Source: Trichosphaerium sp. ATCC 40318
Lineage: Eukaryota > Protista > Tubulinea
Assembly: GCA_038496445.1 (NCBI GenBank)
Contig: JALMLS010000313.1
Location: 5,039-69,038, forward strand
Direction: 5' to 3'
DNA: 64,000 bases
In this document: positions 1-64,000 of the stretch, in pieces
Layout of the letters: each line of letters starts with the position of its first letter
Numbering within the stretch: position 1 is the stretch's first letter
Notes under the pieces: generated by a model
Told to the model about the DNA's origin: nothing
What the model saw: the letters and a program-made list of their open reading frames with translations, nothing else
The model's database searches: none
Translations under genes and position numbers: made by a program

Positions 1-299
1 AGCAGTGCCATGAGTGAATACCAAGAGGCAATGCCTACAGTACGTGGCAATAGGAATTCCAAGATTGGGTGCCAAGAGGGAACGCCAAGAGTGAGAACAT
101 AAATAAAGTTAGCACTTGATTAATAAAAATAAAGTTAGGTAGATACAAAAAACAAAGAAAGGTAAGACGTACCGATTGCAAAGCAATCGAAAGATCATGC
201 CAAAAGTGAGCGCCAAGAGTGAATACCAAGACCAAGTACCTAGAACGTAAGCAAATTGTATAATGTATTTTATTTTTTGGAAGCTATTTCAGGTTATTG

Positions 300-361
300 A
301 AGAAGAGCTATTTCAAAGAAGTGCTATTTATAAGAAGTGCTAATTTAAGAAGTGCTATAAG
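300..361. repeat. Short tandem repeat, ~4 copies of a 12-16 bp unit AAGAAGTGCTATTT(NN)
   Basis: aagaagagctatttca/aagaagtgctatttat/aagaagtgctaattt/aagaagtgctat read directly. Confidence 0.75.
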
Positions 362-468
362 ATCCTATGACAAAAGGAGTTAGCAACGAAGGCGGCACTA
401 TAGTGCTACTGAAGGCTTTGTCTGATGTTGCTTGGATGAACTAGACAGGAACCTAAATAAAAAAAGAG

Positions 469-804
469 TTATCGAAAAACTAGCAAGCCCCTCGTCGTTT
501 GTGTTGCCAGAAAATCTGAAACAATTGTTAGTAAATACAACGTACATGCTAACGCGTAAGCTTTGAAGTTACGTTCAAGAGTTGCGCAAACTCTTAAAGC
601 TGCCTCCTCCTCTCGGAATGTGTCCTCGAAAATGAACACTGATACTATAGTTAAAGCTCTCTCTGTGAGAGCTGGCTTGTTTGTCAGGAAGACTATTCGC
701 TCCCAATGCATGTTAGACAGCCATTCTAACAGGGAACACTCCTTATCATCCTCAACTAGGTCAGGGAAGTGCCGCCCAAATGTGAGGTCTGTTGTAGCTA
801 GCAT
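469..804 (-). CDS. Possible exon of an uncharacterised gene
   Basis: 111-aa ORF with protein-like composition; no recognised domain; flanking exons not resolved. Confidence 0.25.
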   Translation of the reverse strand: MLATTDLTFGRHFPDLVEDDKECSLLEWLSNMHWERIVFLTNKPALTERALTIVSVFIFEDTFREEEAALRVCATLERNFKAYALACTLYLLTIVSDFLATQTTRGLLVFR

Positions 805-1174
805 GTAGAATGCTAGGTGACAGTGCTCGGACGCTATTTTACTGTAACGCTCTCGTATCAGTCTGCCCTACTGTACTACCCTATCCTGCTGCTCTTGCCT
901 GTTCTGACTCGCAAACTTCCATACCGTGTACAAAACTAAAACGGTTAAAAGACACGTACATTCAAGTCCCAAAAGTTGCTTCTGATAGATAACAATTTAT
1001 CTACACTCCCGTTAACATCCAAATTAAATCTGGAGTCACAGTGCTGCAGGTAGTTGCGTTGTACAGCAAGTTCGTCTACAACACTCTTCGCTACTGATTC
1101 ACTAGAAGCAAGGCATTAGGATCTGTTTGTAGGAACACTAACCACTTGTCTAGGAATATAAAGCTGGTGTTACT

Positions 1175-1310
1175 GGGAAGGTGCTCGTGGCTGGTAAGAA
1201 TCTGGAGGATTGCTGTCTACGAGCTTAACCAAAAGTCGGCAAGAGTGCTACAAACGCGTAGCAACATCACGTTTACAAACCTATCGGATTGGTTGTCTTT
1301 CTGCAACACG
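1175..1310 (+). pseudogene. Truncated, frameshifted fragment of the last exon of the novel 4-exon family (14026-14624 type)
   Basis: ~90% nucleotide match by eye to 14324-14463 (ELNQKSARVLQTRSNITFTNLSDW), with a 2-nt deletion. Confidence 0.85.
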
Positions 1311-1670
1311 TGTTTGCAAAATACTTGCAGACTTCATGTTCAGCTAGTGTATGTTAGCAATCGAAAGCGTTAAAAAGTTTGGGTGCCTATTTGTTCAGAT
1401 CATCTAGACCCCACTAGCGAGCCTCTCACAATCCACAAGATCTTGAATTGGTGGACTCTACAAAAATAAAGACTAAGAAAACCAATAGTAAACTTGTTCT
1501 TCGTACCAAAACACCGCACTCAGGTGTTGGTCTTAGCCCTTGTATCTTCCTAGCATCGCTTGCTTATACAGGTTATCAGTAGCTTAGTTTGATAATTTGT
1601 GTAACATACGTGTCCAAGGTCATAGCATATGTCAGTATCATGGTAAGCTGTTTGTGCCAAAATATCTGAA
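1311..1670 (-). pseudogene. Degenerate copy of the novel 4-exon family (2707-3292 type)
   Basis: 1433-1553 is nearly identical to 2988-3105 (exon 3, intron, SPPIQDLV); the downstream part has stops and frameshifts and an LNMKSASILQTR remnant. Confidence 0.75.
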
Positions 1671-2706
1671 AAAAAGTGAGTCATGCGAAATTTAAGCAAA
1701 CTACTCTAAAAATTGCACTTGTAGTCTTACATTGATTTGTAACGTGTGAAGCCTACGTGGATACCTCAAACCTAGAAGGCAGATCTGAGAAAAAAAAAGT
1801 AGAATTCCAAAACTTGAGCCTAATGAACAAATGCAATATTGACGTGTTCTCGTTAACTAATAAGAATAAACCTTATTTTACGTACCTATCGATTGTACCT
1901 TATTATATACTAATACGAACAGTTTAGTTAAATATACTATAAACGAGCCTTGGTGAGGAGTTGCTAGCTGTTGTTTAGAAGTGTTTAAAGTTTGAATCTT
2001 GCTTCACGTGGTATTTGAGCACTAAATAGCACGTGAAGCATGTTGCTGTGTCTTGTTAAACCCGTATGCAAGAAAGGGTGGTTGGCGGTTTAGCGTTCAA
2101 CGCAAGGGTTTTCACGTGAGTTTTGTGATTAAAATGGCTACAAGTGCACGTATTTACAGAATGGCACAGCGTGTACATGAGACCATAAGCACAGCATAGA
2201 AAACAGCTGTGGGTTGGAATAATTGTTTTAGAGTGACGATTTTCATGAGAACGTTTCCGCTTTTCGGTGTGAACGAAAATTTCTGTTTAATCTTTGCTAG
2301 CCACCAAGTACTTTTTTCCTATTTTAAATACTTCCAACCTGTTTAAAATACAATTTTGTATCGATTTATAGCCCAAAGCGTGCCTTTGAGGGCTTTTAAG
2401 CGATATAATTGTTGCAAAAAAAGGTTGTACAACCACGCAAAGTGAGGTTCATACTTTTTCGTAACCCGTCTCGCCCTAAACAATCATTCAAACGCCTTTG
2501 AATGTCTAAACAGCTATACTACGTAAAAAACATATACAGAGGCGGAAAGGTTTAACTTAAAAATGTCAAATTGCTTGTAAAAATAGTAACAATACAACGT
2601 GTCATCGAATAGTCAGGCTAATTGAAAAGCAAGTAAACACTCAAAGTAGTAAATACGTAAGAAATAGTAAAATAAAACCGAGAAAACAATACGTTTATTT
2701 CAGAAC

Positions 2707-3292
2707 TCATTGTTGATTAAGGACACGAACAAGTTTACCAATACATTCTGCCAAAGCGTTCAGATTAAATTTAAAATTACTGCGAGTCAAGAGATCCCAT
2801 TGGACTGCCAGCTCATCTACAACCTCCCTAGTAACTGCTTTTGTAAGTTGCGCAGCACTAGAGTCGGTTTGCATAAACAACAACCACTCTTGTAGGCACG
2901 CAAAGCTGATGTTGCTTTGGTTTTTTAGGAACTTTCCTGCCTTTTTGTTTAGCTCAGCTAGAGCGCCACAAACTAGCCCCTCACCGGTCACAAGATCTTG
3001 AATTGGTGGACTCTACAAAATAAAGACTAAGAAAAACAATAGTAAACTTGTTCTTCGTACCAAAACTTTGCACTCAGGTGTTGGTCTTAGCCCTTGTATC
3101 ATCCTACGATGGGCCAGGTTAATATCAAAAGAGAATGAAAAGAAATTAGAATTCGTCCAACACGTACTCCAGCTCTTCTTTGGTGAGTTCAATGCCGTTG
3201 ATAACCTTGTACACTTTATTGCTCCTACACAACATCTTACAAATGCAATAAAATGACACTATGAAGCCGCACTTGTTCTCGTTTGTACTCAT
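2707..3292 (-). CDS. Novel family member A, ~141 aa, 4 exons (MSTNENK-SNKVYKVINGIELTKEELE-MIQGLRPTPECKVL-SPPIQDLVTGEGL...VRVLNQQ)
   Basis: GT-AG introns in phases 2,2,0 join into one open frame; homologous to 14026-14624. Confidence 0.8.
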
Positions 3293-3762
3293 GGTCGTAT
3301 TGTAGAGTGATAGTAAAGTAAAGTCTTGACAAGTTGCTTTCTGTTAGACAAGATCCGATGTTTAAGTTGTCTGTTTAAGTTGTCTGTTTAAGGCAGCTTT
3401 CTAAGTCTGCTTGTCCATCTTACATTCCTCACACTGACATTGTTTGGCTTCTAACTTGTTAGTACATTCATCAAAAAGCAGCTGTTTTTCTGTTTAAACT
3501 GATTTACAACAGTACATCCTGCCTATGTACCGCGCATGGTGCACACGTTTGCTAATTGTTACGCAGCTTCAGTTTTAACACTCATGTTAACCTACTAGAC
3601 ACAGCATGAGCAGGAGAAAATACAGGGTACATTTTGTTAACAACGCGAGTCCGTAGCATTTTGTGTTACTTTATGCGCTTACAAAGTGAAATCACAACAA
3701 AAGTCGTCTGTGAAAGTCATTTATTGGCTATTAAACCTATGGAACCATTTCTTATCACCACA

Positions 3763-5580
3763 TTACTCTTCACTTTCCTCTTTAGAGGACTTGTTAGATT
3801 TAGAAGACTTCTCTTCCTTTTTGGAAGATTTATCGTCTCCAGCTTCTGATTTCGCTCTACGAGAGCTCTTCTTACGACTGCTTCTTGATGCACGAGCAGT
3901 TACAGGTTTCCCATTAGAGGATACCTCATCTTTGCTATTACCACGTGCGCTACAACATGTAACTGTAAACAACAGATTGTATATTTTAGATTCACTCACC
4001 TCTTAGTACGCCTATGAGACCTCTCTTGCTTTGCACCAGTCGCCATTGTATTCCGTCGCTTCTTTTTAATAGCTTTAATATCTGGAATAATGAGACGCTT
4101 ATCTGGTGGCGGTTTGGTGCATGGTGCAGAGATGACTAGATAAAAGATCAGTAACAAACCAATTTTGAACAGAAAAATACTGTACGTACCATCTTTAAGC
4201 ATGAATTCAAGGTAGCGCTTCGCGTAATCGGAAGCAGGTACAGTGGATAGAGTATCTATGGATTGTATTTTAGTGTAACATGCAAATAAAGTATATTTCG
4301 CGCACTCTCTTTCCACAAGGTACGTTTGAACATGTTGGCCAGTTTTTTTTTCGCGGAGAAATTTGTGAGGCAATCAATAATACCCATTACGTAGACTTCG
4401 TTGTATTCGCCTTCCAAATTGAACCCTCTGTAAATCTTAAAGCCTCGGAACCTTGCAGTGATGTTAAAACAATAAATAAGTATTTTTCCAAGCATACTTT
4501 CTCTTATTCTTGTTGTACTGTTCCTCGGTGTATACGCCAGCGAGTAAACTATAATCCATCACATTACAACCTTGTAATAGCTATAGTTATCGAGTTAGCG
4601 CGGTTTTCCTCGTTTACAAAATAAGATAGTGTTACTCGCCTGAACATCTGCATAGATTTGTGCCAGGTAATGCTTGTGATCCTGCCAGCGTTTGAAAGTA
4701 AACTGACGAGTAATTTCGTTATCTTTACGAATATTGTCGGCAACAGGTGCGCGATCATAAGGACCTTTGGCTGGCTTTGGCTTACGACCCTAGGAGCTTG
4801 TTGAAATTAAAGTGAAAAGAAGGACTCTTACTTTTAAGTCGTATTTCTCTTTTGTCTGGCATAATGTCAGCGTTACGTGTAGCAGATGTATGTAGTACCT
4901 TGACTTTAGGAAGTAAGTTGCCCATCACAATAACCCAGACCTTTTCTCCTTCAATCTCAATGCGGTTTAATGCGTAAATGCGCATCATAAACGATTTTTT
5001 GTACTTTTCGAGGTGCTGACAAAAGTTATTTTTTTGCGAACAAAACATTATAAAAGAGCTCCTTGACGCACTTGCACATATTGAGGTAGCATATGAAGTA
5101 AAGTACCAACTTCGTCATGAATAAGAGTTTTAAAAAAGAACCTTGTGTCTGTTGTCAAGAAGAAGCGTGAACCAGAGCGACTCGCGACATTGTCACCTTC
5201 CAATGCGGCCTCTTTTGGAACTTCCCACGATTTCTATTGAGGACGCGTTAGCGAAGTCACTAAAGCTACTAAACGACGTACGAGAAAGCTTTCATGGTCA
5301 ATACCGTTTAACATTCGTAGATGACGAAATACTTGAGGCGCATAGTCCTTGTATGCAACCTTACCGCTACTATTATCGCTTAGAACAAGTATGTAAAAGA
5401 AAAATCGCACTTTGTTGTATCAACTGTATCATTTTCCTCAACATGGTACTCCGTAGCGGTTAAATCTTCTACGATGTTATTTTCAGCCTCTGAAACCTAG
5501 ATTTTGTTACAACCTTTTATTCTAATGGCACTTACCATCTTTCTGATGGCTTCAATTGTACTAACAACAAACGAGGACAT
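3763..5580 (-). CDS. Phosphatidylinositol phosphate kinase (PIP5K family), multi-exon, with a Lys/Ser-rich C-terminal tail
   Basis: Spliced motifs YKDYAPQVFRHLR, SRSGSRFFLTTDTRFFFKT, YDLKGR, KDNE, MDYSLL, GIIDCLTNFSAKKKLA, LSTVPASDYAKRY. Confidence 0.92.
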
Positions 5581-5890
5581 GGAGGACTTCTCGTGCGATT
5601 ACTACTTACGAAAAAAATAGACCAAATAAACGCTTGTTGTAGCAAAAGCGCGTAAAAAGGACAACAATGAACACGACACGACAGACCAATAATGCAACTC
5701 TAATAAAAGTTCTTTTATTGGCTGCTGAGGCGGGATGCTTCCCTGGCATGCTGCTAGGTTGGCAAACGACTTAAGCTAGGTAACGTTGGCGTCGGTAGAG
5801 TATTTGAAACATTTCGCCAAAACTAGCCAAAACCTGTCCTGTTTTACTTACGCAGCTTAATTGTTGAATTTTTATGCAGAGCACTTTATT

Positions 5891-7936
5891 CTAGTGTAGA
5901 TGGAGCACAGCTTCATGATCAAATGAGCTTGGTGGGGTGACTTTGTGGGTACCACTTCCCAAAGTACCAGCAGACACTCTATTTCCTGTCGTAGGATCAT
6001 ACCATTCGGCTGAGAGTGCAGATGGTACATGGGATAATGTGACAGAAAATGTGCTTTTAGTAGATGCAAAAGCGATATACTCTTTTCCAGTGCTCGCAAG
6101 CCCGTACACGGTATCACCAGAAGTGGAAGAAATCTAAAAAAAAATTAGTTCGAGAAAACGTCGTCAAACAAATAATCACTCACAAAATCGTTGTTTGGTT
6201 CCATCTCCCAGTACTTTATGTTGGAAAAAAACTCCTTCAGCAATTTACAGTACTTGTAACCTGGAGTCTCGTCCTACGTAAAATTTTAGTTGTGACGAAG
6301 TAACAAAAAAGAATCACGTGATTTTTCTTTTTCGTACCATTGTTATAACATCCCAAGCGGAATCGTCGTAGTACCTTTATTAATTGTTAATTTTCTTTAG
6401 CTTGTATGTCTAGGGTACGTACCAAGCTCCATATCCGCCAGCCATGTACAATGACCACATGACAGGAAGCATCACAATAGCAGGGCTGATTATTTTATGT
6501 GAAAAAAACAGGAAAGAACAAAATACGAATACCTGTGTTGTCCATAAGTAGGGATAGGCCCTTGCTCATACAAAAACTATAACGAAATAAGCTGCAAGAC
6601 AGGATTGTTTTAAATAATTGACGCACTTCCACGTTGGTAACAGGAATATTATGCGATTTTCGAGATTCGATAATATTATTGTAGTAGTTGTTGTGTACTT
6701 GAGCTGAAATGAAGTCGCAATAGCTCCAGTCCGGACAGTGAGTGTGAGATGTTATGAGACGCTTATGAGCATTCAATTTGGCGAGTAGTGGTAGCCTAGT
6801 AGCCCAGTACGAATCTTTTTCGCGGTTGGCTTCCTATATAACGAAAAATTAGAGGTTAATATTGAGCTTTTCCTACCTTAGATATGTCGAAGATAATATT
6901 AGAGTAAGCACCGTATCGAGCTGCGACATAACGCCAGAAAAGATCATCTTGAGGACTTTCATGTGCAGGCCACTGTACAGCTTTATTCCAAACGGTAATC
7001 ATCAAGTGACAAACAGCACCATACTTTTTGAGTGTATCCATCACCTCATCGAAGTGGTTAAAGTACGTTAGATCCATACTGTTGTAGTCAAGTCTTCCAT
7101 TGTCTCCCCAAGGAGTAAGAGTAGTTGGCGCAACGCGTGGAGGAGCACTGACTTTCTTTCCCCAATTGCTGTAGTTCGCATACACGTTTACCAAGTATTG
7201 GTTGAATCCGTAAGATGTCGTCATTTTTACGAAACTATCAAGCTCTACGTTTGTTTTGACACCACGCAGGCCGAGAGCCCAAAGCCAATCTGCTTCATAA
7301 CCCATCATAAAGTAGCGAGTGCCGTCTTCGTAGATAAAGTGATGTTTGTGCTCCGGGTCTACAATTACGCCACCGTGAGCAGAGGCATTCTTTGGTGTAC
7401 AAGCGACGCTTCCTTTGTGCCCATTTAAAGAAGATTCGCTTGAGCTTGAAACCCAATCCCAAGTACCTTTTTCACTGTTAATGATGGTTGTATTACGCGG
7501 ACTTGCCTTCAGTGTCAGGAGAGAATCTCACTTTCCAGAAGTTGTTGCCATCGTAGAACGCAGTCACTGTCGCCGTAGGGTACCTGGAGGCTGATAGAGA
7601 TATGGTACTTTTCAAAGTAAATGTCACCTCCACATTCAACTGTGTTGGAAAGGTTAGAGTAAACTTCTTTCAGTTTTTTTTTTTTCGGAAAAGACGTTTA
7701 TGCTCACGTGTTAAAGAGAGCGTTTTGTTGCTGCTCATTTACGGTTTATACCATTTTGGCCCTTTCAAGGCGTAAAAGTGAAGCAACCAAAATTGTTTTG
7801 AAAAAAAACGTGCCGTGAAAGGGTTTCCTGAAGTACTGCCAGAGAGAGCTAGCTCAAATATTTCGAATCGCTTTACAGTCTGACACGAAGTAAACACTAC
7901 AAGAGTAGCGAGAACTAGCGCTAATTTGTGTAACAT
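5891..7936 (-). CDS. Secreted DUF5060/DUF4038 (apiosidase/GH140-like) protein with a C-terminal collagen-binding-like beta domain
   Basis: Signal peptide MLHKLALVLATLVVFTSC; FEIFELALSGSTSGNPF; YFNHFDEVMDTL; FWRYVAARYGAYSNIIFDI; C-terminal AEWYDPTTG...DHEAVLHLH; many introns. Confidence 0.75.
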
Positions 7937-8045
7937 GGCGTGCGATAGTCAAATCGTGCTGTAACAAATACAAAAAAGACGAGTTGCGACCACAAGTGAT
8001 TCGATAAATTGGTACAAAAACAACTTTTTGAACGTTGAACCGACA

Positions 8046-9164
8046 ATGAGTGGTTCCATTCAAGTTACTAGCGCTGCTGACGGTAGAGTATGGGTAATTA
8101 CGTTAAATAGAGGTGAGTTACGTGTTGATAACGCAAACTTACACCAGCGAAGGTAAAAACGCCTTCAACCCAACCTTAGTAAAGGAGTTACACGCTGCGT
8201 TAGATAGAGTTGAACAGTACGGAAAACTACGTTTTTCATAACATCTGACGCAAGGGAGAGCCCCAGGACCATGTTCATTGGTTATCACTGGTGCGGGTAA
8301 ATTTTTCTCTAATGGGTGCGTTAAACAACCACACCAACGCGTAAAATTAACACCAGCGACTTATAGGCTCGATTTGGAATACTTTTCGAAGCATGGGGAC
8401 TTGGGCGCCTTTGTTAAAGTTGTTTGGACAGTCCTAGAAAGGTAAATAACCCTCACGGCTTTTCAGCGCTAAAAATCGTTGGTATTGGTCAATTTCCCGT
8501 TCAACAACAATGAAAAACTTTTAACTGTATCCCAGGATTCTCGTATTCCCATACCCTACAGTCGCTGCTATCAATGGTACGCTTATGCTTAGTACTACCA
8601 TAGCCTGAGAGTAGTTATGAATTCGTTATTTTTGGTGTAGAGGCTCATAGTCACGTGTAGGCCACGCCTTTGGGGCAGGTGCATTCTTAGCCCTGGCTTG
8701 TGATTATAGGCTGATGAGAACTAAGCGTGGATTTTGGTGCTGTCCTGAGGCTGCAATTCCTTTACCTTTCTCTGCGTTCAAGTACGTTTGTCATTTAAAA
8801 AAGCAGCTTGTTTTTTGCAATTTCCATGTTGACACGACTACAGAGCGTTTTTGTTGAAGCTTACACCAAACACTCGACGCACAACGGTATGTGCTATAAT
8901 ATATTATACTAGAATAAGTTACTAAACGAAATATTGTAGGCTTTGACTGCCAAGAGGTGGAATGCTAAAGAAGCTTTAGAAGCAGGTATTGTAGATGCAG
9001 TAGCAGATATCGACTCTCTGGTTGAGAAGAGCATTGCTTTTGGCTCCTCTATTGCTAAGATTGACACCAACAGAGACAATTACGTCGCTATTAAGAAGGA
9101 GATTTATGCTGATGTCTTGGACATCTTGCATGAAGGCCAGAAGCAAATGGCACCAAAATTGTAA
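8046..9164 (+). CDS. Enoyl-CoA delta isomerase / crotonase-fold protein with PTS1-like C-terminus (PKL)
   Basis: Spliced VWVITLNR, KNAFNP, ITGAGKFFSNGLDL, PTVAAINGHAFGAGAFLALACDYRLM, WNAKEALEAGIVD; ends APKL*. Confidence 0.9.
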
Positions 9165-9762
9165 GTTACAATTTGCAATATAAATTCACTTAATTTCTGG
9201 AAATGCTGCACTCGGAAAAGAATGAAGTAGAGCCTGATTACCGCCTGAAGTGGTATGATTTTCAGGGTAGGAATAGCGCGTTTCAATATTTCTTTCCTAG
9301 TCCTCAATCCCTAAACCCGAAAGAGTGAAAATTGCAGAATAAGCGTGTGTTTTTTACAAAGTAGTTGGCAGTTTAGCACTACCCAGCCCTTTCACTTATA
9401 ACGTACCTGTCGCTAGTTAAATCAAAGAAGTTAACCTGGATAGAGTAACTACATGTCACAGTTACGAGCAAAAACAAGCTAAAATGGGGCTATCGTTAAT
9501 CCGTTTTTCAGTCGATACTCGTCAACTCCAAAACTGACAAATAAACTAGTGGTACGGTTACGTTCTCCCTCCCCAGAGCTCAATGTGATACTGCTTTGAT
9601 TGGGCTTGACTTTAACATTTGTTTTACTGTAACTTTTGTTCGGATTTGAGAAAAAACACGCACAACGAAACGATACGCAACGTTAAAAATAGCGCCACTT
9701 TACAAAAGTATATCTTACTTGCATTCATCGCTACACCTATCGTATCATTTTAGAGGCCAATA

Positions 9763-11034
9763 ATGGAAGCGAAACGGTGTGAAGAAGCCTCAAGTCTTAC
9801 CAATATCAACACGGAGCTTTTAGACTTACCAACAGAGATTATCGCTCATTTGCTACAGTTTTTGAATCGGAATTATCTATTTTCTATTTCCCAGAGCTGC
9901 AAACGACTATGTACTATTACGCGGTATCACGTCGGATATGAAACAATAACTATTCGAGAACGTTCTCAACGAAGAGCCAGTTTGTGTTGCAAATTTCTTC
10001 GTGGCCGTCCATTTTTAAGTAATACGCAAATAACTGTATGGAATGAACTAACAGACTCAGATCTTAGTATGCTCTCTGGGGTTCGACACCTTATGATTAG
10101 AGAGGCTACCTTGATAACAGACAACGGATTGAAGTCTCTTTGTGGTGTTCGCTACTTATCATTAATGAACTCTGAAAACATCACAGACGCAGGATTAGCG
10201 CCGCTAGTGGGAGACCTAAGGGCTATTCAATTGCACAATATCACGAACGTAACCTCAGAGGCTATGAAAGCTTTTGCTGGGATACCAAATATAAGTATTG
10301 CATACTCTCCCGCTGTTACAGATGACGTTTTAGTTGCATTATCAGGAGTAAACGTGATAGATTTAGCTGGTTGTGAGAGCATTACGGATACTGGTGTTTC
10401 AGCTTTGGCTGGTGTTCATACCATAAAGTTGTGTGCTACGAATGTGACAGATGAAGGTGTTTCAGCTTTGGTTGGTGTACACACAGCCAATTTTTATGGT
10501 TGTAAGGGTATCACTGTAGAGTGTATGAAATATCTCGCAGGTGTACACAATATCACCCTATCGGAAACAAACGCAACAGATAATTGGATTAAACATCTGT
10601 CTGGTGTACACACTATCCATCTTCGATATTGTGGTATCACTGGTACGTGTTTCAAATATCTATCTGGAGTGCATGAAATTGATCTATCGAACTGTAATAA
10701 TATCAATGGAGATCACATGAAATACCTTGCTGGCGTACACACCATTCACCTTTCATCAACAAATGTAACAGATGATTGGATTAAACATTTGTCTGGTGTA
10801 CACACTATCCACCTTGTATCATGTCCAGGTATCACTGGCGAGAGTATGAAATACCTTTCAAATGCACACACTATCAATTTATGTACCAATAATGTAACAC
10901 CTGATTGGATCACCGATCTTTCCGGGGTTCAGAAGATAATGTTGAGCACCGCCGAAACTATCGAGTATCTGAAAACACTGGAAGGGTACCACGTATTTCA
11001 ATATTATTACATGCATGTCGTATATAAAATTTAG
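9763..11034 (+). CDS. F-box / leucine-rich repeat protein, intronless, 423 aa
   Basis: F-box LLDLPTEIIAHLLQFL...SQSCKRL followed by ~14 repeats of ~22-24 aa (LSGVHTIxLxxxxxITD). Confidence 0.92.
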   Translation: MEAKRCEEASSLTNINTELLDLPTEIIAHLLQFLNRNYLFSISQSCKRLCTITRYHVGYETITIRERSQRRASLCCKFLRGRPFLSNTQITVWNELTDSDLSMLSGVRHLMIREATLITDNGLKSLCGVRYLSLMNSENITDAGLAPLVGDLRAIQLHNITNVTSEAMKAFAGIPNISIAYSPAVTDDVLVALSGVNVIDLAGCESITDTGVSALAGVHTIKLCATNVTDEGVSALVGVHTANFYGCKGITVECMKYLAGVHNITLSETNATDNWIKHLSGVHTIHLRYCGITGTCFKYLSGVHEIDLSNCNNINGDHMKYLAGVHTIHLSSTNVTDDWIKHLSGVHTIHLVSCPGITGESMKYLSNAHTINLCTNNVTPDWITDLSGVQKIMLSTAETIEYLKTLEGYHVFQYYYMHVVYKI

Positions 11035-12284
11035 TGAGCGAACGTAGGATTCTTGGCCAAGCAATCGACCAAAAGCGAGCAACTCTGTATTCACTTGCGT
11101 CCGCTTTCTCGTATTTTTTTAACAAACAAGGGGAAGATGTATTCCATACAAATGTGTTAATTAAAAAATGTTACAATTCTAATTTAGTAATTATGTATTT
11201 TTAACATTTGCCACAGCTCTGTTGTGGTATGACAAGAAGCCAATACCTGTAAGACTTTACCATTGTAATTTGTAGGAATCATTGACATGGAATATCGATA
11301 AAAAAGATAAGCGATATCCATTTTTTATTGGTCATTATTCATTACTGTGAGTACGTACTTCTTTGTAAGAAGCAGCTCGTTTTACGCATGAGAAGGCAAA
11401 CGCCACAACAAAACATGAGTCACGGAGATGGTTTGGGTTATGAGTAATGACTTACTAAAAAATGGGTTCATCGTAACTGTTTTAATAGTACCAAAATTAA
11501 CTTCTTTGGCGACAATAACCAAGACAAATCAGACTACGGAGGCGAAACTATCTCAATATATTCTAAACAAAATAGTCTATTTTTGACGCGTTTAGGCTGC
11601 CGCACTTTGGTTTGTCGTGTACTTGTAGGACTTTTAAATAATTTATTTTACAACAGTATCAAAACTCCCTAAAACTTGCATTTTGAACGAGGAAAATGAT
11701 AATAATTGATAGTGCTCACTGATATTGCGCATTGTTTTTCTTTTAGGAAGCTGTATCTTTTCTTTTCTTGCAGAGTGCGTTCATTATTTATTTCTCTCGT
11801 GTCATAAGAGTTTAATTTCGAATATTTCCGGGTGAGATTCGAACAAATCCTGATAAATCACGACATTAGAGTTACAAGCGATTAGTAACTACAAAAGGTA
11901 ACTTCAATTGTCGGAGTTCTTTGTAAATTTACACGAACCAAAGATATCCAGTGATTCGTCCAAAAAACATACTTCGGAAATTTTACTAAAACAGTCTTCC
12001 TAACTCCGCAACATATCTTGTCATCACTGGAGAGGGTCAGTTTGGTTATTTGACGGTAACACAGAGTCTCAGATTGACGATATCATCGAGCAATTTTCTT
12101 GTGTACAACTTGGAGACTCAGCTTTTGATAACATCTCCTTTATAGTGAACCTTATTTGCGGTAAGACCTTAGTACAATGTTGAGTTGAAGTACACGCAAA
12201 GCAAGACCGCACACAGTAGCTTATATTTTTACTAGGGCTCTACGTTCCTTCATGGTAACAGATGCGAGAATAAACTCTACAATG

Positions 12285-12575
12285 TGTTGTGTTAACAGCT
12301 ACATGTTGTAGCACGTGGTAATAGCAATGGGGTATCCTCTGATGGGAAACCCGTAACTGCGTGTGCATAAAAGAAGCAGTCGTAAGAAGAGCTCTCGTAG
12401 AGCGAAATCAGAAGCTGGAGACGATAAATCTTCCAAAAAGGAAGAGAAGTCTTCTAAATCTAACAAGTCCTCCAAAGAGGAAAGTGTAGAATAAGGCGAT
12501 GACAAGAACTGAAGCTCTGTGGGATCAATAGCCAATAAATGTGTTTTACAGAAGACTTTTGTTACGATTTCGGTC
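12285..12575 (+). pseudogene. Duplicated last intron end, last exon and 3' UTR of the PIP5K gene
   Basis: Near-identical to the reverse complement of ~3690-3975 (SSRKKSSRRAKSEAGDDKSSKKEEK), with small deletions and a premature stop. Confidence 0.9.
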
Positions 12576-12849
12576 GAATTCAGACAATAGTGAACGCATT
12601 GATCAAACTGTTTTCGAAAGGTATGAAAATTAACATTTTTTTTTTATTTCATTTTCCGTTACTACACTACTACACCACGCACATACCAAACTCGAATTCG
12701 CGTGTAAATAATCCAAAAAAATCATCAATAACGCGTAAATATGTCGTGGCTATCGTGCAGGAGGGTTTTAGAAGAAATTCGCAAAAACCACAATTAAATT
12801 TTGATCAAAATAGTGATCAATAAAAGGATTTTAAATCGATTTTGTTAGT

Positions 12850-13090
12850 GGGGGCGTTAAACTGGGTGTTCGCAGTGGTACAAATACGTCCTCTCAAGAG
12901 TGCCCTGTTTCACCAGGGGTAGCAGGATACACGCGTCGAACGCCCGTAAGTATATTAACAATCTGCTTGCAAATGACCGGTTGACGATACCTCGCGTGCT
13001 AGATTGGAAAACAGTGCGTGAATAAGGCCATGGGTGTCTTGTCTAGAGCTAGTGGTGGCCCGTAGCTCTAAGGTCGAAAGACAATTTTTG
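12850..13090 (+). ncRNA. Candidate structured ncRNA (241 nt), family unassigned
   Basis: GC-rich island with nested stems GGGCGTT/AACGCCC, CCCTG/CAGGG, AGAGCTA/TAGCTCT, TTGTCT/AGACAA or GTC-GAAA-GAC; ends AATTTTTG. Confidence 0.4.
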
Positions 13091-14025
13091 CATCTATTTT
13101 ATTTTTCGTGTGAGTGGGTGAGTTGAGTTGAGTTGGGGTTGTAGTTTAAATAAAGGCTTTGTTTTTGGCTTTTTACCGTACGTTGGTTGACCTTACTTCC
13201 AAGCCGCAGTTTTGGTTACGCAGAGGTGGTGAACTAAAAATAAAAAGGGTGGAGTTTCGAAAACGAAACGGTACCTTTCGTTGGCTTACCCCAACACAGC
13301 CTACTTGCGAGCGATAGTATTATATGGGGCAATCACACGTTCTGCTCCAACAGTTCCAAACTAAGAAGTGCTTTGAGAGGCAAGGCATGATGAGAAATAC
13401 GTTTACAAAGGCATGTAGTGAGCAAAAGCGTACCCCTATCCCCTCCTCTGTTCGCCATAAAGTCGTTTCCAGCATACGAGAGATTTAAGCTAAAAGTGTT
13501 CTTTTACCTCCTCAGTTTCTCTCTCGCCAGTTTTTAACGCAAGCTAACCTCCTACCTCTACGCAGTGCGAGTAAGATAAGAAAAAAAAAGTAGCTGGGTC
13601 GTAAAATAGGTTTCTCAAAAAGAAAAATGGCTTCTGAAACGCACCAAACTACAAGCCTGCCAGTGCTATGAAATACTATCTTCATCGCGATTTGTAAGGA
13701 AAGAAGGACTCTGCCATCGAAAAACTAACGGTCTAGCAACCGATTACACTAGAAGATGCTAATTAAACACACGCCACGGCCGTTCGCGTTTGTGGGTTTT
13801 ACCACTGAATATTTTTTTAGATTGGTAAAAGAACGAACGAACGAACAGACAACGTCCATACTCCTGCAATCGAGAGTAGCTTGGACCTCTCAGACTGTTT
13901 GGAAAAGCTGGGCTTGCTTACGACGATAACTTAAGCTTAGTTTTTTTCGCTTCGTTTATCTTAACTTCGATAAATCAACCAACGCGTCTCAAGACTTTAC
14001 CCCCTTCTCTCACAAAATACGAACT

Positions 14026-14624
14026 ATGAGCACCAACAGCAGGTGCGGCTTCATAAAATTCCATTCTTTTACTTTTTGTGTAGAGCGAATCTCAGTCAAG
14101 ACGAGACCTCCAGCATCATTAAGAATGCGACTAAGGAAGAGATAGAGTACGTGTTTTTTGACAAATTCTACTCTACTCTTTTTTTTTTGGGGGTTTTTTG
14201 ATATTAACTTGCGTGCACAGGATGGTAAGAGGACAAAGACCCAGACCCAACCATCGAGTGCTGGTACGAACAACAAAGCTTAACATTATATTGAGTCTTT
14301 GGTTTTTTTTTGTAGAGTCCAGTGGGGAAGGTGCTCGTGTCTGGTAAGAAGCTGGAGGCGATCGCTGTCCACGAGCTTAACCAAAAGTCGGCGAGAGTGT
14401 TACAAACGCGTAGCAACATCACGTTTACAAACCTATCGGATTGGTTGTATTTTCTGCAACACGACCCTCACGCCGCGCGGCTCACGACAGCGATAACTCG
14501 TAAGGTTCTTAATGAGCTCGCTCTGCAACGCAACAACTGTAACCATCCGAATTCAGCTTTTAATCTGGACGTTATGCAGGATTGCGTCGATAAAATAATT
14601 TGTGTCCTAAATCGACAGAAATAA
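14026..14624 (+). CDS. Novel family member B, ~143 aa, 4 exons (MSTNSR-ANLSQDETSSIIKNATKEEIE-MVRGQRPRPNHRVL-SPVGKVLVSG...VLNRQK)
   Basis: GT-AG introns in phases 2,2,0, at the same positions as in member A; last exon = ORF 14322-14624. Confidence 0.8.
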
Positions 14625-15252
14625 ATGGCATTTGTTCTTTTTTTAAAATGGGTTGTGTTTGGCTACTGACAACTTGTCTGTGTTTGTTAACTTCCTTTTC
14701 GCTCAGTTTTGAGTATTTGATGACATGTTTGTATTGTTCACAAAACCAAGTTGTTGTTTGTATTGACAAAAATGTGGACTTCGCCAAAAAGGCACCTCGT
14801 CAAACAAGTAGACTGAACTAAATAGATATTGTTGTGAATAGCCTGCATTATCTCTAGTACCCTCAAGATAGTGAGAATCTCCTTCAAAGACCACATGTGC
14901 AGCGTTGAATGAGACAACAAATTGTGTAAAAGACGTACGTGGTAAAGTTTGTTTATTGGGACCTAGAGAAAAAAGTACAGCCTCTTTGCACAAGGTTGAA
15001 CGAATTTCTATGATATGTGTATAATGCGTGTTTATTTATTTTGTTTATTGGGTCCTTCTTTTCAAGTGGTGGAGGTATTTCCTCTCCATCACGCTTACAT
15101 TTTTACAAGTATTTTTTTTTTTGATAACAATAAATAATTTTTCATTTTAAAAGTGTTAAAAGTACAAGACGTTGTGTTGAAAAACACACTCAATTATGAT
15201 TGGTACACTCTTGTGTTCGCTACGAGAGAGTTAGAGTGATTGAAAATAAGAA

Positions 15253-16582
15253 CTAACATGATGTACCTATAGCTTGAACGTCATGGGCGCGGTCTGGGTC
15301 AATTAAAGACACGAGAGCCGAACAATGACCAAGTAGATCTTGGTGACTTTTACGTCGGCTGTGGAGTATGTCTCCTCGATCCTGCGCTATGCGGTGTAAG
15401 AGGTCTTTGGCCCTTACTGTGCTTCTGTTATTTAGCACCAAGTATGCCGCCAGAACCTTCCACACGCGCTTGTTGTAGAACAACTCATGATGCCACCCAC
15501 AAAAGTCTAAGCCACAGAGCAATGGCAACCCTTCTGGTAAGTGCTCATGCAAGCACATTACCGCTGCAAGACAGACTTGACAGACCTCTTGCATTAGGTA
15601 GTTATACCTATCCCAGAAGTCATTGTCAAAATTGACTTCTTTGTAATACTCCTCATCGAGGAGATCGCCGTGTTTTTCATTAAACCTAATGGTGCGTGAG
15701 TACGTTGTGCAAGAGTGGAAAAACAAAACCTGGGAGAGATGTTCTGAAATTAGCGAGTTGGCAAAAACGGCCTTATTTCGCAAAAAAAGTATAAAAACTA
15801 CGTTTATTTCCATGCGGACCGCTTTTTGTGAGCCACGTTTCATGAAAGAAAGAAATTCGTGATTTTGTGTGAAAAAGAAAATAAAAAATTTCATAACCCA
15901 GCAAAGAGGGCATCAAAGAAAAGGTGCGTACCGATTTTCATCGCGGAAAATGTAGTGAACCTTGTGACCTTAACACAACCCACATTAGCTTTGAGAAAAA
16001 AAAAAAAGGCAAAAAAAAAAAAACTAAACGTACACGGCAAAGCCCAATAGTTTTGTTCGCGGGCCATTACTTCAAGATTGTAGAGGAGAATATTACCGGC
16101 TCTATGAGCTTCAAGGTCAGGGCACTTGACCTTTCCGAACCAGCTCTTTAGGGTCACGAACTGATCTTCGATGAGTGTTGGCTTATTCATGAACTTGATG
16201 CATAATTTCCATTTATCAGTGTCCAGCCATTGCTTCAATGATAATACCCTTACTTCAGGGACTTTGTAAGGGTGAGCACGTCCCAGCGTTCTGTCAACTA
16301 TGACAGTCAAGTATTTTGCAATCTCCGAGAAGTTAGAGATATGAAATCTAAGCGCAATTAGTGTGGTATTTTTAAAACAATTAAAAAACACAGCAAAATT
16401 AAATTCTTTAAAAGCGTACACTATGGTCAACCGACGCCGTTTGGGTGGTCTGTAGCTTGTGAGACTGCTACTTTTACGTTTGCATGTCTAAAGGCGGTGT
16501 CATTGCCAATACTAATATTGAGTATGTAACTACGTACGTGTCGGTTTGAACGCTGGGCGTGACAATTATCACGAGTGGTCAT
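15253..16582 (-). CDS. Uncharacterised multi-exon protein with an N-terminal NLS-like PPKRRRL
   Basis: MTTRDNCHAQRSNRH|TCKRKSSSLTSYRPPKRRRLTIV|FHISNFSEIAKYL...; two long coding exons retained in both duplication arms; splicing of the last exon uncertain. Confidence 0.65.
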
Positions 16583-16812
16583 GTTAGAGGAGCTTGAAAA
16601 AATTGAAGAAATTTAACTTTTTTTCGAAATCTAAATGTAGGTCTGACATGTCCAAAAATAACTCGCCATTTTCAGGTGTCAAAAGCAAGCGTTGAAATGG
16701 CATTCTCCGTGTAAAATAAAACATGTCAACTAAAATAGCATTTATTTTTTTTGTCAAAATGAGAATTTATAGAATGGCAGTTTGTTTATCATGTAAGCTG
16801 TAGTGCGTTTTT

Positions 16813-17809
<997 letters not shown>

Positions 17810-19427
17810 GGTTAGGTATTCGTGTATTTATTGCTGTCTCAGTTCTAAAAAAAACTACCCGTGCTGATTTTAACTAACTCCCTCGTACGTGTAGCAATTT
17901 TTAAGTCACATTACGCATTTCAAATAAAGTCGCTCAAATTTCAACCACCTTTCAATCGTTTGGATATCTACTCTACTTTCGCTATCATGTTACGTGCGGG
18001 GGACTGGTACTTTCCTCGTTAGACAAAGCGAAGGTTTGGTCTAAAATCTAGTTTCAAAACAACTTGTCGTATGGACAACTTAGTGTGTTGAATAGTTGCC
18101 ATGAGCCCAGTGTACAATGGTTGAAAACGCGGTAAATCAGCCACCGGAAGCACTTGTGGATGCAGTTCCATTGTTGGAGAATAGCCTTGTTGCCGTCAAA
18201 AACGAACAAAAAGATTGTGGTACATTCTTTATTAGTATAATTTGTTTGTTGTAATCACTGTAGAAAAGAAGTTGTCGCGGGTAACCAAGATGGTCTGAAA
18301 CCATTACTTAGCCATTTGGGCGCGTACACACGCGCTTTTTTTACGCACCTATCAAAAAAAAATTCGGAATTACTTCGCTCGTACGTGGTTACTATGCAAA
18401 ACTACCAACATATGATGTAAAAAATGATTGTCAACACTATGTTGTCGTTGCTGATATTTGTGCCTGCCAATGTGATGGCTTCATTTAGTCGACATAACAG
18501 ACGGTTTGCAGTGTTAAACAATGTGGGCCTATATAGCTACAATGCTGTTCATACCTTAAATTCTACGCAATAAACATCACCGTTGTATAAATATGTCCTA
18601 GTGGCGTAGATTACGCTAATTGAGTATATTAACCTGCTACCACTGTCTTTCCTGCCGAAAAGTAAACGTGTGTACCGCGTAATAGTATCAGCGTCATCCA
18701 GCGGCATCAGTAAGTCGTTAGGAGGAACTGTGTGGAAGTAATTTTAGCCAGTCGAAAGACTTGTGTGGACCAGATTGCTAGTATCTTCAATACACTTACA
18801 CTAAGCTAAAAAATGTTGGTAGAGCTCCTAAATAATGGTAAGGTTCACCTTCATTATCTTGACGCTTTTTAAATTAAAATCACGTGATAAACACGTGCGA
18901 AATATTTTTCGAAAGGTATTTTGTTTGCAGACTACCTCACTGTAATGCCCCTCATTTCGGAATCAGAATGATGTGGTGGTGTGCTATCATTGTTGTGGTG
19001 CACTACGTGTAGAAAGTTATGGTACAAGGAAATCTACTGTAGAAGTTGCTCATCCTATGCTTCAATCTTGTAATACTAAGAAGGCAAAAGCAAATATTAA
19101 ACTAAAGCAGCGATTGTATTGATCCGCTCACATAGCTCTTTACGCGTAGAATAGGTCACCGCAACTATACGATCTCAGTGTCGTAAAACGTTCAAGTGAT
19201 GCTTTTATTGTTTCTCAGCTTTCTCAGCATACAGCTATCTTTTTCATAGCCTTTGGTGCTTTTAACGCACTCAAAACGAATGGTACGTTGCGTACTCGAA
19301 CAGGACCAACAGCTGGTGTGTACTAAAATGTCGATAAAAAAGTCGAAAAAAATGTCAAAGTGATATTGAACTGTTCGCCACAAAGGGAGACAACTGGGTT
19401 ATGGCGCTCAGTCGCCGCTAGGCTCTG

Positions 19428-19457
19428 CCCCCCCAAACCCCCCCTAAAAGGGGGGGC
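19428..19457. other. C7-AAA-C7-TAAAA-G7 hairpin / G-run element
   Basis: cccccccaaaccccccctaaaaggggggg read directly in an AT-rich intergenic region. Confidence 0.6.
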
Positions 19458-20037
19458 TTTCTAAATAGTTCCTATGGCATAATATAGATAATTAGTGTGC
19501 CGAATTTTCGACTTTTTTTTGACAAAGTTCTACATAATTGGGTTTCCCCAACAGCTATCGCATTGTGGACGCAAAATGTAGACGTTTAATTGTTCAACAT
19601 GCTCGTACACTTGCCTTCAACTGAAGACAGTTGAGCTTTCCTTTGAATATTGCTGGTAGTTGGCCAAAATACAAACCTCAGGTACAATCACTAAAAGGTA
19701 TGGCGTTGCACGAATTCATCTACAATAATTACTTCAGTGGCTAACGTAGATTCAAGCCGGTGGGCACAAAAAACACATAATTTTACGCGTATAGAACACG
19801 ATTTTGGCTCAATTAGTTTTACAATGTTTGACGTTTCTTAACGCGCTACCTATTTGGGGTAATATATTTTACTCAGCCTTTCGTAGCGTATAGCGCGTAT
19901 TCGTGACAGTGTCACTGGTGTACGTCTGCGTTCTCGTTTGACCTGTTGAGACTAAAAATAAAAACCAAAGTTCATAATTCTTCAGTGCCTCAACCGTTAC
20001 CTCAAAAGCAGTTGATAATATTATTTTAATCCCAAGC

Positions 20038-20642
20038 ATGTCTGAACAATCTACTAGTCCATCTAGATCTTATAAGTACGCTTGCGAGCGCACCGTTTGT
20101 TTTTTTGTTTTTTAATGAATTTGTCTTAGCTATGCTCATATTAAAAGGGAGTGGTATCACCACCCTGACCCTTCGTTCTTCAGGGTCAAGCTAACTGAGG
20201 CCGATATTGAGTGCGTCGAGGTTTCTTTTCCTTGACATTAACTTAAACCCACTGTAGAAGGATAAGAAGGATAGAGATAAAGCCTCAACGAATTTTCGTA
20301 CGTTTGGCACTCAATTTATTTCAACCGCTGAACTTTTTTTAGCACCAAGAATCAGAAGATGCAAAAAATGCCTCCAAGAGGTTGCTGGAGGCCATTAACC
20401 TCACCAGCAGTAAGCTGGCCAAAAAAATGGTTTGCGAACCATTAAAGTTTAGATCACTTTCACACTGCCTTGACTGCTTAGAGGCGCAAGGGTGTGTACT
20501 AGCCAGGCGCCTGGACAAGATTATTTGTCCTGTCGCTTTTATGGCTGTCGTGGCGGGTGAACGCGTGTATGGTACTCTGATAGTTTGCAGAGACGCACAA
20601 ACAATTATAAGTGCTCTTGCTGAGGCGTGTAACGCAGAATAA
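20038..20642 (+). CDS. Novel family member C (divergent), ~152 aa, 4 exons
   Basis: MSEQSTSPSRSYN-YAHIKREWYHHPDPSFFRVKLTEADIE-RIRRIEIKPQRIF-HQESEDAKNASKRLLEAINLTSSKL...; intron phases 2,2,0 as in members A and B. Confidence 0.7.
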
Positions 20643-20951
20643 AATGTAGTTGTTGTTTGTTTCAAAAATAAAATTGCAGCCTATTCACTCAACAAACAAC
20701 ACGATTGGTCTATCTTCCATTCGTTACCATTAACCCGTGCACTATGTCGTAGGTATTTGAACTTTGACATTACCGTCAAAAAATAGATTTAACCGACAAG
20801 CAACCCATAACAGTTTTGAGTTGAAATTACGCACGTGATGTGTCAGAGAGCGTTTAATAGTTTTCAGTCCTTCAAAATTACTTTACGCGTAGTGGCACAA
20901 GTTGTTGCTCAGACTTAATTCTTAGGCCTTCCTTAAGAGTACTACGTTGCG

Positions 20952-22155
20952 ATGTCAGCGCTACCACTACATATGGATTTTAACAGTGGGCTTGGCTCCT
21001 CTGATAATCCTGTATGGCGTCGCACATGGAATTATCTACGTCGTGTATTATATTACCCCCAAATGGATCTGGAGTACACATTATGGCAAATGATCTACCT
21101 TTGCATCTCCCCTAAACAAGTGTACGCTTTTTCATCTAAACGGCCTTATTTAATGGTTTTTAGGTACAAAACTACAAAATACCATAAACGTAAGCGCTTT
21201 TAGAAGGTTTTTGCGTACTCATGCTGGTAGAAACAAAAAATCAATGGGCCAGAGACGACCCAGGCTTTATATGTGTGCAAGTGTATTTTTTAATCGTTTC
21301 TACGATAGCTTGGTGTATAATGATGCGTGCGTTTGCTTGACGTTGCCTGGACTGGCTCTAAACGAACGTAGGCGTATCATTTATGCGCGGATTGTTCATA
21401 ACGCTCAGTGTTGTGTTTGGTGATTATTTACTCTTCGGCGCTATTATTGCCACCATTGGATGGTACGAGAGCGTACTGAAATGTAACTGTCAAGCTTGTC
21501 ATTTCTTTTTGTTGTTTTTTGCCAGCACAAGCAAACACCTCTTACAAAAATCCTGATTTTAATATCATGAGTTATTAAATTGTGTAGGTTTATTGCAAAC
21601 AAATACATGCGTGTATCAGGTTTACATTCAGTGGAGCAGGTAAATTTTCAGTTTATGAAATTTCACAACAGTTCTACTGCGTTGCATGAACCGTATCAAG
21701 TTAATTTATACGAATCATGTACCTATAATATTCTTACTAACATACACATACTAGGATGTGGAATGGCTCTATGCTTTTGATGTTCACTGTAATGCTTTCT
21801 TTCCACTTTTTCTAATATGTCACGTGGTTCAATTTTTTCTCATTTACTTCTTGCTTGGCAATGGCATATTTGTTACCTTCTTATCGGATACACTATATCT
21901 TGCAGCGTTTAGTTGTTATTTTTACATTACATTCAGTGGATACACAGGTGCGTGATTCGCTGTTTTGGTTGCCAACAAATTTATACATGGTTTTTATTTT
22001 GGTTTACTTGTCATTAACCCGTAATAGTACTGCCCTTTTTGCACAAGACTGAATGGTTCTTATATCCTATTGGATTTATGTTCTTATTCTATATCACAGC
22101 AATGATATTTGGGCTGAACTTTACTGTGATTTCAATGAACTTGTATTTTGCTTAG
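20952..22155 (+). CDS. UNC50: UNC-50 / Gmh1 Golgi membrane protein
   Basis: QMDLEYTLWQMIYLCISPKQVY, YHKQTKNQWARDDP, VEWLYAFDVHCNAFFP. Confidence 0.95.
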
Positions 22156-22481
22156 ATTTGATTTGAAAAAAAAACCTCAACAGCTCTTGACATGCTTGTA
22201 AAAATTTCATACAGAGTGTTGTGTCTTGCTTGTAAATAATACTATTGCATGCCTGTGCGTTATCGTTTTTTTTTCTGTACATTCAATGACTAAAGCGGTG
22301 TTGTCACACAGAAAAGCAAACCTAACTATTACAGTTACAGTTGTGCTGCACTTTTTTGGCTGTTTACCAACCGCTCGCTGACAGTCGAGTTGGTAGTTTC
22401 TACTTATCCTTCTTTACAGACGATATTTGACTTTTGGTTTAACGCTTAAACCTCAAAAAACGTTGGTGTGTCAAACGCAAA

Positions 22482-25400
22482 ATGTCGGCAGATCCGGCCG
22501 CTAGCCAGCCAACAGTGTTTATTGTTAGTCTTCGCTTGGATGACGGAGATGCTGCAGGTGTAAGCATACTAGGTGCGAAAAAAGAAAACAACAGATTGTT
22601 ATGCTCTTTCTATGCGTTGTTGTTATCTCTTTAACATATAAAACTAGGACCGGCAGATGACTGGGCCAAAGGCGTTAAAATGACAAAGGTTGATGGTGTC
22701 AAATGGCACGCTTCGTGTACCTTGGAGGTAACATGCCACCTTATTTAGTCGTGTTTCTCATGTGATGTCATTTTTTAGAGTACTTTTAACTACAAATACA
22801 AGATATACCGCCCAGGAGATTTAACCGGCGTTGTAGAGGTAATTTTAAGAGTTGAAAATGAACTTGGAAAAGTCTGCTTCCTGAAAAAACAAACAGAAAA
22901 AATCTCATTTCTTTATTGTGTTTACATAACGGCAGTGTTAGTGGTCAATCCAAATTTACTGTTTTTTGTACGAAATAGACTCAACGTATCCAATCAATCA
23001 AAATTCACTCGTTTTTGAAACGAATCTTGCCACTTTTTGTTACGACTCAACTAAATATATTATACATGTTAGGTATGTCCTGTACGTCGTTGTGATACAT
23101 TGGGAAAGACGTATATAGATCAATGGGATTATCCGTCTCTCACAAAGGTTCAAGTGCGTTTAAACCTTAAAAATATTTGGCATATTTGTGATTAATGTTT
23201 CTAGGATGAACCGCCGCCTGAAATAGCTTCTAAGGTATCTAGTGATGACTTTAAAACAAAAGCAGGAGATTTTGATGATTCCAAAGGATTTGTAGATATT
23301 CCTTCTATTGGTAACCACGTGACACCAACAGTCATTTTTTTAATTTAAAACTAACATTAACAAAAGATATTGGAAATTTTTCGTCAAGTGAAGGTGCGAC
23401 ACATTGATTATTCACCGTTAACGTTGATTTCTTTGTAATCATATATAAAATAGAGAGCGAAGAACCACCTATAACAGGATTGAATGACGAAGACGCAAAA
23501 GTGTTAGAGGAATTCCAAAATCCAGAAACAATTTTCGATGATGATCCCGGTAGTTTAAGGGGTCCTATGAGCCAAGACAAAGTAGATGTTAGTAACACTG
23601 GTAGTAAACCCGGTGAAAATCAAGAGGAGCTTGTTGTCGATCCTAATTACGAGCCGTATGGTACACTACACTCAGAAAACGAAAATTCTTTTTCTCAGAT
23701 ATAAATATCTGCACCACATCTAATATTTTTTGTTATGAAAGGTTCTTCATACGAAGATGTTGAATTGAGGAAAGATACAGATGCAAAACTTGATCCAAAG
23801 CCCAAGAAGGTATGTTGCAAGTTTGGGTTTTGTTTTTTCTCACTTTGTTAATCTCCCTCTCTTAGAATACCTCAAACATAATTATTAATATACTTGACAC
23901 CCATGTTGCAAGTGATACACTTCGTTCGTGGGTTGTTTACACTGTACAGTCTACGGTATGTTGAAACTTGGTGCTTGTTTCGAGTTGTGATTTTTTTGAA
24001 ATTAGTTTATTTCTCCTTCGGAACGTGTTCATGTTGAGCGTCGCTACAGTGACTTTCTATGGCTTCGCGATAGATTGGCTGGAAAGTACAAATACTACAT
24101 TATGCCTCCACTACCACGAAAGGTTCCAGTATCAACAAGTACGTCAAAGTTACAGGAAAAAAGATACAGTATTTCACGTTAATGAAATTAAAGACCACTT
24201 CACGCTCGTATTCAGGCAATATAGAAAGAAGCTGTTACAAATATTTCTCCAACGCATAGCGAATCATAGGGCTTTATCAAAATCAAAAGACTTTAAACGG
24301 TTCTTGCGTGAGCAGGTACGAAAACATCAACAGAGTATTGCAGAATTGACGAAAGAAATTGGGGTTTTTGGTGGAAATTCTCTCGGTGTTTCTTTGGGTG
24401 CTGATTGCTTCCTAATTAGGACTATCAAAAAAACTTAAAGAAGGGTACATGGAAAGAATGGGGTCAAAAAAGCACATCAATATTTATGGCTAAGAGTAAG
24501 GAAGTGGCAAGTAGGCTTCCAAATATTCACAAAGAAGTTGCTGTAACAACTGGTACTAAACCAGTAGAAGATGTACGACTATTGAACGATATCCCTATCA
24601 ATGAGTCTTAGTGTTATATCTCTTACTTAAACATAGGAAGACCCTTGGTTTCAAGCTGTAAGAGAACTTACTGAAGGCGCTGCTGTTTCGTTTCGAAAAG
24701 TGCGAATAGTTTTGGTTTAAGGAATATTTTGAGATAACTTACTGATTGTATTCCTTGTAGTTGTTAGCTGCGTCCCAGATGTTATCTGCAAAAGAAAGAG
24801 GTAAGACGAAAGCTGCATATTCGTAGCAAAAGAACAACTTACTAAGAAAAGAAATTTGTTGTTGATGAAATTAACTCGGTTTTTCAAATAGGGTTCAATA
24901 AAATATTATCTGCTTTGTCTCAAGTAAGCGCAGACTTTTCATCTGTTGAAGTTATGGGTAATAGCAATTCCACATTGTATAAGCCACTAGTCAAGCTATC
25001 TGAAGTAGCAGTAAGACTTAAATTCATACGTTACTTCTAACTTTTTCAAGGGAAGATTGAGCGAGTTAGAAACAAAATTAGCAGAATCTGAACCTCAAAA
25101 ATTTGGAGAAACCGTTGAGGATTTTCTAGGTTACTCCATGGTTGTCAAGGTTTGTACCAAGCGTATAAATGTATTTCCCTTATTTATTCATAATTTATTA
25201 ATAGGCTGCACTACATAAGCGATATGTAATGATGCTTCAATTGCAAGAACAACAAAAAGTTAGAGGAAAAAGAAAAGGAACATTGATTGAAACAAAACTA
25301 GACCAAGAGCGCGTTCTTAATTCAGCTGAAGGATTCTTCGAGGTTAGTACTTTACATTACACCATTGTTACAGAACTAGCTATTTAATCATCTGCATTTA

Positions 25401-25614
25401 GGCTGAGTTTAGTCATTATTCAACGAAACAAAAGTTTGATAGGATAGCTCAAAGAAATAAGCAGTGTATGCAACAATACATTGACTATAAGCACGAAGAC
25501 TTTATTACGGCCATGGTGGATATGGCTGATCTTCATATACTTTGCTCAGAACAACGAATGCTTGCATGGAAGGAACTAGAAGAATCTTTAAACGCAAATC
25601 CACCACCATACTAG
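22482..25614 (+). CDS. PX-BAR sorting nexin (SNX1/Vps5-like) with an N-terminal CBM20-like domain
   Basis: PX: VERRYSDFLWLRDRL...PPLPRK...RKKLLQIFLQRIANHRALSKSKDFKRFL; helical BAR-like C-terminal half ending AWKELEE; N-terminal DWAKGVKMTKVDGVKW...FNYKYKI...DQW. Confidence 0.85.
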
Positions 25615-25649
25615 TTAGAAAATAAAACACGAAAATCCTACCAAGTCGC

Positions 25650-26560
25650 TCACCCATAGCCTAAACTATGAATTTTGTTGTTGCAATATGGATTAAATGC
25701 TTGTTTTAGAGTCCACACGGCGTTTTTGATGCGATAAAAACTCAGTTGTGGTAAATACATTTCAACTTCGTCAATTGATAGCATAATTTTCTTTATTGTA
25801 TGAAACTACTGACCTGGGAAGTCGCAACATGGTATGCCGCAAATGTAAAGGGTTTGCATAGGTGCTGGTCTCCTTTTTCTTTTTCTTCTCCTTGTCTTCT
25901 TTTTTGCCTCTTCAGTTCCGTCTTTTTTATCATTTTTTTTTTCCTCTGACTTTTCGTCTTTGTCAACATCCATAGCATCATCTTTTGTCTCTTTCTCGTT
26001 CTGTTCTTCCTCTTCCTTAGCCTTCTCCGCTGCTTCCGTTAACTCTTTCTCATGCGCTGTATCGTAGCGCTCGGCAATGAAGCCATCAAGTTCCTTGAGA
26101 CACTCGTTGACATCTACTCTTAGAGCATTATATTCCGCGATATCATTTTCTTTGTAGTATTCCTCAAGTGCTTCATCAAGATTCTTTCGAAATATTTGCA
26201 ATGCAATAACGAATATCTCTTCAGATAGAACTCCCTTATGTTCTTTTGCGATATCTACGATCGTATCATAATGAGTACATAACTGATTAAGTGATCCAGT
26301 GAACACAGGGCTTAGAAACTAAGTGCGTTTAGTTTTTTTCAAATTTCGATATGATTGATGGGTAAGTCAAAGTTTCGTTAATCGAGTGAAATTCGATCTC
26401 GTTCAAAAAAATATAACTTGTCAACTCGTGAGTTTAATGTATTGTATTTGAGTACATAGTTTACCTTGTCATCTCCTATGATTGGTTGGTTTATAAAATA
26501 CTTTTCAATTTCACCCATTCTATCAATTATCGAATCACGCGTTGGTATTTCGTCCTCCAT
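25650..26560 (-). CDS. Uncharacterised protein with an acidic/lysine-rich region and basic NLS-like stretch
   Basis: Three plausible exons (ORFs 26378-26560, 25806-26306 and a terminal exon); KKKTRRRKRKRR. Confidence 0.6.
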
Positions 26561-26757
26561 ACTTGTGGAAATATGTATAGTTCAATCAGTGTCTTGTTGT
26601 GCTGCGTTGATGATAGGTACGAAAAAAAAATGAGCAGTTGATTGAAAACCAAAAATGAAGGTCACGAGTTAAGTGGCAGTATTTAGGAATTGAACCCGCA
26701 CGATATGCAATTTCGCCTAACAGATAGCGTCAACCACGACAAGGTGAACCACCAATA

Positions 26758-29755
26758 ATGGCCTTCAAGCGAACCTTGTCCTACAAATTGACCCACGCCG
26801 CTAACGTAAGTAGTCTGTTTTCGAATTATTTTCAAAGAAAACTTTTCTTGACTATGCTATTGTGTCACAATAAGACTAGACGTTACTTGGTACCAAGCTA
26901 CGTGCACTGATATCATACAAATCCTGTGGTTAAGCGACGTTGCCGGTATTTTTGTTTTTACAACGACTGTTTTTGACATTTATTGTTTCCGCCCAGCATT
27001 GTTGCTTCCTTTAGCCTATACTCGTACTACCAATAAACCACATTACATTACCCTACGTGTCATGTGGGGTGTAACGCAGGTATGCATTTAAACCGTTTTA
27101 TTCGCGTTGTAACAATCTCAGGCGCTTGGCGATTTGACTGGAACATCGAAACAACCTTCGAGACGAGTAGAATTGACAAAACCTCTCAAAGATGTTCAAA
27201 ACAAGATTTTACGCGTTGCCGAAGGCTCAGTTCTTGTGTGGGACGCTCAAATATCGTTTGAAGACATAGACGATCCTAGGTTGGCAACGTTACCAATAAT
27301 CGCGTCTTTATAACCCCTAGACTGTGGAATGGTAAATTAGATTTTGTGCCATTACAGCCAAACCGCATTTCAGACGCTCTCGCTTTTATAAGCCGAACAA
27401 AGCACCAAAACATCGTCTTTTATATCCGTACGGAGTGTCAAGTGTCATACGTATACTTAACGGCTGGAAAGAGGTGGCTTGTGGCGTGTGGGCTAGCTGT
27501 GTCAGCCAAATTTTGTCGTTGAGAGATTGGGATACTATTACCACTTTTGTTGGTATTCCACCAACGTTACCTTGGCCTGGTCCAACACCTGCGAGTACGT
27601 ACATACAATAAAGAATTAGCTATCACGTTAGGGTAACTGCTAAATCGTAATAGCTATAATGCCTTTGTATGACTTCAAGGATCCAGATGTAATGCTTTTC
27701 AATTATTGGCAACCTGATTGCATTCCACCAATTATAATAGCTCATGACCTAGCGTCAGCATTGAATCCTCTAGGAAAGTAAGTACCACTTCCGTGTCCTC
27801 CAGTCTAATTGAAGTAGAATTGAACCGACCAACGTACCACAACCACTAGTGGTATGTTTGACTTGTCAACCTGTAAAAAAGTATTCACTTTTGTCACTTA
27901 GAAATACACAAAACGAGCATCAACTGGTTTATTGAAACTATTTGCATCTCTTGGTATAGCCGTAGACTGCTTCGCTCTTGGGCCAGCAGCAAAGGTGTTT
28001 GGATATTCGTTAAGAGAACGACTTGCTTTTGAACCACCAGCAAGCACAGCAAACAGAGTTTCCTTTGTCATCATTGATCGAGTACTTAAACCTGATATCA
28101 GCAACATCTAATAGTGTACACAGGGAATAGATTTGGTGGCACCTATTGAATCTGCTACATTGCTGGACAAAGTGCAAATGATGGCCAATGTACACGTCAA
28201 ACTTAAGGACTTTCGCACTAAAACATTTTGTTAGGGCGAAAAGGCACCCACGTGGCTTCACATGAATAAACATGTAGAAAAAGACTATAAACTTGATGAG
28301 TCTGTTCCTACACCGTCTGTGTATATACAAAATCTATTAGAGGGTGTGAATACTGATGATGTATTGGCAAAGCTCTCAAAGAGACTCGAACTCAAAAAAC
28401 AAGCAAAGGTAATAAGTAATTGTTAAATTGTCTTTACATCGTTTAGTTGCAGGAATCTCCACTAGCAAGGCTCTCACAAGCGCTTGAAATACTCTCGGAA
28501 AGTAATGGGACTGCGTATCAAGATGTAGATGCTGTTTCGTGGGCTACACTCGCAGCTTGGGCTGCTTATAAAGAAGGTACAAAATGCCACAAATGCGAAG
28601 TGCCGTTAATCTTTGTTTGTTAGACACAATGCCATTTTTAAAGCGCAGACGGAATGTCATTGATGCAGTGATGCGTTATGATACAAAAGAGAATGCTATT
28701 CAACGCCTTATTACAGCCCTGAAACAAAATGGTACCAAAGGTTTTTTTTGGTTTCGTAGTTTTAAACTGATAAAGCTTCTACGTACTCCAAGTTATTTAA
28801 TTATGTATAGCACCAATGGGGACTACAGATATTCTTTTGTGTAGTATTCTTGCATTTTCTTTACATGGAGCTAAAGACATTTCTTGGGATGAGCAAAGAG
28901 ATCTTAAGGTTTTTTTGGTGGAAGGCTTAATTTCTAAAGACCAGAGTGATGCTGTACGAGTATTTCCTATTTTTCAATAACTCATGTCTTGTAGGATAAA
29001 TGGTTACTTGGAGAAGCACTAGCAAAAGACTTAAAAGCATCCTGGGATAACAAGGGAGAAACAGAAGTACTTACTTACGTTCTACTATTAAGTTCACTCA
29101 CCGTTATTAAGGAAAACCACGTGGCTCAACAAATACGTCTTGTAGTTGAGGATAAAGTTGACGACGTATTATCAAAGCTTATGGCTGTAAAAGACGCTCG
29201 TAAAGACTTGAGACAATACAAGTATGTGACAATAGATAGTTGAAAGAGGCTTATGTTTCTTTAGAAACATACACCCAGGAAAATACGAAAGTGTCATTTC
29301 TCAGTTCATATATGATTTACTTGACCCTCGCAAACCTGAGCTACTTGGAGTAAAGCCTATAGCTTCAGTGTCTATAAGTGGATTGCTTAATAGAGGGTTT
29401 AGTAGCTTAGGTCTAAAGAACAGAGATAGACCAACAGACAACAAAGTTGTATCCTTTTTTCGGTTTGTTTATAGATACTGATGTTAACACTATGTGCAGC
29501 AAGAACGGCCTTCTTTCTATTTATCTATCCTTAACAGATCAGATAATTCTTCATTTTATTGGTGGCATATCTTGGAGAGAAATTTACGATATAAGAAAGG
29601 CAGCAAAAGATAAAGAAGAACACCAGGCACGTTTTTGATGTTTTCTTCTAATTTTCTTGTTTACTTCTACAAAAATAACTTTACCACAGATAATAATAAT
29701 GGCAGATATAATCAATAAACCTAAGCAAGTGCTACAATCCCTTTTTTGCAAGTAA
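26758..29755 (+). CDS. Sec1/Munc18 family protein, SCFD2/MIP3-like (start uncertain)
   Basis: LLKLFASLGIAVDCFALGPAAK...VSFVIIDR..DLVAPI; C-terminal IILHFIGGISWREI. Confidence 0.75.
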
Positions 29756-30439
29756 AGTATAATAATAAGAAATTTATCAGTAAAAACTGACGATTCTTAC
29801 TAATACATACTTACTTTCTATACTGGGAACTCACGTACTAATCTGCTTCCTACTATTCTCCATGTACATTATACTCCATCAAATGTAGTGTACTGGCTAT
29901 CTGTAACAAGTGTATATCAGAATATCAAGTAAAGTCTAAAAGCGAAATCAAAACTTTATTTGGGCAGATTTATTGAGCTTTTAAGTAGAATTTCCCATAT
30001 TTTTCCATTCGAGAATCGTACACGATTGTCTTGTCATTTTTCCTCACAAGTGTCACTACGTAATGGTACGATTTTAATTTGTATATAGTACTAAAGCCAC
30101 GCATAGAAGCAATAGAGCACTTGTATACGATATGCATGTTGTAACGCTCTGAATCACTAAAAAATATGCATTCTTTTCACCTTTTTTTGGAAGTTAAGTG
30201 AGGCTACGAATTCATTGTTTTGCAGTGCAATAGAGAAAGCCGCCAAAGGTAAGTGCTCTAGCTTATAAAGAAAGTCACAAGCGCTAGAATGCCATGTATC
30301 AGCACACCAACTTTTATCGTAAGTGCCGTTGGTCGTAAATTGTTGGGTTTTATTGTGATTATATAGAAACAGTAACTCTTATTACAAAGGGTTTCGATTG
30401 CAGAAGGATTAAAAATTGTATTGGCTCAAAAGCACAAAA

Positions 30440-32452
30440 TTATGCTTGCTTTGCTTTTGCAGTGTAACCCAAGTGTAAACCTTGAGCAACCAACATACCA
30501 AACCCTGCAATGGCAGCAGGCACACCAATTACCAGGGAAGAAACCTAAAAGTGGAGTCAGTAATGTACTGCAGTAGGTAGTCTCCTTTTTACGTACCAGA
30601 CTATTAGTAGGATCTACTAGACCGCTAGCAGCAACGCCGACGGAAGTGATTGTGAAAGCGGCAACAAATGATATGAAAGAAATACCATAGCTAACAGCGC
30701 CAGCAGGCGCACTAGTACTCTCTGGTGCAGATTGAATCGGAGCTGGTGTAGGCGATGAAGTATCACTGACAGCATTTTTTGCTTCAGCAAGGGCAGACAC
30801 GAGATACTCTTTAACTTTTGCGGCTTTCTCTATTGCACTGCAAAAAAAATTAACAGAGCGTACTTACATAGCCACATGATGGTACCTTAGGGAACTATCC
30901 GCTCCACAATATTGTTTAAAATCGGCGTCAAATAATGTAGAAAGTTCAGTTGCTATGCTATCTTGACCGCCAGCTACAGGTGCTTCAACAGGTGCTTGTG
31001 ACTTAGACTGAGCCTTCTAGAAACCAGTAAAACAAGCGAATTCTGTGGTTTGTTTTTTGTACGTACAGCTTTCTTCAACGATGCTTGTAATTCAGAAATT
31101 GTTTGCTCCTTTTCAGCATTTTCTGTGGTAATACGCTTCAACTCCTCGTCTTTAGCATGAAGGACACTTGATTGTTCTTCAAGAGCAGCTGTGTTACGTT
31201 CCAACGCTTCTTGCATTGCTTCAACATCTTCTTTAAGTTCGTCGATTTCGCTGGTATCAACTGGAGCTGCTGGGGCAGCTTTTACTTCTTTTGGCGTTTT
31301 TTGTTTACTTAATTCTTCATTTTCTGCTCGGAGATTATCTAATTCTTTTTGTAGCTTTGCTACAGTCTCATCGCGTTTCTTTAGTTTATCCTCATTTTCC
31401 TATCACATCAGTTGTTAGAAGGATAACTCGTGTAAAATTAAGAAAAACGTTTTGTGTTTCGAGGCATCAAAAGTTTGAAACGGCTGATTTTGGTGTTTTT
31501 AGACGCACCTGCGCACGTGTGAAGGCATCAGAGTGTTCTTGGGTCACTTTGTTAAGAAGTTGTCGGAGTTCTTCCGTTTCAGAAGTTTTAGAGCCGCTCT
31601 TTAGCTTGGACTTGCTTGGTTGTTTTTTTGGCTTTGGCTTTTTATCTTTACTAACATGCTTGGAGCTGGTTTTCTTTTCTAATTTCTTTGATGAATCTTC
31701 CTCTGGTTCTGCTTTAGCTTCAGTTTCAGCTTCGCTTTTTTTCAATTCATCATCTAAGCTATCTCCAAAATACTAAAAATTGCTTAATACACGCACGCTA
31801 TCATTTTGTAACTTTGTAGACGATAAAAAACAAACAATTGGATTGTGACATTTTCTCGGTACCTTGATTGATACTTTGAGTTCTCCGGATACCTTATCCT
31901 TATCCTTACGTTTTCTAAGCGTTTGCCAACCACTTACTTCATCTACAAAATAATTAATAAATTGATAATTTTGTTTCCAAAAAAATGTGAGTAACAAGAT
32001 CGTACGTTTCATTAAATATGCTACTTTGAAAGAAAGTTGCCCCTGTAGTAAAGCGGTTACTTAGGTACCCGAAAAAACAAAAAGGTCAATAATGACGCTA
32101 TACCATGAAGTCTTTCCCAAACGCGTCGTCGTCCCACATAAGGAGGTTAATTTCGCTGTCTTCAGATACGCGACTCATCGGAACTGCAAACGATTCCTAC
32201 GCGCAATTAGCAACGGCTGTACACCCCCATACAACGGGTAAAGCGTATACGCACATTAAAGATTGGGGTCAGTGTGTTGGGAATGATTTTCGTTTTATCG
32301 ATCTTTTTAGACCCCACTCTGATGTTAACATACGGATCACTTGTGCCTATGCAAGTTATTAGTTTTTACAGGTAAAACAAAAACGTACCATCACTATCGT
32401 GGGCGTAAAGATCGCGGCCTTCGATAATCCTAATTATAAACCCTCCGCTCAT
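30440..32452 (-). CDS. C2-domain protein with a coiled coil and C-terminal hydrophobic hairpin anchor
   Basis: IRIIEGRDLYAHDSDG-SDPYV, KTKIIPNTLTPIFN, MWDDDAFGKDFMG, WQTL...VSGEL; two hydrophobic segments at the C-terminus. Confidence 0.85.
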
Positions 32453-32706
32453 TTGTTGGTTGAGGTGTTGTGGCAAAGAATGAATAATAATTCCAAAATA
32501 AAGCGGGTCTCTATAAGTAAACAATATGGTTGACGTCACTTGTGTGCGCACTAACACGAGTGTATGTCAACTAAAAGCTCTTTAATGTTTCACTGATTAA
32601 TGCTGATGCGGACAGTTGATAAAATATTCTGCAAGGAGTACAAAGAAATAAGGCAATAATACTAATGTCGTTACTTTATTTTAATTGAAATCAAACTGAA
32701 ACGAGC

Positions 32707-33248
32707 TCACGCAACGCGGAGTATTATATGTACACCGGAAGAAGTGTCACAAACTTCACTAATTTGTCCAACTTTAAGAGCGAAACTACACTACGGTTAA
32801 TACGTACTACGCGTAAAGATTCACGTACGAGGCTTGTTCGAAAGGTAGATGCATTTCGCCTGAGTAAAAGTAAGAAAACATGCTCTAATTAAACAGAAAG
32901 CGCGCCTTTGCCAAAGAAACCTAAATCACCACCTCTTTTGGCTGACGAGCAATCGCTGAACTCTTTGGCAATGTCAACAAATTGTTTTTCCCCAGATGTT
33001 ATTTGAGCGCGATAGCCTACGTATGTAAGTGATACCTGGCATAACTGGAACTGTTAGAGCCAGAGTAGTTCCGTTACCTTTTAATATTGCTAAAGCTTCG
33101 TCCTTGGTTCTAGTTACATTGTCTTGGCGCCAACTACGTGGGTTTCTATTCAAAACGTCCATTAATAGATGCAATGTCCCATAAGCACTCCTTACCTTAC
33201 GGCGTTGTGTTTAACTAGAATATGGGAGCAGCGTACTTTGGTTGTCAT
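32707..33248 (-). CDS. PIN1: Parvulin-type peptidyl-prolyl isomerase, Pin1-like, without a WW domain
   Basis: VRCSHILVKH, RNPRSWR, TRTKDEA, SDCSSAKRGGDLGFF, DTSSGVHIILR. Confidence 0.88.
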
Positions 33249-33329
33249 TTGATTACTCTTGCACTGAAACTTAAACATGGATAATTTAAGTAAGAAGATT
33301 TTATTGTACAGGTTTCTTTTTTTTGACAT

Positions 33330-35216
33330 TTAACGCAATGACACTCCTGGTTACTCACCAAAACTTGGTACGTAAACCTCCACGCGTATGTCTAACTCTT
33401 GTAGACATATCTCAGCGCATTTTAGACGCAAAACGTTGAATACGTGGACTGTGTTTCTATAGCCTGCGTATGCGTTCAAATATTCCCTCATGCAATCGGC
33501 ATACCTTCCTTCAGCTTTGGCAAATGCAAGAGCTGCTTCTAGTGGAAATTAAAAGATTTTATACTAATTTCATTAGTGTACTTACCTGTGAATTGATTGT
33601 TTTTATGGACATATCCTATAGCTCCTTTTGTCCTTGCGCGTTCATCAAAGGCTTGCTTCCATTCCAAAATTTTATTCTTGACTTCTTGATCTTCCAAACT
33701 CTCACGCAGTTGCAGTATGAGCTTTAACAATCCTTGTGAAATATTATTATTCTAACATCATTTGTCAGTATGTTGGCCCATTAGATATGCAACTAGAGTA
33801 ACGTACAGTGTCTACATAAGATGATCTAAAGGCTTTCATCATCATATCAAACTCTTTAATATATCTTGCTATTATATCATGTAATTCAGCATCCTCAGTT
33901 TGTAGTGCCTCAAAGAATATAGATAACTTATTTAACACTTCGTCAGAAGAATGTTGTGCGAAAATATACGTAAAATCTTCATGACTAGAAGTGTATTAAT
34001 TCAACAAGTATCAGCAAAAAGAATACGACGTAAGGTACTTACTCCATAGAAAATATGACTTGAGCAAAAGGCATTAGTAGGCTTGTTATTTCTTCGTTTA
34101 ATCTGACACACTGGCGATCAAGTTTTCGAGCACTCTCAAGGATAGGAACTAAAGGATTGTTCAGTATCAGTTGCTATTTGTTTGTTTTATAGTACCATTA
34201 CGAAACTTTTCGTAAGTTACTTTTTTTGTACAGTAATTGAGTTGTGCTTCTCGTGTATCGTTTGTAGATTCAGCTATTCTTCTAGATTTTCTCAATATAT
34301 TAAACCCTTGAACAGCATGTCTAAGACTTTCAGAGTACGTCTGTGAATGATTAGTTTCTGACGTAGTATTCATACTGCCTTGTACCTTTTTAATTTGAGT
34401 TATATCACGCAAGACACGAATGTTTTCAGCTGTAACATAATGAAGATGTTCTATCAAGCCTGGCATCTGATCCAACAACTTTACAATAGGATGATTTTCA
34501 AAACGCCCTAAATCCGAATATTAGTTTATAGTTGATTGTATCAACCTTTCTTACGTGATAATCTAGTAATACCCTTACTTGCAACCGCGGCTACCTGTCC
34601 ATTTTGAGCAGCATGTGCTATTAAGTGTTAATTTGCCATTTTGTTATTTTTTCTGACACGTGATTCGAAGTTTTCAACATACCCAACCCGTGTACGTAAA
34701 CTTTGGCTCTACCAAGTGCCTCTTTAACACACGTTATAAATTGAACTACAAACTCATAATCAATGCAATTAGGAAAGCCCTAAGCATTAATGAGCTAACA
34801 CGGGACCAAAAAAAAAGAGCTATGTACCTGCGCTAGCGTGTCTACGATACGTATAAGGTTATCGACGTATCTACGCGAATATTTAGCTCCTCAACGCTTT
34901 GATTGACACATACTGTACATAGCTAGGTGCTCTACCATCCGTGTTCTGCTAAACAGTTAAGGGATGATTATTCACATTGAATGAAGTAATTGGTGAAGGA
35001 TACTGCTTTGGCGCCTATTTCAGAGGCTTCTTCGCGTATTTCAAGCAAGTATTTCAAAATCATTTGTATTGCGTCGTATACTGGCTCCAGGTCACTTTTG
35101 TACTTACGGACAAGACGCTCCTCGAACCATTTGCCGAAAGACCACAGAGAAACCAATTTTATCTTTACATCCGTTGATTGGTGAACTTGTGGTTTTTCTG
35201 CCACCACCCTTTGCAT
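33330..35216 (-). CDS. Uncharacterised multi-exon alpha-helical protein (3' end approximate)
   Basis: Series of minus-strand coding-like exons (34968-35216, 34167-34478, 33539-33730) with GT-AG boundaries. Confidence 0.55.
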
Positions 35217-35402
35217 CCCTACAATGTCAGCAGAGAATAAACGGGCAAAACTCGCAGCTCTAGTCAAGTTCGTTCTTTTACAGGCTAATTACTTTTTCAG
35301 CCGCCCAACGCGTAATTAGTATGATTTCAAGATGACAACGTTTGTTTCCGTTGTTGTATACAAAATGTCATTAACACAGTTCGAAATCGCTCCACGACAT
35401 TA

Positions 35403-37863
35403 ATGAGAGTATCAAGTACGCATAGGATGCTTTGTACAGCTTGTACATTAAAAAAAGTTCATAACCCAATCAACGCACAGCCAAGCTACGAAAACAAGTG
35501 AGTTTCACTTTGAAAGACAAAAAACGTAAAAGTCTCCAACAATCGCTTAACAGCCTTGGCGCATCACTTCGCGTTCAAATATTAGATGACTGGTACAAAG
35601 TGACATCAACAGAAATGCGTACACATGCGAACAAAGCAGTGAGCAACGAGTACGATTTCACACGTGACATTTTTTTATGATTATCACGTCTTCTAAAGTG
35701 TTGATTAGGTACAAAGATAATCCTATGTTGTTTCTCTCATCTTATCCTCAACATACATGGAATACAAAGAAACTGGCAATAGCGGGGTACGTTATAGCGT
35801 ATAGATAAAATGTTCCGGCAGTCTTACCATGTAGTAGACACATTCATAGTTCGTATTGGACTGCTGAAAATATGTACGAGATTCTCGATGATATCGCAAG
35901 AGATTTTGGAGTCAAAGCACTAGATAATTGGTATAATGTTAAAGTTACAGCTCTACAGAGTCATGTAGCTGGTAAAGCACTGCTAACTTTGTACGTCAAC
36001 ATTACATTGGAATCATAGTCTTATTCATTGTTTAGTCACAACAACTCTATGGCATCTTTACTACGTTCCACATATAAGAGTTACGAGTGGGTAGCTGCTA
36101 GGTTAGAGTAAGTTATTCACAACCACATACAAACAAATCCACCTTATCTTTCGTAGACCACGCAAAACAAGTAAATCTAATGATAGTCGCAATACAATGA
36201 ACGCAATTGGTAAAACGCTAAACGTTAAAACTCTGGACGATTGGTATAGTATAACATCACAACAAGCATCCTTGAACGGCGCAAGATCTTTAATACAAAC
36301 GTAGGAGATACTCTTACATCTAGGAACTAACTACATTTCAGGCATGGTTTATTCTATACTACAATACGGGCTGTATACCCAGAGTACTCGTGGAATCCTC
36401 TTTTATTTGCGTACGCAATCGCAAAATATTACAGTCAATTTACTAAATAGAAGTTTAGAAGTGTACCTCGGTGTCATTGGCACTCTGTAGATAACCAACG
36501 TGATATGTTAGTATTCATGTCGCAGAAGCTCCAAGTAAAAACATTAGAAGGGTGGTACACTATCACAAATCAAGACATTCTCGATTTGGGCGGAGCTAGC
36601 ATAATGTCAATGTAAGAAAAATTTTCTCATTTTTTTCTCATTATTTCATAGCTATAAAGGTTCCTTGTCACGTGCCCTAGCGTCAATATTCGCCGATTAC
36701 GATTGGGTGAAATGGAAATTTACGTACGTGTGCAACTTATTATTACTTTTTTGTTCACGTGATAAATCAGAAACACGCCAAAACAATTCCATGATGAAAA
36801 CGAATTATATAGTAACAAGATGGAGTTTGTCGCAGAACAACTTGGAGTCAAACTTTTTTCGGATTGGTATACTGTATCAATGCGAGATGTATATACTGTA
36901 GATAACGCTGGTCCATTGATAGGAAATAGGTAGACAGAACCATGTTGCAAAAATTTGTTGATTTTTTTAGATACAATGGGTCTATTATACAAGCTTTGAA
37001 GGCAAATTATCCCAATGAACTATGGCACTTAGAAAAGTTTATGTATGTTTTGAAGCTTTTACTTCAACAAGTATTGATATTTTTGTAGTTATGACAATAG
37101 TCGCTATGGCTATATTGATCGTGCTACGTATAGTAAGCTGTACTATGAAATTGATGAGATGGTATTTGATAGCGCGTACGAGTTGTATACTGCTTTTGAT
37201 AGTCTTACAAGTGTCTAGCAAGCAGCTTATTAAGTTTAAACGATTAATAAGGAAGCTTAACATTACTAAATTGAAGCAATGGTATAATATAACATGGAGT
37301 AATTTAATAGACACTGGAGGTGGATGGCTACTTCTAAAGTGCGTATGGCACAAAATAAAAGTTGCAGCACTTACACTCACAGGTTTCGTGGCTCATTGAG
37401 GCGTGGATTGGAAGTTATTTACCCTGGAGTTACATGGGATGGAAAACAATTCAAATTTTCGTAAGTTTTCCAATCACAGACTACTAAAACTAAACAAGCA
37501 AAGGCATGCACCTTCGGGTTATTGGTATTCAAGGAACAATGTATTAAACTTTTTACAACATGTAGAAAAATGCTTGCTGATTAAGTCTCCCAATGAATGG
37601 TGCGTTGTGTAACCCAATAAATCATTTACTAAGTATATGACCAAATAGGGCACGGGTATCTTTGATCCAAATAGTAGAACTTGGGGGCACTAGTATTGTA
37701 TCAAAGTATCCACAAATACTGGAACGCCTCCACCCTAGCCATCCTTGGGATTGGTCTATGTTTGTGAGTGATAAACGTGCTTCTCAAAGGTACTTTAACT
37801 GTTTTTTATCTATTTTAACTTAATACCAGGCAATTACTTGCTTGCACTCGTGAGATTCTGTGA
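35403..37863 (+). CDS. DWY-repeat protein 1 (~7 repeats of ~60-70 aa); start approximate
   Basis: Repeated W...N.R..L..I...L.V..LDDWY.IT..DI...GG..LL..Y.GS...AL..IYPEY.W; ends KRASQRQLLACTREIL*. Confidence 0.75.
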
Positions 37864-38576
37864 ATTTATGCAACCTAACAAACAGCATTGATCTCTTATT
37901 GGTCGCAATACTGCTCAGACCGAATTAATGTCATACAGTATTATCAGTGAAGTCGTCGTCGTAAAGAGCAAGAAACATAAAGTAAATTGTTATTTGTATT
38001 CCAGCTTCTGATTTAGTAGTCTTGTGAACTTGCCAATGACCAAACTGGTAACAGCCACGTGGAAATCCCTATGCGTGCAGTTTATTGATACGGAGCGAAA
38101 CCGTTAACTAGTACAACAATTAGAATTGAAAAGTCATCCCAATGCAAATTTGATATGGGAATGTAGTACATGAAGAATCATGTGAAGGCGAAAAAACCAT
38201 AAATATTGAGAATCACCAGAAAATAAGTCTTTAGATATTTCCCAACAAAAAGGCTCCGAAGCAAGCGTACAAGTTTTAGGAATATATGTTAGATGTGCGT
38301 ATTGGTCATCGGTACCGCTTGACAACAGGAGCCCAGTGTTACCTCAGCAGAGGTTATTTTGGATACATTAGTTATTGAAAAAAAGTAGAACATCACACTT
38401 GGAGATGAAGACTCATACGAACAGGTTTATTAGGCGGTAAATAGTAACAACCAAAACATAACGTGGCAAAAAAATACGGGCACCAGTACGACGTTAACAA
38501 CGTAATTACGTAGAAAATGTGGTCTTTTTTGGCACTTCACAGTTTGACTAAGTACAATAGTTGACTTTTTCAACTA

Positions 38577-39529
38577 TTATTTTCCTTTTAGCGCTTTCAG
38601 ATACTTATCTGTAACTTCAATGATGTCCAAATACAGTATCTTTACGCTAGAAAGACGAGTGAGCCAACCAGGTGTTACATTATTACATAAATTGATAGTG
38701 TGTGCATTTGAAAGGTATTTCATACTCGCCAGTGATACCTGGACATGATACAAGGTGGATAGTGTGTACACCAGACAAATGTTTAATCCAATCATCTGTT
38801 ACATTTGTGTTTGATAAAGTGATATTATGTACACCTGCGAGGTATTCCATACAATCTACAGTGATACCCTTACAACCATAAAAATTGGCTGTGTGTACAC
38901 CAACCAAAGCTGAAACACCTTCATCTGTCACATTCGTAGCACACAACTTTATGGTATGAACACCAGCCAAAGCATCTATGCTGTGTACCCCCGATAGCGC
39001 AACTAAAACGTCGTCTGTAACTAACGAGCATGGAATAGTTACAGTTGGTATGCCGGCAAATGCTTTCATAGCCTCTGAGGTTACGTTTGTAATAGCATAC
39101 AAACCTACGGACTTAAGGTCTCCCACTAGTGGCATTAATCCTGCGTCTGTAATAGTTCGAGACTTCACTACTGATAAATGACGAACACCACAAAGAGACT
39201 TCAATCCGTTGTCTGTTATCAAGGTAGCCTAACCAATCGTAAGGTACCGAACACCAGAAAGCATACTGAGATCTGAGTCTATAAGTTTCCACAAAGTTAT
39301 TTGTGTATTGTGTAATAATGGACTGCCACAAAGAAATTTGCAACACAAGCTGACTATTTGCTCTTGAATCGTAATTGTTTCGTATCCAATGTGACACCGC
39401 ATAATATTGCATAGTAGTTTGCAGGTCTGGGTAACAGAAAACCGATAATAGAGATGCACAAACTTGATCCGTTGGTAAGTCTAAAAGCTCAGTGTGACTT
39501 GAGACTTCTTCGTAACGCTTCGCTTCCAT
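38577..39529 (-). pseudogene. Inverted paralogue of the F-box/LRR gene 9763-11034, frameshifted and with a stop
   Basis: MEAKRYEE...ELLDLPT, ITDNGLKSLCG, VHTIKLCATNVTDEG; coding sequence split over several frames; upstream 39530-39690 matches 9595-9762. Confidence 0.9.
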
Positions 39530-39689
39530 TAGTGGCCTCTGAAATGCGATAGATGCAGTGATGAATGCAAGTAAGATATACTTTTGTAAAGTAGAGCTAT
39601 TTTTAACGTTGCGTATCGTTTCGTTGTGCGTGTTTTTTCTCAAAGCAGAACAAAAGTTACAGTAAAACAAATAGTAAAGTCAAAACCAA

Positions 39690-39992
39690 TTCCAGGTTTT
39701 AGGCATTGAGGACTAGGAGCGCAGCATTTCCAAAATTATGCACATACCTGTGCGCGTCGAGTATTCGGTTTTAGCTTCAACACAAACGCTGTAGTAGCAT
39801 CAACATGGAAATTGCAAAAACAAAGGTAAAATGCCAAACGTAGCAGCTTCGGAAATAACGCCATACCCGTTTACTTCTCATCAGCCTATAGGAACATGCC
39901 AGGGCTAAAATGAGCCTAACGAAAAGACATGGCCTACACGTGACATCAAAAAAACAATAAAATGACTAGTTAATAACTACTCTCAAGCTATG
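39690..39992 (-). pseudogene. Degenerate, internally deleted fragments of the enoyl-CoA isomerase locus
   Basis: Matches the reverse complement of ~8600-8900 (cacgtgtaggcc, tataggctgatgagaa, tttccatgttga) and short pieces of 9190-9320. Confidence 0.75.
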
Positions 39993-40087
39993 CTATGACA
40001 ATTACACTAAAGAATGCGACCGCAAAAATAGTGATTGTAGACTATTGTAGTGTTTATGCAAGACGAAGACAAAATATAGTACTTGCT

Positions 40088-41905
40088 TCACCACAAATGT
40101 GCGCCCTTGTGGACCAACTGTAGGTAACAGCAATTTCTTATCAAAGTTGAATAGAGAGGAGCGGGTCTGGGAATCAGAGGCAATGAGGTGAGCCAAGCTG
40201 GCTCAAATAAATAAAATAAAAATATATCTTGAAATATGTATTTCAACTCACCATCACTACGAACCTTATGGGTATTACCAATTGTAATACGCCCCTTGTC
40301 TGCGTTCAAGAAATTTGACTAAAGACATCTCAGTTCAAAGGTGTTTTTGACTAATATTTTCGAGTTGAATAGAAGTGAAAAGATAAGAAAAAAATGGGAT
40401 CAAAATTACATTGACTATCGACTTGCATGGTCGACTCACCTTTGGCAATGGTGTCATCATTGAGAACATCCTCCATATATCACGTTTGGTGGGGTTGGAC
40501 AAAACTAAATAGACGAGTTGAAGTGCTGTTGACTTGCAATATTTTTCAAGATGAGAACAGAAGAAAAAAAAAAAGAATGCATCAACGTAGTTGTGCATGG
40601 GTTGACTCACCAGCAGAGTTGAAATCTTCATCAACGTCCTCATATACCTCTTTTTTGTTTTCGCGTGGATAGAACTAGAAAGAGATAAATTTAAGACCGC
40701 TGTTGAAGTACATAGTTGAGCGTAGAAGAAAAAAAATGAAGATTAGAAAAAATGTTGTATTGTAGCTGTACTATTTACCTTCCATCTCAAGACCAAATTG
40801 AGCCCCAGTTTGTATACCAATGGATTTTGACAAGTTGATCTCATTTTGCAATTGACAAATGCTTCTCATCATATTCTTCACGTGAGATATAGCGACAGGA
40901 TCCAAGCTTCGTAACTGAGTTCCCATCTAAAAATACTAATTGTAAACCTAAATTACACTCCACTAACTATCGTAGAACGTGAATAGCACACTGCCACTGT
41001 ATGTTCTTCCGCCATCTACTGATACTGCTACATGTACTGGTTTGGGCTAAACAATCTCCGTTTACATCAGGCATTTATCGTCGGGGTATACCAATATCCG
41101 TCTATAGCGGGTGTCAATTTTAACTTACATTGTTTGAGTGCTTGAGTAATGACATTAGATAAAAGTACCAGTATATTAGATGAAGCATGCCATTCAACGT
41201 CTGTAAAGACATGTTTGCCAAACTTAACTTTTGTGTTTTTCGACGGTTTAAAATTTAAACCGTACAAACTGACGTGGTACACGCCAGATATTGGGCCTTT
41301 TGGAGGAACAACAAGGTTCACGCAACAAACTAGGGAGTGCCAAATAGTATTTGTTGTGTTGACAAGCAACATTTTCGATAATTTTCACCGAAGCGTCGTT
41401 TGGTGCATTGCTCGTAGATCCGTGTATTTTGGCGATCACCGGCTTTTTTTGTGCAATTTGCTTCTTTCTTTTCATGCGAATGGGTGTCTAGTTGTTTTGG
41501 ATCCACAATTTAGTACGGTACCTAGCCAAAAAATTAAGCTAAACAACTCCAAAAGGTGATAAGGAGTAAGTTTTAAAGAACTCCATAAAGATACTAAAAT
41601 TATCACCAAGCTTTGAAAACGAAAGAAAAAACGTGGACCAAGGGTAATAATTTATCTTACAAAACAGCATTGTACATTTGCTAATAAATCAAGATGCGAA
41701 TTTATGATCATAATACAAAACCAGAGAACCAGAAGTGATAATTGCAGAGGACCACAAAAGAGCACGTGTTGTCGCAGTTCCTTGTTGTATCGTAACCAGC
41801 GTTCTAATATCAAGCGTTCTGGCTTACCACCCTACCTTGTTGAAATTAAAGCGAAAAGAAGCCTCGTAGTAGCGTTACGTGCTGCCAAATGTCAGTGTAC
41901 CTGTA
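40088..41905 (-). pseudogene. IPT/TIG-domain gene, apparently 5'-truncated or degenerate
   Basis: VVPPKGPISGVYHVSLYGLNF...VKFG...PVHVAVSVDGGRTYSGSVLFTFYD is an IPT/TIG signature; some exon phases do not join; abuts the Rab2 pseudogene. Confidence 0.55.
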
Positions 41906-41921
41906 AGTGAGTCGCCCATCG

Positions 41922-42521
<600 letters not shown>

Positions 42522-42751
42522 AAAAACGCACTACAGCTTACATGATAAACAAACTGCCATTCTATAAATTCTCATTTTGACAAAAAAAATAAATGCTATT
42601 TTAGTTGACATGTTTTATTTTACACGGAGAATGCCATTTCAACGCTTGCTTTTGACACCTGAAAATGGCGGGTTATTTTTGGACATGTCAGACCTACATT
42701 TAGATTTCGAAAAAGAGTTAAATTTCTTCAATTTTTTCAAGCTCCTCTAAC

Positions 42752-44079
42752 ATGACCACTCGTGATAATTGTCACGCCCAGCGTTCAGACCGACACGTAC
42801 GTAGTTACATACTCAATATTAGTATTGGCAATGACACCGCCTTTAGACATGCAAACGTAAAAGTAGCAGTCTCACAAGCTACAGACCACCCAAACGGCGT
42901 CGGTTGACCATAGTGTACGCTTTTAAAGAATTTGCTTTTGCTGTTAAATTGTTTTAAAAATACCACACTAATTGCGCTTAGATTTCATATCTCTAACTTC
43001 TCGGAGATTGCAAAATACTTGACTGTCATAGTTGACAGAACGCTGGGACGTGCTCACCCTTACAAAGTCCCTGAAGTAAGGGTATTATCATTGAAGCAAT
43101 GGCTGGACACTGATAAATGGAAATTATGCATCAAGTTCATGAATAAGCCAAGACTCATCGAAGATCAGTTCGTGACCCTAAAGAGCTGGTTCGGAAAGGT
43201 CAAGTGCCCTGACCTTGAAGCTCATAGAGCCGGTAACATTCTCCTCTACAATCTTGAAGTAATGGCCCGCGAACAAAACTATTGGGCTTTGCCGTGTACG
43301 TTTAGTTTTTTTTTTTTTGCCTGTTTTTTTTCTTCTCAAAGCTAATGTGGGTTGTGTTAAGGTCACAAGGTTCACTACATTTTCCGCGATGAAAATCGGT
43401 ACGCACCTTTTCTTTGATGCCCTCTTTGCTGAGTTATGAAATTTGTTATTTTCTTTTTCACACAAAATCACGAATTTCTTTCTTTCATGAAACGTGGCTC
43501 ACAAAAAGCGGTCTGCATGAAAATAAACGTAGTTTTTATACTTTTTTTGCGAAATAAGGCCGTTTTTGCCAACTCTCGCTAATTTCAGAACATCTCTCCC
43601 AGGTTTTGTTTTTCCACTCTTGCACAACGTACTCACGCACCATTAGGTTTAATGAAAAACACGGCGATCTCCTCGATGAGGAGTATTACAAAGAAGTCAA
43701 TTTTGACAATGACTTCTGGGATAGGTATAACTACCTAATGCAAGAGGTCTGTCAAGTCTGTCTTGCAGCGGTAATGTGCTTACATGAGCACTTACCAGAG
43801 GGGTTGCCATTGCTCTGTGGCTTAGATTTTTGTGGGTGGCATCATGAGTTGTTCTACAACAAGCGCGTGTGGAAGGTTCTGGCGGCATACTTGGTGCTAA
43901 ATAACAGAAGCACAGTAAGGGCCAAAGACCTCTTACACCGCATAGCGCGGGATCGAGGAGACATAGTCCACAGCCGACGTAAAAGTCACCAAGATCTACT
44001 TGGTCATTGTTCGGCTCTCGTATCTTTAATTGACCCAGACCGCGCCCATGACGTTCAAGCTATAGGTACATCATGTTAG
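42752..44079 (+). CDS. Duplicate of the uncharacterised gene 15253-16582
   Basis: Same exons, few substitutions (e.g. PTL/PRL, AQD/ARD, DIL/DIV); splice sites retained. Confidence 0.65.
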
Positions 44080-44566
44080 TTCTTATTTTCAATCACTCTA
44101 ACTCTCTCGTAGCGAACACAAGAGTGTACCAATCATAATTGAGTGTGTTTTTCAACACAACGTCTTGTACTTTTAACACTTTTAAAATGAAAAATTATTT
44201 ATTGTTATCAAAAAAAAAAATACTTGTAAAAATGTAAGCGTGATGGAGGAAATACCTCCACCACTTGAAAAGAAGGACCCAATAAACAAAACAAATAAAC
44301 ATGCATTATATACATATCGTAGAAATTCAATGTAAATCCGCTACGTCTCAAGTGTTTATTCTGGCTTCGTTTTCTTCTACACATTCGTCTTAAAATTGTT
44401 TTTCTGGCTTGTTCAACCTCTTGTGCAAAGAGGCTGTACTTTTTTCTCTAGGTCCCAATAAACAAACTTTACCACGTACGTCTTTAAACAATTTGTTGTC
44501 TCATTTAGCGCTCTACATGTGGTCTTTGAAGGAGATTCTCACTATCTTGAGGGTACTAGAGATAAT

Positions 44567-46026
44567 TCCTTCAGAACAAACAGACTCAATATCTTCACTC
44601 TTCTTAACTTGGCTACAAGCGTAGGATCTGGTTTGCTAACATCAAAGGAGCTTCTTTTGTTATATTGGACGCCCTCTTTTTTTTATAAGACTCATAGAGC
44701 TAACCCAAAGTTGATGTTCGCATTGTTACAATCTAACAAATGCGCGGCTACGACGTACCTTGCCAGCGGGTCACTGAAATTGGCTTAACAAAATCAGTTT
44801 ATCAACTTGACAAAAGTCCAGAGTTTGACATTACAATCGGCAAGTGACAGGAAAAAAAAAACATTTTACACACCTAGCCGCAAAACTCTCCGACCCTTCA
44901 CTAGAACCAGATTATGTAAGCATACCACATAAGCTTAATGGCTTTAACATACACTTTAAAAATATTCTATGCAATAAGAAAGCATAAGATGGTGCTGTAA
45001 GCTCAAAAAAAAATATGTAGTAAATTACAATCTCGCCTAAACAGGAAAGTAACAATTTTAAACCATGTGTGTCCTTTTGTGATGCCTGAGTATTACAGAA
45101 TGTGTGAATAGCTCCATGTATGTGGAAACGAAAGTTATGAACGTTGAACAGCGTTTTTTGGTTCAAAAAGTGGATTGCTCGCTAAAACCCAGTTTAAATA
45201 CTCTAAACGATATTTCCTACGCGTAGAGGGTATGTATGTGCATTAAATACGCTATTTGAATTAAGAAAACAATAAAAAGTCAAAACGCTAGCCAACGCCA
45301 TCAATACTGTGTAATATGCTTCTGTTAGCTGTTTCTTTTTGATGTACCTATTTCACTGTTTATTTGGGTTTCTACCTTTAGAAACATGTACATTTTTAAA
45401 ACGGAAGCGGTTAATTGGTATGTGTATTTTTCAAAACATCATAGTGGTACTACTGTATCATCTACTCTGTTTCAACTAGAAAAGTGTAGAACACAACGTA
45501 TAACATCAGTGTAGATTGGATAGAGCATGAATTTCAACAAATGTCGTTCAACAAACTCCCATATTAGAAGCACTTTATTGTGCTCTTAATTTTAAACACA
45601 CAACATATGGCGTTAAATACAACCATTACCAGCTAGAAAATGTAACAAAACTCAGAATGAAGATGTTTGTATTGATGCTGACTTAGCTAAACTAATTTAA
45701 AAAAAGTCACAAAGTTGTACTATTTTTTAGCGTCATTGTAGACTACATCACTACATGTGAATACCTAACGCTTAACAGACGTTATTCACATCATATGTGG
45801 TTATAACTACACAAAGCATCGATCATAGAAATGTATTTTAAAGAGCATACGTAAGTTTGTTTTTAAGAGTGGAGTGCTTGCATAATAGGCTCAAGCATAA
45901 GTCGCCACTACAGAAAATGTGTTCAGCACTCAAGTGGTTGCCGTTAACGTACCAACCTTACCGTATGTGAAGTAATAATCACTGTTAACACGTTAGGTGT
46001 GTTAGAAAGCGAAACCTTTTTCATTG
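44567..46026. other. ~1.46 kb segment present only in the right arm
   Basis: Replaces the 20-bp gcaggctattcacaacaata of the left arm between gtactagagataat and tctatttagttcag. Confidence 0.8.
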
Positions 46027-46219
46027 TCTATTTAGTTCAGTCTACTTGTTTGATGAGGTGCCTTTTTGGCGAAGTCCACATTTTTGTCAATACAAACAAC
46101 AACTTGGTTTTGTGAACAATACAAACATGTCATCAAATACTCAAAACTGAGCGAAAAGGAAGTTAACAAACACAGACAAGTTGTCAGTAGCCAAATAAAA
46201 AAAATAATGCCATTTATTT

Positions 46220-46830
46220 CTACACGGCTTTATGTTGATTTAGGACACAAATTATTTTATCGACGCAATCCCGCATAACGTCCAGATTAAAAGCTGAATT
46301 CGGATGGTTACAGTTGTTGCGTTGCAGAGCGAGCTCATTAAGAACATTACGAGTTATCGCTGTCGTGAGCCGCGCGGCGTGAGGGTCGTGTTGCAGAAAA
46401 TACAACCAATCCGATAGGTTTGTAAACGTGATGTTGCTACGCGTTTGTAACACTCTCGCCGACTTTTGGTTAAGCTCGTGGACAACGATCGCCTCCAGCT
46501 TCTTACCAGACACGAGCACCTTTCCCACTGGACTCTACAAAAAAAAAAACCAAAGACTCAATATAATTTTGTTAAGCTTTTGTTGTTCGTACCAGCACTC
46601 GATGGTTGGGTCTGGGTCTTTGTCCTCTTACCATCCTGTGCACGCAAGTTAGTATCATAAAACCCCCCAAAAAAAAAGAGTAGAGTAGAATTTGTCAAAA
46701 AACACGTACTCTATCTCTTCCTTAGTCGCATTCTTAATGATGCTGGAGGTCTCGTCTTGACTGAGATTCGCTCTACACAAAAAGTAAAAGAATGGAATTT
46801 TATGAAGCCGCACCTGCTGTTGGTGCTCAT
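46220..46830 (-). CDS. Novel family member B' (recent duplicate of 14026-14624)
   Basis: Same four exons; A>V, K>N, Q>R changes and altered C-terminus VLNQHKAV*. Confidence 0.8.
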
Positions 46831-47769
46831 AGTTCGTATTTTGTGAGAGAAGGGGGGTAAAGTCTTGAGACGTGTTGGTTGATTTATCGAAGTTAAGATA
46901 AACGAAGCGAAAAAAACTAAGCTTAAGTTATCGTCGTAAGCAAGCCCAGCTTTTCCAAACGGTCTGAGAGGTCCAAGCTACTCCCGATTGCAGGAGTATG
47001 GATGTTGTCTGTTCGTTCGTTCTTTTACCAATCTAAAAAAATATTCAGTGGTAAAACCCACAAACGCGAACGGCCGTGGCGTGTGTTTAATTAGCATCTT
47101 CTAGCGCGTGGTTGGTGTAATCGGTTGCTAGACCGTTAGTTTTTCGATGGGCAGAGAGGCCTTCTTTCCTTACAAATCGCGATGAATATAGTATTTCATA
47201 GCACTGGCAGGCTTGTAGTTTGGTGCGTTTCAGAAGCCGTTTTTCTTTTTGAGAAACCTATTTTACGACCTCAGCATCTACTTTTTTTTTCTTATCTTAC
47301 TCACACTGCGTAGAGGTAGGAGGTTAGCTTGCGTTAAAAACTGGCGAGAGAGAAACTGAGGAGGTGAAAGAACACTTTAGCTTAAATCTCTCGTATGCTG
47401 GAAACGCGAACAGAGGAGGGGATAGGGTTACGCTTTTGCTCACTACATGCCTTTGTAAACGTATTTCTCATCATGCCTTGCCTCTCAAAGCAGTTTTTAT
47501 TTGGAACTGTTGGAGCAGAACGTGTGATTGCCCCATATAATACTATCGCTCGCAAGTAGGCTGTGTTGAGGTACGCCAACGAAAGGTACCGTTTCGTTTT
47601 CGAAACTCCACCCTTTTTATTTTTAGTTCACCACCTCTGCGTAACCAGAACTGCGGCTTGGAAGTAAGGTCAACCAACGTACGGTAAAAAGCCAAAAACA
47701 AAGCCTTTATTTAAACTACAACCCCAACTCAACTCAACTCACTCACTCACACGAAAAATAAAATAGATG

Positions 47770-48010
47770 CAAAAATTGTCTTTCGACCTTAGAGCTACGG
47801 GCCACCACTAGCTCTAGACAAGACACCCATGGCCTTATTCACGCACTGTTTTCCAATCTAGCACGCGAGGTATCGTCAACCGGTCATTTGCAAGCAGATT
47901 GTTAATATACTTACGGGCGTTCGACGCGTGTATCCTGCTACCCCTGGTGAAACAGGGCACTCTTGAGAGGACGTATTTGTACCACTGCGAACACCCAGTT
48001 TAACGCCCCC
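47770..48010 (-). ncRNA. Second copy of the candidate 241-nt structured ncRNA
   Basis: Appears identical to the reverse complement of 12850-13090. Confidence 0.4.
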
Positions 48011-48289
48011 ACTAACAAAATCGATTTAAAATCCTTTTGTTGATCACTATTTTGATCAAAATTTAATTGTGGTTTTTGCGAATTTCTTCTAAAACCCTCC
48101 TGCACGATAGCCACGACATATTTACGCGTTATTGATGATTTTTTGGATTATTTACACGCGAATTCGAGTTTGGTATGTGCGTGGTGTAGTAGTGTAGTAA
48201 CGGAAAATAAAATTCAAAAAAAAATGTTAATTTTCATACCTTTCGAAAACAGTTTGATCAATGCGTTCACTATTGTCTGAATTCGACCG

Positions 48290-48575
48290 AAATCGTAACA
48301 AAAGTCTTCTGTAAAACACATTTATTGGCTATTGATCCCACAGAGCTTCAGTTCTTGTCATCGCCTTATTCTACACTTTCCTCTTTAGAGGACTTGTTAG
48401 ATTTAGAAGACTTCTCTTCCTTTTTGGAAGATTTATCGTCTCCAGCTTCTGATTTCGCGCTACGAGAGCTCTTCTTACGACTGCTGCTTGATGCACGAGC
48501 AGTTACGGGTTTCCCATTAGAGTATACCTCATCTTTGCTATTTCCACGTGTGCTAAAACGCGGAACTGTAAACAT
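48290..48575 (-). pseudogene. Third copy of the PIP5K last exon (frame and acceptor intact, orphaned)
   Basis: ttttag|CACACGTGGAAATAGC...GAATAA = TRGNSKDEVYSNGKPVTARAS...KEESVE*. Confidence 0.85.
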
Positions 48576-48957
48576 AGCGGGTTGTACTCTAAAGGCATTG
48601 AATGTACGGCTTATTTCTTTTTTAGACGTTAGAGGTTCTATAAACAAAGGCGCTAACAAGACAACGTTGCGATTTCACGCACAAGCGGTCAAGATACTGG
48701 CACTAGCACTTGAGTGATTTTGTTGAGCAACTAAGTTTCTCACTCCAGTCCTGTATTTTCTCATCAAACGGGCATACGCACTGCAAAGCACGTACAGAGC
48801 TAAGCATGCACTATCATAAGCTTAATAACACAGTTTGTTATGCCATTGTAATTTTAATGTACAGTAAAATACAAGGAGATTAAAAAGTACCCTAAGTGAA
48901 AAGTATTTTTCTTTCGATTCGGTTTTTTGACGTAATGCCACCGCAAAAAAGGAAACA

Positions 48958-51674
48958 TCAGTTTGCTCTCGTCCTGTAAATAGGCCCAGCCGTCTCTTGG
49001 CGGTTGTTGAAACATCCCAAGCTCCCTAAGACGTCTTGTAACGGCACAGCTCTGAAATTATCAGCTGTGTTTGTAATGCGACATAGAAGGTACAACAGCT
49101 TTCTTTGTTGAAGCAGTAACTACAGGCAAACATTAGAATAAACAGAACTAGGCTTTGGTGCTAGAAAAAAAGCACAACGAAAAAATAGTACAACTTTGTG
49201 GTACAAACAACGCCAAAAAGGACTAAAAAAAAAATATTGCGATCTTTTCAAACCACTGCGAAAGCAGTAGATGAACGGCGAGCTAATTACAAAAAAATAA
49301 CGTACTTGAAGCATTCTTTCCAATGGGCACTTGTTACCATCGAACTGATAAGATGATACAAACATATTAGAAGTTCTTTCGAGCAACCATTCGTTTATGG
49401 AACCGTCGGGTCCTTTCACTTGAATAATTAGTGACCCAGGGAATTGTCTACTCCATCGAATCAATCCTGTAGACGCAGCGACGGCTGGTTGGCAAAGAAT
49501 ATTGAAACAATGCTGGCGAGAAATAAACGCAGGAAGGACCTCCAAGTTAGGGTGACCAGCAACCCACAACGCTTTAATCTAGAACAACGAGTAAATACAA
49601 GAAAACAAACCATTAAAAGTTCAGCAAAAGGGCGAAAAAGGCTTTGAGGTATCTATCCTCTACGAGAGCGCACTAATTTTATCTGCCCATACAAAGGAAC
49701 AGAAGAAAAGTAGGAGCGTTTTACACAATTTAAGTTCTTGAAAGAGCTTGTCGCCAACACACGTACCTGAGAGAGGCTATTGAATGAAGGGTTCAACCAC
49801 GATGTGCCAAACTTGTAAAAATTACCATCAAACTGCCCCTGACTAAATTCCCAAAGCCAACTACGCGTTACATTTAGAAAAACAATTAAACCGCGTTAAA
49901 CTGCTTACCGTAGATCGTGTTCGGACAGAGGACGTGCATTGTATATATCTGGAGGTAATGAAGTTCTGTAAACGCCTCTACAAGACTCCCTGAAGTCGAG
50001 TTCAGACTTTTGCGATACCTTTGGGTCCATTACATAGTCAGAGTTTCTAGACCGCTTAGGTTGTGCACTTGGACCTCTAGGCTTTCTAGAAGCGAGAGCT
50101 TCAGGTAATATTAAGTAGGTAGAATTATTGTGTAAGTGTTGAAAAACACGCCAAAATTTAACAACATCTGACTTTTGCTCGACTGTACTACCAGATCCTG
50201 AGTTAAGCATAAATGCGGCTTTAGTCTGCCCAATAAGCTCTCTAGTATACACGTAAACGATAATTAAAGTCAAAAAGGAAGACAGTCATTGCTGAAACTC
50301 AATAAAAAATAATTTACCTGTGTTTGTTGATTAAAGTGCATTCCAAGGAACAAAACTTTAGTGGCCTTCCTGGACGCTCATGGTTACAGTGAATTGAAAA
50401 GTCCATCGTAAGTGTTTGTCTGTTAACTTGAATAGGGAATTGATCCTAGAGAATATAGTAAGACACCACCAACTAACAAAAGAGTTTCGTACATTAAATT
50501 TTATAGGTCCGAATACGGTAGTTTTTTCTTTTTTACTTTTGGATTTTTGACACTTGTTACATAACGTAGCAATTACTTGAGCATCCTCCAAACCGACTAT
50601 TTGAACGTCCAAATACAGAGTAGAATCTTAATTGAAACAACGGGTAAGTTTGTGAAAGGACGTGAACTTTTTGGGTTTTACAATAAAATTTGCAAACACC
50701 TTTTTTGAGGAGGCAAGAGACAACTTTATGGTGAAATGCGTAATGAACCTGTGACAGAAAAAAAAAAAAAAACTACAGCAAAACGTCAAAAAAGGTTGGA
50801 AAAAAGAGCTTCCACGTTGTAAAGGCGTATGAACAACGTTTAGAAGTTCCCAAAATTCTCCCTTCAAAAAATTGGTTCATTTTTGGGTACAAAGGGTAAT
50901 TTTGTACCTTGATCGCCGCTGTAGTTGCCGTTTTGTGATTTTAGCTTCAGGAAATGGTATACATTGGGAATAGAGTTCAGTTTGAGGCGAATTTTTTTAC
51001 CGATACGGATATACGGATTCACACGCGTCTTATTCACAACAAGCTCCATATCTACCTACACAAAATTATTTTAATTTATTTCAGTGCACTAGTGGCAAAG
51101 TATAGCCTTTTCTTTTTTTTTTGTCTGGTTTAAACTCCTTTAACCGAAATAAAACGTACCATCGCATTTGGCAATGACTGAAGGAGCGGTGGAATATTTT
51201 GTTCTAAGTTGGGTGTATTAGCTAAAAATGCTACAATCGAATGTAAACGTGCTGTAATCAGGTGAATCGTCAACGGCACGTTGGTGTGGAAGCGTTGTAT
51301 GCGCTGGAGCAGGAGAATTCGGGTTGGACAGCGAAGACCTATTTCCATCAATTTTGCACATACTATTACAAAATATACAACTTCGTCAGGTACTTACTCG
51401 AGTGAAAATGGAGATTGGGTAACGTTGGAATAATCTTCTGAGTCAAACAAATCTCTGGGCTCTTGTTTAATGATAATACCGCTATTAATATGAATAAACA
51501 TGCGGTTGTTTAGGGCGCGTACTTGTCCACAGTATTATCGAAATTAGAGTTTTGGAACGTAAAACCGTCTGTATTTGATAGTGTTGGTATTTGGGCCATA
51601 CCCATTTGATTAATACCTCTTGCATCGTCTAACATAAACAAATCATCTCCGCCGTTACCAGGATAAAACGTCAT
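48958..51674 (-). CDS. STAT-like transcription factor (putative DNA-binding domain + linker + SH2 + C-terminal Tyr)
   Basis: Linker ARPLSEHDLRWLWEF...FYKFGTSWLNPSFNSL; SH2 IKALWVAG...AFISRQHCFNIL...TGLIRWSRQFPGSLII; terminal GPIYRTRAN*; N-terminal IKQE SUMO motif. Confidence 0.75.
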
Positions 51675-53038
51675 AGTAGCGCGAATTAAATTGGTACGCG
51701 TGATGCTGCGTGAAATGGTGCGTTTCAGTGACAATTACTAAGTAAGGTCTCTTAATAAGTCTTCTGTGGCTTTCCAAATCTTTCTAGCTACTCATCATTA
51801 CGGCTTCTGTTGTGAGTGTGATGAACCTTTGCGGACTAGTATTTTTTCAAGCCGTAGCTGAACTAGAAATCAATGTTTTCTGTCAACTTCGTAGCGACAG
51901 CGGCATCGCGGTAACCATAACCATCTTTAGCTCCTGTCCTCAGTATATGTCACTTACACGTTTTTTGTTTAGCACACAGCACGCTTCACGCGATTTTTGG
52001 ATACGCAAATAACACGTGAAGCAGGGCAAATATTTCAAATCTCATCTGCTCCACAACACTAGTAACTCTTCCAATCTCAGTATAAAGCCTGTTTCACGTT
52101 AGTACTACGTAAATCACCGTTTCTATTTGGTTCAAGCGTAAGCAGGTATCGTCAAAGCTAGTTTGAAACTTTGTCTACTATTTTACATGCTAATTCTCTG
52201 TAGGAAACTAAACTTGGCTAACAGTTACATGCAACTACTTGTGAGAAAACTGAGGCACGGCAAACTTGGGTTTTGAAGCACGTTACACGTTTTTTTTTAA
52301 AAATCCTATGCACAATGTGTTGTTGACCTTGCAACATTGTTGGTTCTAACCCTATCAGAGTTTAAAGGAGTATCGCTGAGAAACTTTGCTCAAGCGCCTG
52401 AAACACCAACGCTTTTCTACAAGCCACAGATACGTACTTTCCCCAAATTTTGATTTCAAACACTGGGTATTCTTGACGTTGACCTTTGCTTAGGCGTTTA
52501 CTTTGGCAGATGATGCAACGTAAGGCGTATGCTACTTCTTCCCGCTCCAAACTTGTGTATCAAAGGGTCACCAGTGAATACACCTTTCAAGAAAATGAAA
52601 ACAGTACGTTTCCAGTTTTCTGTCAACCATCCATTTGTTTTTATCTTTTTTTCTTCCTCACGTGCAATGTACTTATCACAGCATTAGATTTTCTACAAAC
52701 TGAGATGGTACTTAGCAGAGGACTTTGTGCTAGTATTAACTTGATGTGGACTACTGCTATCACTACACGATGAGAAGTCTACCAACCATTCTTTCCTAGT
52801 ATGAATTCTTCCATAACGCAAGTGGACGCTTACATGAAGATACGGAATAAACACGTCTGGAAGGCATTTGATACCATATCGCGACAATGGCGTGGCGATG
52901 TAGTTGTACGTTTTTGGTTGCCATGATTAAACCCGTAAAACAATTTGCTGGCAAAAAAAACTTTGTAGAGATCACTGCCATAGTGGCGTGAGTAGTTGAG
53001 GAATTTTAATTTAACAACAAATGCTGACGCTTGTTTAG

Positions 53039-53614
53039 ATACTGGACCCGGACGATGCAACTAATGTCTACGCATGTGACCTACGGAATGATACATGCAT
53101 CCGGACAAAAGCTTTCCGGGTCAATTCCTTTCGAGTTGCTCTTTTGTCAACTGTACCCGGAAGTAGCTTTTATCTGGGTGCATATACCATTCTGTTCCTT
53201 TCGACAGTTTAATGCAAAAGAAGCTTTTGTCCGGATGCATGTACCATTCCGTGGTCACGTGCATGGATTAAGAGCAAATAAGGTGCGTCAAGACGATTCC
53301 CTTTTGTTGTCATTAACATGAACGTCCTGTAGAAGAACACGGAATGCTGAAACAAAGCCACAAGAGATATGCGTACGTTTGGCATTTCAAGTCAGCAATA
53401 AACACTAAATCTTTTCTAGCTACTAGACCCATGTGAAGCCACCAAAGTATATAGGTGTGGCCTCGAACTGGTCGAGGCAATAAATCTCGCCAGCAGTAGG
53501 CTGGCACGAAGAATGTGGTGCGACCCACTGAGCTGCACCTCCTTGCCAGAGTGGCGCGAGTGCTTACTAGCACAAGAGTGTCGTCTGGCAAGAGAGCTGA
53601 ACAGGATTATTTGA
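53039..53614 (+). pseudogene. Novel family member D (paralogue of 20038-20642), disrupted by a foldback element and a premature stop
   Basis: tgtag|RTRNAETKPQEIC|gtacgtttggca matches member C exon 3; LVEAINLASSRLARRMWCDPLSCTSLPEWRECLLAQECRLARELNRII* matches member C exon 4. Confidence 0.8.
53065..53268. mobile_element. ~200-bp MITE/foldback element with ~50-bp terminal inverted repeats
   Basis: 53066-53114 vs 53221-53268 inverted (core TACATGCATCCGGACAAAAGCTT perfect); internal third degenerate copy at 53166-53194; TAA on both flanks. Confidence 0.75.
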
Positions 53615-53821
53615 TTCCCATAGTATTTAAAGGACGTAATTGATGAACGAAACAGTGGCGCTCACGTCAGCACAATGCCGCTAATATTGACGGAGTGGAT
53701 GAGAGGAACAACGATACACATGTCAACAACGCCTCCAATATAACCAAAATGTGCCGTAGCGCATTAACAATATTTCTTTAGGTATACGAATGATTGTTAC
53801 GGTGCAAATTTTCGTGCCGTT

Positions 53822-54145
53822 GAGCGAGCTTCGGCAGGTATCGCTGTCTCAGCGACCTGCCTTTTGGGTCGTCACCTTGTAGGAATGCCAACCACGCTTC
53901 TAGAGCGAGCTTCGGCAGGTATCGCCGTCTCAGCGACCTGCCTTTTGGGTCGTCACCTTGTAGGAATGCCAACCACGCTTCTAGAACGAGCTTCGGCAGG
54001 TATCGCCGTCTCAGCGACCTGCCTTTTGGGTCGTCACCTTGTAGGAATGCCAACCACGCTTCTAGAGCGAGCTTCGGCAGGTATCGCCGTCTCAGCGACC
54101 TGCCTTTTGGTTCGTCACCTTGTAGGAATGCCAACCACGCTTCTA
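53822..54145. repeat. GC-rich tandem repeat, 4 x 81 bp, each unit containing a hairpin
   Basis: Units start at 53822, 53903, 53984, 54065; only 3 substitutions seen; GGCAGGT...ACCTGCC stem followed by TTTT. Confidence 0.95.
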
Positions 54146-55172
54146 AATCGTACAGCTTTACACTGGTATCTGCTTTTTGGTTCAGTTCATGGAGAACCGT
54201 ACGTAAATTACTTTCCTTGACAACTGTTCTGCACTAGCCTCAATAATGAATCCGAAGCTGCCGTCGTTTATATAACAGACGGATATGGACAGTGCTGTTC
54301 AAGTCTTAGGTACATCATTTTATTTCTTAAACGTTAGGTATGCAAGTTACACCCTTGAGCCCTTTGCGGCACTAGGTCCAAACATATCTAAGGTGGGTAC
54401 GTACATAGTTATTGTTGTGTTCCAGAGCAACTTTTACAAATGCTGTATATTGTCATTTTCTTTAGGTACGTTTTGCCAAGGTTGACTTAGAAAAAATAAT
54501 AAATAATTAAAGCGGAGGAGAAATATCTTCTACTTGCTCATACGACAATCTACCAGTAATGGTAGCGCATAGCCCATGGTATTACTATACCAATGATTAC
54601 TCCAACAGTTAGCACTTCTTCACAATACTATCGTTAAATATACTCAAAAAAACCTAAACTAAGACAATCAATCTCAAATAGCACTTCTACTTTACTACGA
54701 AAACCTTAACTTCGTCTGGATTCGGATCTTCAAAGTGAACTTTTCTCAATTTTCGTAATCTAAAAGATCTTTGTACAACTGTTGCTATCAATAAATTACA
54801 TTGTATCTAACTTAATTGTCTCTTTCTTTTTTTTTTCTTTTTTTTTTTTCAAGTCATTTCACTTTTGCGAACTTGATTGTCCATCATACCTATCTTGTTC
54901 AATGTATTCATTAAGTAATCCCTTTGAGAGTTCCTCAGCTTACAAAGTTGGCAAATGTTCGATCCACGTTCATGAAGGTGTTTGGGTCTTCTAGAAAAAA
55001 ATTCACGTGATTTTGAAATTTCAGTGAAAATGTCAGAATCTGCTGAAACATAACTCTACTTTTTTCACACCGGTTACAACACTATAAATTTAATAATCAA
55101 GTGCGTATTTAGTACCTAGTTTATTCAAGTCGTAGCACAGTGTCAGTCTGTAACTTAATACGAACTAGGACT

Positions 55173-56181
55173 ATGTCACTTAACGATGCGTCCAACGATT
55201 CTATGATAGAAAATAAAAGTGTTTTAGAGATGTTACCGAAAGACATACAACGGTTGATATCATCACACACTCCTGAAGCTTTCCAAAAATGGTACAAAGG
55301 AGAAATATTTACCAGTTTTTTGCTAATTTTTTTGAAGGAGTTTATTGAGTAAAACTACAGCTACAATGACATGTTACAACTCCAAAATAGAAAAACATGG
55401 CATACGGTTATTGTGGCATACAAATGGATCACTCAAAATGCACATCACCTTTGTTAATGGTGTGCAAGAAGGTCTTCACATAAAGTATCACATAAATGGC
55501 AAACCTTCAATGCAATACAATGTAGTAAAGGGTAAGGGTGAAGGTATATGCAAACAATGGCACGAAAACGGGCAATTAAGTATGTTATGTACCTTGAGAA
55601 ATGATGCAAGAGAAGGTGAGGTGCTCCAATGGCACAAGAATGGACAACTCGAAGTCAAATGTTCAATGGTAAATGGCAAGCTCGAAGGTGAGATGTGCAC
55701 GTGGTATGATAATGGAGTCCTAAAGGACCACTACACATTAATCAATGGTAAGCAGTCAGGCGATGTAGAGTTAAGATATAGAAGTGGGCAACTCAAGATG
55801 TGCTCCAAGGAGATTTCTTCTCGCAAACATGAAAACAAGATGTGGTTTGAAAGCGGACAACTCAAAATGGAATGTACTATGATTGATGGTGTCAAGGAAG
55901 GCTTGAGCACAGAGTGGCATGAAAACGGACAAATGAGTATTCAATACTCAGTTGTTAAAGGAATGAAGCAAGGAGAACATAAGGAGTGGCACGAAAATGG
56001 TCAAATTAAGGTTCAATGTATGGTTGTAGATAGTCAAAAAGAAGGCGAATACAGAGAATGGCACGAAAACGGGCAACTAAGTGTGCATTGTATGTTTTCT
56101 GAGGGACTTCCTAAAGGAGACGAAAGTCATTGGAATGAATTAGGAGAACCTGTAGTGCGGTATCACGATTCTACAAAATAA
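55173..56181 (+). CDS. F-box-like + MORN-variant (YwqK/MORN_2) repeat protein, one intron
   Basis: LEMLPKDIQRLISSH...W|SLLSK; ~10 repeats of ~24 aa, GxxEGxxxxWHENGQL. Confidence 0.88.
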
Positions 56182-56318
56182 ATCAAAAAAGAATTCATTC
56201 TTATCCTGCCAAGCTCTTTCTGCAACTTCTCCATGCCATGAATTAACTATCAGCTATAATGCAATGTTTTATTATACAATGAACATATCACCAAAGGCGG
56301 TGGTGAGTGTAGTTTGAT

Positions 56319-57549
56319 TTAAAAATTCTTTGACTTGATTGTCCTTAAATCTTGTTAGAACATGAAAAAAAGTTTACACTGCTTACCTCAGGTGGTATTT
56401 TGTCCGTAAAGGCATATAACTACGAACATAGGCCAAGTAATCACCACCGTATTCATATTTGCTTTGAACTTCATCTGCTTGTTCTTCTGCCTCATCTATC
56501 TTCTCAGCAAGCCTAGATAACAATGCTTGCTTTCCCACTCTCTACAATTTATAGTTAAACAAAAGAAAGGTTGTAAGCACCACAGCTGTTACACATACTT
56601 GTTGCAACTCATCTCTCTTGTTCTGTAGAGCATCATACTCTGCGCTTAGCTCTTGAAGAGACTTTTGCTTCTCTTGTTCCACTCCACGTAGTTGCTGAAG
56701 CTCTCCCTGTATTTCGTTGTTTTTGGCTGTAGCAACGTGAGCAGTCTAGGTTTGTGACATTAAATTTACCTTGGAGAGCCTTATTACGCTCATCTACTTC
56801 CTCTCTGAGTTTTGCGCAGTTCTTTACAACGTCTAAATTAAAGAAGAAAACACTAAATTCTTCTGGGTTGTCCATGAGTTGTTGCATCCTAGCAACGCTA
56901 ATACAAACCGTCAGAAGTCTGTCATTGGTTTGATAGCCATACTCTAAGTCATTAATTTCTCGACAGTTGGCGGTGGTATTAGCAACTGGCATCTGTGCTT
57001 GAGGCGTGCTGTTACGGTGTTGGCTTGGACTGCTTGAACGCATGGCTTGAGGTTGAGGGTTGTTTAGGTGGTGAGCTACCAACTGTAAAACGTAAGGGAG
57101 GTACACGTAGCGTATTTTACTGAAACAAAAAACTGTTACCTGTATTAATGCGCCCAAGTCGGTGTGCATTGTCCAATTTTGAAGGCTAGGGATTTTTGAT
57201 GGTATTATTGTGTAATTTCTATCTAAACAATATTACTAATAGCCTAATAGCGGTACGCACCTAACATGTGATGATTTTGATCGGGTATTGATATTGTTGG
57301 GCGCGTTTGAGGGAAGTTTGACGGCAGAATCCTTATAGAGTTAAATAAGGCCTCTAAACGCTACGTACAGCCTTACAGATACGTTGTTGCCATTATTCAG
57401 GAACAGGGGCACGTCAAACAAATTTGGCGCTAATTCGTTGGTGTGAGGGAAGAACGCGCGTAGGCTTTGTATTTGTTGCGAGCGCCTATAAATTTGCTAA
57501 GTACAATATTTCTTTGGTTCGCTACTTACAATCTCTGAATGTCATCCAT
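56319..57549 (-). CDS. VPS37: ESCRT-I subunit VPS37 (UEV-like N-terminus + Mod(r) domain)
   Basis: ILPSNFPQTRPTI, LQNWTMHTDLG, coiled coil, EAEEQADE...YMPLRTKYHLR. Confidence 0.75.
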
Positions 57550-58031
57550 CTTTTTAATGGCCTCTCCGATTCAACGTGCTTGGTATGAGCCAATTGTTGG
57601 CCTATAGTCGCGAAATTTCAACGTTTGATTTTATACATGCCTTTTCTAGCGATTTAAAGACAAGCTCATCTACCAACAGGTAATCCCTTGAGAGAAAGAC
57701 GAATATTCTCTTGCGCTTTAGCAATAAAAACCGTTTAAACCACCAAACACCTAAAAACAGAAAGTTGTTGAACAATTACCAAAAACGTGACGTATTTGCA
57801 CATCAAAGTGCTCCAAAACCACTTGCCGAGCATGAAACAAGCGCATTATACTAGTTACAGTTTTGCAAAGTTGTTATGAACGGTGGGTGACGCTTAAACG
57901 CCAAAATTCCTAGGAGAGTTTAACTATCCAACCGTGTGTGGGTTTAATTGCTTTTATTTACAGGCAAGTAAAGCCTCATCTATGGTACAAAGAGTAGACT
58001 CCAGCCGAGGTTTACGAATAAAAAGTGCTGT

Positions 58032-58833
58032 TCATCCACCACGAAGTTGTAGGACCATGTGAAGTTTCGCATTATCTTCAAGGCCATAATTTCGCAGTGT
58101 TCGGCAGTCGGCCATAAGCTTTCCCCGATACACCAAACGTTGTTGCTCGTACGGAATACCTACGTCCTAGGTGAGAACAAGAAATACGTTTAAATTAAAA
58201 ATACCAAGAACAAAGACTCTCATTTTTATGTAAAACTTTTTTTTTGGCGGTTGGAGAATATTCGAAACAAAAGCAATGAGATCGTACCTTCACGCTTTAA
58301 AATTTCTTCCTTTATCTTTTGAACACAGTCATCGCTGTTTACTGTGATTTTGAGTAATCTGCCATGCAGAGTGCGGACGTGAAGCGTTAAATTTTGAGGT
58401 ATACGCAATCGCTTCATACACCTGTTAACTTGGTTGTAATCGTCTCTAACAGAGATAGTAAGTACCGAAAAATACGCTACACTCAGGACAGGAACCAGTA
58501 GAAAGTTCTCTCTTTCAAGGATCGTTGAGTGAAAGTTTAAAGAGAGAAAAATAAAAGTTTCAGTTCGTACGAATAATCTACAGAGCGGTTCCTTTTTACA
58601 CCGCGACGTTCGTTGGGTATGTTGAACGCTGAAGGCGTTGTGCGAATCGTTGTTGGCACGTTTGATGGAAAAGAGCCTCTAGCAGAGTGGAAACCAGTAT
58701 TATTGAATTGAGGAGGTGTGAAGGTTGGTTGCGCATTGTTGCGACCATTATTTGGCCAAGCAAATTCCATCTGACCGAAAGTTGGTGTTGGTGAGCCGTA
58801 CGCACTCATATAAGGAACGGTGTCAACTTCCAT
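58032..58833 (-). CDS. Ubiquitin-like protein with a long low-complexity N-terminal extension, ending LRGG
   Basis: LHVRTLHGRLLKITVNSDDCVQKIKEEILKRE-GIPYEQQRLVYRGKLMADCRTLRNYGLEDNAKLHMVLQLRGG*. Confidence 0.85.
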
Positions 58834-59294
58834 TGCGTTTTGTACATAAAACTAAGAGGCGTTAGAAAATAATGAGCTGAAAATCACATAACAGGTTGTC
58901 ACGAGTGGTAGTGTATGCTAGAAATGAAGAAAAAGAGCAAACTTTTTACAAGCGGCCGATCGAGAAAACGGACGCGTTGTAGAGTCTAATTACCTTTGTA
59001 GATTGTTTACAATACAACAGAGGAGATGTACAGTTGATATTTAGAGGCGTGGTGACGTTCCACGAATGTATGAGACAAAAAAAATAAGCGGGAATGCCTC
59101 CAAGTCAACAGAGGTTTTTAACTTGCCTTAGCCTCAACCCTAATTAAGCAAAATAACAACCGAAATAAACTGAGCTGTTGGTACATACAAACAGAACACG
59201 TTGAACCAATATTTAGTATTTTGCAAGATTGGTATGCTGATGGTTTCATAACAGTACAATATTACACCAGTTTGAGCGTTAGTTAACTCGAAAA

Positions 59295-62098
59295 ATGGCT
59301 GACGCTTCGCCCACAAGCGCTGTACTGCGTGACGAACTGCTTTCGCTTAGTACAACAAGTAAAGAAACTACAACCTTGGTTTTGTGCTTTATCAAAAAAG
59401 TTATCGCGCTAGCGCGAGAATTCAGCAATTATGATGGGTGGGCAGACATAAAATATTTTGTTGGTCCACTGATGAAAGTCAAAGCAGTACGTTCTTTACG
59501 CGCGAATAACGCGGTTTTTACGAAATAAACTAAACAAAATAAGGTTTTACATGTTGTGCCTAACCCAAAGGAATATCCTTCCGTAAACCCAACCATCGAT
59601 GATGCACTACTGTGGGACATGAAAAACACGTTCTGCTTTCAAATATGGGACATTACAACCAAAACGCGGTGGGTTAAGGATCAAGTGAGGCAACTCGTTC
59701 AAAATCAAGACGCTGGTCAAGGTGTACAAAGCGTCAAGCGCTTACAGCATCTTTTACGCTCATTAAAGGTCCATTAATAGTGTATTATCATTTCATTCGA
59801 AGCTCTAACATGCTTGTGTATAGCTCGTAGTGCCTAAGGACGTTGATCTTGTACCCAACGTCAAAAAACGCAAATCAAAGAAAATTTCAGTTGCAACAAT
59901 ACAACAAGAAATTCGAACGTTTCTCGTTTTAATGCAGCGCGCTGAAACCTCTCAAAAGCACAGAGAAAAGCTTTTACAACGAACAGAAAATATCCTAAAG
60001 GAAGAGTCAATGAAAGCTCAAGATAGACGTCTTCGTATTCAGACAGTACCAACTAGTGCAAAAGAGCCCAGAAGAAAGAGTAGATCAATGGGAGGCCTCT
60101 TAAGGCGCAATAGTCGTAAACATTTAGGAGTAAAAGCCAAAATGAAGGAGCATGACAGACGTAAAACTGATGAAGAGTCTCAAATGTTTAGGCGTAGAAG
60201 AGATAGGACAAGTACGAAATTTTTCGATAAATTCTTTTGCATTCAATACACGTTATTCACGAATTTCCTTAACCTCTGCGTAGAGCACCAGGCTGCAAGT
60301 TTCCGATGTGATCTTAAGGGATTTTCAATGGATAAACTAGTAGAACAAGTACGTTAACTGCCCATATGTAATTTTGACACATGGTCAGGAATGGAATATC
60401 AAACGTGAAAATCAATTGGCAATTAAACATCCGACTTTAAAAATGCCTCTCTGGGATGAACCTTACGGCAACATTCGTATGGTAAGTTCATATCAATAAA
60501 TTACACTTTAGGTTGCTTATTATAACATAGGAAGGTGAAGAGTTGCTTGCAGCGTCCCTAAATCGACTCATTGAGTACTTGACAGCAACTAAAGGATGTA
60601 CGTTTTCTCACTACTAAAATCCTCTCTTATTACATTTGCAGCAAATCCCTATTTTGTCAAGGTTTTCTTACTTACATACCGATCGTTCGCTACGCCAAAG
60701 TTGCTTATGGATAAGTTGGAACAACGATATTGTGTACCTGAAAGAGATGATCTAAAAGCGGACAAAAACGAAATCCAAATTCGTGTTGTCAATGTTATGG
60801 GTCACTGGATAGGTGATCACTGGGTTGATTTTTATGACGAGATTATTGAGCGTGTAGAAAAATTTATTACAATGTTGGTTGCTGAAGGTCGTACCTCACT
60901 AGCTGACAAAATGAGTAAAACACTGATGAAAAAGGTATTGTTTTCTGACACGTTTCTTTGAAGTCTTATCACGTTTCTTTTTTTCTTAGCGGCTTGGCGT
61001 TACAAAAAACACTGTACTTATATTTAACACTGACCCACCACCATCAATAGTACGTATTTTTAATTACCGTAGAAGACAATGTCTTTCTTACAATTTAATT
61101 TAGACGCCACGAGTGCGTGATTTAGATAAGATGACCGTTATGGACATTAGTCCAGCTGAATTTGCCAGACAATTGACCTTACGCAATTGGAGTTACTTTA
61201 ATAGCATTCAAGTTCGTTGACACTTCATGTTTCTTCAAAACTAACTTGCTTTGTACAGTCAAAAGAATTTATGAATCAAGCCTGGAGTAAACCAGAATTA
61301 AAGCATATGGCACCTAATATATTGCGTACTATACGCGATTTTAATAAGTTTTCTTTATGGACAGCTTCTACTATTGTTAGTGAAACTAACGTAAAGAAGC
61401 GTGCTAAAATCATGACACATTTTGTAAATATAGCCAAGGTATGTATCAAAAGATAAGAAAAAAGTAGATCATGAGGCATCTTACATTAATTACTAGGAGT
61501 GCATCGTGTTGCATAATTATAGTGGACTAAATGCCATATTAAGTGGCTTAAATAATGCGTCTGTGTATCGCCTGCAGTTGACTAAACGAGTATGACTTTT
61601 TTTTTTGTTTTTGTCATATTAGTGTTCATCACCATAACAATAAATTCTAGGCACTGTCCAAGCAGACGCTTAAAAAGTTTGAGTCTTTTGAGCGTTTAAT
61701 GGAGCCGCGTAAGTCATTTAAAGAGTACAGAGATGTATTGGATGACTTAAATCCGCCTTGTATTCCTCATCTGTACGTTCCCTTTTAGGAAGAAGAAAAA
61801 ATCCTTCAAGTGCTCTTTTGTAGCAACTTATAGTCTTGTTTATAGTGGAATATGCTTAACTGATGTTACGTTCATCGAGGATGGTAATCCTGATGCTATA
61901 GATGGATTGATTAACTTCAAAAAACGTCGTCTTCTTTACAATGTGATTATACGCATCACTAGTTTTCAACAAATGCCTTATAACCTAGTGGAGATGCCTT
62001 TAGTTCAACACTTTCTTAATAAGCGGATACAGCCTGAAACAGAAGATGAGTTGTATCAAAAGAGTATTACTATTGAACCACGTGCTGAAGATTGGTAA
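59295..62098 (+). CDS. Ras guanine-nucleotide exchange factor (REM + CDC25 domains)
   Basis: FVKVFLLTYRSFATP, RVVNVMGHW, SPAEFARQLTL, APNILRTIRDFN, LHNYSGLNAILSGL, PPCIP, EDGNPD, INFKKRR. Confidence 0.95.
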
Positions 62099-62378
62099 AT
62101 TAGAAAAACTGTAAATAAATAAGACTGAAATGGAACTAAAATATAAGTAGCCCAAAGGGTCTATTCGTTCTTGCCCTTCATTTCGCACGAATGACAAAAG
62201 AGCAAGGGCGAACTAACAAAAGGACCAGAATTTGTTGAAAGAGCGGTAGGATAGTTTTCAAAACTCGTCAACGTTTCTTTTCGCTACACAAGAATAAATT
62301 CGCTCTCAACTGCTCTATCAGCGCCAATTGGATGTAGTTTCGCTAATTCTGCATGAAGAATATCGCATAGCAGCTTAA

Positions 62379-64000
62379 ATGTCGCGTATAGCATTTGCAC
62401 GGAGTATGGCGGGCTCTGGGAGTGACTCTACGTGTGTCAAATGTATGTACCACCATCTTTTTAGGAACAACACGTTAAAAGCAGTTAATAATGTATTTGC
62501 ACGATGACCAACACTCATTTGTAGGTAATTCAGACTGGCAGAATAAATCCAATCAAATTGCCGTAGTTACGAACGTGCGATTGTCAAAGCATTGCATCCA
62601 ATAAAATGACTGTTACGCAGGTTGAGCAAAAACTTGGCTTGTACTGTTTGAACGAATGGGAGAATGTCGCGTATTCAGAAATAATTAGCATAGAAGGCGT
62701 TTCTAGCGTATTAGAGTACTTTGATATTTTGACACATGTCACACTTACTTCAGTACAAGCTGCTACAATAATTCACCTCTTAAATTGCTACGCGAGTTAT
62801 ATCCACAACAAAAGTGGCGTTCCAAGTCCTTACGTACGTCATCCATTCAAGTGAAATTGTACAAACAAGAAGTGACATTAAACTCGAGTTTACTTTGCTC
62901 TCCTTTACCAAATTGTATCTTCTTATACGAAGAGCTTACTTTGTAATAGCAAAGTTATCATTTCCGTATTGGCAAGACACTGGAAATAGAATGGCTTTCA
63001 TTCGAAAGGTAGGCCCAAACAAGAAAAGGCTTTAGCGTTAGAACATTTACAATAGGCAGAGAAGACTTTGAGTATCAACGTTATATCTGATTGGTATAAA
63101 AAAAGCTTTAGAGATATTACAAATATGCAGGGTAGTGGTTTGATTGCGTAAGTGTGCTCCAGCATACTAAACCTAAAGTTCAGTTTTAGCTATTTCGGAG
63201 GTTCACTTTTAGAGATGCTCAAGTACTTCTACCCAGAATTCAGATGGGTCCCATGGGCGTTTGGTATTAACTAACGTATTAGTACTTCTATACCTTACTT
63301 ATTTAACAGCTCAAGTACAGAGAAGTTTTTGGGATGTACCTGAGAATATTTTTGAGTATGCAAAACATGTCCGGTCAAAATGATTGACAATCACGTGCTC
63401 AAAAATTTTAGCTTGAAGAGAAGCTTGGTATAATACATGTATCGGATTGGTATTCAATAAGTGGTAGTGATGTTATGGAAGCTGGAGGACAGAGCCTCTT
63501 GGCAAGCTGCTTTGGCTGGTCTCATCAAAATTTTGTTAAATATATTTATCCCGATTTTGCATGGCTGTCTTCCAACTTCAGTACGTCTACTATAAGGTCG
63601 TTGTGTACTGCATCTACTAACTTATTAGAAAATAAGAAAAAGGGATATTGGGCCTCAGAAGCAAACCAGGATGTATTTATTCGTGAAGTATGGTCAGGTT
63701 AAAATAACATACATAATCTAATAATTGTTTTCTTTGAATAGGCTGAAGAACTGTTGAATATAAATACCTTGAATGACTGGTACTCTATTTCAACAAGTCA
63801 ACTCGGTAGTGTTTCTGGTGGTGGCTGTTACGTGTATGTCATTTACTAACACTTTTGAACAAAGGAAAGTGAACGAACGCGCTAACTATTATCAAGGTAT
63901 TTTGGTAGTATTCCTGCGATGCTCCACAATGTGTCAGACGTAATTGGGACATGAGTAAATTTAGACAGAGGAAAGGTAAATATTCATTTTCTTGTTAATG
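62379..64000 (+). CDS. DWY-repeat protein 2 (runs off the window end; start approximate)
   Basis: YWQDTGNR, ISDWYKKS, YFGGSLLEMLKYFYPEFRWVPWAF, VSDWYSISGSDVMEAGG, LNDWYSIS. Confidence 0.75.

Follow-up and report, generated by a model that had tools for sequence, protein, structure and literature searches.

Gene Models and Copy Number

The window analysed here, a stretch of 64,000 nucleotides of Trichosphaerium sp. ATCC 40318 DNA, raises the question of whether several short, scattered reading frames belong to one hidden gene family and, if so, what kind of protein this family encodes. A multi-copy family of small proteins was proposed in the original prediction, and it is borne out by four intact genes in the 64-kb window (A, B, C and D), eight paralogues with an identical exon layout on other contigs and a set of broken copies and fragments. 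The family, called HEPN-like below, consists of small proteins of 130-160 residues encoded by four-exon genes. Thirteen intact last exons are present in the whole genome, confined to four contigs and falling into two subtypes, A/B-type and C-type. The intact genes of the window are as follows:

2707-3292, minus strand: gene A, 141 aa, A/B-type, motif lost (WDLLTR); exons 3292-3273, 3224-3168, 3103-3061 and 3012-2707
14026-14624, plus strand: gene B, 143 aa, A/B-type, RNNCNH at 14529-14546; exons 14026-14042, 14084-14146, 14221-14263 and 14316-14624
20038-20642, plus strand: gene C, 152 aa, C-type, ERVYGT in place of the motif (deletion or change); exons 20038-20075, 20130-20210, 20258-20297 and 20343-20642
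46220-46830, minus strand: gene D, 145 aa, twin of B, RNNCNH at 46304-46321

Each of these genes yields one clean model, with an ATG start, GTRCG donors, YAG acceptors and three introns of 41-74 nt in phases 2, 2 and 0, giving proteins of 141-152 aa. The four-exon layout and the phases are thus as predicted, both in A-D and in the eight paralogues. The proposed signature of exon ends, short third exon and helical last exon also holds: exon 2 terminates in (T/S)xxxxE, exon 3 is 37-43 nt long, and the helical last exon has invariant N22, L40, L56 and L98, with F37 in all copies except one. Gene C is 46-52% identical to the C-type paralogues on contigs C260 and C306, which have the same exon layout. 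In the comparison of 12300-18299 with a single RNA-like run (Logan contigs), spliced contigs were found for the Ras gene and none for gene B; the splice junctions therefore rest on comparative evidence.

Subtypes and Catalytic Motif

The last exons of the two subtypes are 15-24% identical, in agreement with the low identity noticed earlier. The unity of the family had been made dependent on a significant alignment between the subtypes, and the profile-profile comparison (hhalign) of the A/B-type and C-type provides one, with a probability of 88% and an E-value of 2.8e-6. By this sequence comparison, the two subtypes are homologous. An intron-2 branch-site block, TTGATATTAAC, is common to the A/B-type copies, and the C-type copies share most of it. 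The idea that exons diverge faster than introns was rejected: homologous introns are 0.64 alike and non-homologous ones 0.51, the slight excess being due mostly to splice signals.

About half of the family copies keep an RNxxxH motif, which is absent from the other half. A/B-type motifs are RNNCNH (B and D), RNDLYH (copies on C306 and C260) and RNYLQH (the copy on contig C16), and one C-type copy on C306 has RNNGAH. The motifs of both subtypes, together with RHENLH of a broken copy at 53778-54233, fall in one alignment column. The A lineage, C and two C260 copies lack the motif; it has been lost at least four times independently, and the reading frames of those copies remain intact. The defining feature of HEPN domains is Rx4-6H in which the arginine is followed by a polar residue, N, D or H (PMC3710099), and the motif-bearing copies show this pattern, including the polar residue. 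A second motif, ELNxK (Ex3K), occurs in most A/B-type copies, in the helix aligned with HEPN helix 2; the C16 copy, one C260 copy and the C-type have not retained it.

Predicted Structure and Sequence Evidence for a Probable HEPN Domain

Structure models and protein searches were made with the last exons only. The AlphaFold models reached a pLDDT of 80.6 for the last exon of B and 89.3 for that of a C-type copy. The B model has a helix at 62-75 with R72, N73 and H77, and the C-type model a helix at 66-80 with R76, N77 and H81. In both, the third long helix ends in the arginine and asparagine, and the histidine starts or directly precedes the loop to the last helix. The HEPN motif lies at the end of helix 3 (PMC3710099), and in the models the motif occupies this defining position. 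HEPN domains appear far more often than expected in three structure rankings; the Foldseek search suggested with the original prediction, run against the PDB, and an atlas fold search gave no significant match. HEPN chains are matched only from about residue 20-40 onward, which fits the encoding of helix 1 by the upstream exons.

Two sequence-based approaches point in the same direction. The named language-model neighbours of B and of an 18%-identical C-type copy are mostly HEPN families, with RnlA/LsoA HEPN_RnaseLS and Csm6 HEPN for both queries and Ymh for B alone; the scores of 0.75-0.90 are leads only, and the motif itself may drive them. Among 24,736 Pfam models, the most recurrent sub-threshold matches were HEPN_Swt1 (E 0.008-0.023) and HEPN_RiboL-PSP (E 0.014-0.065), both collinear up to the C-terminus of the profile. 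Curated gathering thresholds were not reached, PF18731 (HEPN_Swt1) giving 16.9 bits (E 0.0082) against a cut-off of 27.5 and PF18735 15.7 bits against 28.4. The family loci were also not matched when the genome was searched with PF05168, PF13643 and the HEPN_Swt1 model, and two other candidates for HEPN-like genes in this genome, a DUF4145 gene on contig C110 and a small family on contig C1, showed no relation to the family by hhalign.

The view of the family as undescribed has held, and the family is lineage-restricted: no relatives were found in searches of 5.8 billion clustered proteins and 1.84 billion representatives, or on viral and metagenome contigs. The profile search, likewise suggested beforehand, found the family on four contigs and no viral or other outside relative. 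Of two borderline matches among the representatives, at least one is a junk tandem-repeat protein; the sole match of a Protein Data Bank profile search (NLRC4) and one AbiEii match by PADLOC were at chance level.

No domain had been recognised in these proteins originally; the motif, the models, the language-model neighbours and the Pfam matches now indicate a probable minimal HEPN domain. The best explanation, to which we assign a probability of roughly 0.6, is that the family is specific to this lineage and encodes HEPN-domain proteins of a minimal, stand-alone kind. Homology to HEPN is probable from sequence and modelled structure. The last exon would supply HEPN helix 2, a helical insert, helix 3 and helix 4, and the approximately 40 residues from exons 1-3 probably form helix 1. 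B, D, the C306/C260 pair, the C16 copy and one C-type copy are predicted to be active, as putative metal-independent endoribonucleases that, if they resemble the solved HEPN enzymes, would form dimers with a composite active site. The A lineage, C and the two C260 copies are probably non-catalytic RNA binders, or partners or regulators of the active copies.

A lineage-specific helical bundle unrelated to HEPN, with RNxxxH due to chance or convergence and an adaptor, structural or regulatory rather than nuclease role, is an unlikely alternative, though one to be taken seriously. It has to account for a motif that shares a column in two subtypes less than 25% identical and stands at the HEPN-defining structural position, for the heavy over-representation of HEPN in the three rankings and for the agreement of two independent sequence-based methods.

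Broken Copies, Duplication and Genomic Context

Besides the intact genes, the window contains the following features:

984-1192, minus strand: fragment, end of a last exon (tblastn, profile search)
1206-1301, plus strand: fragment, start of a last exon (tblastn, profile search)
1410-1545, minus strand: fragment, like exon 3 and the exon 4 start of A (tblastn, profile search)
3688-3988, minus strand: island copy upstream of A
12271-12989, plus strand: conserved island, about 1 kb upstream of B
12312-17275: left arm of an inverted duplication (5 kb, 98% identical), with B
42039-48550: right arm of the same duplication, with D
47871-48550, minus strand: island copy upstream of D
53039-53775, plus strand: C-type pseudogene, last-exon match at 53423-53671 with one TGA and one TAG (tblastn, profile search)
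53778-54233, minus strand: rearranged A/B-type copy, nearest relative the C260 gene at 41026-41310

The pseudogene also has an exon-2-like piece, inverted, at 53127-53195. The neighbouring rearranged copy carries an 81-nt (27-codon) segment in four repeats (53822-54145), followed by RHENLH and then an early stop, the last helix being missing. The sequence at 1175-1310 is 93% identical to B at the DNA level. The pseudogene and the fragments were thus correctly foreseen, and tblastn and the profile search confirm that they exist; the fragment coordinates had been slightly off and the copy at 53778-54233 had been missed.

B and D are not independent copies, since both come from one recent inverted duplication. 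They differ by five nonsynonymous and one synonymous changes, and the C-terminus of D is changed. The proposed birth-and-death turnover is apparent in copies gained, lost and broken between duplicated contigs, and segmental duplication in a rearranging region probably accounts for the growth and decay of the family. Should the HEPN reading fail, the family would still be a clean case of birth and death among orphan genes of a segmentally duplicated region.

The conserved island contains the last exon of a gene with a K/S/E-rich tail and a transcribed RNA element, with a 182-nt RNA contig on 12878-13059 in the island upstream of B. The islands are 70-91% identical between modules, as against only about 60% for the HEPN-like genes of these modules. 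Upstream of A, and also of two C16 copies, there is a homologous gene. The K/S/E-tail gene is intact in only some modules; next to B, to D and to the C306 copy it is cut down to its last exon. The remaining neighbours are F-box/LRR, Ras, PX, RasGEF and MORN genes, all of an ordinary cellular kind. No partner gene with constant spacing was found, and the family thus lacks the fixed adjacent neutralising gene that marks toxin-antitoxin systems. A transposon or viral context was rejected, as the open reading frames of the window contain no such domains, and there were no Rfam or tRNA matches.

Selection and Possible Roles

For old pairs, dN/dS calculated in the predicted frame is 0.18-0.40, an argument that the genes truly code for protein. 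In the A lineage, two C306 copies approximately 98% identical differ by ten synonymous changes and one nonsynonymous change; judged by these substitutions, the lineage is under purifying selection despite its motif loss. Recent motif-bearing pairs have nine nonsynonymous changes and one synonymous change, small counts that are compatible with neutrality; the contrast of 9:1 with 1:10 in the A lineage gives p = 3.5e-4 (Fisher). The description of the family as fast-evolving fits these recent pairs, and weakly so, and not the old pairs, which are under purifying selection.

The HEPN RNase superfamily is known for toxins and antiviral effectors, so that the earlier guess of a toxin-like or antiviral class was reasonable given the probable HEPN fold, although the neighbours turned out to be ordinary cellular genes and none of the results demonstrates toxin/antidote pairing, drive or self/non-self recognition. 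By analogy with this superfamily, a role of the family in conflict or defence is plausible. A toxin/antidote-like or defence module, in which RNA-cutting active copies are neutralised or regulated by the motif-less paralogues or by the K/S/E-tail gene, is a special case of the HEPN explanation, and an improbable one. Active and inactive copies do occur together in duplicated regions, the order of B then C recurring on C306 and C260; the at least four motif losses with the frame kept, the different substitution ratios of motif-bearing and A-lineage copies and the homologous gene upstream of A and two C16 copies also speak for such a module. However, active and inactive copies have no fixed pairing or spacing, the K/S/E-tail gene is reduced in the modules of B, D and the C306 copy, and the substitution counts are small. 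Slightly more doubtful still is a eukaryotic toxin/antidote-like or antiviral system made of HEPN paralogues only, with dead sisters restraining active mini-RNases via mixed dimers; it would occupy a hypervariable region whose copy content differs between duplicated or allelic contigs.

That the models are unexpressed, decaying relics of an old duplication, open by chance, is very improbable: gene B has no RNA-like contig and several copies are plainly broken, but one run known only as contigs cannot prove a gene silent, and in twelve copies the frames, splice sites and phases are intact although the proteins have diverged by 40-55%, with the low dN/dS of old pairs and the 10 synonymous to 1 nonsynonymous changes of the A lineage.

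Relation to Known HEPN Proteins

Protist HEPN RNases are suspected of acting in conflicts with viruses or selfish elements and are almost unstudied. If the HEPN reading is true, the family would be a new one of the superfamily that sequence searches cannot see, with about the smallest possible stand-alone domains, in a protist. Active copies stand beside inactive paralogues, the dead ones being retained (conserved in the A lineage) and the live ones varying, which makes possible a cheap test of whether inactive HEPN copies regulate active ones.

The Swt1-like/Ava_2192-like HEPN solos occur in dictyostelids and Naegleria and have expanded to 46 copies in Daphnia (Anantharaman et al. 2013, PMC3710099). 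Common features are a small solo HEPN, an intact RNxxxH, lineage expansion and amoeboid protists among the hosts, and HEPN_Swt1 is the best sub-threshold Pfam match, though far under the cut-off (16.9 vs. 27.5 bits). Unlike these solos, the HEPN-like genes are interrupted by three introns of conserved phase, and active and motif-less copies occur in one family. Bacterial HepT toxins of HEPN-MNT pairs likewise have a minimal, roughly 130-aa HEPN domain bearing Rx4H, and HepT (PDB 5yep, 7ae6, 8xdj) is among the best structural matches, with an rmsd of 2.5-3.1 Å over 85-91 residues; the present family differs in being eukaryotic and intron-bearing, without an adjacent nucleotidyltransferase antitoxin or sequence similarity to HepT. 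Roquin, also among the top structure matches, and the conserved Swt1 protein resemble the motif-less copies in keeping the HEPN fold after loss of Rx4-6H, presumably for RNA binding; their inactive HEPN domains, however, are parts of large conserved proteins, whereas here the inactive forms are solo paralogues of apparently active ones.

Gene Models and Family Copies

The window corresponds to C240:5039–69038 in a genome of 70 Mb, has a G+C-content of about 39% along its entire length and contains four intact genes of the family (A, B, C and D), accompanied by degraded copies. Each intact copy fits one single model with an ATG start, GTRCG donors, YAG acceptors, three introns of 41–74 nt in phases 2, 2 and 0, and about 100 codons in the last exon. 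For the intact copies, these models agree with the coordinates and the four-exon layout of the original prediction.

Family copies in the window
2707–3292, minus strand: gene A, 141 aa
14026–14624, plus strand: gene B, 143 aa
20038–20642, plus strand: gene C, 152 aa
46220–46830, minus strand: gene D, 145 aa
~53039–53775: C-type pseudogene containing TGA and TAG in frame, and part of exon 2 in inverted orientation
53778–54233, minus strand: degenerate copy, not listed in the original prediction, with a 27-codon segment repeated four times, then RHENLH and an early stop
984–1545: three family fragments

Genes B and D are located in the arms of one 5 kb inverted duplication (12312–17275 with B versus 48550–42039 with D, ~98% identical) and are therefore not independent.

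A whole-genome six-frame search, using single last exons and a profile as queries, revealed 13 intact last exons and further broken pieces, confined to the contig of the window (C240) and contigs C260, C306 and C16. Complete gene models were obtained for 12 intact copies, all with the same four-exon structure. C306 and C260 are 98–99% identical across long blocks, and therefore represent alleles or very recent duplicates, and C240 shares 88–93% identity with each of them across more than 14 kb. Copy content varies among these three contigs; the B-like gene of C306 sits within a 7.2 kb stretch absent from C240.

The copies form two clades, the A/B-type (n = 9) and the C-type (n = 3). Last-exon identity between the clades is 15–24%, in line with the low identity between subtypes noted originally, and their alignment, on which the claim of a single family depended, is significant (profile–profile probability 88%, E = 2.8e-6). 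Both clades also share their exon phases and much of the intron-2 branch-site block.

HEPN Motif and Predicted Structure

A motif R-N-x-x-x-H occupies one alignment column in both clades. It reads RNNCNH in B and D, RNDLYH in the C306 and C260 copies, RNYLQH in the C16 copy and RNNGAH in one C-type copy. At the sequence level, this matches the HEPN signature, Rx4-6H with a polar N, D or H following R, as defined by Anantharaman et al. 2013 (PMC3710099).

AlphaFold models of the last exons of B (pLDDT 80.6, pTM 0.73) and of a motif-bearing C-type copy (pLDDT 89.3, pTM 0.82) feature the same five-helix arrangement. In both, R and N close the penultimate long helix, and H begins the loop to the last helix or comes one residue before this loop. 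As modeled, this is the motif position given for HEPN in PMC3710099. A Foldseek structure search gave nothing significant; on re-examination, the Foldseek list itself yielded 13 of 50. Solved HEPN chains were matched from about residue 20–40 onward, which suggests that the last exon supplies helix 2, an insert, helix 3 and helix 4, helix 1 coming from the 40 residues of exons 1–3. HEPN families often have Ex3[KR] in helix 2 (PMC3710099), and the conserved ELNxK of the A/B-type copies would fall in helix 2 if this assignment of exons to helices holds.

Motif-bearing copies are predicted to be HEPN-type RNA-cutting enzymes that, by analogy with solved HEPN enzymes, would function as dimers. At least four losses of the motif have occurred, affecting the A lineage, gene C and two copies on C260. 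Motif-less copies keep open frames and probably have a non-catalytic role, either RNA binding or pairing with active copies. A defence or toxin/antidote role is putative.

Selection and Expression

Old paralogue pairs, with a protein identity of 38–56%, have dN/dS of 0.18–0.40 in the predicted frame, synonymous sites being saturated. Recent pairs are split by motif status (Fisher's exact test, p = 3.5e-4, with small counts): the three near-identical copies of the A lineage show 10 synonymous versus 1 nonsynonymous change, indicating clear purifying selection, and the motif-bearing pairs B/D and C306/C260 show 1 versus 9.

Gene B has no contig in the one RNA-like run analyzed; contigs of one run cannot prove silence. 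The run was taken as RNA-like because it contains spliced contigs of a Ras-family GTPase gene (16725–17842, minus strand), which confirm its five introns of 46–104 nt. Many differences at third-codon-like positions in one Ras contig show that a close paralogue or allele is expressed as well.

Searches for Relatives and Classification

No Pfam family scored above threshold for these proteins. Searches of 5.8 billion word-indexed clusters, of 1.84 billion representatives scanned completely with HMMER, and of viral and metagenome contigs found no outside relatives. Among all Pfam models, the sub-threshold hits that recurred most often across members were HEPN_Swt1 (E = 0.008–0.023) and HEPN_RiboL-PSP (E = 0.014–0.065), both collinear up to the profile's end. 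The named language-model neighbors of B were mostly HEPN families (RnlA/LsoA, Csm6 and Ymh), as were those of an 18%-identical C-type copy (RnlA/LsoA and Csm6), with scores of 0.75–0.90 in both cases. The neighbors and the sub-threshold matches agree weakly with the HEPN assignment.

The family has the HEPN motif and, in predicted models, its position, and it falls below every curated sequence threshold. It is probably a new family of the known HEPN superfamily (probability about 0.6) and is not assigned to any named HEPN family. Among known proteins, it comes nearest to the Swt1-like HEPN proteins, solo and lineage-expanded in some protists and in Daphnia, and to bacterial HepT toxins.

HEPN-like genes on two further contigs, C110 and C1, have no detectable relation to the four-exon family. 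Those on C1 form another small HEPN-like family (ORF at 1441–1872, minus strand, of C1:647922–651221; second copy at C1:647364–647795) with KLNEK, 48 residues and RNAVCH, a spacing resembling that of the four-exon family. It has a weak HEPN_Swt1 match (E = 0.016); searches revealed no homologues elsewhere, and hhalign gave no link to the four-exon family.

Genomic Context and the Upstream Island

Neighboring genes are of ordinary cellular kinds (F-box/LRR, Ras, PX, MORN, RasGEF and a glycosyl hydrolase fragment), and no transposon or viral marks were found in the family's neighborhood. Seven family genes have a conserved island 0.4–1.5 kb upstream. This island comprises the final exon of a gene whose product has a K/S/E-rich tail (...SRKKSSRRAKSEAGDDKSSKKEEKSSKSNKSSKEESVE), followed by a transcribed RNA element, and its conservation (70–91%) is far above that of the family genes and the intervening DNA.

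Island last exon, preceded by a TTGTAG acceptor
12311–12500, plus strand
3688–3988, minus strand
48349–48550, minus strand
C306:7274–7500
C16:572458–572700

This exon is highly conserved, with frame-breaking indels in some copies. The K/S/E-tail gene seems to be complete next to A and next to two C16 copies; near B, near D and near the C306 copy it is reduced to the last exon. The upstream ORF beside A (3996–4373, minus strand) encodes a protein 100% identical to one on C16, with a hydrophobic stretch inside.

The RNA element is represented in the RNA-like run by one 182-nt contig, which matches 12878–13059 (minus strand) exactly and stands alone; this segment had no Rfam match. A second copy is present in the other duplication arm near 47800–47980, and the genome has about eight further sites with sequence akin to 12659–12989, some of them distant from any family gene.

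The window also contains a second inverted paralogous pair, the F-box/LRR genes at 9763–11034 (plus strand) and 38650–39290 (minus strand), in which segments of 10046–10842 and 38725–39287 are 82–92% similar.
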